Shown here: positions 1-29,565 of the stretch, piece by piece
How positions within the stretch are numbered: the first letter of the stretch is position 1
Layout of the letters: every line of letters starts with the position of its first letter
NCBI GenBank assembly: GCA_964446315.1
Contig: CAYUNY010000001.1
Location: forward strand, 1-29,565
DNA from: an uncultured Candidatus Saccharibacteria bacterium
GTDB taxonomy: Bacteria > Patescibacteriota > Saccharimonadia > Saccharimonadales > UBA4665
DNA length: 29,565 nt
Reading direction: 5' to 3'
Made by a program: the position numbers and the translations under genes
Notes under the pieces: model-generated
Told to the model about the DNA's origin: nothing
Seen by the model: the letters and a program-made list of their open reading frames with translations, nothing else
Database searches by the model: none

Positions 1-2
1 GC

Positions 3-1499
3 GACCGGCTCAAATCTGCCGGTTACGAATTCCATTCCCAGACCGACACCGAGGTTATTCCCAACCTTATCGACTACTACCGCCAGCAATTGCCCTCGCT
101 GGAAGACGCCTTCAAGGCCGCCCTGAACGACGTCCGTGGCGCCTACTCCATCGCCGCCGTGGCCACCGAAGACCCCGACACCATCTACGCCGCCCGCCTG
201 TCCAGCCCGCTGGTCATCGGCGTCGGTAATAACGAACACATACTGGCCTCCGACCCCTCGGCCATCATGGAACACACCAAAAAAGTCATTTACCTGGAAG
301 ATTACGACCTGGCGATTATCAAAAAAGACGGCGTCACCATCCACAACCTCAAAGACGGCAAGCAGGTGGTGCCCAAAACCGAACTGCTCGACTTCGAAAA
401 TGAACAGGCCTTGCTTGGTGAATACCCGAACTTTATGCTCAAAGAGATTTTCGAAGCCCCCGCCACCATCCGCTCGGCCAGCCTGGGCCGCGCCCTGGCC
501 GATCGCGACCTGGTCAAGCTCGGCGGCCTGGAAAGCGTCCTGCGACAGCTGGAACACATCGACCGCGTCGTCATCGTGGCCTGCGGCACCAGCTACTACG
601 CCGGCTTGGTCGGCGAGTATCTTATAGAAGAGTTGGCCGGCATTCCGGTCGAGGTTCACCTGGCCAGCGAGTTCAAATACCGCGACGAGCCGTTTTCGCG
701 CAGTACCGTGCTATTGGCCATTTCACAGTCCGGTGAAACCGCCGACACCATCGCCGCCCTCAAGAAAATGGAAGATTTCGGCGTCCTGCGCCTTGGTATC
801 GTCAACGCCGTCGGCAGTACCATTGCCCGCATGACCGACGCCGGCGTTTACTGCCACGCCGGGCCGGAGCGGGCCGTGGCCAGCACCAAGGCCTTTATCG
901 CCCAGGTGACCGTCCTCAGCCTGATCGCCTTGCACCTCAGCGGCGGCAAAACCAAACGCTTCAAACCTCTTCTTAAAGAGCTCGACGCCCTGCCGGCCAA
1001 GGCCCAGGCGGTACTCGACCAGGCCGATGAGATCAAGAAAATGGCCGAAAAATACGCCGACTACCGCGACTTCCTCTTCATCGGCCGCCACAACGCCTAT
1101 CCATCGGCCATGGAAGGCGCGCTCAAACTCAAAGAAATCTCCTACCTGCACGCCGAGGGTTACGCCGCCGGCGAAATGAAGCACGGACCGCTGGCCATGA
1201 TCGACGAAAACTTCCCGACCTTCGCCATGGCTACCGACTCGCCACTACTCGAAAAAACCTACAGCAATATCCAGGAAATCCGCGCTCGTAAAGGCCCCGT
1301 CATCGCCATCGCTACCGAAGGCAACAAAGAAATCAAAGACCTCGTGGACGACGTTATTTATATCCCGAACACACTCGAAGAAATGCAGCCGTTACTGCAA
1401 ACCGTCGCTACCCAACTATTCGCATATTACATTGCCATGCACCGCGGCCACGACGTCGATCACCCGCGCAACCTGGCCAAGTCAGTTACTGTCGAGTAA
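3..1499 (+). CDS. glmS: Glutamine--fructose-6-phosphate aminotransferase (isomerizing), 5'-truncated by the window edge
   Basis: The frame is open upstream of the listed ORF start (DRLKSAGYEFHSQTDTEVIPNL from nt 3). It carries the GlmS SIS motifs ACGTSYYA, SQSGETADT, VASTKAF, EGALKLKEISY, GEMKHGP and the invariant C-terminus PRNLAKSVTVE. Confidence 0.98.
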   Translation, partial: DRLKSAGYEFHSQTDTEVIPNLIDYYRQQLPSLEDAFKAALNDVRGAYSIAAVATEDPDTIYAARLSSPLVIGVGNNEHILASDPSAIMEHTKKVIYLEDYDLAIIKKDGVTIHNLKDGKQVVPKTELLDFENEQALLGEYPNFMLKEIFEAPATIRSASLGRALADRDLVKLGGLESVLRQLEHIDRVVIVACGTSYYAGLVGEYLIEELAGIPVEVHLASEFKYRDEPFSRSTVLLAISQSGETADTIAALKKMEDFGVLRLGIVNAVGSTIARMTDAGVYCHAGPERAVASTKAFIAQVTVLSLIALHLSGGKTKRFKPLLKELDALPAKAQAVLDQADEIKKMAEKYADYRDFLFIGRHNAYPSAMEGALKLKEISYLHAEGYAAGEMKHGPLAMIDENFPTFAMATDSPLLEKTYSNIQEIRARKGPVIAIATEGNKEIKDLVDDVIYIPNTLEEMQPLLQTVATQLFAYYIAMHRGHDVDHPRNLAKSVTVE

Positions 1500-1501
1500 A
1501 G

Positions 1502-2275
1502 CTAGACGACGTGAACCATGGCTTCGACAGCGGCAGCTGTTTCGCGCCAGTGTGAGATTTCGAGACTGTCGATACCAAAAGCTTTGACGGGGTAGTCGTT
1601 ACCACCCTCTTGAAGGCGGTCGCCGATAAACAAAATGTCTTCTTTGGAGATATTGAGTAGTTCCATGAGTTTCTTCATTCCGTAGGCCTTGTCGATACCC
1701 TGCTTGGTAACGTCAATGGAAGTAATGCCGCCGACGCGGACCTCAAACTCGGGTATCAAGGGTGCTATGTAGTCCCGCAGTTCGTTTTTCATTTTGTTGT
1801 CGGGGTCCCAGGCCTCTTTTTGGCGGACACCTTCTTTACCGAGCACATCGACGATGTCCTGTCCGAGCACCGAGAAAGTCACCTGGCTACCACGATCTTC
1901 AACGGTTTCGCCGTAAACCTTATCCGCCCGGTACCCCAAATCATCAAAACCCTTGTTCAGGGCATCCGTAATTTTCTTTTTCTCGCCTTCGTTAAAATCT
2001 TCGGCGTAAACCTTCTGCCAATCCTGCTTGGCCGGATCGTAAGTGTAGTAGCGGGTACCGCAGGTAGGCATAAGGTGCAGTTTTTTCAGCTTTTCACCGT
2101 CGGCCTTAAGATTACTCAATAGTTGTTTCTGGAACTGTTCGAACTTGCCACCAGAAATCACGCAAACCTGGAACTTATCCAGTAGGTCGTTAAGGGCCTC
2201 CGACATCCGGTCTTCGACCGGCGATTTGCTATCGGCCAGCGTGCCGTCCAGGTCAAAGGCAATCAGTTTTTTCAT
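1502..2275 (-). CDS. HAD-superfamily IIB hydrolase/mutase, eukaryote-type phosphomannomutase-like
   Basis: Motif I FDLDGTL, motif II VISGG, EDRGSQVTFS, GGITSIDVT, and FIGDRLQEGGNDYPV, which resembles the PMM F-G-D-x4-GGND motif. Its start overlaps the manC stop by 4 nt. Confidence 0.8.
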   Translation of the reverse strand: MKKLIAFDLDGTLADSKSPVEDRMSEALNDLLDKFQVCVISGGKFEQFQKQLLSNLKADGEKLKKLHLMPTCGTRYYTYDPAKQDWQKVYAEDFNEGEKKKITDALNKGFDDLGYRADKVYGETVEDRGSQVTFSVLGQDIVDVLGKEGVRQKEAWDPDNKMKNELRDYIAPLIPEFEVRVGGITSIDVTKQGIDKAYGMKKLMELLNISKEDILFIGDRLQEGGNDYPVKAFGIDSLEISHWRETAAAVEAMVHVV

Positions 2276-3309
2276 TGCTTCCCCCCAATGCGCTTGCTGA
2301 CGTCACCGACTTTCTGTGCCAGGTCTTTACGCGTAATCACCAGGCCTTGCGGCGTGTTTACGACCGCTATATTATCCAGGCCAATCACCGCAACAGGTTT
2401 GTCTTCCAGGTTTTGGACGTAAGAATTGCGCACTGACTCCAGCTCGACCCTGCCCGAAACGTGGTTGCCCTGCTCGTCGCCACCAACGGCTTTGTGCAGG
2501 TCGCTGTATGAGCCCAGGTCCATCCAGTCGAACGATGCCGGCACCACCAGCAGGTCCTTAACTTTCTCGATCAGCGCGTAGTCGATGGCGTCGGGCTCAA
2601 GGCTCAGATAAACGTCCTTGTAGTCCGCATCGGAGGCGCCGACCAGCTTTTCGTAGGTTGCGGCCAGGTCGGGCGCATAAGCTTTCATTTTTTGCTTGAA
2701 TGTATCAACCGAGCCCACAAAGTAGCCGCCGTTCCATAAATAGTTGCCGCTGGACAGGTATTCCTTGGCGACTTTGAATTCCGGCTTTTCTTTGAAGCTC
2801 TTCACGCCGTAGACAATGTTGCTCTCATCAAACAGGTCATCCTTTTGAATATAGCCAAAGCCGGTTTCCGGGCGGTCCGGTTCAATCCCCACCAGCACGA
2901 TGCGGCCGTTGGCTTTGGAGACCTCGGTGGCAACATTGAAGCTCTGAATGAAACCCTGGGTGTCGCGGATGTAGTGGTCGGCGTGCATGAAGGCCACCGG
3001 TTCGTCATTGTCGTGTTGCTTGCCGATATATGCCAGGGCGGCCACGATGCAGTTGGCGGTGCCGCGTCGGGCCGGCTCCACAATAAAACCTGTTTCGGGC
3101 AGTTCGGGTAGTTGTTCCCGAACATGCTCTATGTGACTGCTGTCGGAAACAACATAGATTTTGTCGGTCAGTTTTTTGGCACGATCAAAAGTATGCTGTA
3201 ACAGCGACCGGTCGTCGCCGTTAATTTTCAGCAGGTGTTTTGGGTAATCAGGAGTCGAGAGCGGCCAAAGGCGTGTTCCCGAACCGCCCGCTATAATCAC
3301 GATTATCAT
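2272..3309 (-). CDS. manC: Mannose-1-phosphate guanylyltransferase (no C-terminal PMI/cupin domain)
   Basis: [55 protein letters not shown] and WMDLGS, followed by a C-terminal beta-helix-like segment; 345 aa. Confidence 0.93.
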   Translation of the reverse strand: MIIVIIAGGSGTRLWPLSTPDYPKHLLKINGDDRSLLQHTFDRAKKLTDKIYVVSDSSHIEHVREQLPELPETGFIVEPARRGTANCIVAALAYIGKQHDNDEPVAFMHADHYIRDTQGFIQSFNVATEVSKANGRIVLVGIEPDRPETGFGYIQKDDLFDESNIVYGVKSFKEKPEFKVAKEYLSSGNYLWNGGYFVGSVDTFKQKMKAYAPDLAATYEKLVGASDADYKDVYLSLEPDAIDYALIEKVKDLLVVPASFDWMDLGSYSDLHKAVGGDEQGNHVSGRVELESVRNSYVQNLEDKPVAVIGLDNIAVVNTPQGLVITRKDLAQKVGDVSKRIGGKQ

Positions 3310-4374
<1,065 letters not shown>

Positions 4375-4375
<1 letters not shown>

Positions 4376-4926
4376 TGGCAAACGAACTGGCAGTGCGCGA
4401 AACCGAGATACCCGGCATGTTCGTCATTGACCTGGTACTGCACGGCGACCAGCGCGGTTGGTTCAAGGAAAATTACCAGCAAGCAAAAATGGAAGAGCTG
4501 GGCCTGCCGCATTTCGAGCCGGTGCAGAACAACTTTTCATACAACGCCGAGCGCGGCGTCACCCGCGGCATGCACGCCGAGCCCTGGGAAAAATTTATTT
4601 CGCTGGCCAACGGCAAGGTTTTTGGCGCCTGGATCGACTTGCGCAAGGGCGACAGCTTTGGCAAGGTATTCACCATGGAAATCACGCCAGAAGTAGCCAT
4701 TTTCGTGCCCCGCGGCGTGGCCAACGGCTACCAAACGCTAGAAGAAAACATTACCTACACCTACCTGGTTAACGACCACTGGTCGCCGGATGGTAATTAC
4801 GCCTCGGCCCACATGTTTGATCCCCAGTCAGCGATCCCCTGGCCTATCCCCGAATCGGAGGCTATAATCTCTGAAAAGGATACCAAGAATCCACTGCTTA
4901 AAGATGTACCGCCGATGGAGTTTTAA
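4375..4926 (+). CDS. rmlC: dTDP-4-dehydrorhamnose 3,5-epimerase
   Basis: HGDQRGWFKE, QNNFS, GVTRGMHAEPW, DLRKG, VPRGVANGYQTL. TGATG overlap with rmlB. Confidence 0.95.
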
Positions 4927-5780
4927 TGAACGATTCTGAGATTTTTATTGTCGGCGCTAATGGCCAGCTGGGTACGGCGCTCAAAGCCAAGTACCCCGGC
5001 GCCCAAAGTGCCGATATCGACGAAATGGACATTACCAAGGCCGAGTCGGTGACCAATTTTGATTGGAGCGGTATTAAATACATCCTAAACGCCGCCGCTT
5101 TCACCAACGTTGACGGCGCCGAAACGGCCGAGGGCCGCGTGGCCGCCTGGAATGTTAACTCCGCCGCCGTAGCCAACCTGGTGCGCGCCGCCACGGCCCA
5201 CGATATAACAATGGTCCATATTTCTACCGACTACGTCTTTGACGGCACCAAAGCACCGCATAGCGAAGACGAACTATTCAGCCCGCTCAGCGTTTATGGC
5301 CAGAGCAAGGCCGCCGGCGACCTGGTAATCAGCCTGCTGCCAAAACACTATGTTCTACGCACCAGCTGGGTTATCGGCGAGGGCCCGAACTTTGTACGTA
5401 CCATGTTGGGACTGGGCCAGAAGGGCGTCGCGCCCACCGTGGTAGCCGACCAAGTCGGCCGCTTGACCTTCACCGACGAGCTGGTTAAAGCTATTGATCA
5501 TCTGCTAGCCAAACAGGCGCCTTATGGCACCTACAACGTCAGCAACGGCGGCGAACCGGCCAGCTGGGCCGACATTACCCGCCAAATTTTTAAAGACGCC
5601 GGTTTCGACCTAACCGTCACCGACACCACGACCGCCGAGTACTACGCCGGCAAAGACGGCATCGCCCCCCGCCCCTTGCAAAGCAGTTTCGACCTGTCTA
5701 AAATCCAGGCCACAGGCTTTACGCCAACCGACTGGCAAGAAAACTTAGCGTCTTACGTTAAAAAGGAGTTGGCAATATGA
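4926..5780 (+). CDS. rmlD: dTDP-4-dehydrorhamnose reductase
   Basis: [60 protein letters not shown] overlap with rmlC. Confidence 0.95.
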
Positions 5781-6637
5781 AAGGTATTATTTTAGCCGGC
5801 GGTTCCGGCACCCGTCTCTACCCTATCACTAAGGGCATCAGTAAGCAGATTATGCCCATCTATGACAAGCCGATGGTTTACTACCCGCTCAGCGTGCTCA
5901 TGCTGGCCGGCATCCGCGACATCCTGGTTATTACCACGCCCGACGACCAGCCGCAGTTCCAGCGCCTACTGGGCGACGGCTCCGACATAGGCATAAAGCT
6001 GACTTACGCCGCACAGCCGGAACCGGGCGGCTTGGCGCAAGCCTTTATTATCGGCGAGGAATTTATCGGCGGCGATAAGGTAGCCCTGGTTCTGGGCGAT
6101 AATATTTTCTACGGCGAGTCGTTTGGCTACAGCTTGAAGGAATGCGTCGATCCCGACGGCGGCATAGTCTTCGCCTACAAAGTTTCCGATCCGGAACGCT
6201 ACGGCGTTGTTGAATTCGACGATCAGCACCAGGCCGTTTCCATAGAAGAAAAACCGGCCCATCCCAAATCCAATTACGCCGTAGTCGGCCTCTATTTTTA
6301 CGATAACGAGGTGGTCGAAATCTCCAAAAATCTCAAGCCCTCGGAGCGCGGCGAGCTGGAAATCACCAGCGTCAACGAAGAGTACTTAAAGCGCGGCAAG
6401 CTTAAGGTGCAGACCATGCACCGCGGCTCGGCCTGGCTCGACACCGGTACTTTCGAATCAATGACCGACGCCAGCGAGTACATCCGGGTGATCGAAAAGC
6501 GCACCGGCTTAAAGATAGGTTGCATCGAAGAGATCGCCTGGCGCCAGGGCTTCATTAACGACGAACAGCTCAAAAAGATCGCCGAACCGCTGGTTAAATC
6601 CGGCTACGGTAAATACATTCTGTCGCTGACCAAGTAG
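5777..6637 (+). CDS. rmlA: Glucose-1-phosphate thymidylyltransferase
   Basis: [64 protein letters not shown] overlap with rmlD. Confidence 0.98.
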
Positions 6638-6699
6638 CCTCGCTTATATATTAGCCGACGATACTATATTAATAGTGAAGGTACTTAATTACGCTACTG

Positions 6700-6705
6700 T
6701 ATACT
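6700..6705 (+). promoter_or_regulatory. -10 box (TATACT) for the membrane-protein pair
   Basis: TATACT lies 7 nt before the ATG at 6713, in an AT-rich 75-bp spacer. Confidence 0.5.
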
Positions 6706-6712
6706 TTAAATA

Positions 6713-8071
6713 ATGACCTCAAAACGCAGTGGTTCTGCAGGAGCCGATTTTAGCGTCAAAATTGCTAAGCTGTTCCCTAAACAAAGCTACGATAAGGTGG
6801 TTGGATTCTTAATTTCATCTAAAAATTATAGATTCTTTAATGTTGTCTTGCTTTTACTTATCGCCGGCTTTTATGTTCTTAGGGCCCACCAATATTTACT
6901 CCGCCCCCAATTATATGCCGAGGATGGTACCCTTTGGCTGGCCGGCGCATATAATCAAGGGGTAGGCTCTGCCTTCCAGGCGTATCACGGGCTATCGCAT
7001 TTATTTGATCGGCTGTTCGGCCTGGTATCGATTCACCTTGTACCATTTCAGTACGAACCATTGTTATACGTTGTATCTGCCCTACTGATTTTTCTTCTTA
7101 TGAGCTACTACCTGCTGTCCGAAAGAAGCGGTATATTAACTACCAACTATCAAAAGTTGTTTTTCGCACTTTCATTGTGCTTGCTGGGCAATGCCGAGGA
7201 GTTCTATTTTAGCTTTTCCAATTCAGCGTTTTTGCTCGGCATTGTTGGACTCTTGATTTTGGTAATAAATAAGTCTCGCCACAAAACCGTCAACACATTA
7301 GAAAAAATTCTATTTTTCATACTTTGTTTTACGAATGTTTTTGCCTGGATATACATTATTATCTTAGCCTTTGAATATATCTGGAAGCGCCGTCGAAGAT
7401 ACTATTACATAGCCTGCGCTCTTACAGGCTCTATCACGCAGTTATTGATTCATATGCACCAGACGGCAGGCCAGAGACCAGATATTCCAACGCGTTACAT
7501 AGCGTCAAAAGCCACTCTGTTTGAATTCTATAATCAGATTATTATGCCTTCTTTACGGTTCGGGCGACAAGATATAAACCCGTTAATCCGTACCAAGGCT
7601 GATCTGGTTTTTGTTTGCCTGGCCCTACTTTTGAGCGGTAGCATTGTGGCATTTATATTCGTAAAATCTAATTATAGAACGAGGTGCCTGCTCTTTTTCT
7701 GTCTCATGATGACCCTAATCAGTCTCAAAAGCCCTATTAATGACCAGACTGCCCCAGCGGCGATTGTTATAGCTATGGCTACGTATCACTGGGGTAATAG
7801 GTACTTTATTTTCGGAATTCTCGGCATGTTTGTTGTTTGGGCAAAATTCAGCCAACGATTATTCAAGAAACAGCATCTCCCGGCCTTTTTGCTAGTCTTC
7901 TTTTCTTTCGGTTTGTTTTCTTCAATGACCCTCGGCTCGTTTAATATACAAAAATACTTCACTGATTTGAGTAAACAATATTCCCAGGGAGCGGCACAGC
8001 TCAAGCAGCCCAAGCACAAGAGGGTAGTTATACCCATTAATCCTACCGGTTGGTATATAGATATCCGATGA
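6713..8071 (+). CDS. Polytopic membrane protein, putative GT-C-fold glycosyltransferase (paralog A)
   Basis: About 10 hydrophobic segments. An acidic PQLYAEDG motif follows the first TM helix, with GNRYF later and a C-terminal IPINPTGW. Lies near gtrA and a Dpm1-like GT2. Confidence 0.6.
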   Translation: MTSKRSGSAGADFSVKIAKLFPKQSYDKVVGFLISSKNYRFFNVVLLLLIAGFYVLRAHQYLLRPQLYAEDGTLWLAGAYNQGVGSAFQAYHGLSHLFDRLFGLVSIHLVPFQYEPLLYVVSALLIFLLMSYYLLSERSGILTTNYQKLFFALSLCLLGNAEEFYFSFSNSAFLLGIVGLLILVINKSRHKTVNTLEKILFFILCFTNVFAWIYIIILAFEYIWKRRRRYYYIACALTGSITQLLIHMHQTAGQRPDIPTRYIASKATLFEFYNQIIMPSLRFGRQDINPLIRTKADLVFVCLALLLSGSIVAFIFVKSNYRTRCLLFFCLMMTLISLKSPINDQTAPAAIVIAMATYHWGNRYFIFGILGMFVVWAKFSQRLFKKQHLPAFLLVFFSFGLFSSMTLGSFNIQKYFTDLSKQYSQGAAQLKQPKHKRVVIPINPTGWYIDIR

Positions 8072-9351
8072 AATTCTACGCGAAAATAAATAAGTTCTTA
8101 GCTTCGTCTAAACAGTCGAGATTATTTAACAGTGGCTTGATTCTACTAATAGCTTCATCTTATATTATTAGAGCCTACCCGTATATTTTGCATCCTCAAC
8201 TTTTTGCAGAAGATGGCGATGTTTGGTTATCGGTTGCTTACAATCTCGGGCTTAAGTCTATATATCAGGTATACAATCAATTTTTGCAATTATTTGAGTG
8301 GCTGTTCAGTCTGTTTGCGGTTCATTTTGTTCCGCTACAAATCGTACCGCTCTTTTTCGTAGTGTCGGCCTTATTGATGTTTTTGTTGTTGTGTTACTAC
8401 CTCTTTTCTCAAAGAAGTGGCGTACTTAATACTAACTACCAAAAATTATATGTTGCCCTGTCGCTTTGCTTACTGGCGAATGCCGGGGAGCTTTTCTTTA
8501 ATTTTTCGAACGCAGTTTTCTATCTTGGACTAGTCGGGCTTTTTATCATCATTGTTAATAAATCAAAAAACAAATACGTTAACCTCCTGGAAAGAATCTT
8601 ATTTTTTGTACTCTGCTTTACGTCAGTTTTTCCGTTTGTGTATCTGGTTATTTTGCTCATTGAGTTGCTGTGGTATCGCAGGAAGAGGTATTACTACCTG
8701 GCATGTGCTGTTGCAGGATCAGTTGCTCAATTTATAGCTTTCATCTCTTATCCGTTGCAAAGACATAATATTCCTCTGCACGAAATCGCTTCAAGAACCA
8801 CGGGCGTAGAACTATACAATCAGATTATTAATCCTTCTTTGCGCTTTGGACGGCTCGATATAAATCCCCTGACAAGTACTCTATCCAGCATTAATTTCGC
8901 ATTTATTGCTGTCGTCCTGGTCGGAATAATAAGTCTGGCTATTTTTTACAAGTCCAATTATAAGACAAAGTACCTATTGCTCTTTTGTTTACTTATGACT
9001 TTGATAAGCCTGAGAGGCCCTGCCGATATAGAGAGTGTGGCAGTTATGGCAACCTCTCTTTCAGGAAATAGGTATTTTATCTATGGAATAATCGGGATGT
9101 TCGTCGTCTGGGCAAAGTTCAGCCAAACACTCTTTAAAAAAGATCATCTGGCTGGATTTCTACTAATCTTTTTTGCCTTCGCCACCATTTCATCCATTCG
9201 GCTTGGCTCGTTTCTCATACAAAAGGGCTGGATGGACCTTACAAAGGAGTACTCGACGGGGATCACCGAGTTTGATCATAATAGAGACCGAGGCATAAAG
9301 ATACCGGTAAACCCCCCGGGTTGGTACATCGTTTTCTTGCCTAAGAAGTAG
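8068..9351 (+). CDS. Polytopic membrane protein, putative GT-C-fold glycosyltransferase (paralog B)
   Basis: Colinear with paralog A (PQLFAEDG, TNYQKLYVALSLCLL, GNRYFIYGIIGMFVVWAKFSQ, IPVNPPGW). Start moved to ATG 8068 because of the ATGA overlap with the paralog A stop. Confidence 0.6.
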   Translation: MKFYAKINKFLASSKQSRLFNSGLILLIASSYIIRAYPYILHPQLFAEDGDVWLSVAYNLGLKSIYQVYNQFLQLFEWLFSLFAVHFVPLQIVPLFFVVSALLMFLLLCYYLFSQRSGVLNTNYQKLYVALSLCLLANAGELFFNFSNAVFYLGLVGLFIIIVNKSKNKYVNLLERILFFVLCFTSVFPFVYLVILLIELLWYRRKRYYYLACAVAGSVAQFIAFISYPLQRHNIPLHEIASRTTGVELYNQIINPSLRFGRLDINPLTSTLSSINFAFIAVVLVGIISLAIFYKSNYKTKYLLLFCLLMTLISLRGPADIESVAVMATSLSGNRYFIYGIIGMFVVWAKFSQTLFKKDHLAGFLLIFFAFATISSIRLGSFLIQKGWMDLTKEYSTGITEFDHNRDRGIKIPVNPPGWYIVFLPKK

Positions 9352-9361
9352 TCGCGTGGAC

Positions 9362-9916
9362 TTAAGCTATTACTAGCTCTTCTTCTTTGCTCTCTTCGGT
9401 TTCATGGCCACGAAATACCACGTACTTGTACAAGAGATAGTTCCAGGTCATGCCGATTAACACTGCTGTAAGTTTTGTGCCCAAAAGCTGAAGGGCTTTG
9501 AAGGTTATGGGGTGTCCAGCCGCCATAAAAGTACTGGTCTTATTAATAACCCATAGTTTGTCTGTTACTAAATATATGACGAGGTCTTGGATAAGAATAA
9601 CCCCCAGGCCGGTTACTAAAAAGAAGTGCGCATACTTTTTTAATGAATAGTCGCCATGGTGGCGAAACACAATTCGGTGATTGAGAAAGTATGAAACCGT
9701 TATGGCGATGCTGACCGATAAACTATTGGCTATAATTGGCGACCAGTTAAAAATTTTAACTATCGCGAACAGTAAACATATATCGAATGTGGTGTTAAAG
9801 CTACCGATCACTAGAAAACGAGTTATCCTACGTTCCCATAACTTTTTAACCAAATGCAACATACTGCTCTTTAAATACTTTCCTCTTTGGATGAATTTCT
9901 TGTTACTATTGTACAT
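9362..9916 (-). CDS. GtrA-family lipid-linked sugar translocase
   Basis: RFLVIGSFNT, ANSLS..VSYFLNHRIVF and WNYLLYKYVVF, with 4 TM segments. The start is uncertain (GTG 9931, ATG 9925, 9916 or 9862); 9916 has GATAAT 7 nt upstream. Confidence 0.85.
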   Translation of the reverse strand: MYNSNKKFIQRGKYLKSSMLHLVKKLWERRITRFLVIGSFNTTFDICLLFAIVKIFNWSPIIANSLSVSIAITVSYFLNHRIVFRHHGDYSLKKYAHFFLVTGLGVILIQDLVIYLVTDKLWVINKTSTFMAAGHPITFKALQLLGTKLTAVLIGMTWNYLLYKYVVFRGHETEESKEEELVIA

Positions 9917-9954
9917 GAAGACCATTATCACTTAATGCGCTGAAAGAATCGTTT

Positions 9955-10701
9955 GTGAAGAAAATTGCTATTGTTACTCCTACCTATAATGAAGCAAGCA
10001 ACATTAAGAAACTGATATTAGGTATTGAGAAGGCATGTAAGGGTCTTGGTGATTTATCATTCACCTTATTTGTTATCGACGACAGCTCGCCCGACGGCAC
10101 GGCGCGCGTCGCAAAAGAAGTTGCCAAAAAGATAAGTGCCAAGAACTTTAACGTGCGGGTACTGGTTCGCAAGACTAAAGAAGGCGTAGGCAAGGCCTAT
10201 GTTCACGGTTTTCATGAGGTGCTCAAGCAGGACTTTGATTTCCTTATACAAATAGATGCCGACCTGTCGCACAACCCAAAATATATTAAAGACCTTGTTG
10301 CCCAGGCGCGTTTGGGCAAGGATTTCGTATCAGCCTCCAGATACATCAAGGGCGGAGGGATTTCCGACTGGGGTCTACACCGAAAAATTCTGAGCCGCGG
10401 AGCTAATATCTACACAAGAACATTTTTAAGCGGCCGGATTACCGATTATACGAACGGCCTAAATATGTTTAGCACCGCTCTGTTAAGAGAAATCGATGTT
10501 GATACTCTCAGTTCAGCCGGCTATGGTTTCTTTATAGAACTTAAGTACAAAGCCCTGCAACATGCTAGGCATTATGCGCAAATACCGATCATTCTAACCG
10601 ATCGAAAACACGGCAAATCAAAGATGCCTAAAAATGCCATTGTCATAAATCTTTTACTGGTGCCGCGCTTGCGCCTGGTTGGCCAGAAGAAAACGAGTTA
10701 G
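9955..10701 (+). CDS. GT2 polyprenol-phosphate glycosyltransferase (Dpm1/Ppm1-like)
   Basis: VTPTYNEASNI, IDDSSPDGT, GVGKAYVHGF, IDADLSHNP, SASRYIKGG, DYTNG and the terminal DRKHGKSKM. GTG start; no C-terminal TM helices. Confidence 0.88.
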   Translation: MKKIAIVTPTYNEASNIKKLILGIEKACKGLGDLSFTLFVIDDSSPDGTARVAKEVAKKISAKNFNVRVLVRKTKEGVGKAYVHGFHEVLKQDFDFLIQIDADLSHNPKYIKDLVAQARLGKDFVSASRYIKGGGISDWGLHRKILSRGANIYTRTFLSGRITDYTNGLNMFSTALLREIDVDTLSSAGYGFFIELKYKALQHARHYAQIPIILTDRKHGKSKMPKNAIVINLLLVPRLRLVGQKKTS

Positions 10702-10703
10702 CG

Positions 10704-11984
10704 CTACTTTTTCTTGCGGGTAGGCTTGGATGAAGCCAGGGAGTAAGTAGAAAATTCTGGAGCTGGGAAGATCATTACTCCTCCCTTTTCCAAATATTTG
10801 TGTTCACGGTCAATAAACGTTTGCCTGAAGAACCAGGGTAAAATTAACAGGTAATCGGGCTGTTTCTTTCGCATGTCGGCTTCAGAATAAATAGGAATGT
10901 TGGTGCCAATGGTGTGGCGTCCCCATTTAACTTCCTGTTTCTCGGCGATGCCATCTACCAGGCTGTCGTCGAGTCCGAACATCTGTAGCAAGGTGTTACC
11001 TTTTGTGCTGGCACCGTACCCCCAGACAGATTTGCCCTCTGCCTTAGCCTGTTTAATGAAGTCGGCTGTTTGCTTCTTGAGCGCCAAAATTCGCTTATAA
11101 AAGTCGGTGTACACTTTTTTAGTGTTAAAGCCTTCGCGTTCTTCCCAACCTAGCAATGAATCTACCCTTATCTTACAAATGTCACGGTCGGCAGGTGTCA
11201 GATAATTATCGGGGGCGCCTTGCTTTTGCAAGTACAGTCTAATTGAACCGCCATTAACGTTGTTAAGCTCAACGTCTTTGATAACGAAACCGACCCGGTC
11301 CGTCAGCCATTTCAATGATGTCAGGTTATAGTAACAGAGGTGCTCATGGCAAATAACACCAAGTTCGGTCTGCATGATGTTGGCCGGAGTGTAAGAAACC
11401 TGCAGTGTAAACAGACCATCGTCCTCGAGAATCTCATAGACGTCCTTTAGGAAACTCTCGGGGTTATCGACATCATAGAAACAGGCCGCACAACTGACTC
11501 GTGAGGCTTTGGTATAGCCGGCTTTTTTAAATGCTTTGGCAGAGAAGTATTCTCGAATGTTAACATCGGCATTGTCCTTTGCTTCGGGATAATCCGAAGG
11601 GTCAATACCAACGCGTAGATACTTCTTTTTATCGACTGTAGATAATAGGTAGCCGTCGTTGGAAGCAATGTCAACATAGACCGATTTCTCGCTTTTTTCG
11701 GGGATGGACTTACAGGTTTTTTCTGCCAGATCTTGCAGTGCCTCACGCATGGCCGGGTTTACGGCGCTACGGTAGTAATACATACTGCCCCACATTAATG
11801 CGGCATCGGGCTGTTTGGTTAGTTGCACGGCCTTGCTAACCGGGTCGAAGCCAAGGGCCATTTCGCAGGGTGGCCCCTTTGGTTTTTCGCCCTTTTTTAA
11901 AAAGTCAGACACATAAAGTTCGCCGACACTAAAGAGAGGCTCTAATTTCGCCCCAGATACCACGCTTTTTCTGTACTCCGTCAT
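10704..11984 (-). CDS. NDP-hexose C-methyltransferase-like SAM-dependent enzyme
   Basis: YYYRS, VDIASNDG, ICHEHLCYY, NGGSIR, GYGASTKGNTLLQ and LILPWFF match the three-domain sugar 3-C-methyltransferase layout. The N-terminal Zn-site cysteines appear replaced. Confidence 0.85.
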   Translation of the reverse strand: MTEYRKSVVSGAKLEPLFSVGELYVSDFLKKGEKPKGPPCEMALGFDPVSKAVQLTKQPDAALMWGSMYYYRSAVNPAMREALQDLAEKTCKSIPEKSEKSVYVDIASNDGYLLSTVDKKKYLRVGIDPSDYPEAKDNADVNIREYFSAKAFKKAGYTKASRVSCAACFYDVDNPESFLKDVYEILEDDGLFTLQVSYTPANIMQTELGVICHEHLCYYNLTSLKWLTDRVGFVIKDVELNNVNGGSIRLYLQKQGAPDNYLTPADRDICKIRVDSLLGWEEREGFNTKKVYTDFYKRILALKKQTADFIKQAKAEGKSVWGYGASTKGNTLLQMFGLDDSLVDGIAEKQEVKWGRHTIGTNIPIYSEADMRKKQPDYLLILPWFFRQTFIDREHKYLEKGGVMIFPAPEFSTYSLASSKPTRKKK

Positions 11985-12113
11985 GAATAAATATACTATC
12001 AGATAATGGTGGTTCTACAAATAATTCGTTTGTGGTGAGTCAGATAGGTTTTGACTGGTAAAGTGTGAAGAAAAGTACTACAATAGTGTTGCAAGTCTAG
12101 TAAAATAAATACT

Positions 12114-12665
12114 GTGAAACAGCTAAAAAATTTCCGCGCCAAACACCCGTTTGCTTATATAACTCTCGTTCTGATAGTTATGGCTATTGCCGTGTTCGTA
12201 TTGCTAGAAGTTACCAATACGACCCACATATTCCACAAATCGTCTAAGCTGGCGACGGCCCGCAGTAAAGACTACAAGCCAAGCTCTCCTACAAGCACGA
12301 ATCAAGGCGGTGCTGTTGATAAAAAAGGTGCTCCTACTCCAACAACTGAAACAACAAGCTCAGCACAATGGACCACTTCCACCTCTGGGGTCATTACCCT
12401 GCAACAACCGGTAGCTAACACGACCGTCAATTCGGGTGACACCTTGCGGGGTACCGCCGAAACTGATACTATCCAGTACCGCCTTGTTGACGACAAAGTC
12501 GGCATTATTGCTCAGGGTTCTTTAAGCGTTGTTGGTGGAAAATTCTCCGGGGTATTGCAGTTTAACGCGCATAGTACTACCGGTGAACTGAAAGTATTCA
12601 GTATTGACCCTCAATCCGGAGCCGAAATTAACCACGCCGATATTAAGATCAATCTTAATCCATAG
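12114..12665 (+). CDS. Membrane-anchored exported protein: N-terminal TM, Ser/Thr/Pro-rich linker, C-terminal Ig-like (Gmad2-like) domain
   Basis: TM segment AYITLVLIVMAIAVFVLL; linker SSPTSTNQ..PTPTTETTSSAQWTTSTS; beta-rich ITLQQP..LRGTA..YRLVD..G..GELKVF. GTG start with TAAAAT 7 nt upstream. Confidence 0.6.
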   Translation: MKQLKNFRAKHPFAYITLVLIVMAIAVFVLLEVTNTTHIFHKSSKLATARSKDYKPSSPTSTNQGGAVDKKGAPTPTTETTSSAQWTTSTSGVITLQQPVANTTVNSGDTLRGTAETDTIQYRLVDDKVGIIAQGSLSVVGGKFSGVLQFNAHSTTGELKVFSIDPQSGAEINHADIKINLNP

Positions 12666-12682
12666 AAAGGCCGTTATAAGTA

Positions 12683-14929
12683 ATGTTCCAGCGTAAAAAG
12701 CCGTTTAGCCTTCTCACTGCTAGTCTGCTGGTATTGGCTTCGGTGCTAGGTTCACTCCTTCTGCCACAAGACGCACATGCTGCATATATAGCAAGCGATC
12801 TTATCGACAATATTATCTTCACTAATGCCGGCTCTATGGACCAGGGCCAGATTCAGACCTTTTTATCTGGTAAAGGTGGCTACATAGCTGGCTATTCGAC
12901 TTTCAGCGGCCGGGATGGTGGTAATGTACCAGCCTCGCGGATTATTGCCGAGGCCGCCTCGGACTATGGTATTAATCCGCAAGCTATTATGGCGACTCTG
13001 CAAAAAGAACAAAGCCTTGTAACGGATCCTAGCCCCAGCCAGTCTCAACTTAATTGCGCCATGGGATATTTATCTTGCGATGGTAGCCACAACTCCTTTT
13101 ATTCACAGGTTGATGCCGGAACATGGCAACTTCGCTACAGCTATGAAGCAAGTAGCGGTCGGGCTTGGGGTGGTCACTCTGTGTCTGAATACCCTTGCAA
13201 AAATGCCACCAACCTTTATTCTGCTGGCCTTTACCCAGGCAACACTGTTACTTTCTATAACAGCCCTGGTGGCTCGGCCAGGACAATTACTCTAGCTAAC
13301 GCGGCTACTGCTTCTCTCTATTGCTACACGCCTTACGTTGGGCCCTATAGTCAGACTGGCTATTCCGGTAGCTATAATTTTGTGATCAACTTTGAGGCTT
13401 GGTTCGGCAGTACCTTAGCATCCCCACTTGTGAAGTCATCAAGTAGCCCTAGCATTTATCTCCTTGATAGCGACGGCCAGACGCTACACCCGATCCCTTC
13501 GTATGACATAATGAGTGCGTTCGGATTATCGAGTACGCCGGTTACTGTTGTAAATTCATTGTCGGACTTTACCGTTGGTTCGACATTACATACTCTGATA
13601 CAAAGATCCGATGGCGGCATTTACTTAGTTGATCATGGCGTGAAGTATGCCATTAACAGTGGTGCTACCTGTACCAACTGGGGATTGGGCTGTTTCGACA
13701 CGAATCAAGTAACTACTGGCATGGGTGACAGAACCGTTGACGCAGTTCCTGTGGCCGGCACACTACCGGCACTGCAGAACAATAACGGCGCGGTTTACCT
13801 AATGAAAAATGGTAATAAGGAGCCGGTGATCAGCCCATCCGCGCTGTTTGAACTAGGTTATGGCTGGGGCGATGTAGCGCCAATTAGCAATTACAATAGT
13901 ACCCAACCGCTAGGGCCGCTACATATTCCCAATGGCATGGCTGTGAAATATAAATCTGGCGATGGCATATATCTCTATGACAACGGTGCTTATAATGCAA
14001 TTCAGGACATTAACCTTGTGTCGGCCTGGAACTTGAATGTTATCGCTAACCCCCCGGCTTCCAGTTATGACACGACACCACCACCCGTTTCCAGTGATGT
14101 TTTGTCCAATTTTGCTACCGATGGAAGAGACACCTACCTGATAGATCAGGGCATGAGAAAGTACATAACGTCCGGATTATCAGCGTGGACCACTGGATCG
14201 ACTCATATTACCAGTTTTGCCCACGCCGCTCTGGCTAAGCTACCAAGCTCATCCGCGACTACAATAATCCGGGCTGCTAGCGGCGGCATTTATGCCCTAC
14301 AGAACGGCGCTAAACGTCCTATACCTTCCTTTAATGACTTTTATGGGCTGGGGCTTAGCCCGAGCCAGCTAACTAACGTTTCTGATTACACTGCTTCGAC
14401 CCTCGCAACTGGCAATGTAGACCTGCCTGATTCGGCTCTGTTCCAGGTCAGTGGCAACCCAGGCATCTACCTGGTAAATAATCAGGGCGCCACCTGGCTC
14501 AGCACGCCAAACGACTTTTCCTATTTCGGTTTCAATTCGCGCGCCGTCGAGCAATTCCCCTCAAGTGTACTAACGGCATATCCTGCCAGTAGTGACGGGC
14601 TATTGGTGTTGGTCAGAAACGACAGCGGCCAGGTTTATACAGCCAGCAACGGCACCTTGTATGTCCTGAGCAGTAAGATCGTGAACGACTGGGGATTGGG
14701 GAGCGCTTCACCCACTCTCCTGAGCAATAAAAACCTATCCAGCCTCGGTAAATCGAATATGACTAATTTCGCACGCACGCCGAGCGGCTCCATCTACTAC
14801 GGCCAAGGCGGTTCTGCGCACCCGATCTCTAGTTACAACGAATTCTTGAGCTTAGGCGGTAGCTCCAGTAATACCATCAACGTTGCGCCTGAGTTTATTG
14901 CACTGTGCCCCGTTGGCTCAACACTGTAG
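12683..14929 (+). CDS. Secreted surface protein: signal peptide, putative lysozyme-like/cell-wall-hydrolase domain, nine ~55-aa repeats
   Basis: Signal peptide ending AHA-A. N-domain motifs IIFTN..SM..QIQTFL and YGINPQAIMATLQKEQSL. Repeats follow from aa ~249 to the C-terminus. Confidence 0.65.
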   Translation: MFQRKKPFSLLTASLLVLASVLGSLLLPQDAHAAYIASDLIDNIIFTNAGSMDQGQIQTFLSGKGGYIAGYSTFSGRDGGNVPASRIIAEAASDYGINPQAIMATLQKEQSLVTDPSPSQSQLNCAMGYLSCDGSHNSFYSQVDAGTWQLRYSYEASSGRAWGGHSVSEYPCKNATNLYSAGLYPGNTVTFYNSPGGSARTITLANAATASLYCYTPYVGPYSQTGYSGSYNFVINFEAWFGSTLASPLVKSSSSPSIYLLDSDGQTLHPIPSYDIMSAFGLSSTPVTVVNSLSDFTVGSTLHTLIQRSDGGIYLVDHGVKYAINSGATCTNWGLGCFDTNQVTTGMGDRTVDAVPVAGTLPALQNNNGAVYLMKNGNKEPVISPSALFELGYGWGDVAPISNYNSTQPLGPLHIPNGMAVKYKSGDGIYLYDNGAYNAIQDINLVSAWNLNVIANPPASSYDTTPPPVSSDVLSNFATDGRDTYLIDQGMRKYITSGLSAWTTGSTHITSFAHAALAKLPSSSATTIIRAASGGIYALQNGAKRPIPSFNDFYGLGLSPSQLTNVSDYTASTLATGNVDLPDSALFQVSGNPGIYLVNNQGATWLSTPNDFSYFGFNSRAVEQFPSSVLTAYPASSDGLLVLVRNDSGQVYTASNGTLYVLSSKIVNDWGLGSASPTLLSNKNLSSLGKSNMTNFARTPSGSIYYGQGGSAHPISSYNEFLSLGGSSSNTINVAPEFIALCPVGSTL
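13427..14926 (+). repeat. Nine degenerate ~50-60-aa protein repeats
   Basis: Recurring unit x-(L/I/F)-x-x-(S/N/D)-(G/P)-x-(I/V)-Y-L-x-x-x-G-x-x-x-x-I...(F/W/L)G. Examples: SPSIYLLDSDGQ, DGGIYLVDHGV, NGAVYLMKNGN, GDGIYLYDNGA, RDTYLIDQGM, SGGIYALQNGA, NPGIYLVNNQG, SGQVYTASNGT, SGSIYYGQGGS. Confidence 0.8.
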
Positions 14930-14960
14930 AGTATTTCAACCAAGCTTCTCTTAGACTCTG

Positions 14961-17900
14961 TTATTTAGTACTCACATAGTTCCAGATGGTATCGAGCTGT
15001 TGAGACCAGGTATATCCTAGAGATTGAAGACCATTCTTGGCAATTTTATCCCTTAGTACCTTATCGTCAACTAGTAACGAAATCTTTTCGGCCATAGCCG
15101 CAGGTGAAGGCTCGCTTAATAAGCAATTTACCCCGTCTTTTAATAACCAGAGGTTATCTTCGTTATTGTTTGTAACTGTAGCCATACCGGAAGCCATAAA
15201 CTCGAATGGCTGATATGAGGGGTGCTTAGACAGCATATAAACAAACCCTATGTCGCAGTTCCTATAAAGGTCCGCTACTTCGTCTATAGATTTTAATAGC
15301 CCGAGATTGAGTATTTTGCCTCGTAGGCCGAAGTCGCCATCCGACCAATTAGCACCTGCTGTAATTATTTCTATCTTATCACCGTATTTTTTGATCAAGC
15401 GCTTCATAATATCTATGCCCAAATTGAAAGCATTGCGGGGATTATTGGGTCTGGCATAAAAGAAAACGCGAACCTTCTTGTCAGTCCTCTTATAGGCGAG
15501 CGGTCTGTATAAGGTTTGGTCTACCGCAGGAATGAAACTAACTCCTTCTGTCCCGTGACGCTGATTTATAGCAGCAAGAAGACCGGGCGTGTTGACTAGG
15601 CCTTTAAAGCCAAATCGATACGTTGACTCAGCCAGCGCATAGGTTGAGCCCGCTTGGTAAAAAAGTGGCTCGTAATCCTGTATAAAGTAGTACTTTCTTT
15701 TTGTCTTGTTGAACTTTAACAAGAGGTAGGCCGAGACCCAGAAGGAACAAATTGCGACATCACACGCTGGTAGATCATCCAGGTCTTGATAGGCCGGGTC
15801 AAAGATTATGAGTTCGTATTTATCAAGTTTGGGAAACTTCAGACTAATCTCTTTTTTAAGCTTTTCCACGTCAAACGAGGGGTTGTCGTAGATAATGATG
15901 CGGTTGTGCACACCCTCCTTAGAAAATTTTTCAATAAACCTGAAGATGGTGAAAATGCCTCCAAAACTAAGATGGTCGAAATTCGGCACAAACCAGTTTG
16001 CCGTTGATACCTTTTCGAGCTGATGAGCGGTAATTTGTTTGTTGCTTCTTGTAATGTCAGCTTCAGTTATTTGAAATATCTTATTTGAAACAAAGTTATA
16101 TTCTTCCCTAAGTTCTTTGCTGGTCATCATCTTTGAGCGCCTTGGCGCGAGGCGGTTTAAGGCCCTTAGGCGATATCTTGTGGTACTACGTAGCTTTCTA
16201 GCTACACCCTTGGGTCCGTGATTACGATACGTGTGAATTGCTTTCTGTACGGCTCCGCTCATTGACGTTGTGTCCAGTCCTATCTGTTCATTCATTAGGT
16301 CTAGGTTGATATTAAAGTAAGGGTCTCTACCGCCTAGATATGGGCGGTAATACTTCAGGGAATGATCATAATCTAATTGTATGCCATTATCGTAAGAACC
16401 GACAGAGAGGTTCTCGTGGTGAATGAGTTCGGCAAAGGGCCAGTATATGTTCCTATAGCCGGCTTCGTGCAAGCTTATGCCCAGTGCGACATCGTTTCCT
16501 GCCACTAAAAATGTTTCGTCCAAGCCCCCCACTTCCTTATATTTAGCATGCTCTATGGCGAGGCACGCTCCAGTGACTGCCAAATAATTTCGTGGCCATG
16601 CCGGCATACCAAAGTCAGTCCAGTCCGTTAAAAGTCTATGTCGAAAAACATGGCCGGCCATAACTTTCATACCTACAATAATGCCCGCGTGTTGAATCGT
16701 CTTATTGGGGTAATAGAGAAGTGGGCCAACTGCGCCAACGCCTTGCTGTGATGCAACGCCTATAAGTTCTTCTAACCAATCTGACGTTAGGACCTCGGTA
16801 TCGTTATTGAGCAAAACAAGGTATTCACCGCCTGCCTGCTTACTACCAAAGTTATTGATTGCCGAATAATTAAAGGGGTGGTCCCATAGATATATCTTGC
16901 ATTTTTCATTTAACTTTAAGGTATTTAAGTATTTGTGCGTTTCTTCTTCCTTGCTATTGTTTGAAACTAGAATGATTTCATAGTTTTTATAAGTAGTCTT
17001 GGACAATATGCTACCAACGCACTGCTTGAGGAGGTCTGGCTTGTCCTTAAAGGGAATTATGATTGAGACTTTTGGTTGCTTCGCAGGCAGTTTGTACTTT
17101 AACCGATAGTTGGTTGGTCTATTGCGTATCTCAAGGACATCTGCCTCTAGTTTTCTCCTTTCGACCGCATCGGCCAGCGCTCTGCGACCAGCTGTGTCGG
17201 CATAGTCTTTTTCTCCAACATTTTTTGATGTTGAGCCATCAGCTAGGCGCCAATGGTACAAAATTTTAGGAATGTGCCCGATTCTATCGGTTTTTTCCGT
17301 GAAACGAAGTAGAAAATCGTAGTCTTGTGCGCCATCAAAGCCCGGACGCAGACCACCGATCTCGTCAACTATTGCTTTCCTAGCAACAACAAAATGCGTA
17401 ATGTAATTCACGCCTAGCAATAGATCAGGTGACCAGTTTGGTTTAAAAAATGGTAGTGAGCGTTTTTCGCCATCATCGCTGAGCTTATCCTCATCTGAAT
17501 ATACTAAATCCAGCTTTGGGTCCCAGTTTAGTACACTCACAACCTCGCTAAGCGCAAATGGCGAAAGAACATCATCATGATCTAAAAACGCAACGTACTC
17601 ACCGCTTGCATTATCTATGCCAATATTCGTATTGCCTACAATGCCGAGGTTCTCCTTAACATCAATGTATTTGATCCGCTTGTCTTGCCTGGCAAGCTCC
17701 TTAATACTGTTTTTTGTGGCCTGTTGATCTGAGCCGTCGGCGAGACAAAGTTGCCAGTTTTGATAGGTCTGATTGATAACGGATTCTAATAGTGGTGATA
17801 TATATTTCTTGGGCGTGTTAAAGCATGGCATCACAATAGATATTAGTGGCCCCTGATTTTCATGATTGTGTTGCGAATCAGCGTTATCTGCTTCAAAAAG

Positions 17901-18020
17901 CCTTGGTTCGACTTTATCAATCCAGGCTTGGTAATCTCTCTTATCTTTTTTCCAGCCTTTAGCGCGCGAAACCATGCCTATAACCCACGGATTTTTTGAC
18001 TTTAGGATTCTTTTCTTCAA
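14961..18020 (-). CDS. Tri-domain glycosyltransferase GT2 + GT2 + WsaF-like GT4 (putative rhamnan polymerase)
   Basis: First GT2 from aa ~59 (ISIVMPCFNT, FLDHDD, YSDEDK, FKPNWSP). Second GT2 from aa ~317 (VSIIIPFKD, FNYSAINN, LLNNDTEV). GT-B from aa ~670 (FGGIFT, YFIQDYEPLFY, AESTY, RPNNPRNAF, SKHPSYQPFEFMASG). TTG start; alternative ATG at 17975. Confidence 0.88.
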   Translation of the reverse strand: MKKRILKSKNPWVIGMVSRAKGWKKDKRDYQAWIDKVEPRLFEADNADSQHNHENQGPLISIVMPCFNTPKKYISPLLESVINQTYQNWQLCLADGSDQQATKNSIKELARQDKRIKYIDVKENLGIVGNTNIGIDNASGEYVAFLDHDDVLSPFALSEVVSVLNWDPKLDLVYSDEDKLSDDGEKRSLPFFKPNWSPDLLLGVNYITHFVVARKAIVDEIGGLRPGFDGAQDYDFLLRFTEKTDRIGHIPKILYHWRLADGSTSKNVGEKDYADTAGRRALADAVERRKLEADVLEIRNRPTNYRLKYKLPAKQPKVSIIIPFKDKPDLLKQCVGSILSKTTYKNYEIILVSNNSKEEETHKYLNTLKLNEKCKIYLWDHPFNYSAINNFGSKQAGGEYLVLLNNDTEVLTSDWLEELIGVASQQGVGAVGPLLYYPNKTIQHAGIIVGMKVMAGHVFRHRLLTDWTDFGMPAWPRNYLAVTGACLAIEHAKYKEVGGLDETFLVAGNDVALGISLHEAGYRNIYWPFAELIHHENLSVGSYDNGIQLDYDHSLKYYRPYLGGRDPYFNINLDLMNEQIGLDTTSMSGAVQKAIHTYRNHGPKGVARKLRSTTRYRLRALNRLAPRRSKMMTSKELREEYNFVSNKIFQITEADITRSNKQITAHQLEKVSTANWFVPNFDHLSFGGIFTIFRFIEKFSKEGVHNRIIIYDNPSFDVEKLKKEISLKFPKLDKYELIIFDPAYQDLDDLPACDVAICSFWVSAYLLLKFNKTKRKYYFIQDYEPLFYQAGSTYALAESTYRFGFKGLVNTPGLLAAINQRHGTEGVSFIPAVDQTLYRPLAYKRTDKKVRVFFYARPNNPRNAFNLGIDIMKRLIKKYGDKIEIITAGANWSDGDFGLRGKILNLGLLKSIDEVADLYRNCDIGFVYMLSKHPSYQPFEFMASGMATVTNNNEDNLWLLKDGVNCLLSEPSPAAMAEKISLLVDDKVLRDKIAKNGLQSLGYTWSQQLDTIWNYVSTK

Positions 18021-18048
18021 TATAAGTATGCCCTGCTCTCGCCACTAG

Positions 18049-18999
18049 TTATTTTGGGGAAATTTTAGCCTTGGTGCTAGAAAGTCGCTTTGCAAGCCTC
18101 CATGCTTTACTTTTTTTAATATTATCAAGATCGGTCTTATGTTTGTTTAGTTCAGCGATCTGCTCTTCTTTAGCCTTCAAGATACCCTCGTAGTGGCTGA
18201 TTGTATCCTTTATGTATGCTTGTAATTCGTCCCCCTGTTCGCCAACTTGTTTAGAGCTCCAATGTTCTGAAAGCACACCAATAGGGCTTATCGATTCTTG
18301 TATCGGTTCGTCAGAACATATCAACATGAAGAAAAGTACCTGCTCCGGCTTCAGGGGCGCAGCATTAATGATTCTGATTTTTTCATCGCTCTCTTCAAAA
18401 ATCATCTTATCGTTACTGACTCCGCTATAAAGCCATGTGCCTTGGTAATAAGAGTCAACGTATTTAAAGTGTTTTTTTAAGAAATCAACGAGTTCTTTGT
18501 GCTCATACTCATGTACATGGAAGTGATTACCTTCTGGAAACTCCAGATCGTTTGGGGTAGAAAGAATGAGCTGTCCCTTGGGCTTAAGCACTCTTTTTAT
18601 CTCCCGCAAAAACTTCTCTGCTTCTTTAATGTGCTCCAACGTTTCAAATGTTACGACACTTTCTACCGAGTTATTATCAATCGGTATTTTGGTTCCGCTA
18701 CCAACCTTAAAGGTAATGTTAGGGTTATTAAAATTTTTCTTGGCGTACTCTACGGCCCCCTTGTCAATGTCAACTCCGTAAACCTCGTTTGCTGTTTGGG
18801 CAAGCATTTGTGTGCCATATCCCGACCCGCAAGCAATATCAAGAATAGTTTTTCCCTTAACCAGTGGTGCCGCAGACTGGTATCTGGCTATATGGTCGCC
18901 GTATGCAATGGTAGCTTTGTGGTGCTCAGGCACCATCCTCTCTCCATCGTTAGGCAGTTCTACCTTTTTCTTGTTCGTGGTTGGCTTCGGTGTTCGCAT
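18049..18999 (-). CDS. Class I SAM-dependent methyltransferase with C-terminal coiled coil (putative glycan chain terminator)
   Basis: ERMVP..HIARY, ILDIACGSGYGT, VTFETLEH, LILSTPN, NHFHVHEY. The tail LKAKEEQIAELNKHKTDLDNIKKSKAWRLAKRL is heptad-like. Confidence 0.85.
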   Translation of the reverse strand: MRTPKPTTNKKKVELPNDGERMVPEHHKATIAYGDHIARYQSAAPLVKGKTILDIACGSGYGTQMLAQTANEVYGVDIDKGAVEYAKKNFNNPNITFKVGSGTKIPIDNNSVESVVTFETLEHIKEAEKFLREIKRVLKPKGQLILSTPNDLEFPEGNHFHVHEYEHKELVDFLKKHFKYVDSYYQGTWLYSGVSNDKMIFEESDEKIRIINAAPLKPEQVLFFMLICSDEPIQESISPIGVLSEHWSSKQVGEQGDELQAYIKDTISHYEGILKAKEEQIAELNKHKTDLDNIKKSKAWRLAKRLSSTKAKISPK

Positions 19000-19008
19000 A
19001 TGACCTCT

Positions 19009-19037
19009 ATTCTAACTTCGTTGGTGCAAGTAAACAA
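19009..19037 (-). promoter_or_regulatory. Putative internal sigma70-type promoter for the methyltransferase/polymerase pair
   Basis: TTGTTT (19037-19032), a 17-nt spacer, TAGAAT (19014-19009), then 9 nt to the ATG at 18999. Confidence 0.45.
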
Positions 19038-19059
19038 CCTGCGCAGTAGTTGTTCTCAT

Positions 19060-20280
19060 TTACGCAACGCCAATGACGATATCGTGCTTAGCGTTGATGA
19101 AAGTTCCGTTTTTAACTTTTTTACGTACTCTAAATTTGCAGCTGGATTCAGCCCAGTCAAGAATAGTGGTCCCGTCACTATTTGCGATTGCCGGAGCAAC
19201 AGAAAACGTTCCTGAGTTAAAAACATTGGGTATGCGCCATTGAAGCGTTGTGGTAGTGCCCGCTTTTAGCTCAACCGTCTTTACGTGATTAATCATTGTG
19301 TTGGAGTTGAATACTCGGTGCTCATCTTCATCCGAAATAATGATGCCATAAACAGGCTCATTAATATTTTTATTTGCTTTGTATGTAACTTTGATAAGAA
19401 TGGTGCTGTCCTCGTCTGCAAAGTCAGCCTTTGTCTTCATGTCTTCGCCAAGCGCAGTGGCACTAATAACGCGGGCGTCTCCAGTGCCCCAGCGTGTCTT
19501 AGTCTTAGCTTTTTCCTCTGCCTTTTTCTTTTGGTCCTCGCTTGCATTTAATACATCCATGTACTCGTTTACAACTCTGTCTATTTTGTCATTGGTCACA
19601 ACCTTGCCCTGCTCAAGCAATAGTCCTCTATCGCAGTATTTTAGTAAAGCATCGCTGTCGTGACTTACAAAAATTACAGTCTTTTTGTCCTGTTTGAGCT
19701 GTCTAAAGTAGTCGTAACATTTTTTTTGGAAGAGTGAGTCGCCTACGGCCAAAACTTCGTCAATGAGTAACACATCTGATTTTGCACGTATAGCAATCGA
19801 AAAGGCTAGCCTTACCTGCATGCCTGAAGAGTAGTTTTTTAACTTCTGGTCCATGAAACGCTCAATCTCGGCAAAATCAACGATGTCACTGTACATTGTG
19901 TTCATCTCTTTCCTCGAGAAACCGAGAAGAGCGCCATTTAGAAAAACATTTTCGCGGCCAGTGAGCTCGGGGTTAAAACCAACACCAAGCTCTATGAAAG
20001 GTGTCAGTTTGCCGTTGATAGAAATACTTCCTTCGCTGGGAGAGTAGATTCCTGCCAACATTTTAAGTAAGGTGCTTTTACCACTACCGTTACGTCCAAC
20101 GATGCCAAAGAATTCTCCTTTTCTTACTTCAAATGAAACATTCTTAAGCGCATGTTGCTGCTCAAATGTTAGCTTTCGCCTGTAGAAATTAAGCACCGCG
20201 CTTTTGATAGAGGTGTTTTTTTCGTGAGGTAGCTTAAACGTTTTACTCACATTTTCCACTTTAATTGCGACATCTGACAT
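19060..20280 (-). CDS. wzt: Polysaccharide ABC exporter ATP-binding subunit with C-terminal Wzt_C-like domain
   Basis: Walker A GRNGSGKST, ELGVGFNPELTGREN, signature YSSGMQVRLAF, Walker B LLIDEVLAVGD, VSHD. A ~160-aa beta-rich extension starts RWGTGDA. Confidence 0.95.
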   Translation of the reverse strand: MSDVAIKVENVSKTFKLPHEKNTSIKSAVLNFYRRKLTFEQQHALKNVSFEVRKGEFFGIVGRNGSGKSTLLKMLAGIYSPSEGSISINGKLTPFIELGVGFNPELTGRENVFLNGALLGFSRKEMNTMYSDIVDFAEIERFMDQKLKNYSSGMQVRLAFSIAIRAKSDVLLIDEVLAVGDSLFQKKCYDYFRQLKQDKKTVIFVSHDSDALLKYCDRGLLLEQGKVVTNDKIDRVVNEYMDVLNASEDQKKKAEEKAKTKTRWGTGDARVISATALGEDMKTKADFADEDSTILIKVTYKANKNINEPVYGIIISDEDEHRVFNSNTMINHVKTVELKAGTTTTLQWRIPNVFNSGTFSVAPAIANSDGTTILDWAESSCKFRVRKKVKNGTFINAKHDIVIGVA

Positions 20281-20282
20281 GG

Positions 20283-21083
20283 TTATATGTTCTCCGCGAA
20301 GTACTTTGATTCTTTACGGAAATAGCTGATACCTCCGACTAGCGCCAGTATAACGACCAGAAAGGGCAGGAATTGATACCAGCCGCCTTGGAAGATTTGG
20401 TGGGCGGTGGTTGCGTCATGGGTTATGGCAGCGTATCGTGCGTCTTGGATGGCTTGGCCCATAGGATTAATTAAAATTAGTTTCTGGAAGGTAAGATTTG
20501 GGATCTGAGATAACGGATAAAGTATGGGCGTTAGATAGAAGCCTGCTTGTAGAATCACCTCCCAGATGTAGTTAACGTCTCGGAATTTTACAAAAGCCGC
20601 CGAAAGAAACATTGACAACCCTAGAGCAAACAAATAGACCTCGACCAAAATAAGCGGTACCCAGAGTATTGTGGGCGTCACGTCGACATGGTTAACAATC
20701 ATGAAGACGATGATCACTATAAGGTTTAAGAAGAGGTTGATTAGCGCTGAAATGCTACTGCTGAGCACAATTATCCATCTTGGTATTTTTATCTTGCGGA
20801 TCAGGTCACCCCGTCCCACGATTGAGCTAAGGCTTTGTACGGTCATTTCGTTAAAGAAGTTCCAGATGACGATACCAAGCAATAGATAGACCGGATAGTG
20901 CGGAATGCCAGCGCCGAGTTTCAGGAATTTTACAAATACTATGTAAAGGATTACGAAAAGTAGTAGTGGGCGTAGTAGCGACCAAGCGTAACCAAGGGCG
21001 GAACCCTGGTAACGTAGCTTGAAATCGGTGCGAACCAGCTCGCTGAGCAAGGCACGGTTCTGCTTGGAGTAAATGTGACGCAT
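20283..21083 (-). CDS. wzm: Polysaccharide ABC exporter permease (Wzm/RgpC-like)
   Basis: DFKLRYQGSALGYAWSLLRP, RGDLIRKI, FRDVNYIWE, YLTPILYP, NPMGQAIQDAR, FAENI; 6 TM segments. Confidence 0.95.
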   Translation of the reverse strand: MRHIYSKQNRALLSELVRTDFKLRYQGSALGYAWSLLRPLLLFVILYIVFVKFLKLGAGIPHYPVYLLLGIVIWNFFNEMTVQSLSSIVGRGDLIRKIKIPRWIIVLSSSISALINLFLNLIVIIVFMIVNHVDVTPTILWVPLILVEVYLFALGLSMFLSAAFVKFRDVNYIWEVILQAGFYLTPILYPLSQIPNLTFQKLILINPMGQAIQDARYAAITHDATTAHQIFQGGWYQFLPFLVVILALVGGISYFRKESKYFAENI

Positions 21084-21092
21084 TATTTTAGA

Positions 21093-21125
21093 GTATTATA
21101 GAGGAAATGAGCGCTTCAGTCGATG
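21093..21125 (+). repeat. 33-bp imperfect direct repeat, copy 1 (contains overlapping bidirectional -10 boxes)
   Basis: gtattatagaggaaatgag-cgcttc-agtcgatg; 27/33 identical to 23507-23539. Confidence 0.85.
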
Positions 21126-22469
21126 AATAAGAAGGTCCGTGGCACGCGTCCTCAAAGTCCTCGCCTCCTGTTTATCGCCCCAACAAACGACTTAATAGCC
21201 GGCGGCGAGATATCGCATTTCGAGCTTATTAAAGCCGCTGTTAACCGTGGCTGCAGGGTGCATGTGGTGTTGCCGGGGGACGGCTATTTCGCCAACCAAC
21301 TTGCCAGGCGGAAGATAGGTCACACTGTTGTTCCCTTTTCCTATTGGCACCCGGAAATCCCAGCAATGGACGTCGCCCTACAAGATACGGAAGCCATTTT
21401 AAAGATATCTGCTCTCATAAAGAGCCTGCAAATCGATTCTGTGATAACCAACACGCTGAACATGCCTTGGGGGGCGGTCGCGGCGGCAATGACTAACGTG
21501 CCGCACGTATGGATAGCGCGCGAATTTCCGTTACATGAATTTAAGTATCTTGGGGATCGCTATGATTTTATTGGCGGTTTTTCAAACTTGGTGATAGCGA
21601 ACTCCAAAAATCTCGCCAAATATATGCGTGACGAGGCCGGCCTGACGAAAGTTAAGCATTTTTATTCGTATGTGAATGCAGATCACCTAGCGCTAGATAC
21701 CGGTATCAAGAAGACGCGTGTCGTATGTGTTGGCAACATTCATTCCCGTAAGAACCAGCTGGAACTCATACGGGCGATGGCGCTCGTTAAGGAAAAGTAT
21801 GGGGAGGACTATAAGCTACTTATTATCGGGCACGCCGTAGAGAAACCCTACTACAAGAACCTCCAGCAAGAGGTTAAAAAAACCGGCCTGCAGAATATGG
21901 TTGAATTTCTGCCATTTTCGGAACAGCCATGGAGCTACATCAGGCCGAACGATGTGTTCGTGCAAACATCTGTCTCGGAAAGTATTGGCCGTAGCATGAC
22001 CGAGGCGATGAAACTTGGTATCGTCTGCATCGGCTCCGATATCCCGGGCATACGTGAGGCGTTCGGGTTGGGAGGTGGCATTCTTTACAAGAGCGGGGAT
22101 CCCCTGGACCTGGCTGCGAAGATTTCGATGGTCTTAGAAAGTCCCGAAAAATATAGGCAACAGGCCAAGCAAGCCCAAAAGCAGGCCTCGAAAAACATGT
22201 CTGAAAAGACGGCGCACGATCCTTTCTTTCGCGAACTCGACAAGTTATTCGGCGCGTCTAATCCCAGAGGGGAGCTGGCACATCTGCTACCCCTCCTTGA
22301 GGGCGAAGTTACCAACCATAAACGACATCTTGCGGAGCTGTCAATAATAGGCAAGGAGAATAAAGCGCTGGCGTTGCACCTCAAGGCTACCGATGCCGAT
22401 TTACAGAATGTGGTTCAGTCCAAGGCGTGGAAATTTGTACTACATATACGAAAAGTCTTAAGAAGATAG
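21123..22469 (+). CDS. GT4 glycosyltransferase with C-terminal coiled coil and SKAW tail
   Basis: GGEISHF, VITNT, HVWIARE, VGNIHSRKNQ and the EX7E motif ESIGRSMTE. Tail: ..LKATDADLQNVVQSKAWKFVLHIRKVLRR. Confidence 0.85.
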   Translation: MNKKVRGTRPQSPRLLFIAPTNDLIAGGEISHFELIKAAVNRGCRVHVVLPGDGYFANQLARRKIGHTVVPFSYWHPEIPAMDVALQDTEAILKISALIKSLQIDSVITNTLNMPWGAVAAAMTNVPHVWIAREFPLHEFKYLGDRYDFIGGFSNLVIANSKNLAKYMRDEAGLTKVKHFYSYVNADHLALDTGIKKTRVVCVGNIHSRKNQLELIRAMALVKEKYGEDYKLLIIGHAVEKPYYKNLQQEVKKTGLQNMVEFLPFSEQPWSYIRPNDVFVQTSVSESIGRSMTEAMKLGIVCIGSDIPGIREAFGLGGGILYKSGDPLDLAAKISMVLESPEKYRQQAKQAQKQASKNMSEKTAHDPFFRELDKLFGASNPRGELAHLLPLLEGEVTNHKRHLAELSIIGKENKALALHLKATDADLQNVVQSKAWKFVLHIRKVLRR

Positions 22470-23498
22470 CTTGTTGTAGGCTTGAAACCAGCTAATAAAT
22501 TCATCCAGGCCGTCGGTGTATGGGGTTTGTGGCTCGTAGCCGATGGCGTTCTTTAGCTTTGAGTTATCGGCGTCGGTAAAGGGGGCTTCCTCTTGGCTCA
22601 TCGGCACGCGTTTAATCTGGGGCTTTACGGCCAGCTTGTCGGCTATGTATGCAAGCACCGCCTCGATGTTAACGGGCTCGCTGTGGCCGATGTTAAAGGT
22701 TGTATGGTTAGGGTACGACTTATCGCCAGCTTGTTTTCCGTCATAAAACTTGTCAATTAGGGTTTGCACCGCCTGTGCGATGTCGCCGACGTAAGTCATG
22801 TCACGCAAGACGTCGCCGTTGCCACGTAGCTCGACCGGCCGGTTTTTAGCCAGCGCTTCGGCCCACCTGTAATAGGCCATGTCGGGCCGGCCCCATGGTC
22901 CGTAAGCACTAAAGAACCTCATGGCTATACAGCGTAGCCTCGAGTTACGTGAGTATGACTTGGCCATTAATTCGTTACTTATCTTGGTGGCCGCGTAAAG
23001 CGATAAAGGCCTGTCGCACTGCTCCGTTTCTTTCCACGGCATGTTGGCGTTTGATCCGTAGACTGAAGAGGACGAAGCGTAAAGGAAGAGTTTCACGCCA
23101 TGCTTGCTGGACTGCTCGATAATATTGCTGAAGCCGTCGATATTGGAGTGGATGTAGCTGGTGGGGTTTGTGGCCGAGTAGCGGACGCCGGCCTGGGCGG
23201 CCAGGTTGATGACTACTTCGAAGTGTTGCCTATCAAAAATGGCGGTCATGCCTTTAGCGCCGGCGATGTCTTGGTTGATAAATTTAAGGCGTTGCCCTGT
23301 TCCGTTTGCTTTTACGCCCAGGTTTTTGAGCCTGTCTTTTTTAAGTCGGGGGTCGTAGTAGTCGTTCAGGTTGTCTATGATTGTCAGGTTGGCCGTGGTT
23401 TTTTCAAGTAGCCTTTTGGAGACGTGATAGCCGATAAAGCCCGCGCCTCCGGTAATCAAAATGTTCTTGATCGGATTCCTTGGGGGAGAGTGTGGCAT
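22458..23498 (-). CDS. NAD-dependent epimerase, UDP-glucuronate 4-epimerase-like
   Basis: [70 protein letters not shown]. The start is trimmed from 23636 to ATG 23498 so that it does not overlap the divergent GT2. Confidence 0.88.
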   Translation of the reverse strand: MPHSPPRNPIKNILITGGAGFIGYHVSKRLLEKTTANLTIIDNLNDYYDPRLKKDRLKNLGVKANGTGQRLKFINQDIAGAKGMTAIFDRQHFEVVINLAAQAGVRYSATNPTSYIHSNIDGFSNIIEQSSKHGVKLFLYASSSSVYGSNANMPWKETEQCDRPLSLYAATKISNELMAKSYSRNSRLRCIAMRFFSAYGPWGRPDMAYYRWAEALAKNRPVELRGNGDVLRDMTYVGDIAQAVQTLIDKFYDGKQAGDKSYPNHTTFNIGHSEPVNIEAVLAYIADKLAVKPQIKRVPMSQEEAPFTDADNSKLKNAIGYEPQTPYTDGLDEFISWFQAYNKLSS

Positions 23499-23520
23499 GT
23501 TTTGCGGTATTATAGAGGAA
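23499..23520. promoter_or_regulatory. 22-bp divergent spacer with overlapping -10 hexamers
   Basis: TATTAT on + (23508-23513, 7 nt before ATG 23521) and TATAAT on - (23514-23509, 10 nt before ATG 23498). Confidence 0.6.
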
Positions 23521-23539
23521 ATGAGTAGCCTAGTCGATG
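23507..23539 (+). repeat. 33-bp imperfect direct repeat, copy 2
   Basis: gtattatagaggaaatgag-tagcct-agtcgatg; includes the first 19 nt of the GT2 CDS. Confidence 0.85.
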
Positions 23540-24549
23540 TTAGTGCTTGCGTGGTCGTGCCCAATTGGAATGGCGCCGACAGTCTAAAAAGATGTCTTGA
23601 TTCACTGCTTAAGCAAAGCCTGAAGCCACATATCATCGTGGTCGATAACGGTTCTGTCGACGGATCGGTTGGGATTATTGAAAGCTATGCCTGCATCGAG
23701 CTTATCCAACACGCTAGAAACCTTGGTTATGCCGGCGGTGTTAATGCCGGCTTTAAGCGGGCTATTGAACTTGGCTTTAATTACGCCGCGCCATTCAACA
23801 ATGATGCCGTGGCCGACGAGCATTGGTTGGAGAAGCTAGTTGACCACATTGATAAGCACTCCGAGGTTGGTGTCGCGGCCTGCAAGCTACTGAACGCCGA
23901 TGGCACGGCGATAGACAGCACCGGTGATTACTACACCATCTGGGGACTGCCCTATCCACGCGGCCGCGGCGAGACCGGTATTAATAAGTACGATGCCGAT
24001 ACCGAGATTTTCGCGGCCAGCGGCGGTGCCAGTCTATATAGGGTAAAAATGTTAGAAGAAATTGGATTGTTCGACGAAGATTTTTTCGCCTACTACGAAG
24101 ATGTCGACTTAAGCTTCCGGGCTCAACTGGCGGGTTGGAAGGTGGCTTATGTGCCTGCGGCGATAGCCTATCATCAAATTGGCGCCACCAGCGGCAAACT
24201 AAAAGGCTTCACGACCTATCAAACGCTCAAGAACCTGCCGCAACTGCTCTGGAAAAACATGCCGCCCGGCCTTCTATGGCCGGTTTGGCGACGACTGGTA
24301 CTGGCTTATTCGTTCTTTCTTTTGCGGGCATTATCGCGCGGGCAAATTGTAGCCGTAGTGAAGGGCCTGTTTGTGGGAGCCACTCTGTGGCCCGGCACTT
24401 TACTTAAGCGCCGCAAAATCCAGGGGTCACGCAAAGTCTCTAACGAATATATTTGGAGCGTGCTGGTACATGACCTGCCGCCTAGCGCCCGGGCCTTGCG
24501 AAAACTGCGAGCTGTTTGGTGGAAACTACTCAGGAAACGTGTAGGCTAG
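23521..24549 (+). CDS. GT2 glycosyltransferase, WbbL-like (putative rhamnosyltransferase)
   Basis: VVVPNWNG, VVDNGSVDGS, NLGYAGGVN, FNNDA, GGASLYR, FDEDFFAYYEDVDL, AYH. Start set at ATG 23521. Confidence 0.88.
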   Translation: MSSLVDVSACVVVPNWNGADSLKRCLDSLLKQSLKPHIIVVDNGSVDGSVGIIESYACIELIQHARNLGYAGGVNAGFKRAIELGFNYAAPFNNDAVADEHWLEKLVDHIDKHSEVGVAACKLLNADGTAIDSTGDYYTIWGLPYPRGRGETGINKYDADTEIFAASGGASLYRVKMLEEIGLFDEDFFAYYEDVDLSFRAQLAGWKVAYVPAAIAYHQIGATSGKLKGFTTYQTLKNLPQLLWKNMPPGLLWPVWRRLVLAYSFFLLRALSRGQIVAVVKGLFVGATLWPGTLLKRRKIQGSRKVSNEYIWSVLVHDLPPSARALRKLRAVWWKLLRKRVG

Positions 24550-24553
24550 TAGT

Positions 24554-25483
24554 ATGTCGAAAATCTTGGTAACAGGCGCCAACGGTTTTGTGGGTCAGCA
24601 TATGGTAAAAGAGCTGGCTGAACATGGGGCAGATGTGTTGGCGGTTGGCGGACCTAAAGCAACTACCAGTCAGTCCAAATTCATTAAAGAACGTCTTGTG
24701 CTTGATTTAAGAAATGCTGACGAGGTCAATAAAATTGATTTCAGTGAAGTTACAGATGTCGTGCACTTAGCCGGCTTGGCCGCCTTTACACCCTCTTTTG
24801 ATCGACCGATGGAGTATATTAACACTAACATTGGTTTAGAAACTAATTTGTTTGAGGCTGCCTTAGCTCAAGATGTCCGTCCACGATTTTTAATCGTAAG
24901 TAGCGGCACCCTGTACGATCCTAAAGCCCCACAGCCCCTGACTGAAGACTCTCCGGTTGTACCTAATTCACCTTACTCGGTCAGCAAGCTTGGCCAGGAA
25001 CAGATGGCCCAATATTATCAATCACGGGGTTTTGAGTGTATCATCGCCAGGCCCTTTAACCACATTGGGCCCGGCCAAGATCTGGGTTTCATTGTGCCGG
25101 ATATTGCAAAGCAAGCCGTGGCCGTTGCGAAAGGTGACGCCAAAGAAGTGGTGGTAGGCAACCTTGATCCTCAGCGTGACTATACCGATGTTAGAGATAT
25201 AGCCCGAGCTTATCGTTTATTACTAGAAAAGGGACGGCCAGGCGAAATTTATAATGTGTGTTCCGGCGTGCCATATAGTGGTCATGATATTTTGGCTGGT
25301 ATTCTTAAGGCCGCTGGTTGCCAACCGATAGTTAAACAAGACTCTGCCAAAATGCGGTCTACCGACGTGCGGTCAGTCACCGGCAGTCACCAGAAAATTA
25401 CTAAAGACACAGACTGGCAACCTACTATACCGCTTGAGAAGACTCTTGCCGACGTCATAGCGGACTTGCAGGCTCAAGCTTAG
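24554..25483 (+). CDS. rmd: GDP-4-keto-6-deoxy-D-mannose reductase-like SDR (GDP-D-rhamnose synthesis)
   Basis: ILVTGANGFVG, HLAG, LIVSSG, PNSPYSVSK, the Rmd-typical RPFNHIGPGQ, VGNLDPQRDYTDVRD and YNVCSG. Confidence 0.78.
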   Translation: MSKILVTGANGFVGQHMVKELAEHGADVLAVGGPKATTSQSKFIKERLVLDLRNADEVNKIDFSEVTDVVHLAGLAAFTPSFDRPMEYINTNIGLETNLFEAALAQDVRPRFLIVSSGTLYDPKAPQPLTEDSPVVPNSPYSVSKLGQEQMAQYYQSRGFECIIARPFNHIGPGQDLGFIVPDIAKQAVAVAKGDAKEVVVGNLDPQRDYTDVRDIARAYRLLLEKGRPGEIYNVCSGVPYSGHDILAGILKAAGCQPIVKQDSAKMRSTDVRSVTGSHQKITKDTDWQPTIPLEKTLADVIADLQAQA

Positions 25484-26475
25484 TCGAGATCCGACGCCGA
25501 TTCTAGGCCTACATCGTGCTGTACCATCATTTTTACAAGGCTCGGGAAATCTACTTTGCGTTTCCAGCCTAGTTCTTTTTCGGCCTTAGCAGAATTACCA
25601 AGCAAGACATCCACTTCGGCTGGTCGCATAAAAGCCGGGTTTTTCTTAACGTATGGTTTCCAGTTGTTTATGCCTACTTCGCTAAAGGCAAGGTCTAGAA
25701 AGTCCTTTATGGAATGGCTTTCGCCCGTTGCCAATACATAATCGTCTGGTTTGTCTTGCTGTAACATACGCCATATCCCATCAACATAGTCGCCGGCATA
25801 GCCCCAGTCACGGCTTGCTTCTAAGTTACCGAGCTCGATGTGGGTCTGCTTATTCAAATGTATTCGCGCCACGCTGTTGCTGATTTTTCGGGTCACAAAC
25901 TCCAGGCCCCGTCTCGGGCCTTCGTGATTAAATAAAATGCCGCAACTGGCGTGCATACCGTAACTCTCGCGGTAGTTTCTGGTCGTCCAATGGGCATACA
26001 ATTTAGCAACTCCGTATGGGCTTCTTGGGTGGAATGTAGCCTTCTCGTCGTATCCCTTCTGTGAGCGGTTGTAGTCCATGCCGCCAAACATTTCCGAAGT
26101 AGACGCTTGATAAAAGCGTATGGTCTTGGTGCCGCCACTTTGGCGGATGGCTTCTAGGATGTTTAATGCGCCTTTGCCTGTGACATCAGCCACCAGTTGT
26201 GGAGCCTTGAAAGAGTACCCTACATGGCTGATAGCGGCCAGGTTATAAACTTCGTCGGGCTTTGAGGTTTCCAGAGCATGCATCAGTGAAGACTGGTCGG
26301 TCAAATCGCCTTCAATAAGGTGAACGTAAGGCTGTTCCTGCTCAACCCGCTGTTGCTTGGGGTTGTGTTGACCGCGGATCAGGCCGTAAACCTTGTAGCC
26401 TTTTTCGTGTAATAACTCTGCTAGGTGGTAGCCGTCTTGTCCGGTGATACCTGTAATAAGTGCTTGTTTTGCCAT
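25480..26475 (-). CDS. gmd: GDP-mannose 4,6-dehydratase
   Basis: ALITGITGQDG, EVYNLAAISHV, FYQASTSEMFG, PRSPYGVAKLY, GILFNHE, FVTRKI, LGNLEASRDWG, RPAEVDVLLG. Confidence 0.97.
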   Translation of the reverse strand: MAKQALITGITGQDGYHLAELLHEKGYKVYGLIRGQHNPKQQRVEQEQPYVHLIEGDLTDQSSLMHALETSKPDEVYNLAAISHVGYSFKAPQLVADVTGKGALNILEAIRQSGGTKTIRFYQASTSEMFGGMDYNRSQKGYDEKATFHPRSPYGVAKLYAHWTTRNYRESYGMHASCGILFNHEGPRRGLEFVTRKISNSVARIHLNKQTHIELGNLEASRDWGYAGDYVDGIWRMLQQDKPDDYVLATGESHSIKDFLDLAFSEVGINNWKPYVKKNPAFMRPAEVDVLLGNSAKAEKELGWKRKVDFPSLVKMMVQHDVGLESASDLD

Positions 26476-26507
26476 TCGACTAGTATAACATCTAGTATTA
26501 TAGGGGC
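26476..26507. promoter_or_regulatory. 32-bp divergent promoter gmd/GT4
   Basis: Minus: TGtTATACT (26490-26482), 6 nt before ATG 26475. Plus: TATTAT (26496-26501), 6 nt before ATG 26508. Tandem ctagtat copies at 26480 and 26492. Confidence 0.6.
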
Positions 26508-27596
26508 ATGAGCCGTATTGTTATCGACGCCCGCGAGTGGAGCACCTCAAGTGGGCGCTATGTGAGCAACTTGGTCCGTGAGTTGGAAAAGATCGATAAG
26601 ACCAACGCTTACACGGTTCTGCTGAAGCCCCGTGACATGGACGCGTGGGAGCCCGCCAACTCCAATTTTCGTAAACTGGCCTGTTCTTATAAGGAATTTA
26701 CGTTCGGCGAGCAGTTGGGCTTTAAAAAACAGCTCGATGGGCTCGGCGCCGACCTGGTTCATTTTGGAATGGCCCAACAGCCCGTCCGTTACGGTGGTAA
26801 AACCGTCACCACCATGAACGACCTGACGACCCTGCGCTTCACCAATCCCGCCAAACACCCCGTGGTCTTCTGGTTCAAACAGCGCGTCTACGCCTGGCTC
26901 AACAAAAAAGTGGCGCACAAAGCCTCGGCCATTATTACCTATTCGCAGTTCGTGAAAGACGATGTTGTGCGCTATGCGGGTATTGAGCCGGACAAGGTCA
27001 CCGTGACGCACCTGGCCGCCACCGCTATCACCGATGAGCCGGAGCCGATCATTAGCCTGCAGGACAAGCAGTTCCTGATGTACGTCGGGCGGCCGACGCC
27101 GCACAAGAACCTCGAAAGGCTGATCGAGGCCTTTGTGGAACTCAAACACCGCCATCCCGATCTGGTGCTGGTGCTGGCCGGCCGCAAAGACGCCAATTAT
27201 GAACGGATTGAGTCCGATGTTCGGCAACATACTATCAAAAATGTTGTTTTCACGGGTCATGTAAGCGAGGGGCGGCTTCGCTGGCTGTACGAAAACTGCG
27301 CGGCCTACGTTTTCCCGTCGTTGAGCGAAGGTTTTGGCCTGCCGGGGCTGGAGGCCATGGTTCAGGGCGCGCCGGTCGTTAGCAGTAACGCCACTTGCCT
27401 GCCCGAAATTTACGGCGACGCCGCTTTGTACTTTGACCCGTTGGAAGTTTCTGCCATCGCCTACGCCATTAATAAGGTTTTAACCAACAAGAGCCTGCGG
27501 GCCGACTTGGTCGAGAAAGGCCGTGACCAGTCCGCCAGATATTCTTGGCGGCGCATGGCCGAACAAACCCTGGCCGTCTACAACAAGGTGCTCTAG
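26508..27596 (+). CDS. GT4 glycosyltransferase (MtfB/WbpY-like; GDP-Man or GDP-D-Rha donor likely)
   Basis: IVIDAR, GRYVSNL, TMNDL, YVGRPTPHKNLERL, FPSLSEGFGLPGLEAM, LPEIYGDAA, YSWRRMAEQT. Confidence 0.9.
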   Translation: MSRIVIDAREWSTSSGRYVSNLVRELEKIDKTNAYTVLLKPRDMDAWEPANSNFRKLACSYKEFTFGEQLGFKKQLDGLGADLVHFGMAQQPVRYGGKTVTTMNDLTTLRFTNPAKHPVVFWFKQRVYAWLNKKVAHKASAIITYSQFVKDDVVRYAGIEPDKVTVTHLAATAITDEPEPIISLQDKQFLMYVGRPTPHKNLERLIEAFVELKHRHPDLVLVLAGRKDANYERIESDVRQHTIKNVVFTGHVSEGRLRWLYENCAAYVFPSLSEGFGLPGLEAMVQGAPVVSSNATCLPEIYGDAALYFDPLEVSAIAYAINKVLTNKSLRADLVEKGRDQSARYSWRRMAEQTLAVYNKVL

Positions 27597-28063
27597 ACTT
27601 CTTCTTCGCGCTTCAGGACGATGTGCCGGTCGCGGCCTTCACCGGTTGATTCGCTGGTCAGGCCGTATTCGGCGGCCAATTTGTGGACAATCCGCCGGTC
27701 GGCGGCGTTCATCGGTTCCAGGTCCATCGGTTTGCCGCTGTCGCGCACCTGCTTGACCCACTCTTCAGCCCGGTCGCGAAGGCGGTCGGCGCGCTGTTTC
27801 TTGTAGTCGGCAATGTCGACGTTAACGCGGCTGAAGGCGTAGTTATTGTTCCTTAAAACCGTGCTGGCCAGGTATTGCAGGCTACGCATGTTCTCGCCGC
27901 GCTGGCCGATCAGGAAGCCGTTGAGGTGCGTGCTGGGCACGTTGAGCTGGATGACTTCATCGTCGCTGGTGGCGTAAACGTCGGTGTTGAGCCCGAAAAA
28001 CGATAGAAGGTCTTCCAGGTACTTTTTGGCGAATAAAATGGCCTCTTCCATGGACTCGTTCAT
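27593..28063 (-). CDS. jag: Jag/EloR-family RNA-binding protein (KH + R3H only)
   Basis: KH motif LIGQRGENMRSLQ; R3H motif MNAADRRIVH; STGEGRDRHIVL. Directly downstream of yidC. Confidence 0.9.
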   Translation of the reverse strand: MNESMEEAILFAKKYLEDLLSFFGLNTDVYATSDDEVIQLNVPSTHLNGFLIGQRGENMRSLQYLASTVLRNNNYAFSRVNVDIADYKKQRADRLRDRAEEWVKQVRDSGKPMDLEPMNAADRRIVHKLAAEYGLTSESTGEGRDRHIVLKREEEV

Positions 28064-28974
28064 TTTCGCTTCTTCCGCTTGGCCCTCTTGGCTTTCTGGG
28101 GCTTAACAACCTCGGCTTCGGGAATTTCGGCTACGTTCTTAGATGGCCTGTCGGCTATAGATTCCATTTCGGCCTCGTCGCGGTTCAGGACGATGGCCTG
28201 CTGGATGTAGGCCACCACGCCGCCGACGAACCAGTAAAGGCTCAGGGCCGACGGAATGTTGACCGTGAAGACAAAGATCATCAACGGGATCAGGTAGCGG
28301 GTACTGCGGCCAACGGCGGCGTTAACCTCGGCCTGGTCGGCCTGCTTGCCACTGCCGGCTTCTTTTAGAATGGTCCGCAAGCCGCGCTGGTCTTTCTCGT
28401 TGGGCATTAACTGTTTTGCGGTGTAGTACTGGGCGACGGCACTGCCGATGACAATAAACATGGCCGGCCAGTAAATCCCGCCGTGGGGGCTGAGAGCGGC
28501 GCGGCCCAGGTTGACGACGCCAAACAGGGTGTTGTCGAACTGGTGGATGTTATGCGACAGGTTTTGGATCCAGGCGAAATGATGCAGGAAGGGGTAGGAG
28601 AAGCTGATAATGCTGTGCGGGTCGTTAATAATGCGCCGCAGGCCGCTGTACAGGCCGATCAGCACGAACAGCTGGACTATCAGCACCGGGAAGGTGCCAA
28701 AGGGGTTGATGCCGCGCTCTTTATAGAGTTCCATGAGCATTTGCGATTCGCGCTGGCGGTTACCCTTGGTCTCTTTCTTAATGCGCCTTATCTCGGGTTG
28801 GAGGCGGCGCATGGCCCTGGCCTGGTGAAGCTGTTTCTTGACTAGCGGCCACAGCAATAGGCGGATGATAATGGTAAATATGATCAGCGCCAGCCCGAAA
28901 TTGTGCCCGGGCAGTAGGGCGTAAATAAATACCAACAGGTTAAATAGCGGTTGTACGATAATTGTGGTGAACAT
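28060..28974 (-). CDS. yidC: Membrane protein insertase YidC/Oxa1, short form
   Basis: FGLALIIFTIIIRLLLWPL, LQPEI, LYKERGINP, IPSALSLYW. Basic C-terminal tail; canonical gene context. Confidence 0.93.
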   Translation of the reverse strand: MFTTIIVQPLFNLLVFIYALLPGHNFGLALIIFTIIIRLLLWPLVKKQLHQARAMRRLQPEIRRIKKETKGNRQRESQMLMELYKERGINPFGTFPVLIVQLFVLIGLYSGLRRIINDPHSIISFSYPFLHHFAWIQNLSHNIHQFDNTLFGVVNLGRAALSPHGGIYWPAMFIVIGSAVAQYYTAKQLMPNEKDQRGLRTILKEAGSGKQADQAEVNAAVGRSTRYLIPLMIFVFTVNIPSALSLYWFVGGVVAYIQQAIVLNRDEAEMESIADRPSKNVAEIPEAEVVKPQKAKRAKRKKRK

Positions 28975-29135
28975 AATTTACATCTACTATATCAGGAATG
29001 CGCCGGCGCGCGGCTACCTGTCTTTCGCACCATAAGTTTTGGTGACCATATAAAATCCGCATAAGAATGGTATAAGAAACGCCTAAATCTTATATGCTTT
29101 TTATGTGTTTCTTGGGGGTAGGGAAAAGTTTAGCG

Positions 29136-29477
29136 TTATTGGGCCGTTTTCTTTAAAAGATCGATTACCAGCGCCTGCACCTTCGTGGCGTCCAGCGTGG
29201 CCAGCTGATCGCTGTAGACCGTAAAGACCAGGTCGGTACCGGGTTTAATGGTTTCGCCGGCCAGGCGAACTTGTTCGTAAACCCGGCGGCGGATACGGTT
29301 GCGGACAACGGCCGATTTGTTTACTTTGCGACTGACCACCACGGCTACCCGGTAAGGCCGGCCGCCGCCGCGGCTGGTGAATTTGAGGCTTATAAGCTGG
29401 CCCCTGGCGTTCTGACCGCGCTGATAAACGCCTTTCAGGCTGTTATAGCCGTGAAAGCGGTGGCTTTTGCCCAGCAT
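29136..29477 (-). CDS. rnpA: Ribonuclease P protein component
   Basis: HRF, RVAVVVSRKV and the RNR motif AVVRNRIRRR. Between rpmH and yidC. Confidence 0.95.
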   Translation of the reverse strand: MLGKSHRFHGYNSLKGVYQRGQNARGQLISLKFTSRGGGRPYRVAVVVSRKVNKSAVVRNRIRRRVYEQVRLAGETIKPGTDLVFTVYSDQLATLDATKVQALVIDLLKKTAQ

Positions 29478-29481
29478 GGCT

Positions 29482-29565
29482 TTAGGCCGATATTTTAGCG
29501 CGGCCTTTTTGGCGGCGGCGTTTCAGGACGTTGCGGCCGGCTTTGCTGGCCATGCGCTTCATAAA
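29482..29565 (-). CDS. rpmH: 50S ribosomal protein L34, 3' part (not in the ORF track)
   Basis: The reverse strand translates FMKRMASKAGRNVLKRRRQKGRAKISA*, the L34 C-terminus, immediately upstream of rnpA. Confidence 0.95.
   Translation of the reverse strand, partial: FMKRMASKAGRNVLKRRRQKGRAKISA

Follow-up and report, generated by a model that had tools for sequence, protein, structure and literature searches.

What does this locus make, and to what is its product attached? The window, which is the whole stretch of 29,565 nucleotides analysed here, had been read from its letters alone as encoding a complete surface-glycan system in a probable Patescibacterium. This claim was upheld, the host belonging to the Saccharimonadia, and every component that the sequence-only reading had listed was found at the positions it gave. 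Its interpretation stood in part: the glycan system, the GT-C fold of two membrane proteins and the likeness to the slg cluster of Geobacillus were borne out, but not the role of glycan acceptor for the proteins of 748 and 183 amino acids (aa). In our best reading, the window represents the core of a locus, conserved across the Saccharimonadales, for a cell-envelope glycan: a rhamnose-containing polymer made by an ABC-transporter-dependent route. Judging from genes and models, we assign a probability of about 0.6 to the joint proposal of an ABC-exported, methyl-capped rhamnose glycan, its side-chain decoration by a GT2/GtrA/GT-C module and an autolysin encoded within the locus. Unless stated otherwise, roles in the proposed pathway are assigned from family membership and gene order. 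Because the genome is only 84% complete, the absences reported here are provisional. From about 6.7 to 21 kb the GC content of the window is low, at 39-47%, the genome having 55%.

Nucleotide-sugar supply

The window opens with glmS (3..1499, +; SIS and GATase domains), truncated at its 5′ side by the contig end. On the opposite strand lie a gene of the HAD-IIB subfamily, encoding a phosphatase or phosphomannomutase-like protein (1502..2275, -; Hydrolase_3 E 5e-15, PMM E 4e-8), and one encoding a ManC-like sugar-1-phosphate nucleotidyltransferase for GDP-mannose supply (2272..3309, -; NTP_transferase E 3.6e-41, ManC beta-helix). The dTDP-L-rhamnose genes rmlBCDA (3377..6637, +) each have a profile match: rmlB (3377-4375, GDP_Man_Dehyd/Epimerase), rmlC (4375-4926, dTDP_sugar_isom E 3e-40), rmlD (4926-5780, RmlD_sub_bind E 7e-63) and rmlA (5777-6637, NTP_transferase E 7e-74). 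Farther along are an NDP-sugar C-methyltransferase (10704..11984, -; Methyltransf_14 E 3.8e-43, Methyltransf_23 E 4e-14), an SDR nucleotide-sugar epimerase/dehydratase (22458..23636, -; Epimerase E 2.4e-49), an SDR GDP-sugar reductase/epimerase-like gene (24554-25483, +; GDP_Man_Dehyd E 4e-50) and GDP-mannose 4,6-dehydratase (25480-26475, -; GDP_Man_Dehyd E 7.7e-123, TIGR01472 gmd E 1.3e-120). The Epimerase domain of the first SDR begins only at residue 59 of the longest reading frame, and translation of this gene probably starts from the in-frame ATG at 23498.

Proposed chain synthesis, capping and export

A 1019-aa GT2-GT2-WsaF fusion (14961..18020, -; two Glycos_transf_2 domains, E 1.5e-47; WsaF_N E 3.5e-11; WsaF_C E 1.3e-27) is a candidate chain-extending (rhamnosyl)transferase, whose counterpart in locus L006 consists of two separate genes. 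Between this polymerase gene and wzt lies the gene for a 316-aa SAM methyltransferase (18049..18999, -; Methyltransf_11 E 2.7e-25), a candidate chain terminator that would add a methyl cap. The wzt product (19060-20280, -; ABC_tran E 1.3e-23) has a Wzt_C glycan-cap-binding domain (E 1e-21) and pairs with wzm (20283-21083, -; ABC2_membrane E 4.6e-21) as an ABC exporter (19060..21083). Next come a 448-aa GT4 glycosyltransferase (21123..22469, +; Glycos_transf_1 E 2.8e-34) and a rhamnosyltransferase-like GT2 (23461..24549, +; PF00535 E 3.9e-26; TIGR01556 E 3.5e-17, below cut-off), which probably starts at ATG 23521 and is found together with wzm/wzt in relatives. The last gene of the locus, for a 362-aa GT4 enzyme (26508..27596, +; Glycos_transf_1 E 3.1e-34), lies just beyond the coordinates of the sequence-only reading and is followed by jag-yidC-rnpA (R3H/KH, YidC and RNase P protein).

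Where is the chain begun? Profile searches found neither a PF00953 or PF02397 initiator nor a Wzy_C protein within the window. The earlier reading that initiator and ligase are lacking thus holds for the window itself, but this is an artefact, because the contig ends there and both genes lie just outside, on the abutting contig C48. Reverse-complemented, C48 shares an exact 55-nt overlap with window bases 1-55; the glmS frame runs on across this junction, its first ~110 codons being on C48. Directly upstream of the window, C48 encodes a Wzy_C protein, a WbaP-type phosphoglycosyltransferase (PGT) and a GT4 enzyme, so that the proposed search for an initiator in the rest of the genome was successful; of PF00953 genes, the genome has mraY alone. 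With a WsaP-like PGT and a Wzy_C protein of the WsaB/WaaL family at this position, the analogy with slg is closer than first claimed. The order Wzy_C-PGT-GT4-(glmS/manC)-partner-hydrolase is repeated in loci L044, L048, L050 and L053.

We propose that the WbaP-type enzyme and the GT4 on C48 would prime undecaprenyl phosphate, and that cytoplasmic chain extension by the GT4/GT2 enzymes and the GT2-GT2-WsaF fusion would then draw on dTDP-rhamnose and GDP-sugars. The 316-aa methyltransferase would cap the chain, and Wzm/Wzt would export it, the cap being read by the C-terminal domain of Wzt. The final acceptor could be peptidoglycan, reached through one of the two LCP enzymes encoded in the genome, or a protein or lipid, reached through the adjacent Wzy_C protein.

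A proposed side-chain decoration module

Two tandem membrane proteins (paralog A, 452 aa, 6713..8071, +; paralog B, 427 aa from ATG 8068, 8068..9351, +) are 55% identical, the start of B overlapping the stop of A in an ATGA. Paralog A has no Pfam or NCBIfam match in profile searches, and both belong to a large family for which there is no Pfam model. The predicted GT-C fold was confirmed by structural comparison: for the AF2 model of paralog A (pLDDT 81.5), the best 19 of 48,161 PDB representatives were all GT-C enzymes, with Z scores of 16.2 for ALG12, 15.3 for PglB, 15.0 for AglB and 13.3 for ArnT, against about 6 for unrelated structures. AFDB clusters named DUF2029 and RgtA-like matched at E ~1e-12. 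An AEDG motif after the first TM helix is invariant in the family (A69-E70-D71-G72 in paralog A), and distant members are fused with WecG/TagA or GT2 domains.

The paralogs are followed by a small GtrA-family membrane protein, either a flippase or a GT2 partner (9362..9931, -; PF04138 E 3.6e-23), and by a 248-aa Dpm1/ArnC/PpgS-like GT2 lacking a TM segment (9955..10701, +; PF00535 E 1.8e-25). The latter matches the ArnC, AglJ, PgfS and PpgS models, each below its own cut-off, and is a candidate polyprenyl-phosphate sugar synthase; a Dpm1-like GT2 also adjoins the GT-C gene in L006, L008, L037 and L056. Ligation and decoration had both been considered for the GT-C pair, and decoration fits better, these being small proteins flanked by a Dpm1-like GT2 and GtrA. 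The polymer may thus receive side-chain sugars outside the membrane: the soluble GT2 would load a sugar on undecaprenyl phosphate, the GtrA-family protein would assist or flip it, and the two GT-C paralogs would transfer it. Given the C-methyltransferase encoded next door, the decorating sugar may be unusual.

A probable hydrolase and its predicted partner

The 748-aa protein (12683..14929, +; AF2 model pLDDT 86.9) consists of a signal peptide, a lysozyme/GH73-like head (34-250) and about nine EccB/PlyCB-like repeats (251-748; EccB1 Foldseek E 2.7e-7, PlyCB Z 3.5). In structural comparison LytB was the best match of the head (Z 10.2), with about 40 further peptidoglycan glycosidases ranking next; Glu109 of the head is invariant. 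Because the head belongs to no Pfam family (SLT_4 at E 0.048 only), that peptidoglycan, and not some other glycan, is its substrate is an inference. The C-terminal modules of the family vary widely (bulb lectin, ricin, FG-GAP, repeats). We regard this enzyme as probably the cell's own autolysin; fold likeness and the EpaU precedent discussed below suggest that it is likely positioned by binding the locus's own polymer.

The 183-aa protein (12114..12665, +) has an N-terminal TM helix, a Ser/Thr-rich linker (41-92) and an Ig-like, Gmad2-type ectodomain (93-183; Gmad2 E 1.8e-4). The sequence-only reading had described two exported Ser/Thr-rich proteins; both are indeed richer in these residues than the proteome, and the 748-aa protein has a signal peptide, but the 183-aa protein is membrane-anchored and not secreted. 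Of 80 related loci, nearly all have, immediately before the hydrolase gene, an ORF of ~160-210 aa with an N-terminal TM anchor. The complex model of the two proteins scored 0.72, against 0.00 for the best of three controls; 58 of 80 solved complexes reach this mark, as do 2 of 110 mismatched pairs. Three runs had at least 83% of contacts in common, with a partner pLDDT of at least 91. The modelled interface includes hydrolase residues 109-111 and 114-125 and the partner's most conserved loop (123-136). Comparison with the closest relative shows that a single block of ~1.3 kb, covering both the partner ectodomain and the head of the hydrolase, has been replaced. The membrane-tethered Ig-like partner would thus dock on the catalytic cleft of a secreted hydrolase with wall-binding repeats, and is predicted from the model to inhibit or park the enzyme.

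The hydrolase family was found in 37 of 41 genomes of the order, mostly as a single copy, and in ~25 of those 37 a Wzy_C gene lies 4-31 kb away on the same contig. Among the 47 loci holding at least 15 kb, rml and/or wzm+wzt genes lie within 10 kb of the pair in 31. The co-occurrence of the exported proteins with the GT-C pair that had been suggested as a check was found in only 2 of these loci. In the Microbacteriaceae, homologous wall-glycopolymer loci place the pair beside an LCP ligase gene, together with rmlABCD and wzm/wzt.

Alternative explanations

Some features count against our best reading. The initiator is of the WbaP type, as opposed to the TagO/GacO type of the streptococcal rhamnans; and in Saccharimonadia the flanks within 10 kb of the hydrolase/partner cassette contain a Wzy_C gene and no LCP gene, which is the arrangement of slg protein glycosylation. 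Might the product then be a glycoprotein? The sequence-only reading took the 183-aa and 748-aa proteins as dedicated S-layer-like acceptors, to be ligated or decorated by the GT-C pair. Their genes do lie inside the locus, their Ser+Thr contents are 22.4% and 20.9% against 13.1% in the genome's long ORFs (40% in the 183-aa linker), the GT-C fold is common to PMT, PglB and AglB, and most slg-type parts are present (RmlABCD, WsaF domain, Wzm/Wzt, WsaP-like PGT, Wzy_C). However, the 748-aa protein resembles a modular enzyme, with a lysozyme-like head and wall-binding repeats, rather than an S-layer-type lattice protein, no SLH domain was found in the 84% complete genome, and the complex model predicts mutual binding of the two proteins at the catalytic cleft. 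Neither a soluble acceptor-binding domain nor a WWD motif nor a PMT/PMT_2 profile match was found in the GT-C proteins, which are rare beside a pair that is present in most genomes of the order and also in Microbacteriaceae loci with an LCP gene. We therefore consider such dedicated acceptors very improbable. An slg-type O-glycosylation of other surface proteins (pilins, S-layer or others) is unlikely, but less so; here Wzy_C would act as an O-oligosaccharyltransferase that moves the capped rhamnan off undecaprenyl diphosphate, the pair being a passenger. In Geobacillus, a monoderm, the same gene set glycosylates the S-layer protein. The PGT adjoins Wzy_C both here and in relatives; and as 76 of 81 genomes from the order encode Wzy_C, usually once, and just 7 of 41 have a Wzx flippase above cut-off, the protein is unlikely to be a Wzy polymerase and could plausibly be a ligase. 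Pilin glycosylation in Saccharibacteria has also been predicted, as a prediction only (PMC11623550). Against this, the genome has two LCP ligases, an LCP gene is present in the homologous loci of actinobacteria, no acceptor protein was identified, and the Wzy_C protein, from a family that includes polymerases and ligases, has no sequence match to any solved ligase.

A further alternative concerns the cassette only and leaves room for what our best reading says of the glycan: an antagonistic effector-immunity pair, in which a secreted glycosidase, targeted through its lectin-like repeats, attacks the wall of the actinobacterial host or of competitors while the membrane-tethered partner protects the producer's own wall, the place of the pair in a glycan locus being incidental. 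The predicted position of the partner over the catalytic cleft recalls lysozyme inhibitors and Tsi immunity proteins, the structural matches include enzymes of inhibitor or immunity complexes (4g9s, 4luq, 4kt3), the joint exchange of head and ectodomain between close relatives recalls polymorphic toxin loci, the C-terminal modules vary widely, and the rhamnose wall polysaccharide of the host is a recognised target of Saccharibacteria (PMC11623550). Yet a usually single copy in 37 of 41 genomes is what is expected of a housekeeping autolysin, the location of the cassette within the producer's glycan locus is conserved, free-living Microbacterium houses homologues in the same locus type, and EpaU is an autolysin. 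We judge this possibility quite improbable, and retain the autolysin of our best reading.

Comparison with known systems

The streptococcal rhamnose polysaccharides (S. pyogenes gacA-L, S. mutans scc/rgp) likewise combine dTDP-rhamnose genes, cytoplasmic rhamnosyltransferases and ABC export of an undecaprenyl-linked chain, with LCP ligases encoded elsewhere in the genome, as here. In their GacI/GacJ/GacL side-chain route, as we propose here, a soluble Dpm1-like GT2 works with a small membrane partner of the GtrA type and a GT-C enzyme in decorating the chain outside the cytoplasm. In contrast, our locus has a WbaP-type initiator rather than TagO/GacO (mraY being the sole PF00953 gene), a methyltransferase and Wzt_C that point to cap-controlled export, an adjacent Wzy_C gene and two tandem GT-C paralogs of a family unrelated by sequence to any named one. 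The slg cluster of Geobacillus stearothermophilus NRS 2004/3a (RmlABCD, WsaC-F, WsaP, WsaB, Wzm/Wzt) is also a single locus in a monoderm-type cell, matched here in Rml, a WsaF-type domain, methylation, Wzm/Wzt, a WbaP-like initiator and a Wzy_C-family membrane protein, here a putative oligosaccharyltransferase. It differs in that our methyltransferase is a stand-alone protein, not fused in the manner of WsaE, our locus has a GT2/GtrA/GT-C decoration module in addition, and the exported proteins of the locus are a hydrolase and its partner, with no S-layer or SLH protein found.

The E. coli O8/O9a polymannoses (WbdD, Wzt) share methylation-ended chains, as proposed here, and a cap-binding Wzt C-terminal domain; here, however, the cell is monoderm-type without lipid A, the polymer is of rhamnose rather than mannose, the initiator is of WbaP rather than WecA type, and the candidate terminator is small and lacks a kinase domain. 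Mycobacterium tuberculosis PpgS/Rv3632/Rv3779, which places GalN on arabinogalactan, and Shigella GtrA/GtrB/GtrC follow the same three-component logic, in which a polyprenyl-phosphate sugar synthase, a GtrA-family protein and a GT-C enzyme modify a finished wall glycan outside the membrane, although our PpgS, ArnC and AglJ profile matches are weak and below cut-offs and there are two final transferases.

For the cassette, the precedent is EpaU, an autolysin of Enterococcus faecalis whose gene belongs to the epa rhamnopolysaccharide cluster and whose wall-binding domain binds the cluster's own polymer (PMC13343894). The likeness is a peptidoglycan hydrolase gene inside a rhamnopolysaccharide cluster, polymer binding being putative here; our head is an unnamed lysozyme/GH73-like domain other than the EpaU catalytic domain, the binding module consists of EccB/PlyCB-like repeats, and a conserved membrane-anchored partner gene precedes the hydrolase, the abstract on EpaU mentioning none (PMC13343894). 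PliG, MliC and Tsi3 resemble the partner as small beta-rich proteins on the catalytic cleft of a lysozyme-fold enzyme, a placement predicted here. Our partner, by comparison, shows no sequence relation to them, has a Gmad2-like, membrane-tethered ectodomain and a putative inhibitory role, and is encoded by the first gene of an operon shared with its predicted target enzyme.

Results

The window is the entire contig C1 of a genome of 738 kb in 106 contigs that is 84% complete; judged by the names of its homologues, it belongs to the Saccharimonadia. ORF calling and scans against Pfam and NCBIfam agreed with the gene content that a sequence-only reading of this DNA had listed. Sugar supply is represented by glmS, a HAD phosphatase, a ManC-like transferase and rmlBCDA; a lipid-linked route by two tandem membrane paralogs, a GtrA-family protein, a 248-aa GT2 without TM segments and a sugar C-methyltransferase; the envelope by a 183-aa membrane protein and a 748-aa secreted protein; and polymerisation and export by a 1019-aa GT2-GT2-WsaF fusion, a 316-aa SAM methyltransferase, Wzt with a Wzt_C domain, and Wzm. 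Two GT4s, a rhamnosyltransferase-like GT2, a GDP-mannose dehydratase and two SDR enzymes complete the set, and the glycan locus is bounded on the right by jag-yidC-rnpA. The GC content is 39-47% in the central part (window 6700-21000), whereas the genome as a whole and the rml and yidC regions on either side are at 55%; low GC is usual in exchangeable glycan gene blocks.

The features of an ABC-dependent, capped (O9a-type) system are present, namely ABC2_membrane (E 4.6e-21), ABC_tran with Wzt_C (E 1e-21), the GT2-GT2-WsaF enzyme and Methyltransf_11 (E 2.7e-25). We infer, as for every enzymatic role given here, that the 316-aa methyltransferase acts as the chain terminator by adding a methyl cap. 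The GT2-GT2-WsaF enzyme is a single chain of 1019 aa in the window (14961-18020), but is divided between genes for 600 aa and 433 aa in L006 (18314-21359), the closest related locus. A 40-nt direct repeat, 78% identical and spaced by 2414 nt, was found at 21086-21125 and 23500-23539, both copies lying in the divergent intergenic regions that flank the GT4/epimerase pair, and the start codons in the two copies are different ATGs of the repeat, at 21123 and probably at 23521. The longest ORFs of the SDR gene (22458-23636) and the GT2 gene (23461-24549) overlap by 176 nt; in-frame starts at 23498 and 23521 would abolish this overlap and would place the Rossmann domain at the N-terminus.

Where does the pathway begin, and where does its product end? 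The sequence-only reading had recognised neither an initiator nor a ligase, and within the window neither was found; this part of the claim holds for the window itself. The reverse complement of another contig of the same genome, C48, ends with a 55-nt exact overlap onto window 1-55, and the glmS frame passes through the junction, which completes the gene. C48 carries a WbaP/WcaJ-type phosphoglycosyltransferase of 480 aa (Bac_transf E 3.9e-55, TIGR03025 above the cut-off), the one found in the 84%-complete genome, flanked by a GT4 (368 aa) and a Wzy_C-family protein (440 aa, Wzy_C E 4.2e-15), all of them directly upstream of the window. The same order, Wzy_C, phosphoglycosyltransferase and GT4 followed by glmS/manC and the pair formed by the 748-aa protein and its 183-aa partner, recurs in four related loci (L044, L048, L050 and L053). 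From this join and the shared gene order, we conclude that the locus continues for about 5.8 kb beyond the left end of the window and contains its own initiator. Initiation of the TagO/GacO type (WecA family), as in streptococcal rhamnans, was rejected, because the sole PF00953 gene in the 84%-complete genome is mraY, whose neighbourhood, with ftsW and a PBP gene, is that of a dcw cluster.

The Wzy_C family is present in 76 of 81 Saccharimonadales-level genomes sampled, mostly with one member each. A role as a Wzy polymerase was rejected, because no Wzx match was found in the 84%-complete genome and a Wzx-type flippase scored above the Pfam cut-off in only 7 of 41 genomes of the order. A sequence search of the protein against solved structures gave no match. 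Being nearly universal without Wzx, it could be a WsaB-like transferase of the polymer to protein. Alternatively, attachment to peptidoglycan by LCP enzymes would be the end point: LCP enzymes attach polymers to peptidoglycan, and the genome contains two LCP genes (LytR_cpsA_psr), on C85 and C6, both contigs outside the locus.

The two membrane paralogs, A (6713-8071, 452 aa) and B (8068-9351, 427 aa), are 55% identical and lie in tandem. Their polytopic GT-C fold, presumed by the sequence-only reading, was borne out by a model built from 17 homologues (pLDDT 81.5, pTM 0.85) and compared with 48,161 PDB representatives (VIA-align wide search). The best 19 of the 48,161 matches were all GT-C enzymes (Z 16.2 to 7.4, 240-353 residues aligned), including ALG12 (Z 16.2), PglB (15.3), AglB (15.0), ArnT (13.3), Pmt1-Pmt2 (13.2) and AftB (12.1), and Z against unrelated entries went down to about 6. 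GT-C clusters of the AFDB also matched the model (E 1e-12 to 1e-8), those named DUF2029 and RgtA-like at E about 1e-12. Foldseek against the PDB was weak (best E 6.7e-3), an ESM Atlas feature search gave unnamed clusters and a weak DUF6056 lead only, and Pfam and NCBIfam scans of both paralogs and all 17 family members returned nothing usable. The motif A69-E70-D71-G72 is invariant in the 17 sequences, down to 22% identity, and directly follows the first TM helix of the model; this acidic motif would lie in the first extracytoplasmic loop.

What kind of GT-C enzyme are these? The sequence-only reading had the pair ligate or decorate a glycan on proteins. An oligosaccharyltransferase (PglB/AglB/STT3, GT66) does not fit: the matches to PglB and AglB are restricted to the membrane domain, the WWD motif (of WWDYG) is absent from both paralogs, and the chain ends about 45 residues after the last TM helix, leaving no soluble acceptor-binding C-terminal domain. 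A protein O-mannosyltransferase does not fit either: the paralogs have no Pfam match even at E up to 10, and hence none to PMT or PMT_2, neither profile matches anywhere in the 84%-complete genome, and the Z of 13.2 to Pmt1-Pmt2 is at the general GT-C level. Enzymes of the ALG, PimE and GtrC kind take single sugars from polyprenyl phosphate, and because the paralogs are small and have neither the soluble domain nor the WWD motif, they resemble this kind rather than oligosaccharyltransferases.

Their neighbours point the same way. A GT2 candidate for a polyprenyl-phosphate sugar synthase, a GtrA-family gene and the two paralogs occupy four adjacent genes (6713-10701), and a soluble GT2 and GtrA also flank the GT-C gene in L006, L008, L037 and L056. 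The adjacent Dpm1-like GT2 and GtrA genes suggest a polyprenyl-phosphate-linked donor for the paralogs. Together these genes follow the three-component logic of decoration seen in GacI/J/L, PpgS/Rv3632/Rv3779 and GtrA/B/C, and the GT-C proteins would transfer side chains onto the polymer. A profile search of a representative library at E up to 1e-3 collected 5,887 clusters, which makes the GT-C family a large one, and it has no Pfam model. Some members are fused to a WecG/TagA glycosyltransferase or a GT2 domain (distant relatives P0205 and P0256). The gene contexts of three distant relatives are heterogeneous, one lying within a Wzx/Wzy/PMT_2 polysaccharide locus and the rest being uninformative.

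The 748-aa protein (12683-14929) had been proposed as an S-layer-like acceptor of the glycan; this proposal found no support in modelling, which gave a hydrolase-like head followed by repeats (pLDDT 86.9), and no SLH domain was found in the 84%-complete genome. The head (residues 33-246) matches peptidoglycan glycosidases, namely LytB (Z 10.2, rmsd 3.0, 134 aligned) and phage lysins, as well as a Clostridium difficile glucosaminidase (Z 8.2) and lytic transglycosylases (Z 7-8). In the model it adopts a lysozyme-type fold, with Glu109, invariant in 23 sequences, as the candidate catalytic glutamate. Among curated profiles, including Glucosaminidase and SLT, only SLT_4 responded (E 0.048, below the cut-off), and no NCBIfam profile did. 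A further match for the head is the LasA propeptide region (E 1.4e-3).

The repeats (residues 251-748) match the periplasmic domain of EccB1 (Foldseek E 2.7e-7) and, more weakly, PlyCB and the binding domain of an enterococcal endolysin; their best structural match in Swiss-Prot is the C-terminal part of the spore-crust glycosyltransferase CgeD of Bacillus subtilis (E 6e-9). Hundreds of Saccharimonadales proteins have this head, followed at the C-terminus by bulb lectins, ricin lectins, FG-GAP or repeats of this type. Within 10 kb on either side, rml genes accompany 10 of 21 repeat-type hydrolases versus 9 of 26 with other C-termini, and GDP-sugar genes 2 of 21 versus 6 of 26, both weak trends. 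The repeats may bind the polymer of the locus itself. For this there is a precedent in Enterococcus faecalis, in which EpaU is an autolysin that is encoded within the rhamnopolysaccharide cluster and binds that polymer (PMC13343894).

The 183-aa partner (12114-12665) combines a conserved Gmad2-like Ig domain with a TM helix and, between them, a variable linker rich in Ser/Thr. In nearly all of 80 related loci, the hydrolase gene is immediately preceded, on the same strand, by an ORF of 160-210 aa with an N-terminal anchor. A model of the head with the partner ectodomain scored 0.72, and the highest of three controls 0.00. Of 80 solved complexes, 58 pass the mark applied to this score, as do 2 of 110 mismatched pairs. 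Separate runs had at least 83% of contacts in common, with a partner pLDDT of at least 91, and the predicted interface joins hydrolase residues 109-111 and 114-125 to the most conserved loop of the partner. The model thus supports binding of the partner to the head over its cleft. DNA identity to the closest relative (L006 15397-18302) is 73-90% on either side of the pair and 44-56% over about 12,200-13,480, a segment that corresponds exactly to the hydrolase head together with the ectodomain of the partner; the repeat region is still about 86% identical at the protein level. Because the drop is confined to these two parts, they were replaced as one block, which independently supports the pairing of the two parts predicted to interact.

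The sequence-only reading had further expected the exported proteins to co-segregate with the GT-C pair, and the survey contradicted this. In the set of 47 related loci that comprise 15 kb or more, rml and/or wzm+wzt lie within 10 kb of the hydrolase/partner pair in 31, compared with a GT-C paralog in only 2. The hydrolase family occurs in 37 of 41 sampled genomes of the order, mostly in single copy, and in about 25 of the 37 it lies 4-31 kb from Wzy_C on one contig. Microbacterium and related Actinobacteria likewise have homologous pairs, which are located between rmlABCD and wzm/wzt and have an LCP gene in the vicinity. Therefore, the pair belongs to the glycan locus as such and not to the GT-C module. 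The cultured Microbacteriaceae with 748-aa homologues in this position are Microbacterium (L074, L078, L080, L087 and L088) and Galbitalea (L082), and in L074, L080, L082 and L087 an LCP gene lies no more than 10 kb away; these organisms offer a tractable system for testing the role of the hydrolase.

Discussion

Saccharibacteria are obligate epibionts with genomes below 1 Mb. The glycan locus is kept in nearly every sampled genome of the order, with Wzy_C and the hydrolase/partner pair each in single copy, and because it is retained so widely in genomes of this size, it is likely central to envelope building and division; it perhaps also matters for presentation to hosts and phages. We speculate, and consider it rather unlikely, that the Saccharimonadales Wzy_C is an O-oligosaccharyltransferase that places an ABC-exported, methyl-capped rhamnan on surface proteins, possibly on the Ser/Thr-rich linker of the 183-aa partner or on type IV pilins, and that the glycan then positions a single autolysin held in check by a membrane-tethered inhibitor. 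If this were so, an S-layer-glycan-type pathway would be the main route of envelope glycosylation in these epibionts.

A literature search found no description of this locus, of an S-layer or of an O-antigen ligase in Saccharibacteria, and glycosylation in this group has been called unexplored (PMC11623550). The GT-C family (about 5,900 sequence clusters), the lysozyme-like head and the Ig-like partner are all without a curated family, and the predicted enzyme-inhibitor-like pair provides a concrete handle on autolysin control in this group. None of the individual mechanisms is new in kind; what the analysis adds is the joining of the two contigs, a predicted complex in which the partner covers the cleft, and the exchange of both parts as one block. 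Compared with streptococcal rhamnan loci, the genome likewise encodes LCP ligases, but initiation is not by TagO/GacO. The Geobacillus slg cluster is matched by the WbaP-like initiator and the Wzy_C-family transferase, both on the C48 part of the locus; an SLH domain was not found in the 84%-complete genome. Overall, the locus brings together elements of both these systems and of O9a capping.

Follow-up and report, generated by a model that had tools for sequence, protein, structure and literature searches.

EccB, a core component of type VII secretion systems (T7SS), comprises an N-terminal transmembrane helix, a central domain and four repeats and is encoded together with eccC and eccD. The fold of its repeat domains R1-R4 (PDB 3x3m, 4kk7, 5cyu, 7nps) is also that of PlyCB, eight separate subunits of which form a ring in PlyC (PlyCA + 8 PlyCB; PDB 4f88/4f87), the endolysin of streptococcal phage C1, and which recognizes the polyrhamnose backbone as ligand (bioRxiv 10.1101/2021.03.19.436156). 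The enterococcal phage endolysins LysIME-EF1 and Lys170 (PDB 6ist, 7d55) achieve multivalency by extra copies produced from an internal start codon, their catalytic domain being of the CHAP/amidase type. The epa rhamnopolysaccharide cluster of Enterococcus faecalis codes for EpaU, a GH25 autolysin with a strain-variable wall-binding domain that recognizes the polymer of this cluster (PMC13343894).

Here we analysed a window of 29,565 nucleotides from an uncultured Candidatus Saccharibacteria bacterium, in which the open reading frame 12683-14929 (+ strand) encodes a 748-aa protein in which a Sec signal peptide is followed by an N-domain of 214 aa and nine repeats of ~56 aa (Table 1). The signal peptide (MFQRKK, a hydrophobic core and AHA|A) had already been noted in the first-pass annotation, as had the lack of a transmembrane or LPxTG anchor. 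Both statements hold: 19-mer windows with a hydrophobicity above 1.6 begin at aa 7-11 only, a scan of the whole protein revealing no second hydrophobic segment, and the LPxTG motif is absent. Neither for the N-domain nor for the repeats did Pfam, NCBIfam or PHROGs yield a family above cut-off, and the signals obtained in a promoter and terminator scan did not exceed those of shuffled sequence.

Table 1. Positions of the features of the locus in the window (aa numbering refers to the 748-aa protein)
Feature	Position	Strand	Details
rmlB, rmlC, rmlD, rmlA	3377..6637	+	dTDP-L-rhamnose pathway; Pfam
Partner gene, 183 aa	12114..12665	+	membrane anchor at the N-terminus, stalk rich in Ser/Thr/Pro, and Ig-like ectodomain of Gmad2 type (aa ~90-183 of the partner)
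Cassette inherited as a unit	12240..13440	+	partner ectodomain, signal peptide and N-domain
Sec signal peptide	12683..12781	+	aa 1-33, AHA|A; read straight from the sequence
Lysozyme-like (GH73-like) domain	12782..13423	+	aa 34-247; predicted catalytic
TLQKEQSL	12995-13018	+	holds Glu109
Glu109 codon GAA	13007..13009	+	candidate general acid in KEQS motif; sole invariant carboxylate, 244/244
YCYTP motif	13319..13333	+	aa 213-217; Y213 99%, C214 96%, Y215/T216/P217 ~100% conserved
Repeat 1	13427..13591	+	aa 249-303
Repeat 2	13592..13765	+	aa 304-361; conserved Cys330/Cys337 pair (CTNWGLGC)
Repeat 3	13766..13939	+	aa 362-419
Repeat 4	13940..14104	+	aa 420-474
Repeat 5	14105..14260	+	aa 475-526
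Repeat 6	14261..14437	+	aa 527-585
Repeat 7	14438..14605	+	aa 586-641
Repeat 8	14606..14764	+	aa 642-694
Repeat 9	14765..14926	+	aa 695-748; superposes on LysIME-EF1 CBD, PlyCB, Lys170 CBD
GT2-GT2-WsaF-like glycosyltransferase	14961..18020	-	WsaF-type, rhamnosyltransferase-like; Pfam
Wzt and Wzm ABC exporter	19060..21083	-	Wzt with C-terminal glycan-binding domain; Pfam

The N-domain adopts an alpha-rich two-lobe fold that can be superposed at fold level on the lysozyme-like superfamily (lysozymes, lytic transglycosylases, GH73 enzymes), the best structural matches being peptidoglycan enzymes, with the comparison giving ranges rather than residue pairs. In the structure model Glu109 is located at the C-terminal end of a helix (aa 99-110), and the domain contains four Cys residues (125, 132, 172 and 214), confirming the earlier description of a ~200-aa domain with Glu109 after a helix and several cysteines. 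Glu109 is invariant in 244/244 N-domain sequences and no other carboxylate is; K108, A126, G128, Q142 and Y215-T216-P217 are likewise ~100% conserved. As the fold is lysozyme-like and Glu109 is invariant, neither of the two findings named beforehand as speaking against a hydrolase, a different fold or a variable Glu109, was made. Relatives of the N-domain in AFDB carry LysM, LGFP, LPxTG, NlpC/P60 and S11 peptidase modules.

The N-domain differs from the GH73 N-acetylglucosaminidases LytB (7pj3), AtlE (4pi7), Ecd09610 (8yxk) and Atl (6fxo), to which it is 12-14% identical, by an extra N-terminal hairpin and its four conserved Cys residues. The GH73 family PF01832 gave no match in the 748-aa protein at E up to 1, none in the N-domains of 98 relatives at E up to 10 and none across the source genome. 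Alignment of the N-domain profile with Escherichia coli FlgJ (GH73) by hhalign found nothing (probability 0.1), so that Glu109 cannot be mapped by sequence; the YCYTP motif may be equivalent to the YATD motif of GH73. Lytic transglycosylase families (PF01464, PF19489) gave no match above cut-off: for SLT_4 (PF19489), whose cut-off is 27 bits, this N-domain reached 13.7 bits and the scores overall were 13.7-16.5 bits, with sub-cut-off matches in 28/98 relatives; the motifs KEQS, AMGY and YCYTP are similar, not identical, to the SLT motifs ES, GLMQ and AYNxG. A search of PDB sequences with the N-domain profile returned chance-level matches only. A weak alignment to GH19 was rejected because the residue it places at the catalytic position of that family is not acidic, and a recent phage origin is unsupported because no close phage relative of the protein was found in a viral structure library (best E 0.02).

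A profile derived from the repeats yielded nine separate matches in the protein (domain E 2e-7 to 2e-15 each), demonstrating that the nine repeats proposed earlier are real, and 3-11 matches per protein in 35 relatives. Each unit of ~55 aa (beta-hairpin, strand, helix) has the EccB/PlyCB fold and superposes on EccB R1-R4 or PlyCB; in other proteins such repeats are joined to amidases, RlpA and other wall enzymes. This fold match and the upstream partner gene were both absent from the first-pass annotation. In contrast to the ring of PlyC and the internal start codon of LysIME-EF1 and Lys170, the nine repeats are arranged in tandem on one polypeptide. Sequence similarity to PlyC is undetectable, a CHAP domain is lacking, and the gene is cellular, near-universal and part of a glycan locus, whereas PlyC is phage-borne. 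The protein is no EccB either, as it has nine repeats behind a cleavable signal peptide and a lysozyme-like head but neither the transmembrane segment nor the central domain of EccB, its global arrangement is unlike that of EccB (TM 0.12-0.15), PF05108 gave no match in it, and the window contains no ESX genes.

The gene lies between sugar C-methyltransferase/GT2/GtrA genes on one side and the GT2-GT2-WsaF gene on the other, with rmlBCDA upstream and Wzm/Wzt downstream, which bears out the glycan-locus setting recognized initially. This position within glycan loci is kept in relatives of 33-66% identity. The C-terminal module is exchanged among N-domain relatives (bulb lectin, ricin, others), and rml/WsaF genes are found near 6/8 loci with the repeat version as compared to 3/36 with other versions (Fisher p 3e-4). 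About five independent pairs agree with this association and none opposes it (sign test median p 0.06), the loci being few and physical linkage alone being able to yield the same pattern. The earlier idea that the repeats bind the glycan of the locus thus gains indirect support from the PlyCB/EccB fold, the rml/WsaF co-occurrence and the C-terminal module swaps between loci, the binding itself being predicted. Like epaU, the gene resides in a wall-polysaccharide cluster and encodes a variable, here putative, binding domain on a predicted autolysin (PMC13343894); the catalytic family and the binding domain are different from those of EpaU, for which no upstream Ig-like partner has been described.

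Directly 5' of the N-domain gene and on the same strand a homolog of the partner gene is present in 67/79 loci, the gaps being mostly -4 to +11 nt. Across relatives the partner is a ~190-aa membrane-anchored Ig-like protein located within Wzm/Wzt glycan loci; here its Pfam Gmad2 match (E 1.8e-4) is below cut-off, and in the Atlas the nearest clusters consist of hypothetical proteins of Saccharimonadota or belong to Gmad2. In comparison with one relative locus (L002) the flanking genes are 66-89% and the repeats 86% identical, as opposed to 31% for the N-domain; the partner ectodomain cannot be aligned to its counterpart there, and DNA identity of 85% resumes at position 13442. Two other loci (L005 and L007) hold both the nearest partner and the nearest N-domain, at ~70% each, and a Mantel r of 0.70 for ectodomain-N-domain co-inheritance is comparable to that of the Wzm-Wzt pair. 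Partner ectodomain and N-domain are inherited as one cassette, apart from the repeats. By analogy, the swapping of a partner together with a predicted catalytic domain resembles toxin-immunity systems; the co-inheritance fits effector-immunity logic, in which the small protein would also have to neutralise the enzyme, and a near-universal single copy is atypical for such pairs.

The best reading, which we consider somewhat probable, is that of an autolysin which docks on the rhamnan of the producing cell and is under the control of the upstream partner. We infer substrate, sugar specificity, own-wall targeting and the role of the partner as follows. After Sec export the protein would be a secreted, non-covalently wall-tethered peptidoglycan glycosidase, the lysozyme-like (GH73-like) N-domain of which may cut glycan strands with Glu109 as general acid. 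The nine EccB/PlyCB-type repeats would provide a multivalent hold on a rhamnose-containing wall polysaccharide, most likely the product of the same locus (rmlABCD, GT2-GT2-WsaF, Wzm/Wzt). As this ligand would be made and exported by the same locus, the enzyme is predicted to act on the wall of the producer itself, as an autolysin for remodelling or cell separation. Its cognate partner would be the membrane-anchored Ig-like protein, which probably restrains or positions the catalytic domain. Counterpoints to this reading are that the N-domain belongs to no curated family, that Glu109, based on conservation and the model, remains a candidate catalytic residue, that few loci underlie the rml association, that the joint swap of partner and catalytic domain recalls toxin-immunity systems, that actinobacterial hosts have rhamnose-rich wall polysaccharides too, and that cultured Nanosynbacter lyticus fails to bind its host in the presence of L-rhamnose.

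The main rival, which we regard as possible but unlikely, is a lysin aimed at host or competitor cells: the repeats would bind a rhamnose-rich wall polysaccharide of an actinobacterial host or of rival epibionts carrying the same glycan, the N-domain would open peptidoglycan at contact, and the Ig-like partner would be an immunity protein for the producer's wall. The joint exchange of partner ectodomain and catalytic domain between conserved repeats and flanks, as in polymorphic effector-immunity pairs, argues for it, as do the T6SS muramidase effector Tse3 and phage tail lysins among the structural neighbours of the N-domain. Moreover, L-rhamnose prevents TM7x, a strain of N. lyticus, from binding to its host, an effect that is species-specific and independent of PilX2, TM7x and TM7-008 being sensitive to rhamnose and BB004 insensitive, and the wall of the host includes a polysaccharide that contains rhamnose. 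However, almost the whole class has the N-domain, mostly once per genome, which is not the pattern of accessory weapons; in addition, the C-terminal module follows the producer's own glycan genes, the gene lies inside a biosynthetic locus, and no delivery system is linked to it. Furthermore, a homology search for orthologues in the cultured strains TM7x, TM7-008, BB004 and Southlakia returned MAG proteins only. The published Esr host-defence account contains nothing on hydrolases. More doubtful still is a specific variant in which the nine PlyCB-type repeats would be a rhamnose-sensitive host-recognition device latched on host wall polysaccharide, the head breaching host peptidoglycan at the feeding junction and the co-evolving Ig-like partner protecting the epibiont wall as immunity protein. 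If so, swaps of the lectin module and the enzyme-immunity cassette would drive host range and epibiont competition. The gene is a candidate for the rhamnose-sensitive step of host attachment.

That the protein is a glycosidase which trims or releases the rhamnan of its own locus instead of cutting peptidoglycan is highly improbable: the N-domain stays conserved while the glycosyltransferases and sugar pathways of the loci vary between relatives, as would be expected if its substrate were constant, its relatives are joined to peptidoglycan-specific modules (LysM, NlpC/P60, S11 DD-peptidase), and peptidoglycan enzymes match its structure best. We deem it highly improbable that the protein is a non-catalytic surface-layer or adhesin glycoprotein serving as acceptor for the glycosylation machinery of the locus, even though Ser, Thr, Asn and Gly are abundant in the repeats and GT-C-like or PMT-like membrane proteins are encoded near the gene here and in related loci. 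A strictly invariant Glu within an active-site-like motif set in 244 sequences is unexpected for a structural protein, and searches of curated libraries gave no S-layer family match. The S-layer role initially offered as an option is not supported: the fold, the wall-enzyme fusion partners of both N-domain and repeats, and the near-universal single copy all indicate a wall enzyme.

Saccharibacteria, which are obligate epibionts, have tiny genomes, and how their envelope is built, remodelled and used is little understood. The analysis offers a testable model of wall hydrolase targeting in this group, with a targeting module swapped to match the glycan locus and a catalytic family that curated libraries lack. 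It also points to a possible class of ligands for repeats of the EccB type, which occur in mycobacterial ESX systems too. The N-domain is present in 244/301 Saccharimonadia genomes, mostly as single copy, which suggests a housekeeping role. Few secreted enzymes are shared by nearly all members of the class, and the N-domain/partner gene pair is one of them; the N-domain family comprises 4,600 or more clusters at 50% identity, without description in any curated library. The protein would not be the only enzyme of its genome to cleave glycan strands, as all 5/5 genomes checked encode MltG/YceG and some of them SLT proteins as well.

The studied open reading frame encodes a 748-aa protein that begins with a classical Sec signal (MFQRKK, a hydrophobic core and AHA|A), followed by the N-terminal domain (N-domain, aa 34-247; Cys at positions 125, 132, 172 and 214) and, at aa 249-748, by nine repeats of 52-59 aa each. 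Hydrophobic 19-residue windows start only at aa 7-11, i.e. in the signal peptide, and the protein contains no LPxTG motif. A repeat profile made from the protein's own nine repeats and then iterated on relatives gave nine separate significant matches in the studied protein (domain E 2e-7 to 2e-15), far above chance, and 3-11 copies per protein in 35 relatives, demonstrating that the first-pass annotation was correct in describing nine repeats of ~55 aa. Its signal peptide, its N-domain with Glu109 and several Cys residues, and its lack of a transmembrane segment or LPxTG anchor likewise agree with our reading of the sequence.

At sequence level the N-domain was rejected as a member of GH73 or SLT; the only match was a sub-threshold one to SLT_4 (13.7 bits vs a cut-off of 27). 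We modeled the domain with AlphaFold2 from an alignment of 98 homologous domains (pLDDT 94.1, pTM 0.92) and aligned the model structurally against all of the PDB. The top matches, with scores stated without unit, were LytB (GH73; 9.8), the C. difficile endolysin glucosaminidase Ecd09610 (8.2), the phage Andhra tail-tip lysin (7.9), MltF (7.7), Atl (7.3), the phage P68 lysin (7.0) and PlyCA (6.5), in line with the lysozyme-like/lytic transglycosylase fold suggested earlier. Matches in the AlphaFold DB reached TM 0.7-0.8 (E about 1e-13); there the N-domain is fused to LysM, LGFP, LPxTG, wall-binding repeats, NlpC/P60 or S11 peptidase, and some relatives are auto-named GH73-like glucosaminidase. 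Among 244 family members, 50%-identity cluster representatives included, Glu109, which the lysozyme-like reading of the first-pass annotation required to be conserved, is invariant (244/244) and the sole invariant carboxylate; conservation is about 100% at K108, A126, G128, Q142, Y215, T216 and P217, and at least 95% at C132, C172 and C214. In the model Glu109 is located at the C-terminal end of the helix aa 99-110. The general acid of lysozyme-like enzymes lies at the C-terminal end of a helix, and Glu109 presumably occupies this site as candidate general acid. An exhaustive profile search with the N-domain retrieved 4,623 cluster representatives at E <=1e-3, indicating a large, predicted lysozyme-like family that has no name in curated libraries and whose modeled fold is nearest to GH73.

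A second, equally widespread N-domain subtype is longer (about 280 aa), carries the motif LQKESS and is about 31-33% identical to the studied one (homologous proteins P0002-P0004, P0248 and relatives; L002:10001-12328, L088:9945-12368). Here, too, the C-terminal part varies, consisting of nine repeats or of a bulb lectin, ricin, CARDB, DUF5648, SLAP or LGFP module, and one member is named 'hemagglutinin-like protein' by NCBI.

The model of the repeat region (504 aa; pLDDT 90.8, pTM 0.67) shows a hairpin, a strand and a short helix in each unit. In a Foldseek search against the PDB the ten best matches were all ESX-system EccB (E 8e-7 to 3e-5, prob 0.97-1.0) with low global TM, indicating that single units match EccB while the overall arrangement differs. 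EccB1 was also the top PDB match of a 144-repeat sequence profile (E 2e-4), aligned at R1 and R4. Pfam PF05108 scored above cut-off on one repeat in two paralogs and nowhere on the studied protein. As the same repeats are fused in the AlphaFold DB to N-acetylmuramoyl-L-alanine amidases, a PGRP-type domain, RlpA, GH73-like domains, LysM, S11 DD-carboxypeptidase and secreted proteases, this fusion signature marks them as a putative general wall-targeting module. PlyCB, the binding subunit of the PlyC endolysin, binds streptococcal wall carbohydrates at their polyrhamnose backbone (bioRxiv 10.1101/2021.03.19.436156), and lysis by LysIME-EF1 requires multimerisation of its binding domain (PMC7098653). 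Repeat 2 contains a Cys-x6-Cys pair that also appears in a consensus built from 23 nine-repeat proteins (CTxWGxxC). The pair probably closes a disulfide loop particular to that position, which suggests non-equivalence among the nine repeats.

Features of the window and their positions on the forward strand
Feature	Position	Strand	Remark
rmlB, rmlC, rmlD, rmlA	3377-6637		near studied gene
Mosaic locus	3377-21083		compared with L002, L003, L005, L007
GT-C-type membrane protein	6713-9351		DUF2142, PMT or YfhO in relatives
Two GT-C-like membrane proteins			near studied gene
GtrA, one GT2, one sugar C-methyltransferase			near studied gene
Partner (small membrane-anchored Ig-like protein)	12114-12665	+	directly upstream of studied gene
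Studied ORF	12683-14929	+
TLQKEQSL	12995-13018
Glu109 codon	13007-13009		GAA
Restart of DNA identity to L002	13442		domain boundary
Repeat-2 Cys pair	13670-13693		aa 330-337, CTNWGLGC
GT2-GT2-WsaF fusion, methyltransferase, Wzt with C-terminal domain, Wzm		opposite	downstream

Judged from its genes, the locus is ABC-transporter-dependent and would make an L-rhamnose-containing polysaccharide. The genome comprises 738 kb in 106 contigs (84% complete), and homologs are named Candidatus Saccharimonadales, Saccharibacteria or Patescibacteria. The locus is mosaic: Wzm, Wzt and RmlA are nearest to L003, whereas L002 holds the closest counterparts of the repeats, the C-methyltransferase and the second GT-C-like gene, and L005 and L007 those of partner and N-domain. 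These differing nearest loci point to Saccharimonadia lineages recombining frequently, much as is seen at O-antigen or capsule loci.

Of the 301 class genomes sampled, 244 encode the N-domain (222/259 high-quality genomes), mostly as a single copy, as in the studied genome. In relatives 33-66% identical and in one bulb-lectin version the gene lies within a Wzm/Wzt glycan locus and always behind a ~190-aa ORF homologous to the partner; this small ORF is immediately 5' in 67/79 loci, typically with a 4-nt overlap or a gap of <12 nt. The C-terminal module differs, being about nine EccB-type repeats, a bulb lectin with or without an Ig domain, ricin, FG-GAP/VCBS, CARDB, DUF5648 or LGFP. About 18 of the order's 201 genomes carry the full nine-repeat version (ORFs of 789-854 aa), with a patchy spread over the families. 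N-domain homologs also stand on contigs labelled Acidimicrobiales, Actinomycetes or Gaiellales (L024, L033, L077, L078, L080, L086); L024 and L033, 53% identical and retaining the partner gene, may be mis-binned Saccharibacteria contigs, and more distant homologs of that set lack the partner.

Among loci with long flanks, rmlC, rmlD, rmlA+B or WsaF lay within about 12 kb of the repeat version in 6/8 cases, compared with 3/36 for other versions (naive Fisher p 3e-4), and a seventh repeat-version locus, L004, has rmlD at its edge. About five phylogenetically independent pairs showed the same direction and none the opposite (sign-test median p 0.06). The association of the repeat version with rhamnose genes is suggestive and short of proof, as physical linkage could contribute. 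An exception is L037 (JBJHCT010000003.1), where rml, WsaF, Wzm and Wzt are all missing up to about 10 kb from an eight-repeat orthologue, which does have its partner gene.

Compared with L002, protein identity is 66-89% for the flanking genes and 86% for the repeat region, yet 31% for the N-domain, and the partner ectodomain is not alignable; 85% DNA identity restarts exactly at the domain boundary. The closest N-domains (70%) are those of L005 and L007, both bulb-lectin versions, which also hold the closest partner ectodomains (70-72%). Over 35 loci, pairwise distances of N-domain and partner ectodomain correlate with r = 0.70 (0.65 controlling for Wzm), which is close to the 0.75 of Wzm-Wzt and far higher than for N-domain vs Wzm (0.37) or N-domain vs Wzt (0.41). 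Thus, partner ectodomain and catalytic domain are one inherited unit, apart from the targeting repeats of the same gene. This speaks for the two being paired physically or functionally, either as regulator and enzyme or as immunity protein and enzyme.

The best-supported reading is that the protein is an autolysin: it would be exported, its nine low-affinity units would jointly hold it on a rhamnose-containing polymer of the cell's own wall, and the membrane-anchored partner would control it. In favor of this are the constant catalytic head with variable lectin modules following the producer's sugar genes, the location of the gene within a biosynthetic locus, its near-universal occurrence as a single copy and the precedent of EpaU, an Enterococcus faecalis autolysin (PMC13343894). 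The main rival is a lysin directed at host or competitors, against which the partner would act as immunity protein; the cassette inheritance fits this rival. The block of N. lyticus host binding by L-rhamnose, via a factor other than PilX2, and the rhamnose-rich wall polysaccharide made by that host fit it as well (bioRxiv 10.64898/2026.10.06.756255, PMC11623550); a homology search for orthologues of cultured strains found none. On the rival reading, the studied nine-repeat enzyme from a dTDP-L-rhamnose/WsaF locus would connect to these rhamnose-inhibition experiments. Two minor readings are less likely, namely an enzyme directed at the glycan of the locus and a structural glycoprotein. A modular wall hydrolase with catalytic domain and binding repeats is a known kind of enzyme; no curated library describes either domain of the studied protein, and its co-inherited partner is unusual.

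The N-domain family was rejected as the genome's only glycan-strand cleaver: in the genomes checked, MltG is present in 5/5, SLT proteins occur sporadically and there is no GH25. A GT-C-type membrane protein is encoded just 5' of the partner/hydrolase pair in several loci, divergently in L003 and L006 and on the same strand in L088 with rmlA in between, and may transfer glycosyl groups, outside the cytoplasm, onto the polymer or onto these Ser/Thr-rich proteins.

Follow-up and report, generated by a model that had tools for sequence, protein, structure and literature searches.

Known glycan polymerases and the protein P0001

Multi-module O-antigen polymerases of ABC-transporter-dependent pathways include WbdA of Escherichia coli O8/O9a, together with WbdD, and WbbB of Klebsiella/Raoultella. 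In these pathways the terminator is either separate or fused, and the carbohydrate-binding domain of Wzt reads the cap. In Geobacillus stearothermophilus NRS 2004/3a, the L-rhamnan of the S-layer glycan is assembled by WsaE and WsaF (PMC2943079, PMC3898925).

We analyzed a stretch of 29,565 nucleotides (the window) from a ~0.74 Mb Saccharibacteria (CPR) assembly, a soil MAG that is 84% complete and comprises 106 contigs. Positions 14961..18020 of the minus strand contain an unbroken ORF with a TTG start, which encodes a fusion protein of 1019 aa (P0001; coordinates include the stop codon). In this interval the plus strand is interrupted by many stops, and a plus-strand reading was therefore rejected. 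The domain order in P0001 is GT2a-GT2b-GT4(WsaF), i.e., two GT-A domains followed by one C-terminal GT-B domain. Like WbdA and WbbB, P0001 would use a separate GT module for each linkage, all within one soluble chain, but those enzymes differ from it in their sugars and in their GT families, which are GT4 only in WbdA and GT102, GT103 and GT99 in WbbB.

Pfam identified GT2 (PF00535) in two stretches of P0001 (E-value 1.5e-47), the best at residues 61-221 and the second from about residue 317. The AlphaFold2 model contains three confident folds (about 60-300, 318-535 and 673-1019), joined by a low-confidence segment (537-645) that includes a long helix; with a pTM of 0.49, the inter-domain geometry is not confidently predicted. 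The original prediction, made from the DNA letters and ORF translations, had placed the domain starts at about 59, 317 and 670, in agreement with these boundaries, and its view that two GT-A modules and one GT-B module share a chain is supported by Pfam, a PDB sequence search and AlphaFold2. The N-terminal half has its best structural matches in K4CP, PmHS2 and LARGE1, which also have two GT-A domains per chain, and K4CP matches by sequence as well. Unlike P0001, these enzymes have no GT-B third module, and they use UDP-sugar donors to make glycosaminoglycan-type products.

The GT2 pair is related to WsaE

The first GT2 domain (residues about 58-300; 17121..17849, minus strand), identified by Pfam and modeled with a pLDDT of 85-94, has a DXD motif, D147-H-D149-D150 (17571-17582), that aligns with the DSD of the K4CP A2-domain. 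It also has YSDED and AQDYD motifs, and residues D147, D149, D150, D176, D178, D233 and D235 are invariant across 20 diverse fused proteins. The second GT2 domain (residues about 312-585; 16266..17087, minus strand), supported by Pfam and the WsaE alignment, has no classical DXD. At this place it has N405-N406-D407 (16800-16808), as does Geobacillus WsaE (FLNNDT), and D407, H444, G499, G508 and D510 are conserved in diverse homologs.

Residues 58-573 of P0001 align colinearly with residues 596-1111 of P0290, a WsaE-type protein of G. stearothermophilus (42% identity, E-value 2e-129), as expected from the proposal of a WsaE-like GT2 pair. The alignment covers the two rhamnosyltransferase domains of P0290, and the motifs DHDD (domain 1) and LNNDT (domain 2) are identical in the two proteins and kept in the 20 homologs. 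The P0290 gene is within a canonical slg locus, sgsE-wsaA-wsaB-wsaC-wzm-wzt-wsaE-wsaF-rml-wsaD-wsaP, the gene order of which is that published (PMC2943079). No methyltransferase domain was detected within P0001 by Pfam, unlike in WsaE, which has an N-terminal 2-O-methyltransferase.

The C-terminal domain is of the WsaF type

Residues 673-1019 (14964..16004, minus strand) form a WsaF-type GT4 domain, with a pLDDT mostly of 70-94 in the AlphaFold2 model. Pfam WsaF_N (residues 684-803, 43.8 bits) and WsaF_C (851-980, 96.7 bits) both exceed their gathering cut-offs of 27 bits. A phmmer search against the PDB matched WsaF (2x0d) to residues 650-956 (E-value 8e-30), and Foldseek matched the domain to 2x0e/2x0f with target TM scores of 0.63-0.67 and 25-27% identity, in line with a GT-B fold made of two Rossmann domains. 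The WsaF encoded in the same G. stearothermophilus locus as P0290 shares 31% identity with this domain. The WsaF-type assignment thus stands, and the motifs on which it was originally based (FGG, IQDYEPLFY, AESTY, R..RNAF and HPSY) are present.

Mutagenesis of WsaF has defined ten donor- and acceptor-site residues, F62, D171, F176, Y247, R249, R254, K302, H326, Y329 and E333 (PMC3898925). In the alignment with 2x0d, nine of the ten are identical in P0001: F686, D782, F787, Y855 and R857 correspond to the first five, and R862, H933, Y936 and E940 to R254, H326, Y329 and E333. Most of these nine are invariant in the 20 diverse fused proteins. The donor-site residue K302 is replaced by L908 in P0001 and is unconserved in the fused clade; K910 is two residues away. 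A PHPSYPPLE-type motif has been proposed as a rhamnose signature (PMC3898925), and P0001 has KHPSYQPFE (15201-15224), which retains H, P, S, Y, P and E but has other residues in place of two prolines. In combination, the alignments, including those with the 20 diverse fused proteins, indicate that hallmark residues are retained in all three domains, and a single-chain polymerase is therefore plausible.

Genomic context

The gene for P0001 is preceded by wzm, wzt and a methyltransferase gene, in this order and all on the minus strand. Pfam identified an ABC-2 permease, Wzm (20283..21083), and the ATPase Wzt (19060..20280; ABC_tran, 84.6 bits) with a C-terminal carbohydrate-binding domain (Wzt_C, 77.9 bits with a cut-off of 30.4). 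Between wzt and the P0001 gene, and immediately upstream of the latter, is a gene of the same operon for a SAM-dependent methyltransferase of 316 aa with a C-terminal helical tail (18049..18999; Pfam). Over its full length it matches the N-terminus of P0139, a methyltransferase-GT2-GT2-WsaF protein (30% identity, E-value 1e-34), and homologous modules are fused to polymerases in other proteins as well. It is probably the chain-terminating capping enzyme.

The locus thus resembles that of Geobacillus in having methyltransferase, GT2, GT2 and WsaF-type GT4 domains in the same order behind wzm-wzt, a Wzt with Wzt_C, and rml genes. It differs in that the methyltransferase is separate and GT2-GT2-WsaF is one protein, whereas methyltransferase-GT2-GT2 and WsaF are the two proteins in Geobacillus. 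It had been suggested that the parts of WsaE and WsaF are re-sorted here, with the methyltransferase split off; both points are correct, in that the wzm-wzt-wsaE-wsaF order is kept and the ORF boundaries have moved. Further differences are that K302 is unconserved in P0001, that its WsaF part carries an extra basic N-terminal segment of about 90 aa, and that the host is a member of the Saccharibacteria.

Homologs of rmlB, rmlC, rmlD and rmlA, for dTDP-L-rhamnose supply, are on the plus strand (3377..6637). The window also encodes Gmd with an adjacent SDR, ManC, a sugar C-methyltransferase and two further GT4 proteins. Surface glycan genes make up roughly two-thirds of the 30-kb contig. No polyprenyl-phosphate initiator (Bac_transf) was found within the window; one is present on contig C48 as an ORF of 481 aa that adjoins a Wzy_C protein. 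LCP proteins are also encoded in the genome.

Origin of the fusion

In related Saccharibacteria genomes the GT2-GT2 and WsaF-like proteins are encoded by separate genes with an ATGA stop/start overlap. Such pairs, from the immediate relatives, occur in Saccharimonadales loci L001, L015, L017, L018, L027-L029 and L088 and genomes G018, G043, G049 and G056, and share 54-70% identity with P0001 in the GT2-GT2 part and 57-61% in the WsaF part. They are in the same locus, adjoining jag/yidC, but comprise two genes, mostly with overlapping stop and start, whereas one extra base gives a single ORF in the window. The window has TCAATGA where the split relatives have TCATGA or GCATGA. The former WsaF-like start codon is visible in the junction alignment as the in-frame Met587 (16260..16262, minus strand), which marks the fusion point. 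These comparisons indicate that P0001 arose when a single base was inserted at the ATGA where two genes, separate until then, overlapped.

Because only one base separates the fused and split states, and because the soil MAG is fragmented (106 contigs), we considered whether a spurious base, introduced by sequencing or assembly, has merged two real genes. This is very improbable. Nine fused sequences (68-82% identity) group in a single clade, with SH-aLRT support of 92, that is nested within the split forms, and all nine keep an in-frame Met at the old start. Moreover, the junction is reproduced, with no differences and no gaps, in independently assembled contigs of two samples, the check being made on the assembled contigs. 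Four of the split relatives compared (L001, L015, L018 and L088) have a Shine-Dalgarno motif 4-9 nt ahead of the WsaF-like start; this motif is eroded in the window.

The segment between the second GT2 domain and the WsaF-type domain (residues 587-672; 16005..16262, minus strand) is basic, with a net charge of +13, and a helix is predicted at low confidence. Its homology to the N-termini of stand-alone Saccharibacteria WsaF-like proteins (net charge +9 to +11) indicates that this "linker" is the basic extension with which the once separate WsaF-like protein began. The original prediction of a linker with a basic helix therefore holds for the basic, predicted helical character of the segment, but not for its being an element specific to the fusion, as stand-alone proteins have the same extension and distant fused proteins have a neutral or acidic linker. 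On the same grounds, we rejected the helix as a membrane anchor specific to the fusion.

Distribution of the architecture

The GT2-GT2-WsaF architecture was found in at least 64 of the best 150 cluster representatives and in at least 28 of 80 species loci, in both cases from many phyla. These counts rule out rarity, and the architecture search shows that the arrangement is not unusual but already common, an outcome that the original prediction had itself named as counting against it. Uncharacterized proteins with a methyltransferase or GT4 followed by GT2-GT2-WsaF occur in Myxococcota, Acidobacteriota, Actinomycetota, Planctomycetota, Comamonas, Nitrosopumilus and others. Their GT2a-GT2b-WsaF core is colinear with that of P0001 (31-44% identity) and its catalytic motifs are conserved, but most have 300-900 extra N-terminal residues (the methyltransferase or GT4), and the linkers of these proteins are neutral or acidic. 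Neighbors were examined for one fused locus (Myxococcus sp., L023), and there the gene is just downstream of wzm-wzt. The Myxococcus fused homologs are at the position of M. xanthus wbgA (MXAN_4621).

Our literature search found no biochemically characterized GT2-GT2-WsaF chain, with WsaE hits restricted to Geobacillus papers and reviews; the titles and abstracts of the publications found on Saccharibacteria and rhamnose did not mention such an enzyme. Since this design is widespread in bacteria and archaea, P0001 represents a modest variation on a known system, with no new enzyme class and no new mechanism.

Proposed function and alternatives

P0001 is probably a cytoplasmic, single-chain glycosyltransferase with three active sites. 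[quoted passage not shown] The two inverting GT2 domains would add alpha-L-Rha, and the retaining WsaF-type domain would add beta-L-Rha from dTDP-beta-L-Rha. The product would have a roughly three-linkage repeat, like the glycan of G. stearothermophilus NRS 2004/3a. The neighboring methyltransferase would cap the chain, the C-terminal domain of Wzt would recognize the cap, and Wzm/Wzt would export the chain. Chain start and attachment, the latter to either an S-layer protein or the cell wall, could involve the Bac_transf initiator and the Wzy_C-type ligase/O-oligosaccharyltransferase of contig C48, or an LCP protein. The fusion would set a 1:1:1 ratio of the three sites and hold them close, adding no new chemistry. 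With Gmd, an SDR and two further GT4s encoded in the window, GDP-derived 6-deoxyhexoses could therefore enter the pathway somewhere.

Two alternatives accept the chain as real and differ in what it makes. Only one or two of the domains may be catalytic, in which case P0001 would make a simpler repeat, or an adaptor oligosaccharide, and not a three-linkage polymer. Multi-domain glycosyltransferases with degenerate modules exist, the second GT2 domain lacks the first Asp of DXD, and K302 is unconserved. We nevertheless regard this as doubtful, since NND also occurs in the functional Geobacillus WsaE-type protein, the five GT2b residues listed above are conserved across diverse homologs, and all three domains have been retained over wide divergence in many phyla. 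It is also unlikely that P0001 polymerizes another sugar, be it D-rhamnose, another 6-deoxyhexose made via the Gmd route, or a mixture. The genes for Gmd and its adjacent SDR, ManC and the sugar C-methyltransferase would be consistent with this, as would the WbgA position of the Myxococcus homologs, the O-antigen of M. xanthus not being known to be a simple rhamnan. However, the dTDP- and rhamnose-contacting residues are conserved together with HPSY..P.E, the proposed rhamnose signature (PMC3898925), rmlBCDA is in the window, and the GT2 pairs of P0001 and WsaE share 42% identity. An L-rhamnan polymerase remains our preferred assignment for P0001.

Implications

With this locus, Saccharibacteria, which have very small genomes, would possess a glycan pathway of the WsaE/WsaF type that depends on an ABC transporter and is probably capped by methylation. 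The locus also provides a clean case of fusion, in which the gain of one base, where stop and start overlap, made a multi-domain enzyme out of two translationally coupled genes, and it shows that the boundaries within this cassette fall at different points depending on the lineage. Fused orthologs occur in cultured Myxococcus, Comamonas (Comamonas sp. KCTC 72670) and Actinomycetota, and also in Blastococcus and Curtobacterium; such cultured organisms are tractable for relating covalent linkage to polymer fidelity and length. We tentatively suggest that methyltransferase-GT2-GT2-WsaF could be one ancient colinear module whose stop codons have come and gone many times in bacteria and archaea, and that the Saccharibacteria fusion could be recent and selectively retained. 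If so, covalent linkage may provide these ultra-small episymbionts with a rhamnan polymerase that is stoichiometric and more processive, used for a methyl-capped glycan of the Geobacillus type at the surface or on an S-layer, and Met587 might still yield a separate WsaF-like product.

A tandem glycosyltransferase fused to a WsaF-type domain

P0001 is the 1,019-aa product of a minus-strand ORF at 14961-18020, which forms one open frame (the plus strand across this interval has many stops) and begins with TTG, 28 bp beyond the gene that precedes it. Pfam identified two GT2 domains (GT2a and GT2b), followed by WsaF_N (residues 684-803) and WsaF_C (residues 851-980), both exceeding the gathering score. 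PDB sequence searches matched P0001 to WsaF (2x0d, E 8e-30) and its first GT2 domain to the chondroitin polymerase K4CP. The AlphaFold2 model (mean pLDDT 73, pTM 0.49) contains three well-folded domains (~60-300, 318-535 and 673-1019); the connector between the second and third (537-645) is poorly predicted and includes a long helix. With Foldseek, the N-terminal half matched the tandem GT-A polymerases K4CP, PmHS2 and LARGE1, and the C-terminal domain matched WsaF (target TM 0.63-0.67, 25-27% identity). The domain map of the original prediction is therefore correct, and GT2-GT2-WsaF in one chain is confirmed.

Ten WsaF residues have been probed by mutagenesis (F62, D171, F176, Y247, R249, R254, K302, H326, Y329 and E333; PMC3898925). 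Nine are identical in P0001 in the HMMER alignment (F686, D782, F787, Y855, R857, R862, H933, Y936 and E940), and L908 is aligned opposite K302. The proline-rich motif PHPSYPPLE, put forward as a rhamnose signature (PMC3898925), reads KHPSYQPFE. D147-H-D149-D150 of GT2a aligns opposite the K4CP DSD motif, and N405-N406-D407 occupies the DXD position of GT2b. When 20 diverse fused proteins are aligned, the hallmark positions are invariant or almost so. No domain looks degenerate.

Relationship to the Geobacillus system

A search started from an Aneurinibacillus homologue recovered P0290, a 1,122-aa WsaE-type protein of Geobacillus stearothermophilus. Its locus follows the published slg order (PMC2943079): S-layer protein, TPR protein, Wzy_C protein, GT2, wzm, wzt(Wzt_C), MTase-GT2-GT2, a 413-aa WsaF, rmlACBD, GT2 and Bac_transf. 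P0001 58-573 is colinear with P0290 596-1111 (42% identity, E 2e-129), the two proteins have the DHDD and LNNDT motifs in common, and P0001 shares 31% identity over its C-terminal part with the WsaF of this locus. In the window, the operon runs from wzm (20283-21083) through wzt with Wzt_C (19060-20280) and a 316-aa SAM methyltransferase (18049-18999, minus strand) to P0001, so that the methyltransferase is indeed a separate upstream gene. Its entire length can be aligned to the module at the N-terminus of P0139, a 1,339-aa MTase-GT2-GT2-WsaF chain (30% identity, E 1e-34). From the matching operon order and these alignments, we therefore conclude that the window has the Geobacillus module order and differs only in ORF boundaries. 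The C-terminal helical tail of the methyltransferase (~270-315) aligns with the MTase-to-GT2 connecting segment of P0139-type proteins, and may be a short coiled-coil spacer.

Origin of the fusion

In related genomes, GT2-GT2 (585-623 aa) and WsaF-like (432-449 aa) proteins are encoded by distinct adjoining genes. P0001 comprises both end to end, with the complete GT2-GT2 C-terminus followed by the whole WsaF-like N-terminus. Stop and start overlap in most split relatives shown (for example ...TCATGA... or ...GCATGA...). The window junction reads ...ACG TCA ATG AGC..., where one extra base places the old ATG in the upstream frame, as Met587 (16260-16262). Among the split genes shown, four Saccharimonadales loci (L001, L015, L018 and L088) have ribosome-binding motifs (AGGAG, GGAGGA, AAGAG or AAGGGG) 4-9 nt upstream of the WsaF-like start; the window has only AGGA, ~16 nt upstream of the old start.

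Met is kept at the old-start column in all nine close fused homologues. When a tree is built from the GT2-GT2 part, these group as a single clade (SH-aLRT 92) surrounded by split Saccharibacteria sequences, and two other fused sequences (P0011 and P0012) are placed elsewhere. Two samples of one soil study yielded Logan contigs that span the junction with zero differences and zero gaps. Given the fused clade, the kept Met and these contigs, the fusion is real and retained; it predates divergence of the clade (68-82% identity). A split pair 66% identical to P0001 occurs on a 4-kb contig (L024, CAZXUX010000067.1) binned as “uncultured Gammaproteobacteria.” This contig was probably mis-binned, because its pair groups within the Saccharibacteria clade.

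The original prediction described a linker with a basic helix. By homology and charge comparison, this segment is instead the N-terminus of the former WsaF-like protein: P0001 587-672 has its homologue in the extension at the N-terminus of stand-alone Saccharibacteria WsaF-like proteins, an extension that is equally basic (net charge +9 to +11 in the first 45 residues). We thus reject the possibility that fusion created the helix, which is a trait of the WsaF-like partner in this lineage and may have a role in membrane association. The connector of distant fused proteins is neutral or acidic.

Distribution of the architecture

Two of 61 same-order genomes have the fused form, the window's own (738 kb, 106 contigs, 84% complete) and one from the same family (G022), and four have the split pair; within this set, no same-genus genome has a close orthologue of P0001. 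The G022 ORF (L093, C1:108050-111160, 1,035 aa) is much more divergent (33-38% identity), has a weakly scoring middle GT2 domain and may be an independent fusion.

We searched 1.84 billion cluster representatives exhaustively with HMMER and mapped domains on the best 150 matches. At least 64 of these have a colinear core of GT2a, GT2b and WsaF, usually preceded by 300-900 additional N-terminal residues; Pfam confirmed MTase-GT2-GT2-WsaF, GT4-GT2-GT2-WsaF and plain GT2-GT2-WsaF chains. Among the best 80 loci in species-representative genomes, 28 have a fused ORF and 18 an adjacent split pair. Fused forms occur in Myxococcus, Archangium, Comamonas sp. KCTC 72670, Acidobacteriota, Planctomycetota, Blastococcus, Modestobacter, Curtobacterium, Oscillospiraceae and Thermodesulfovibrionales, and in the archaeon Nitrosopumilus. 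Archaeal cassettes (L030, L035 and L060) are fused in the Nitrosopumilus chromosome and split in Methanosarcina sp. Z-7115 and a Methanoperedenaceae MAG. The HPSY..P.E motif is found in 27 of the 28 fused loci, with no clean match in the Archangium minus locus L031. The fused gene of Myxococcus sp. RHSTA-1-4 comes straight after wzm-wzt(Wzt_C), at the position held in M. xanthus by wbgA (MXAN_4621), which is listed as an O-antigen glycosyltransferase (bioRxiv 10.64898/2026.08.28.747804). These counts therefore show that the architecture is already common and widespread in sequence databases, which by the original prediction's own standard counts against it. Literature searches turned up no fused GT2-GT2-WsaF chain that had been characterised biochemically.

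Proposed pathway

The window encodes rmlBCDA, and its operon couples P0001 to the methyltransferase and to a Wzm/Wzt transporter with a carbohydrate-binding domain. Elsewhere, the genome encodes two LCP proteins and, on another contig (C48:1510-4072), a Bac_transf initiator (WbaP/WsaP-type, 481 aa) and a Wzy_C protein (447 aa) within 2 kb of it. The Wzy_C ORF is O-antigen ligase/WsaB-like, and the Bac_transf and Wzy_C ORFs are candidates for the start and end steps of the window's glycan. Based on the Geobacillus system (PMC2943079) and GT-family stereochemistry, the inverting GT2a and GT2b would form alpha-L-rhamnosyl linkages, a beta linkage would come from the retaining WsaF-type module, and the polymer would grow in the cytoplasm attached to a polyprenol carrier. 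It would then be capped by methylation, exported via Wzm/Wzt and ligated to protein or cell wall. The main uncertainties are the sugar identity, because gmd, SDR, manC and C-methyltransferase genes are also present, the exact linkages, and any effect of fusion on processivity.

Three large ORFs without a Pfam match (452, 433 and 748 aa) lie at 6713-9351 and 12683-14929, and the related locus L001 has similar-sized counterparts, also without Pfam matches, at corresponding positions. As the window's ORFs adjoin GtrA and a polyprenyl-phosphate GT2, they suggest an extracytoplasmic decoration route. GC content is 38-46% over most of the central glycan locus (6700-21100) versus 52-60% in the flanks (the glmS/rml and jag/yidC/rnpA sides). 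The low GC and the same-genus genomes lacking a close P0001 orthologue suggest that the locus is a horizontally exchanged, strain-variable cassette beside the replication-origin gene set.

The original interpretation is partly supported: the WsaE/WsaF homology and separate methyltransferase stand, the architecture is not rare, and the linker is not fusion-specific. P0001 represents the known WsaE/WsaF-type system for rhamnan assembly in a lineage-specific fused form, most instructive for its clean one-base fusion and for the repeated re-cutting of the cassette.

Follow-up and report, generated by a model that had tools for sequence, protein, structure and literature searches.

A promoter-like element, single in related genomes, borders both sides of a two-gene insertion in a saccharibacterial glycan-export locus

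The question raised by this locus is how two genes came to lie between two copies of one short sequence, and what that sequence is. The window, a stretch of 29,565 nucleotides from an uncultured Candidatus Saccharibacteria bacterium of soil, contains a Wzm/Wzt export locus, with a PF01061 permease and an ATPase combining PF00005 with the C-terminal glycan-binding domain PF14524. Judged by these domains it is a locus of ABC-transporter-dependent glycan export; the permease matches the NCBIfam model for the galactan export permease Wzm/RfbD below its cut-off. An exact 19-mer, GTATTATAGAGGAAATGAG, lies at 21093-21111 and again at 23507-23525 (offset 2414 bp), and is followed by six differing bases and then by a shared AGTCGATG at 21118-21125 and 23532-23539. 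These coordinates agree with a preliminary description of the window (19 identical, 6 different and 8 identical positions), and the similarity extends to 40 nt (21086-21125 versus 23500-23539, 78% identity). ORFs and Pfam matches bear out the further claim that the repeats bound exactly one GT4-family glycosyltransferase gene and one SDR epimerase gene, which are convergent and overlap by 12 bp (Table 1).

Table 1. Coordinates of the repeat copies, predicted signals and genes in the window
Feature	Position	Strand	Remarks
wzm, ABC-2 permease of glycan exporter	20283..21083	-	Pfam PF01061; start 9 nt from left 19-mer
Left element copy	21081..21131		wzm start codon through GT4 start and uORF stop; short-uORF allele
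TATTAT, -10-like hexamer	21094..21099	+	shares base pairs with minus-strand TATAAT; 7 nt before ATG 21107
Promoter-like site, wzm side	21095..21123	-	-35 TCGACT 21123-21118, 17-bp spacer, -10 TATAAT 21100-21095
Upstream ORF (uORF), seven codons, MSASVDE*	21107..21130	+	TAA overlaps GT4 start (ATGAATAA)
GT4-family glycosyltransferase, cassette gene, 448 aa	21123-22469	+	Pfam PF00534/PF13439
SDR epimerase, cassette gene, 346 aa from ATG 23498	22458-23498	-	Pfam PF01370
Right element copy	23496..23541		epimerase start codon through first GT2 codons; fused allele, near the same-genus one
Promoter-like site facing epimerase	23509..23537	-	TCGACT, 17-bp spacer, TATAAT
GT2-family glycosyltransferase, WbbL-like	23521..24549	+	Pfam PF00535; ATG 7 nt after TATTAT
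Weaker look-alike	26495..26510	+	GTATTATAG, GGGC, ATG of second GT4, divergent from gmd

The repeat is genuine rather than a chance match: none of 100 shuffles gave any match, even with three mismatches allowed. Across the whole assembly (738,373 bases in 106 contigs) the 19-mer and TATTATAGAGG occur twice each, which runs against the idea of a generic motif scattered through the genome, while the shorter GTATTATAG has four occurrences. The look-alike at 26495 was considered as a third copy and rejected. It does share GTATTATAG and ATGAG with the repeat, as had been pointed out, but nothing beyond these 9 + 5 bases, and is instead an ordinary leaderless-type start with 6-nt spacing. The exact repeat is shorter than the word sizes usually used in assembly, and both cassette junctions are bridged by independent contigs from two metagenome runs, so the arrangement is not an assembly join. 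Promoter and start motifs of the form TAnnnT-N6/7-ATG are common in this genome, and together with the weak look-alike they lend some plausibility to independent resemblance of two generic promoters; yet the absence of shuffle matches, the two copies genome-wide and the single copy per relative genome argue against it. We regard independent resemblance or an assembly artefact as barely credible. A search of the window with 4227 Rfam families gave zero matches, and for the predicted 5′ ends folding was not better than in shuffled sequences (z between +1.3 and +1.6 for three of them and -0.1 for the other).

Minus-strand start codons lie 8-9 nt from both copies (wzm at 21083, epimerase at 23498), so that the repeated unit is the whole divergent intergenic region. 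The preliminary description had suggested comparing related genomes for an empty site, and such sites are widespread: wzm is directly divergent from GT2 in G002, which belongs to the same genus, and in at least five other relatives. In searches of 60 relatives with a DNA query spanning wzm, cassette and GT2, the wzm and GT2 parts abut or overlap in G002, G018, G023, G010 and G017 (25-49 bp shared) and match adjacent places in G025, while query bases 850-3200, corresponding to the cassette, have no match in any of the 60. The cassette is an insertion relative to this empty site. Each relative in the junction alignment carries one element. Since related genomes carry it once, the repeat probably shows the place at which recombination brought in the two genes and does not point to a jumping element.

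The 13-mer TATTATAGAGGAA was found in 13 of 401 genomes of the order, as a single copy in all except the present genome (G000), which has two; among the 12 others it lies beside wzm in five and in unrelated contexts in seven. A pattern scan of species representatives yielded 36 loci, 27 of them with wzm directly to the left of the element; GT2 lies directly at the element in 20 of these 27, and two element copies on one contig occur in none of the species-representative loci. Predicted proteins at these loci are similar to those of the window, with 67-87% amino acid identity for wzm and the gene left of the element (27 loci) and 57-69% for GT2 and the gene at the element (26 loci). The 36 loci were chosen by the motif itself, and invariance of the 13-mer and of GTCGAT among them is therefore by construction. 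The 11 aligned junction loci are the unbiased sample, and 8 of these 11 contain the exact 13-mer. By its sequence and position the repeat is a locus-specific element of about 45 bp, kept by Saccharibacteria between divergent wzm and GT2.

A consensus promoter scan gave TCGACT-17-TATAAT at both copies with 10 of 12 consensus matches, and a plus-strand promoter at neither. Both minus-strand hexamers are conserved in relatives, and the minus strand reads as a sigma-70-type promoter with predicted activity; from its -10 to the leftward start codon there are 10-11 nt, unlike a leaderless distance. In both copies alike, TATTAT on the plus strand and TATAAT on the minus strand overlap such that -11A and -7T pair reciprocally, and the starts predicted from this pairing are 18 bp apart, at 21106 and 21088 in the left copy. 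In bidirectional bacterial promoters, according to PMC10268837, starts 18 bp apart result from the near-symmetry of the -10 hexamer. Transcription is predicted to start at the element in both directions; a search for RNA runs containing this stretch listed none.

The distance from TATTAT to ATG is 7 nt in both copies, the spacing of a leaderless start. Genome-wide, TAnnnT precedes the ATG of an ORF of at least 120 codons by 6 nt in 82 cases and by 7 nt in 87, against 12-51 cases at other distances from 0 to 30 nt; this distribution indicates that leaderless starts are frequent in this genome. Our literature search found no paper on leaderless starts in Saccharibacteria. The plus-strand ATG of the element is either the GT2 start, in fused alleles, or the start of a seven-codon ORF. 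The preliminary description had spoken of a promoter and first codons within the repeat, and the repeat does contain both; in the left copy ATG 21107 opens the uORF and not GT4. The only plausible GT4 start is the ATG made by the last three bases of the repeat (21123).

Of the 13 alleles that combine a main ATG with an out-of-frame ATG upstream of it, 10, the left copy among them, place the uORF stop exactly 5 nt downstream of the main ATG; all 10 have a main ORF whose second codon ends in T. Some other alleles lack the uORF, and in some it runs in frame into the gene. The overlap of the uORF stop with the main start (ATGNNTAA) suggests termination-reinitiation following putative translation of the uORF. 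AUGs close to 5′ ends, tiny ORFs and short-ORF stops overlapping a main start are features of known 5′-terminal AUG and reinitiation systems, as outlined in PMC4965119, PMC6728339 and PMC12548453. The element resembles these in having an AUG near its predicted 5′ end and differs in the form of the overlap, which is ATGNNTAA and not ATGA or TGATG.

Judged by spacer and leader, the two copies belong to different alleles. Compared with the G002 allele, the right copy has one change among eight spacer bases and two in the leader, and the N-terminus of GT2 (MSSLVDV..VVPNW) is as in the same-genus allele. The left copy is of the short-uORF form found in other genera, with GT2-like first codons of that type: its spacer is that of G018, its leader is two mismatches from that of G300, and its layout, in which the stop falls 5 nt past the main ATG, recurs in nine other distinct alleles. 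The gene trees also conflict. In the wzm tree the present genome pairs with L036 (98/90), whereas the GT2 tree groups it with L043 (96/95), which has exactly the junction allele of G002. AU tests reject the swapped groupings (p 0.004 and 0.026), in trees that are poorly resolved overall and with tested groups that were named after the trees were seen. Housekeeping neighbours are closest to G002, whereas wzm is not. The wzm sister L036 has an allele lacking the upstream ATG, which is not the type of the left copy.

Because the copies are different alleles, the arrangement has most likely arisen by recombination of two versions of the locus around the conserved two-way promoter/start element, a reading to which we assign a probability of roughly 0.6. 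The donor piece would have comprised (wzm side)-element-GT4-epimerase, and the resident version element-GT2. Of the two junctions, one was probably homologous and the other illegitimate, in the manner of homology-facilitated illegitimate recombination following DNA uptake; the exact path, including which junction was the illegitimate one, is our reconstruction from the sequence. The different ancestry of the flanks was tested by the wzm and GT2 trees, which conflict, and GT2-like codons precede GT4. Neither cassette gene shows an evident promoter of its own; GT4 also lacks its own start codon and uses the ATG of the element. The left copy would serve wzm and GT4, and the right copy epimerase and GT2, so that a second copy of the resident promoter would provide both new genes with expression signals without their having brought any. 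The added module, a GT4 and an enzyme of the UDP-glucuronate 4-epimerase type, probably decorates the exported glycan with a uronic-acid sugar. The preliminary description had offered, as one alternative, an insertion with duplication of the promoter and first codons. Insertion, promoter and codons are all retained here, but the two copies are two alleles and were probably not duplicated from one sequence.

Duplication in place, in which a staggered break or template switch would have copied about 45 bp to both sides of the insert before the copies diverged, accounts for direct repeats that bound exactly the inserted DNA and for a core identical over 19 bp. The same-genus empty site has the right-copy allele, and this is the allele with which both copies would have begun if made after the split. 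To reach its present state the left copy would need to have gained the short-uORF layout, in which the stop overlaps the start, as well as GT2-like codons of another allele type; the closest GT4 homologue seems to have the same kind of left junction, and the wzm and GT2 trees conflict. The difference in allele type and the conflict between the trees together favour recombinational import over duplication in place, which we consider unlikely, although duplication followed by divergence or gene conversion of one copy retains some probability.

A single crossover of the Campbell type, bringing in circular DNA on which epimerase and GT4 were divergent around their own element, predicts the observed order wzm-element-GT4 / epimerase-element-GT2 as well as hybrid copies with an identical core. 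It also predicts the resident spacer beside wzm and the foreign one beside the epimerase, and the opposite is seen when the copies are compared with the same-genus allele; moreover, the gene to the left of the element is wzm in 27 of 27 wzm-linked loci, and never an epimerase. Such an event appears quite improbable.

The other alternative of the preliminary description was a reversible, excisable module, with recombination between the copies switching the glycan modification off in part of the population. Its premise is sound: were recombination to take place within the 19-bp core, the wzm promoter would stay intact and GT2 in frame, and empty sites are common in relatives. Against it, identity is limited to 19 bp, the window contains no recombinase gene, and the same-genus empty site has the right-type spacer beside wzm, which a crossover in the core cannot give. 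No joined form was present in the contigs of four soil-metagenome runs from one study, where contigs drop rare variants. We regard excision of this kind as highly doubtful. The observation that no recombinase or transposase lies nearby is upheld: a Pfam scan of 27 ORFs in the window detected no transposase, recombinase or integrase family, and three of these ORFs matched nothing in Pfam. A search for inverted repeats over 20950-23700 gave no pair at the cassette ends. A transposon or integrase element, for which the repeats would be a target duplication or attachment sites, could explain direct repeats around a discrete gene pair, and an integrase element could explain the identical 19-bp core at both borders, which is also the conserved promoter core in all relatives. 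It lacks the gene families and terminal inverted repeats, however, and the repeat is a resident conserved intergenic region that is long, only 78% identical and present as two alleles. This origin is very improbable.

We looked for a donor that would fit recombination between two locus versions. A GT4 homologue was found neither in three same-genus genomes nor, above 30% identity, in 150 genomes of the family, nor at E<=1e-50 in 400 genomes of the order. The best homologues have 66% (GT4) and 71% (epimerase) identity, each recorded from a 26,031-base contig, and the next-best pair were both recorded from a 32,290-base contig; GT4 and epimerase homologues thus seem to be co-located, as judged from equal contig sizes. 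The closest GT4 homologue (66%) begins VFQSMNKLAVVMPKPRLLF, with the GT2-like codons MNKLAVV ahead of its own Met, and MNKLAVV also occurs in the GT2 remnant of L067. This protein N-terminus makes it seem that the homologue carries the same left junction. Among the 120 GT2 matches listed, none came from a 26,031- or 32,290-base contig. A scan of relatives' contigs with GT4 peptide patterns, taken from poorly conserved stretches, found no relative, and a metagenome scan with a GT4 alignment found two loci only, at 46% and 33% identity and in unrelated contexts. No donor with an epimerase to the left of the element or a GT4 to the right of it was retrieved in these searches. A possible remnant of wzm codons at the epimerase start (ATGCCACAC versus ATGCGTCAC) was rejected, a match at four of six bases after the ATG being within chance.

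In other genomes the wzm|GT2 junction is a hot spot of insertion. Other genes lie between the element and a displaced GT2 in 6 of the 27 wzm-linked loci, including MazEF, RHH-PIN, a CdiA_C protein, an AlbA_2 regulator and another epimerase, and in two of the six, GT2 remnants of 15-19 codons are left at the element. One might go further and see the element as the docking site in a modular system by which Saccharibacteria would diversify their glycans, with promoterless sets of ORFs, a few of them without even a start codon, captured between copies, a generalisation that we rate as distinctly improbable. If it were true, the element would supply transcription in two directions as well as translation starts, directly or through the seven-codon leaderless uORF, and recombination between copies would add or remove sugar modifications and defence or toxin genes at the level of populations without a dedicated recombinase. 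Saccharibacteria, which live attached to host bacteria, are likely to meet both hosts and phages through their surface glycans; little is known of how genomes so small vary such glycans, and this locus offers a concrete route. The analysis further delimits a conserved regulatory element, in which a -10 core is shared, the start is leaderless and a seven-codon uORF may overlap the main start.

A general capture site of this sort would be a recombinase-free analogue of cassette systems. Integron cassettes are similar in that promoterless genes lie by a resident promoter and repeats mark the borders; unlike integrons, the locus has no integrase, attC-like folded site or array, and the border repeat is the promoter itself. 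The JUMPstart/ops sequence of enterobacteria is likewise short and conserved, lies in non-coding DNA just ahead of the polysaccharide genes of different clusters, and acts by RfaH antitermination in a long leader. The likeness drawn here to JUMPstart/ops is one of position, the present element being a putative promoter and start site.

Bidirectional promoters, as presented in PMC10268837 (citing Warman et al. 2021) and PMC12825309, likewise have a shared A/T core between divergent genes. The present element differs from what is described there in holding the rightward translation start and a uORF, in having starts that are predicted, in being kept across genera at a single locus, and in having two copies in this genome. 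The closest parallel for the proposed recombination is with arrays formed by homology-facilitated illegitimate recombination, or ‘sequential displacement’. In PMC3240628 and PMC5361080, these arrays have a conserved anchor beside which genes are added, the resident gene being pushed downstream and remnants or repeated junctions being left behind without a recombinase. The anchor here is a promoter/start element between divergent genes, unlike the end of an upstream gene in those arrays, and recombination in Saccharibacteria is a proposal from sequence. Mosaic O-antigen and cell-wall Wzm/Wzt clusters, as covered by PMC4379981 and PMC9445017, share with this locus a Wzm and a Wzt with a C-terminal glycan-binding domain, a methyltransferase, rml and gmd genes, variable transferases, and the gain and loss of side-branch genes. 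The present locus differs from them in belonging to a saccharibacterium and in that the gained pair appears wired through a second divergent promoter and is not joined to the operon.

As regards the epimerase itself, the product matches PF01370 at E 1.7e-49, and the Rossmann motif GGAGFIG and the catalytic Tyr-x3-Lys motif YAATK are invariant across the alignment of homologues, in keeping with an extended SDR fold. No NCBIfam model reached its cut-off with this protein; the name UDP-glucuronate 4-epimerase comes from IMG labels on homologues of 42-71% identity. In the protein collection the epimerase is called as a 333-aa product. Separately, a gene of the UDP-sugar dehydrogenase family sits on contig C53 of the assembly.

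The preliminary description had placed the GT4/epimerase cassette between the copies of a 33-bp direct repeat, and the repeat proved real: the 19-mer GTATTATAGAGGAAATGAG stands at both ends of the cassette, separated from AGTCGATG by six bases that differ between the copies, and the copies are offset by 2414 bp. With a repeat finder the match reached 40 nt (78% identical), and 0 of 100 dinucleotide-preserving shuffles yielded a match, even with three mismatches allowed. When counted across the assembly of the source genome, G000 (738 kb, 106 contigs, 55% G+C), as the preliminary description had proposed, the 19-mer occurs at two sites only, both in the window; GTATTATAG occurs four times, three of them within the window. 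An assembly join as the source of the arrangement was ruled out, since each junction is bridged by separate contigs from two metagenome runs with 0–1 differences.

Positions of the features discussed, in window coordinates
Feature	Position	Strand	Remark
Methyltransferase	18049–18999		
Wzt with Wzt_C domain	19060–20280		
wzm	20283–21083	−	ABC-2 permease
Element, left copy	21081–21131		19-mer at 21093
Element, right copy	23496–23541		19-mer at 23507
Widened 40-nt match	21086–21125; 23500–23539		
Predicted transcription starts, left copy	21106; 21088		
Short upstream ORF, left copy	21107–21130		
GT4	21123–22469	+	cassette
SDR epimerase	22458–23498	−	cassette; 23459 in protein collection
GT2	23521–24549	+	WbbL-like; 23497 in protein collection
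gmd and reductase	24554–26475		between GT2 and second GT4
Contigs bridging left junction	20792–22867; 20600–21202		two runs
Contigs bridging right junction	22936–23780; 23318–24000		two runs

Each repeat copy belongs to a ~45-bp element that separates wzm from GT2 in relatives. A DNA search of 60 relatives with a query running from wzm through GT2 returned 0 matches to the cassette part and uncovered the empty sites that the preliminary description had suggested looking for: the wzm and GT2 parts abut or overlap by 25–49 bp in G002, which is of the same genus, and in G018, G023, G010 and G017, and they match adjacent places in G025. Every relative in the junction alignment has one element, reading CAT, 8–10 nt, (G)TATTATAGAGGAA, 11–12 nt and GTCGATG (one row, L012, comes from the unpublished genome G017, and no conclusion rests on it). 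The exact 13-mer is present in 8 of 11 loci picked by flank similarity alone and in 13 of 401 order genomes sampled, as a single copy except in G000, which has two; it is linked to wzm in 5 of the other 12. Scanning species-representative genomes for the pattern yielded 36 loci, with wzm immediately to the left in 27 and nine chance-like, and none had two copies on one contig, leaving G000 as the only genome with the element twice. GT2 lies directly at the element in 20 of the 27 wzm-linked loci. Three records labelled Dormiibacterota or Verrucomicrobiia (L034, L037, L062) have the Saccharibacteria-type wzm-element-GT2 order with wzm at 69–87% amino acid identity; these labels probably reflect mis-binning. 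Two loci (L035, L052) have ~85–90 additional bases between the wzm start and the element, including a GC-rich hairpin followed by T's. In three loci of other families without linked wzm (L014, L015, L016), TATTATAGAGGAA leads into a longer conserved stretch, AGCACCTTGTAAAACAACTCTTTGAG..., located ~70 nt beyond the 13-mer, where a conserved small RNA or gene may begin.

The element has the features of a candidate two-way promoter. Both copies sit in very short divergent gaps, with the minus-strand starts of wzm and the epimerase 9 and 8 nt from the 19-mer, respectively. On the minus strand the core reads as a perfect TATAAT with TCGACT, the reverse complement of the conserved AGTCGA, 17 bp upstream, and a consensus scan scored a promoter-like site at both copies at 10/12. 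Read on the plus strand, this core is TATTAT, with an ATG 7 nt on. The two hexamers share base pairs, with −11A and −7T coinciding, and the predicted starts are 18 bp apart, the commonest layout among bacterial bidirectional promoters (PMC10268837). Across the whole G000 assembly, counts of TAnnnT at distances of 0 to 30 nt from an ATG opening at least 120 codons were 82 and 87 at 6 and 7 nt versus 12–51 at other distances, an approximately threefold excess over roughly 30 each. This peak indicates that leaderless-type starts are common in G000 and suggests that they number well above 100 in so small a genome; the ATG of the element falls at the same distance. An Rfam search of the window matched no known RNA family. 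A protein collection starts GT2 (350 aa) at the ATG within the element and the epimerase (333 aa) 13 codons inward, so the start choices of automatic callers are unreliable here.

We surveyed the region between AGAGGAA and the conserved ATG in 31 distinct wzm-linked alleles from other genomes. In nine, the short-uORF form, an ATG directly follows AGAGGAA and begins an ORF of 6–7 codons (M-x-x-x-V-D-x). Its stop, TAA or TAG, is always exactly 5 nt past the A of the main ATG (ATGNNTAA), and all nine main ORFs have a second codon ending in T. Seven are fused, with the same upstream ATG in frame with GT2, ten lack this ATG, and five others are variants or truncated remnants. The fixed stop position across alleles suggests translation of the short ORF, from which ribosomes would pass to the main start, and related mechanisms have been described (PMC4965119, PMC6728339, PMC12548453). 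The left copy is of the short-uORF form, encoding MSASVDE with a stop that overlaps the GT4 start, and the right copy is of the fused form (MSSLVDVSACVVVPNW...).

By sequence, the two copies are different alleles. The right copy is close to that of G002 (spacer GTTTTGCG versus GTTTTGAG, leader ATGAGTAGCCTAGTCGATGTT versus ATGAGTAGTTTAGTCGATGTT). The left copy has exactly the spacer of G018 and a leader two mismatches from that of the relative G300, and its start, ATGAATAAG, is characteristic of GT2 alleles with the short uORF (L067 and L052, for example). The closest GT4 homologue starts VFQSMNKLAVVMPKPRLLF, in which FQSM is the coding of the element in that frame, MNKLAVV is the GT2 start of L067, and the protein's own Met comes next. 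From this protein N-terminus, the fusion point of GT4 seems to lie a few codons into a GT2 of the short-uORF type, a junction apparently common to a lineage ~30% diverged. The flanks also appear to differ in ancestry: G000 is sister to L036 in the wzm tree (98/90), and in the GT2 tree it falls in a clade with L043 (96/95), which carries the G002 allele; AU tests rejected the swapped groupings (p 0.004 and 0.026), the groups having been named after the trees were seen. G002 is the closest genome for the right-side genes (second GT4, jag, yidC, rnpA) and for the far-left rmlA and rmlD, though not for wzm, and its central cluster is unlike that of G000. The gene order of G018 is that of G000 minus the cassette.

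A duplication made in place would account less well for copies that are different alleles with flanks of apparently different ancestry, and recombination between two versions of the locus fits better. We favour an event in which recombination would have joined two alleles at two junctions, one homologous and the other illegitimate. Such recombination has been described in bacteria capable of natural transformation (PMC3240628) and proposed to explain how effector-immunity arrays grow step by step (PMC5361080). The 'insertion footprint' of the preliminary description was right in substance; the mechanism that we favour is recombination between alleles of a conserved, candidate two-way promoter/start element rather than target duplication or a mobile element. 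As had been stated, no transposase or recombinase family was seen among the window genes, and terminal inverted repeats are absent from the cassette. Excision of the cassette is possible on paper, and no joined form was seen among metagenome contigs. Crossover in the core cannot explain the empty site of G002, because there wzm adjoins a spacer of the right-copy type. Mosaic glycan loci, bidirectional promoters and recombination with one illegitimate junction are all known kinds, and the G000 locus is a new variant.

In other genomes the junction is a hot spot for insertions. Six of the 27 wzm-linked loci have a GT2 displaced from the element by other genes or DNA: a MazE/MazF pair, an RHH/PIN pair, a CdiA_C-domain protein, an AlbA_2/HATPase_c_4 protein, an unrelated minus-strand SDR epimerase, and a 150-bp insert (gene inserts in L032, L055, L059, L067 and L045). 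One more locus runs into unrelated DNA. GT2 remnants of 15 and 19 codons are retained at the element in two of the six, and four displaced GT2 genes (L032, L045, L055, L059) have another conserved box upstream, TATGCTGTTTRTATG or something very near it, and no second element.

The ATG of the element is the only in-frame start for GT4. GT4 homologues were absent at >30% identity from 150 family genomes, at E≤1e-50 from 400 order genomes, and from three same-genus genomes (completeness 76, 88 and 99%). In a large protein collection, the best GT4 (66%) and epimerase (71%) homologues are both recorded on contigs 26,031 bases long, those ranked next (49% and 58%) on contigs of 32,290 bases, and a third pair on contigs of 446,265 bases; given these equal contig sizes, the two genes seem to travel together. 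IMG labels the epimerase homologues UDP-glucuronate 4-epimerase, no NCBIfam equivalog matched at its cut-off, and a UDP-sugar dehydrogenase family gene lies elsewhere in the assembly; the cassette likely serves uronic-acid sugar supply and transfer. The GT4 family (the cassette GT4 and homologues P0002–P0027) has a conserved ~80-residue C-terminal tail with an SRSWK..RKL-like motif at its end, and some homologues, of 725–742 aa, are ~280 residues longer.

The window comes from a soil Saccharibacterium and is a glycan locus. Its genes run in the order glmS, a HAD/PMM-like gene, manC and rmlBCDA; two unclassified membrane proteins, gtrA, a GT2 and a C-methyltransferase; two unknown ORFs, a 1019-aa GT2-GT2-WsaF protein and a methyltransferase; wzt and wzm; the cassette; GT2, a second epimerase/reductase, gmd and a second GT4; and jag, yidC and rnpA. 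The Wzt_C glycan-binding domain and adjacent methyltransferase resemble systems whose exporter recognises a terminal methyl cap. The gmd/reductase pair is present in G018 and was not found in the G002 region, making it another presence/absence difference in the locus.
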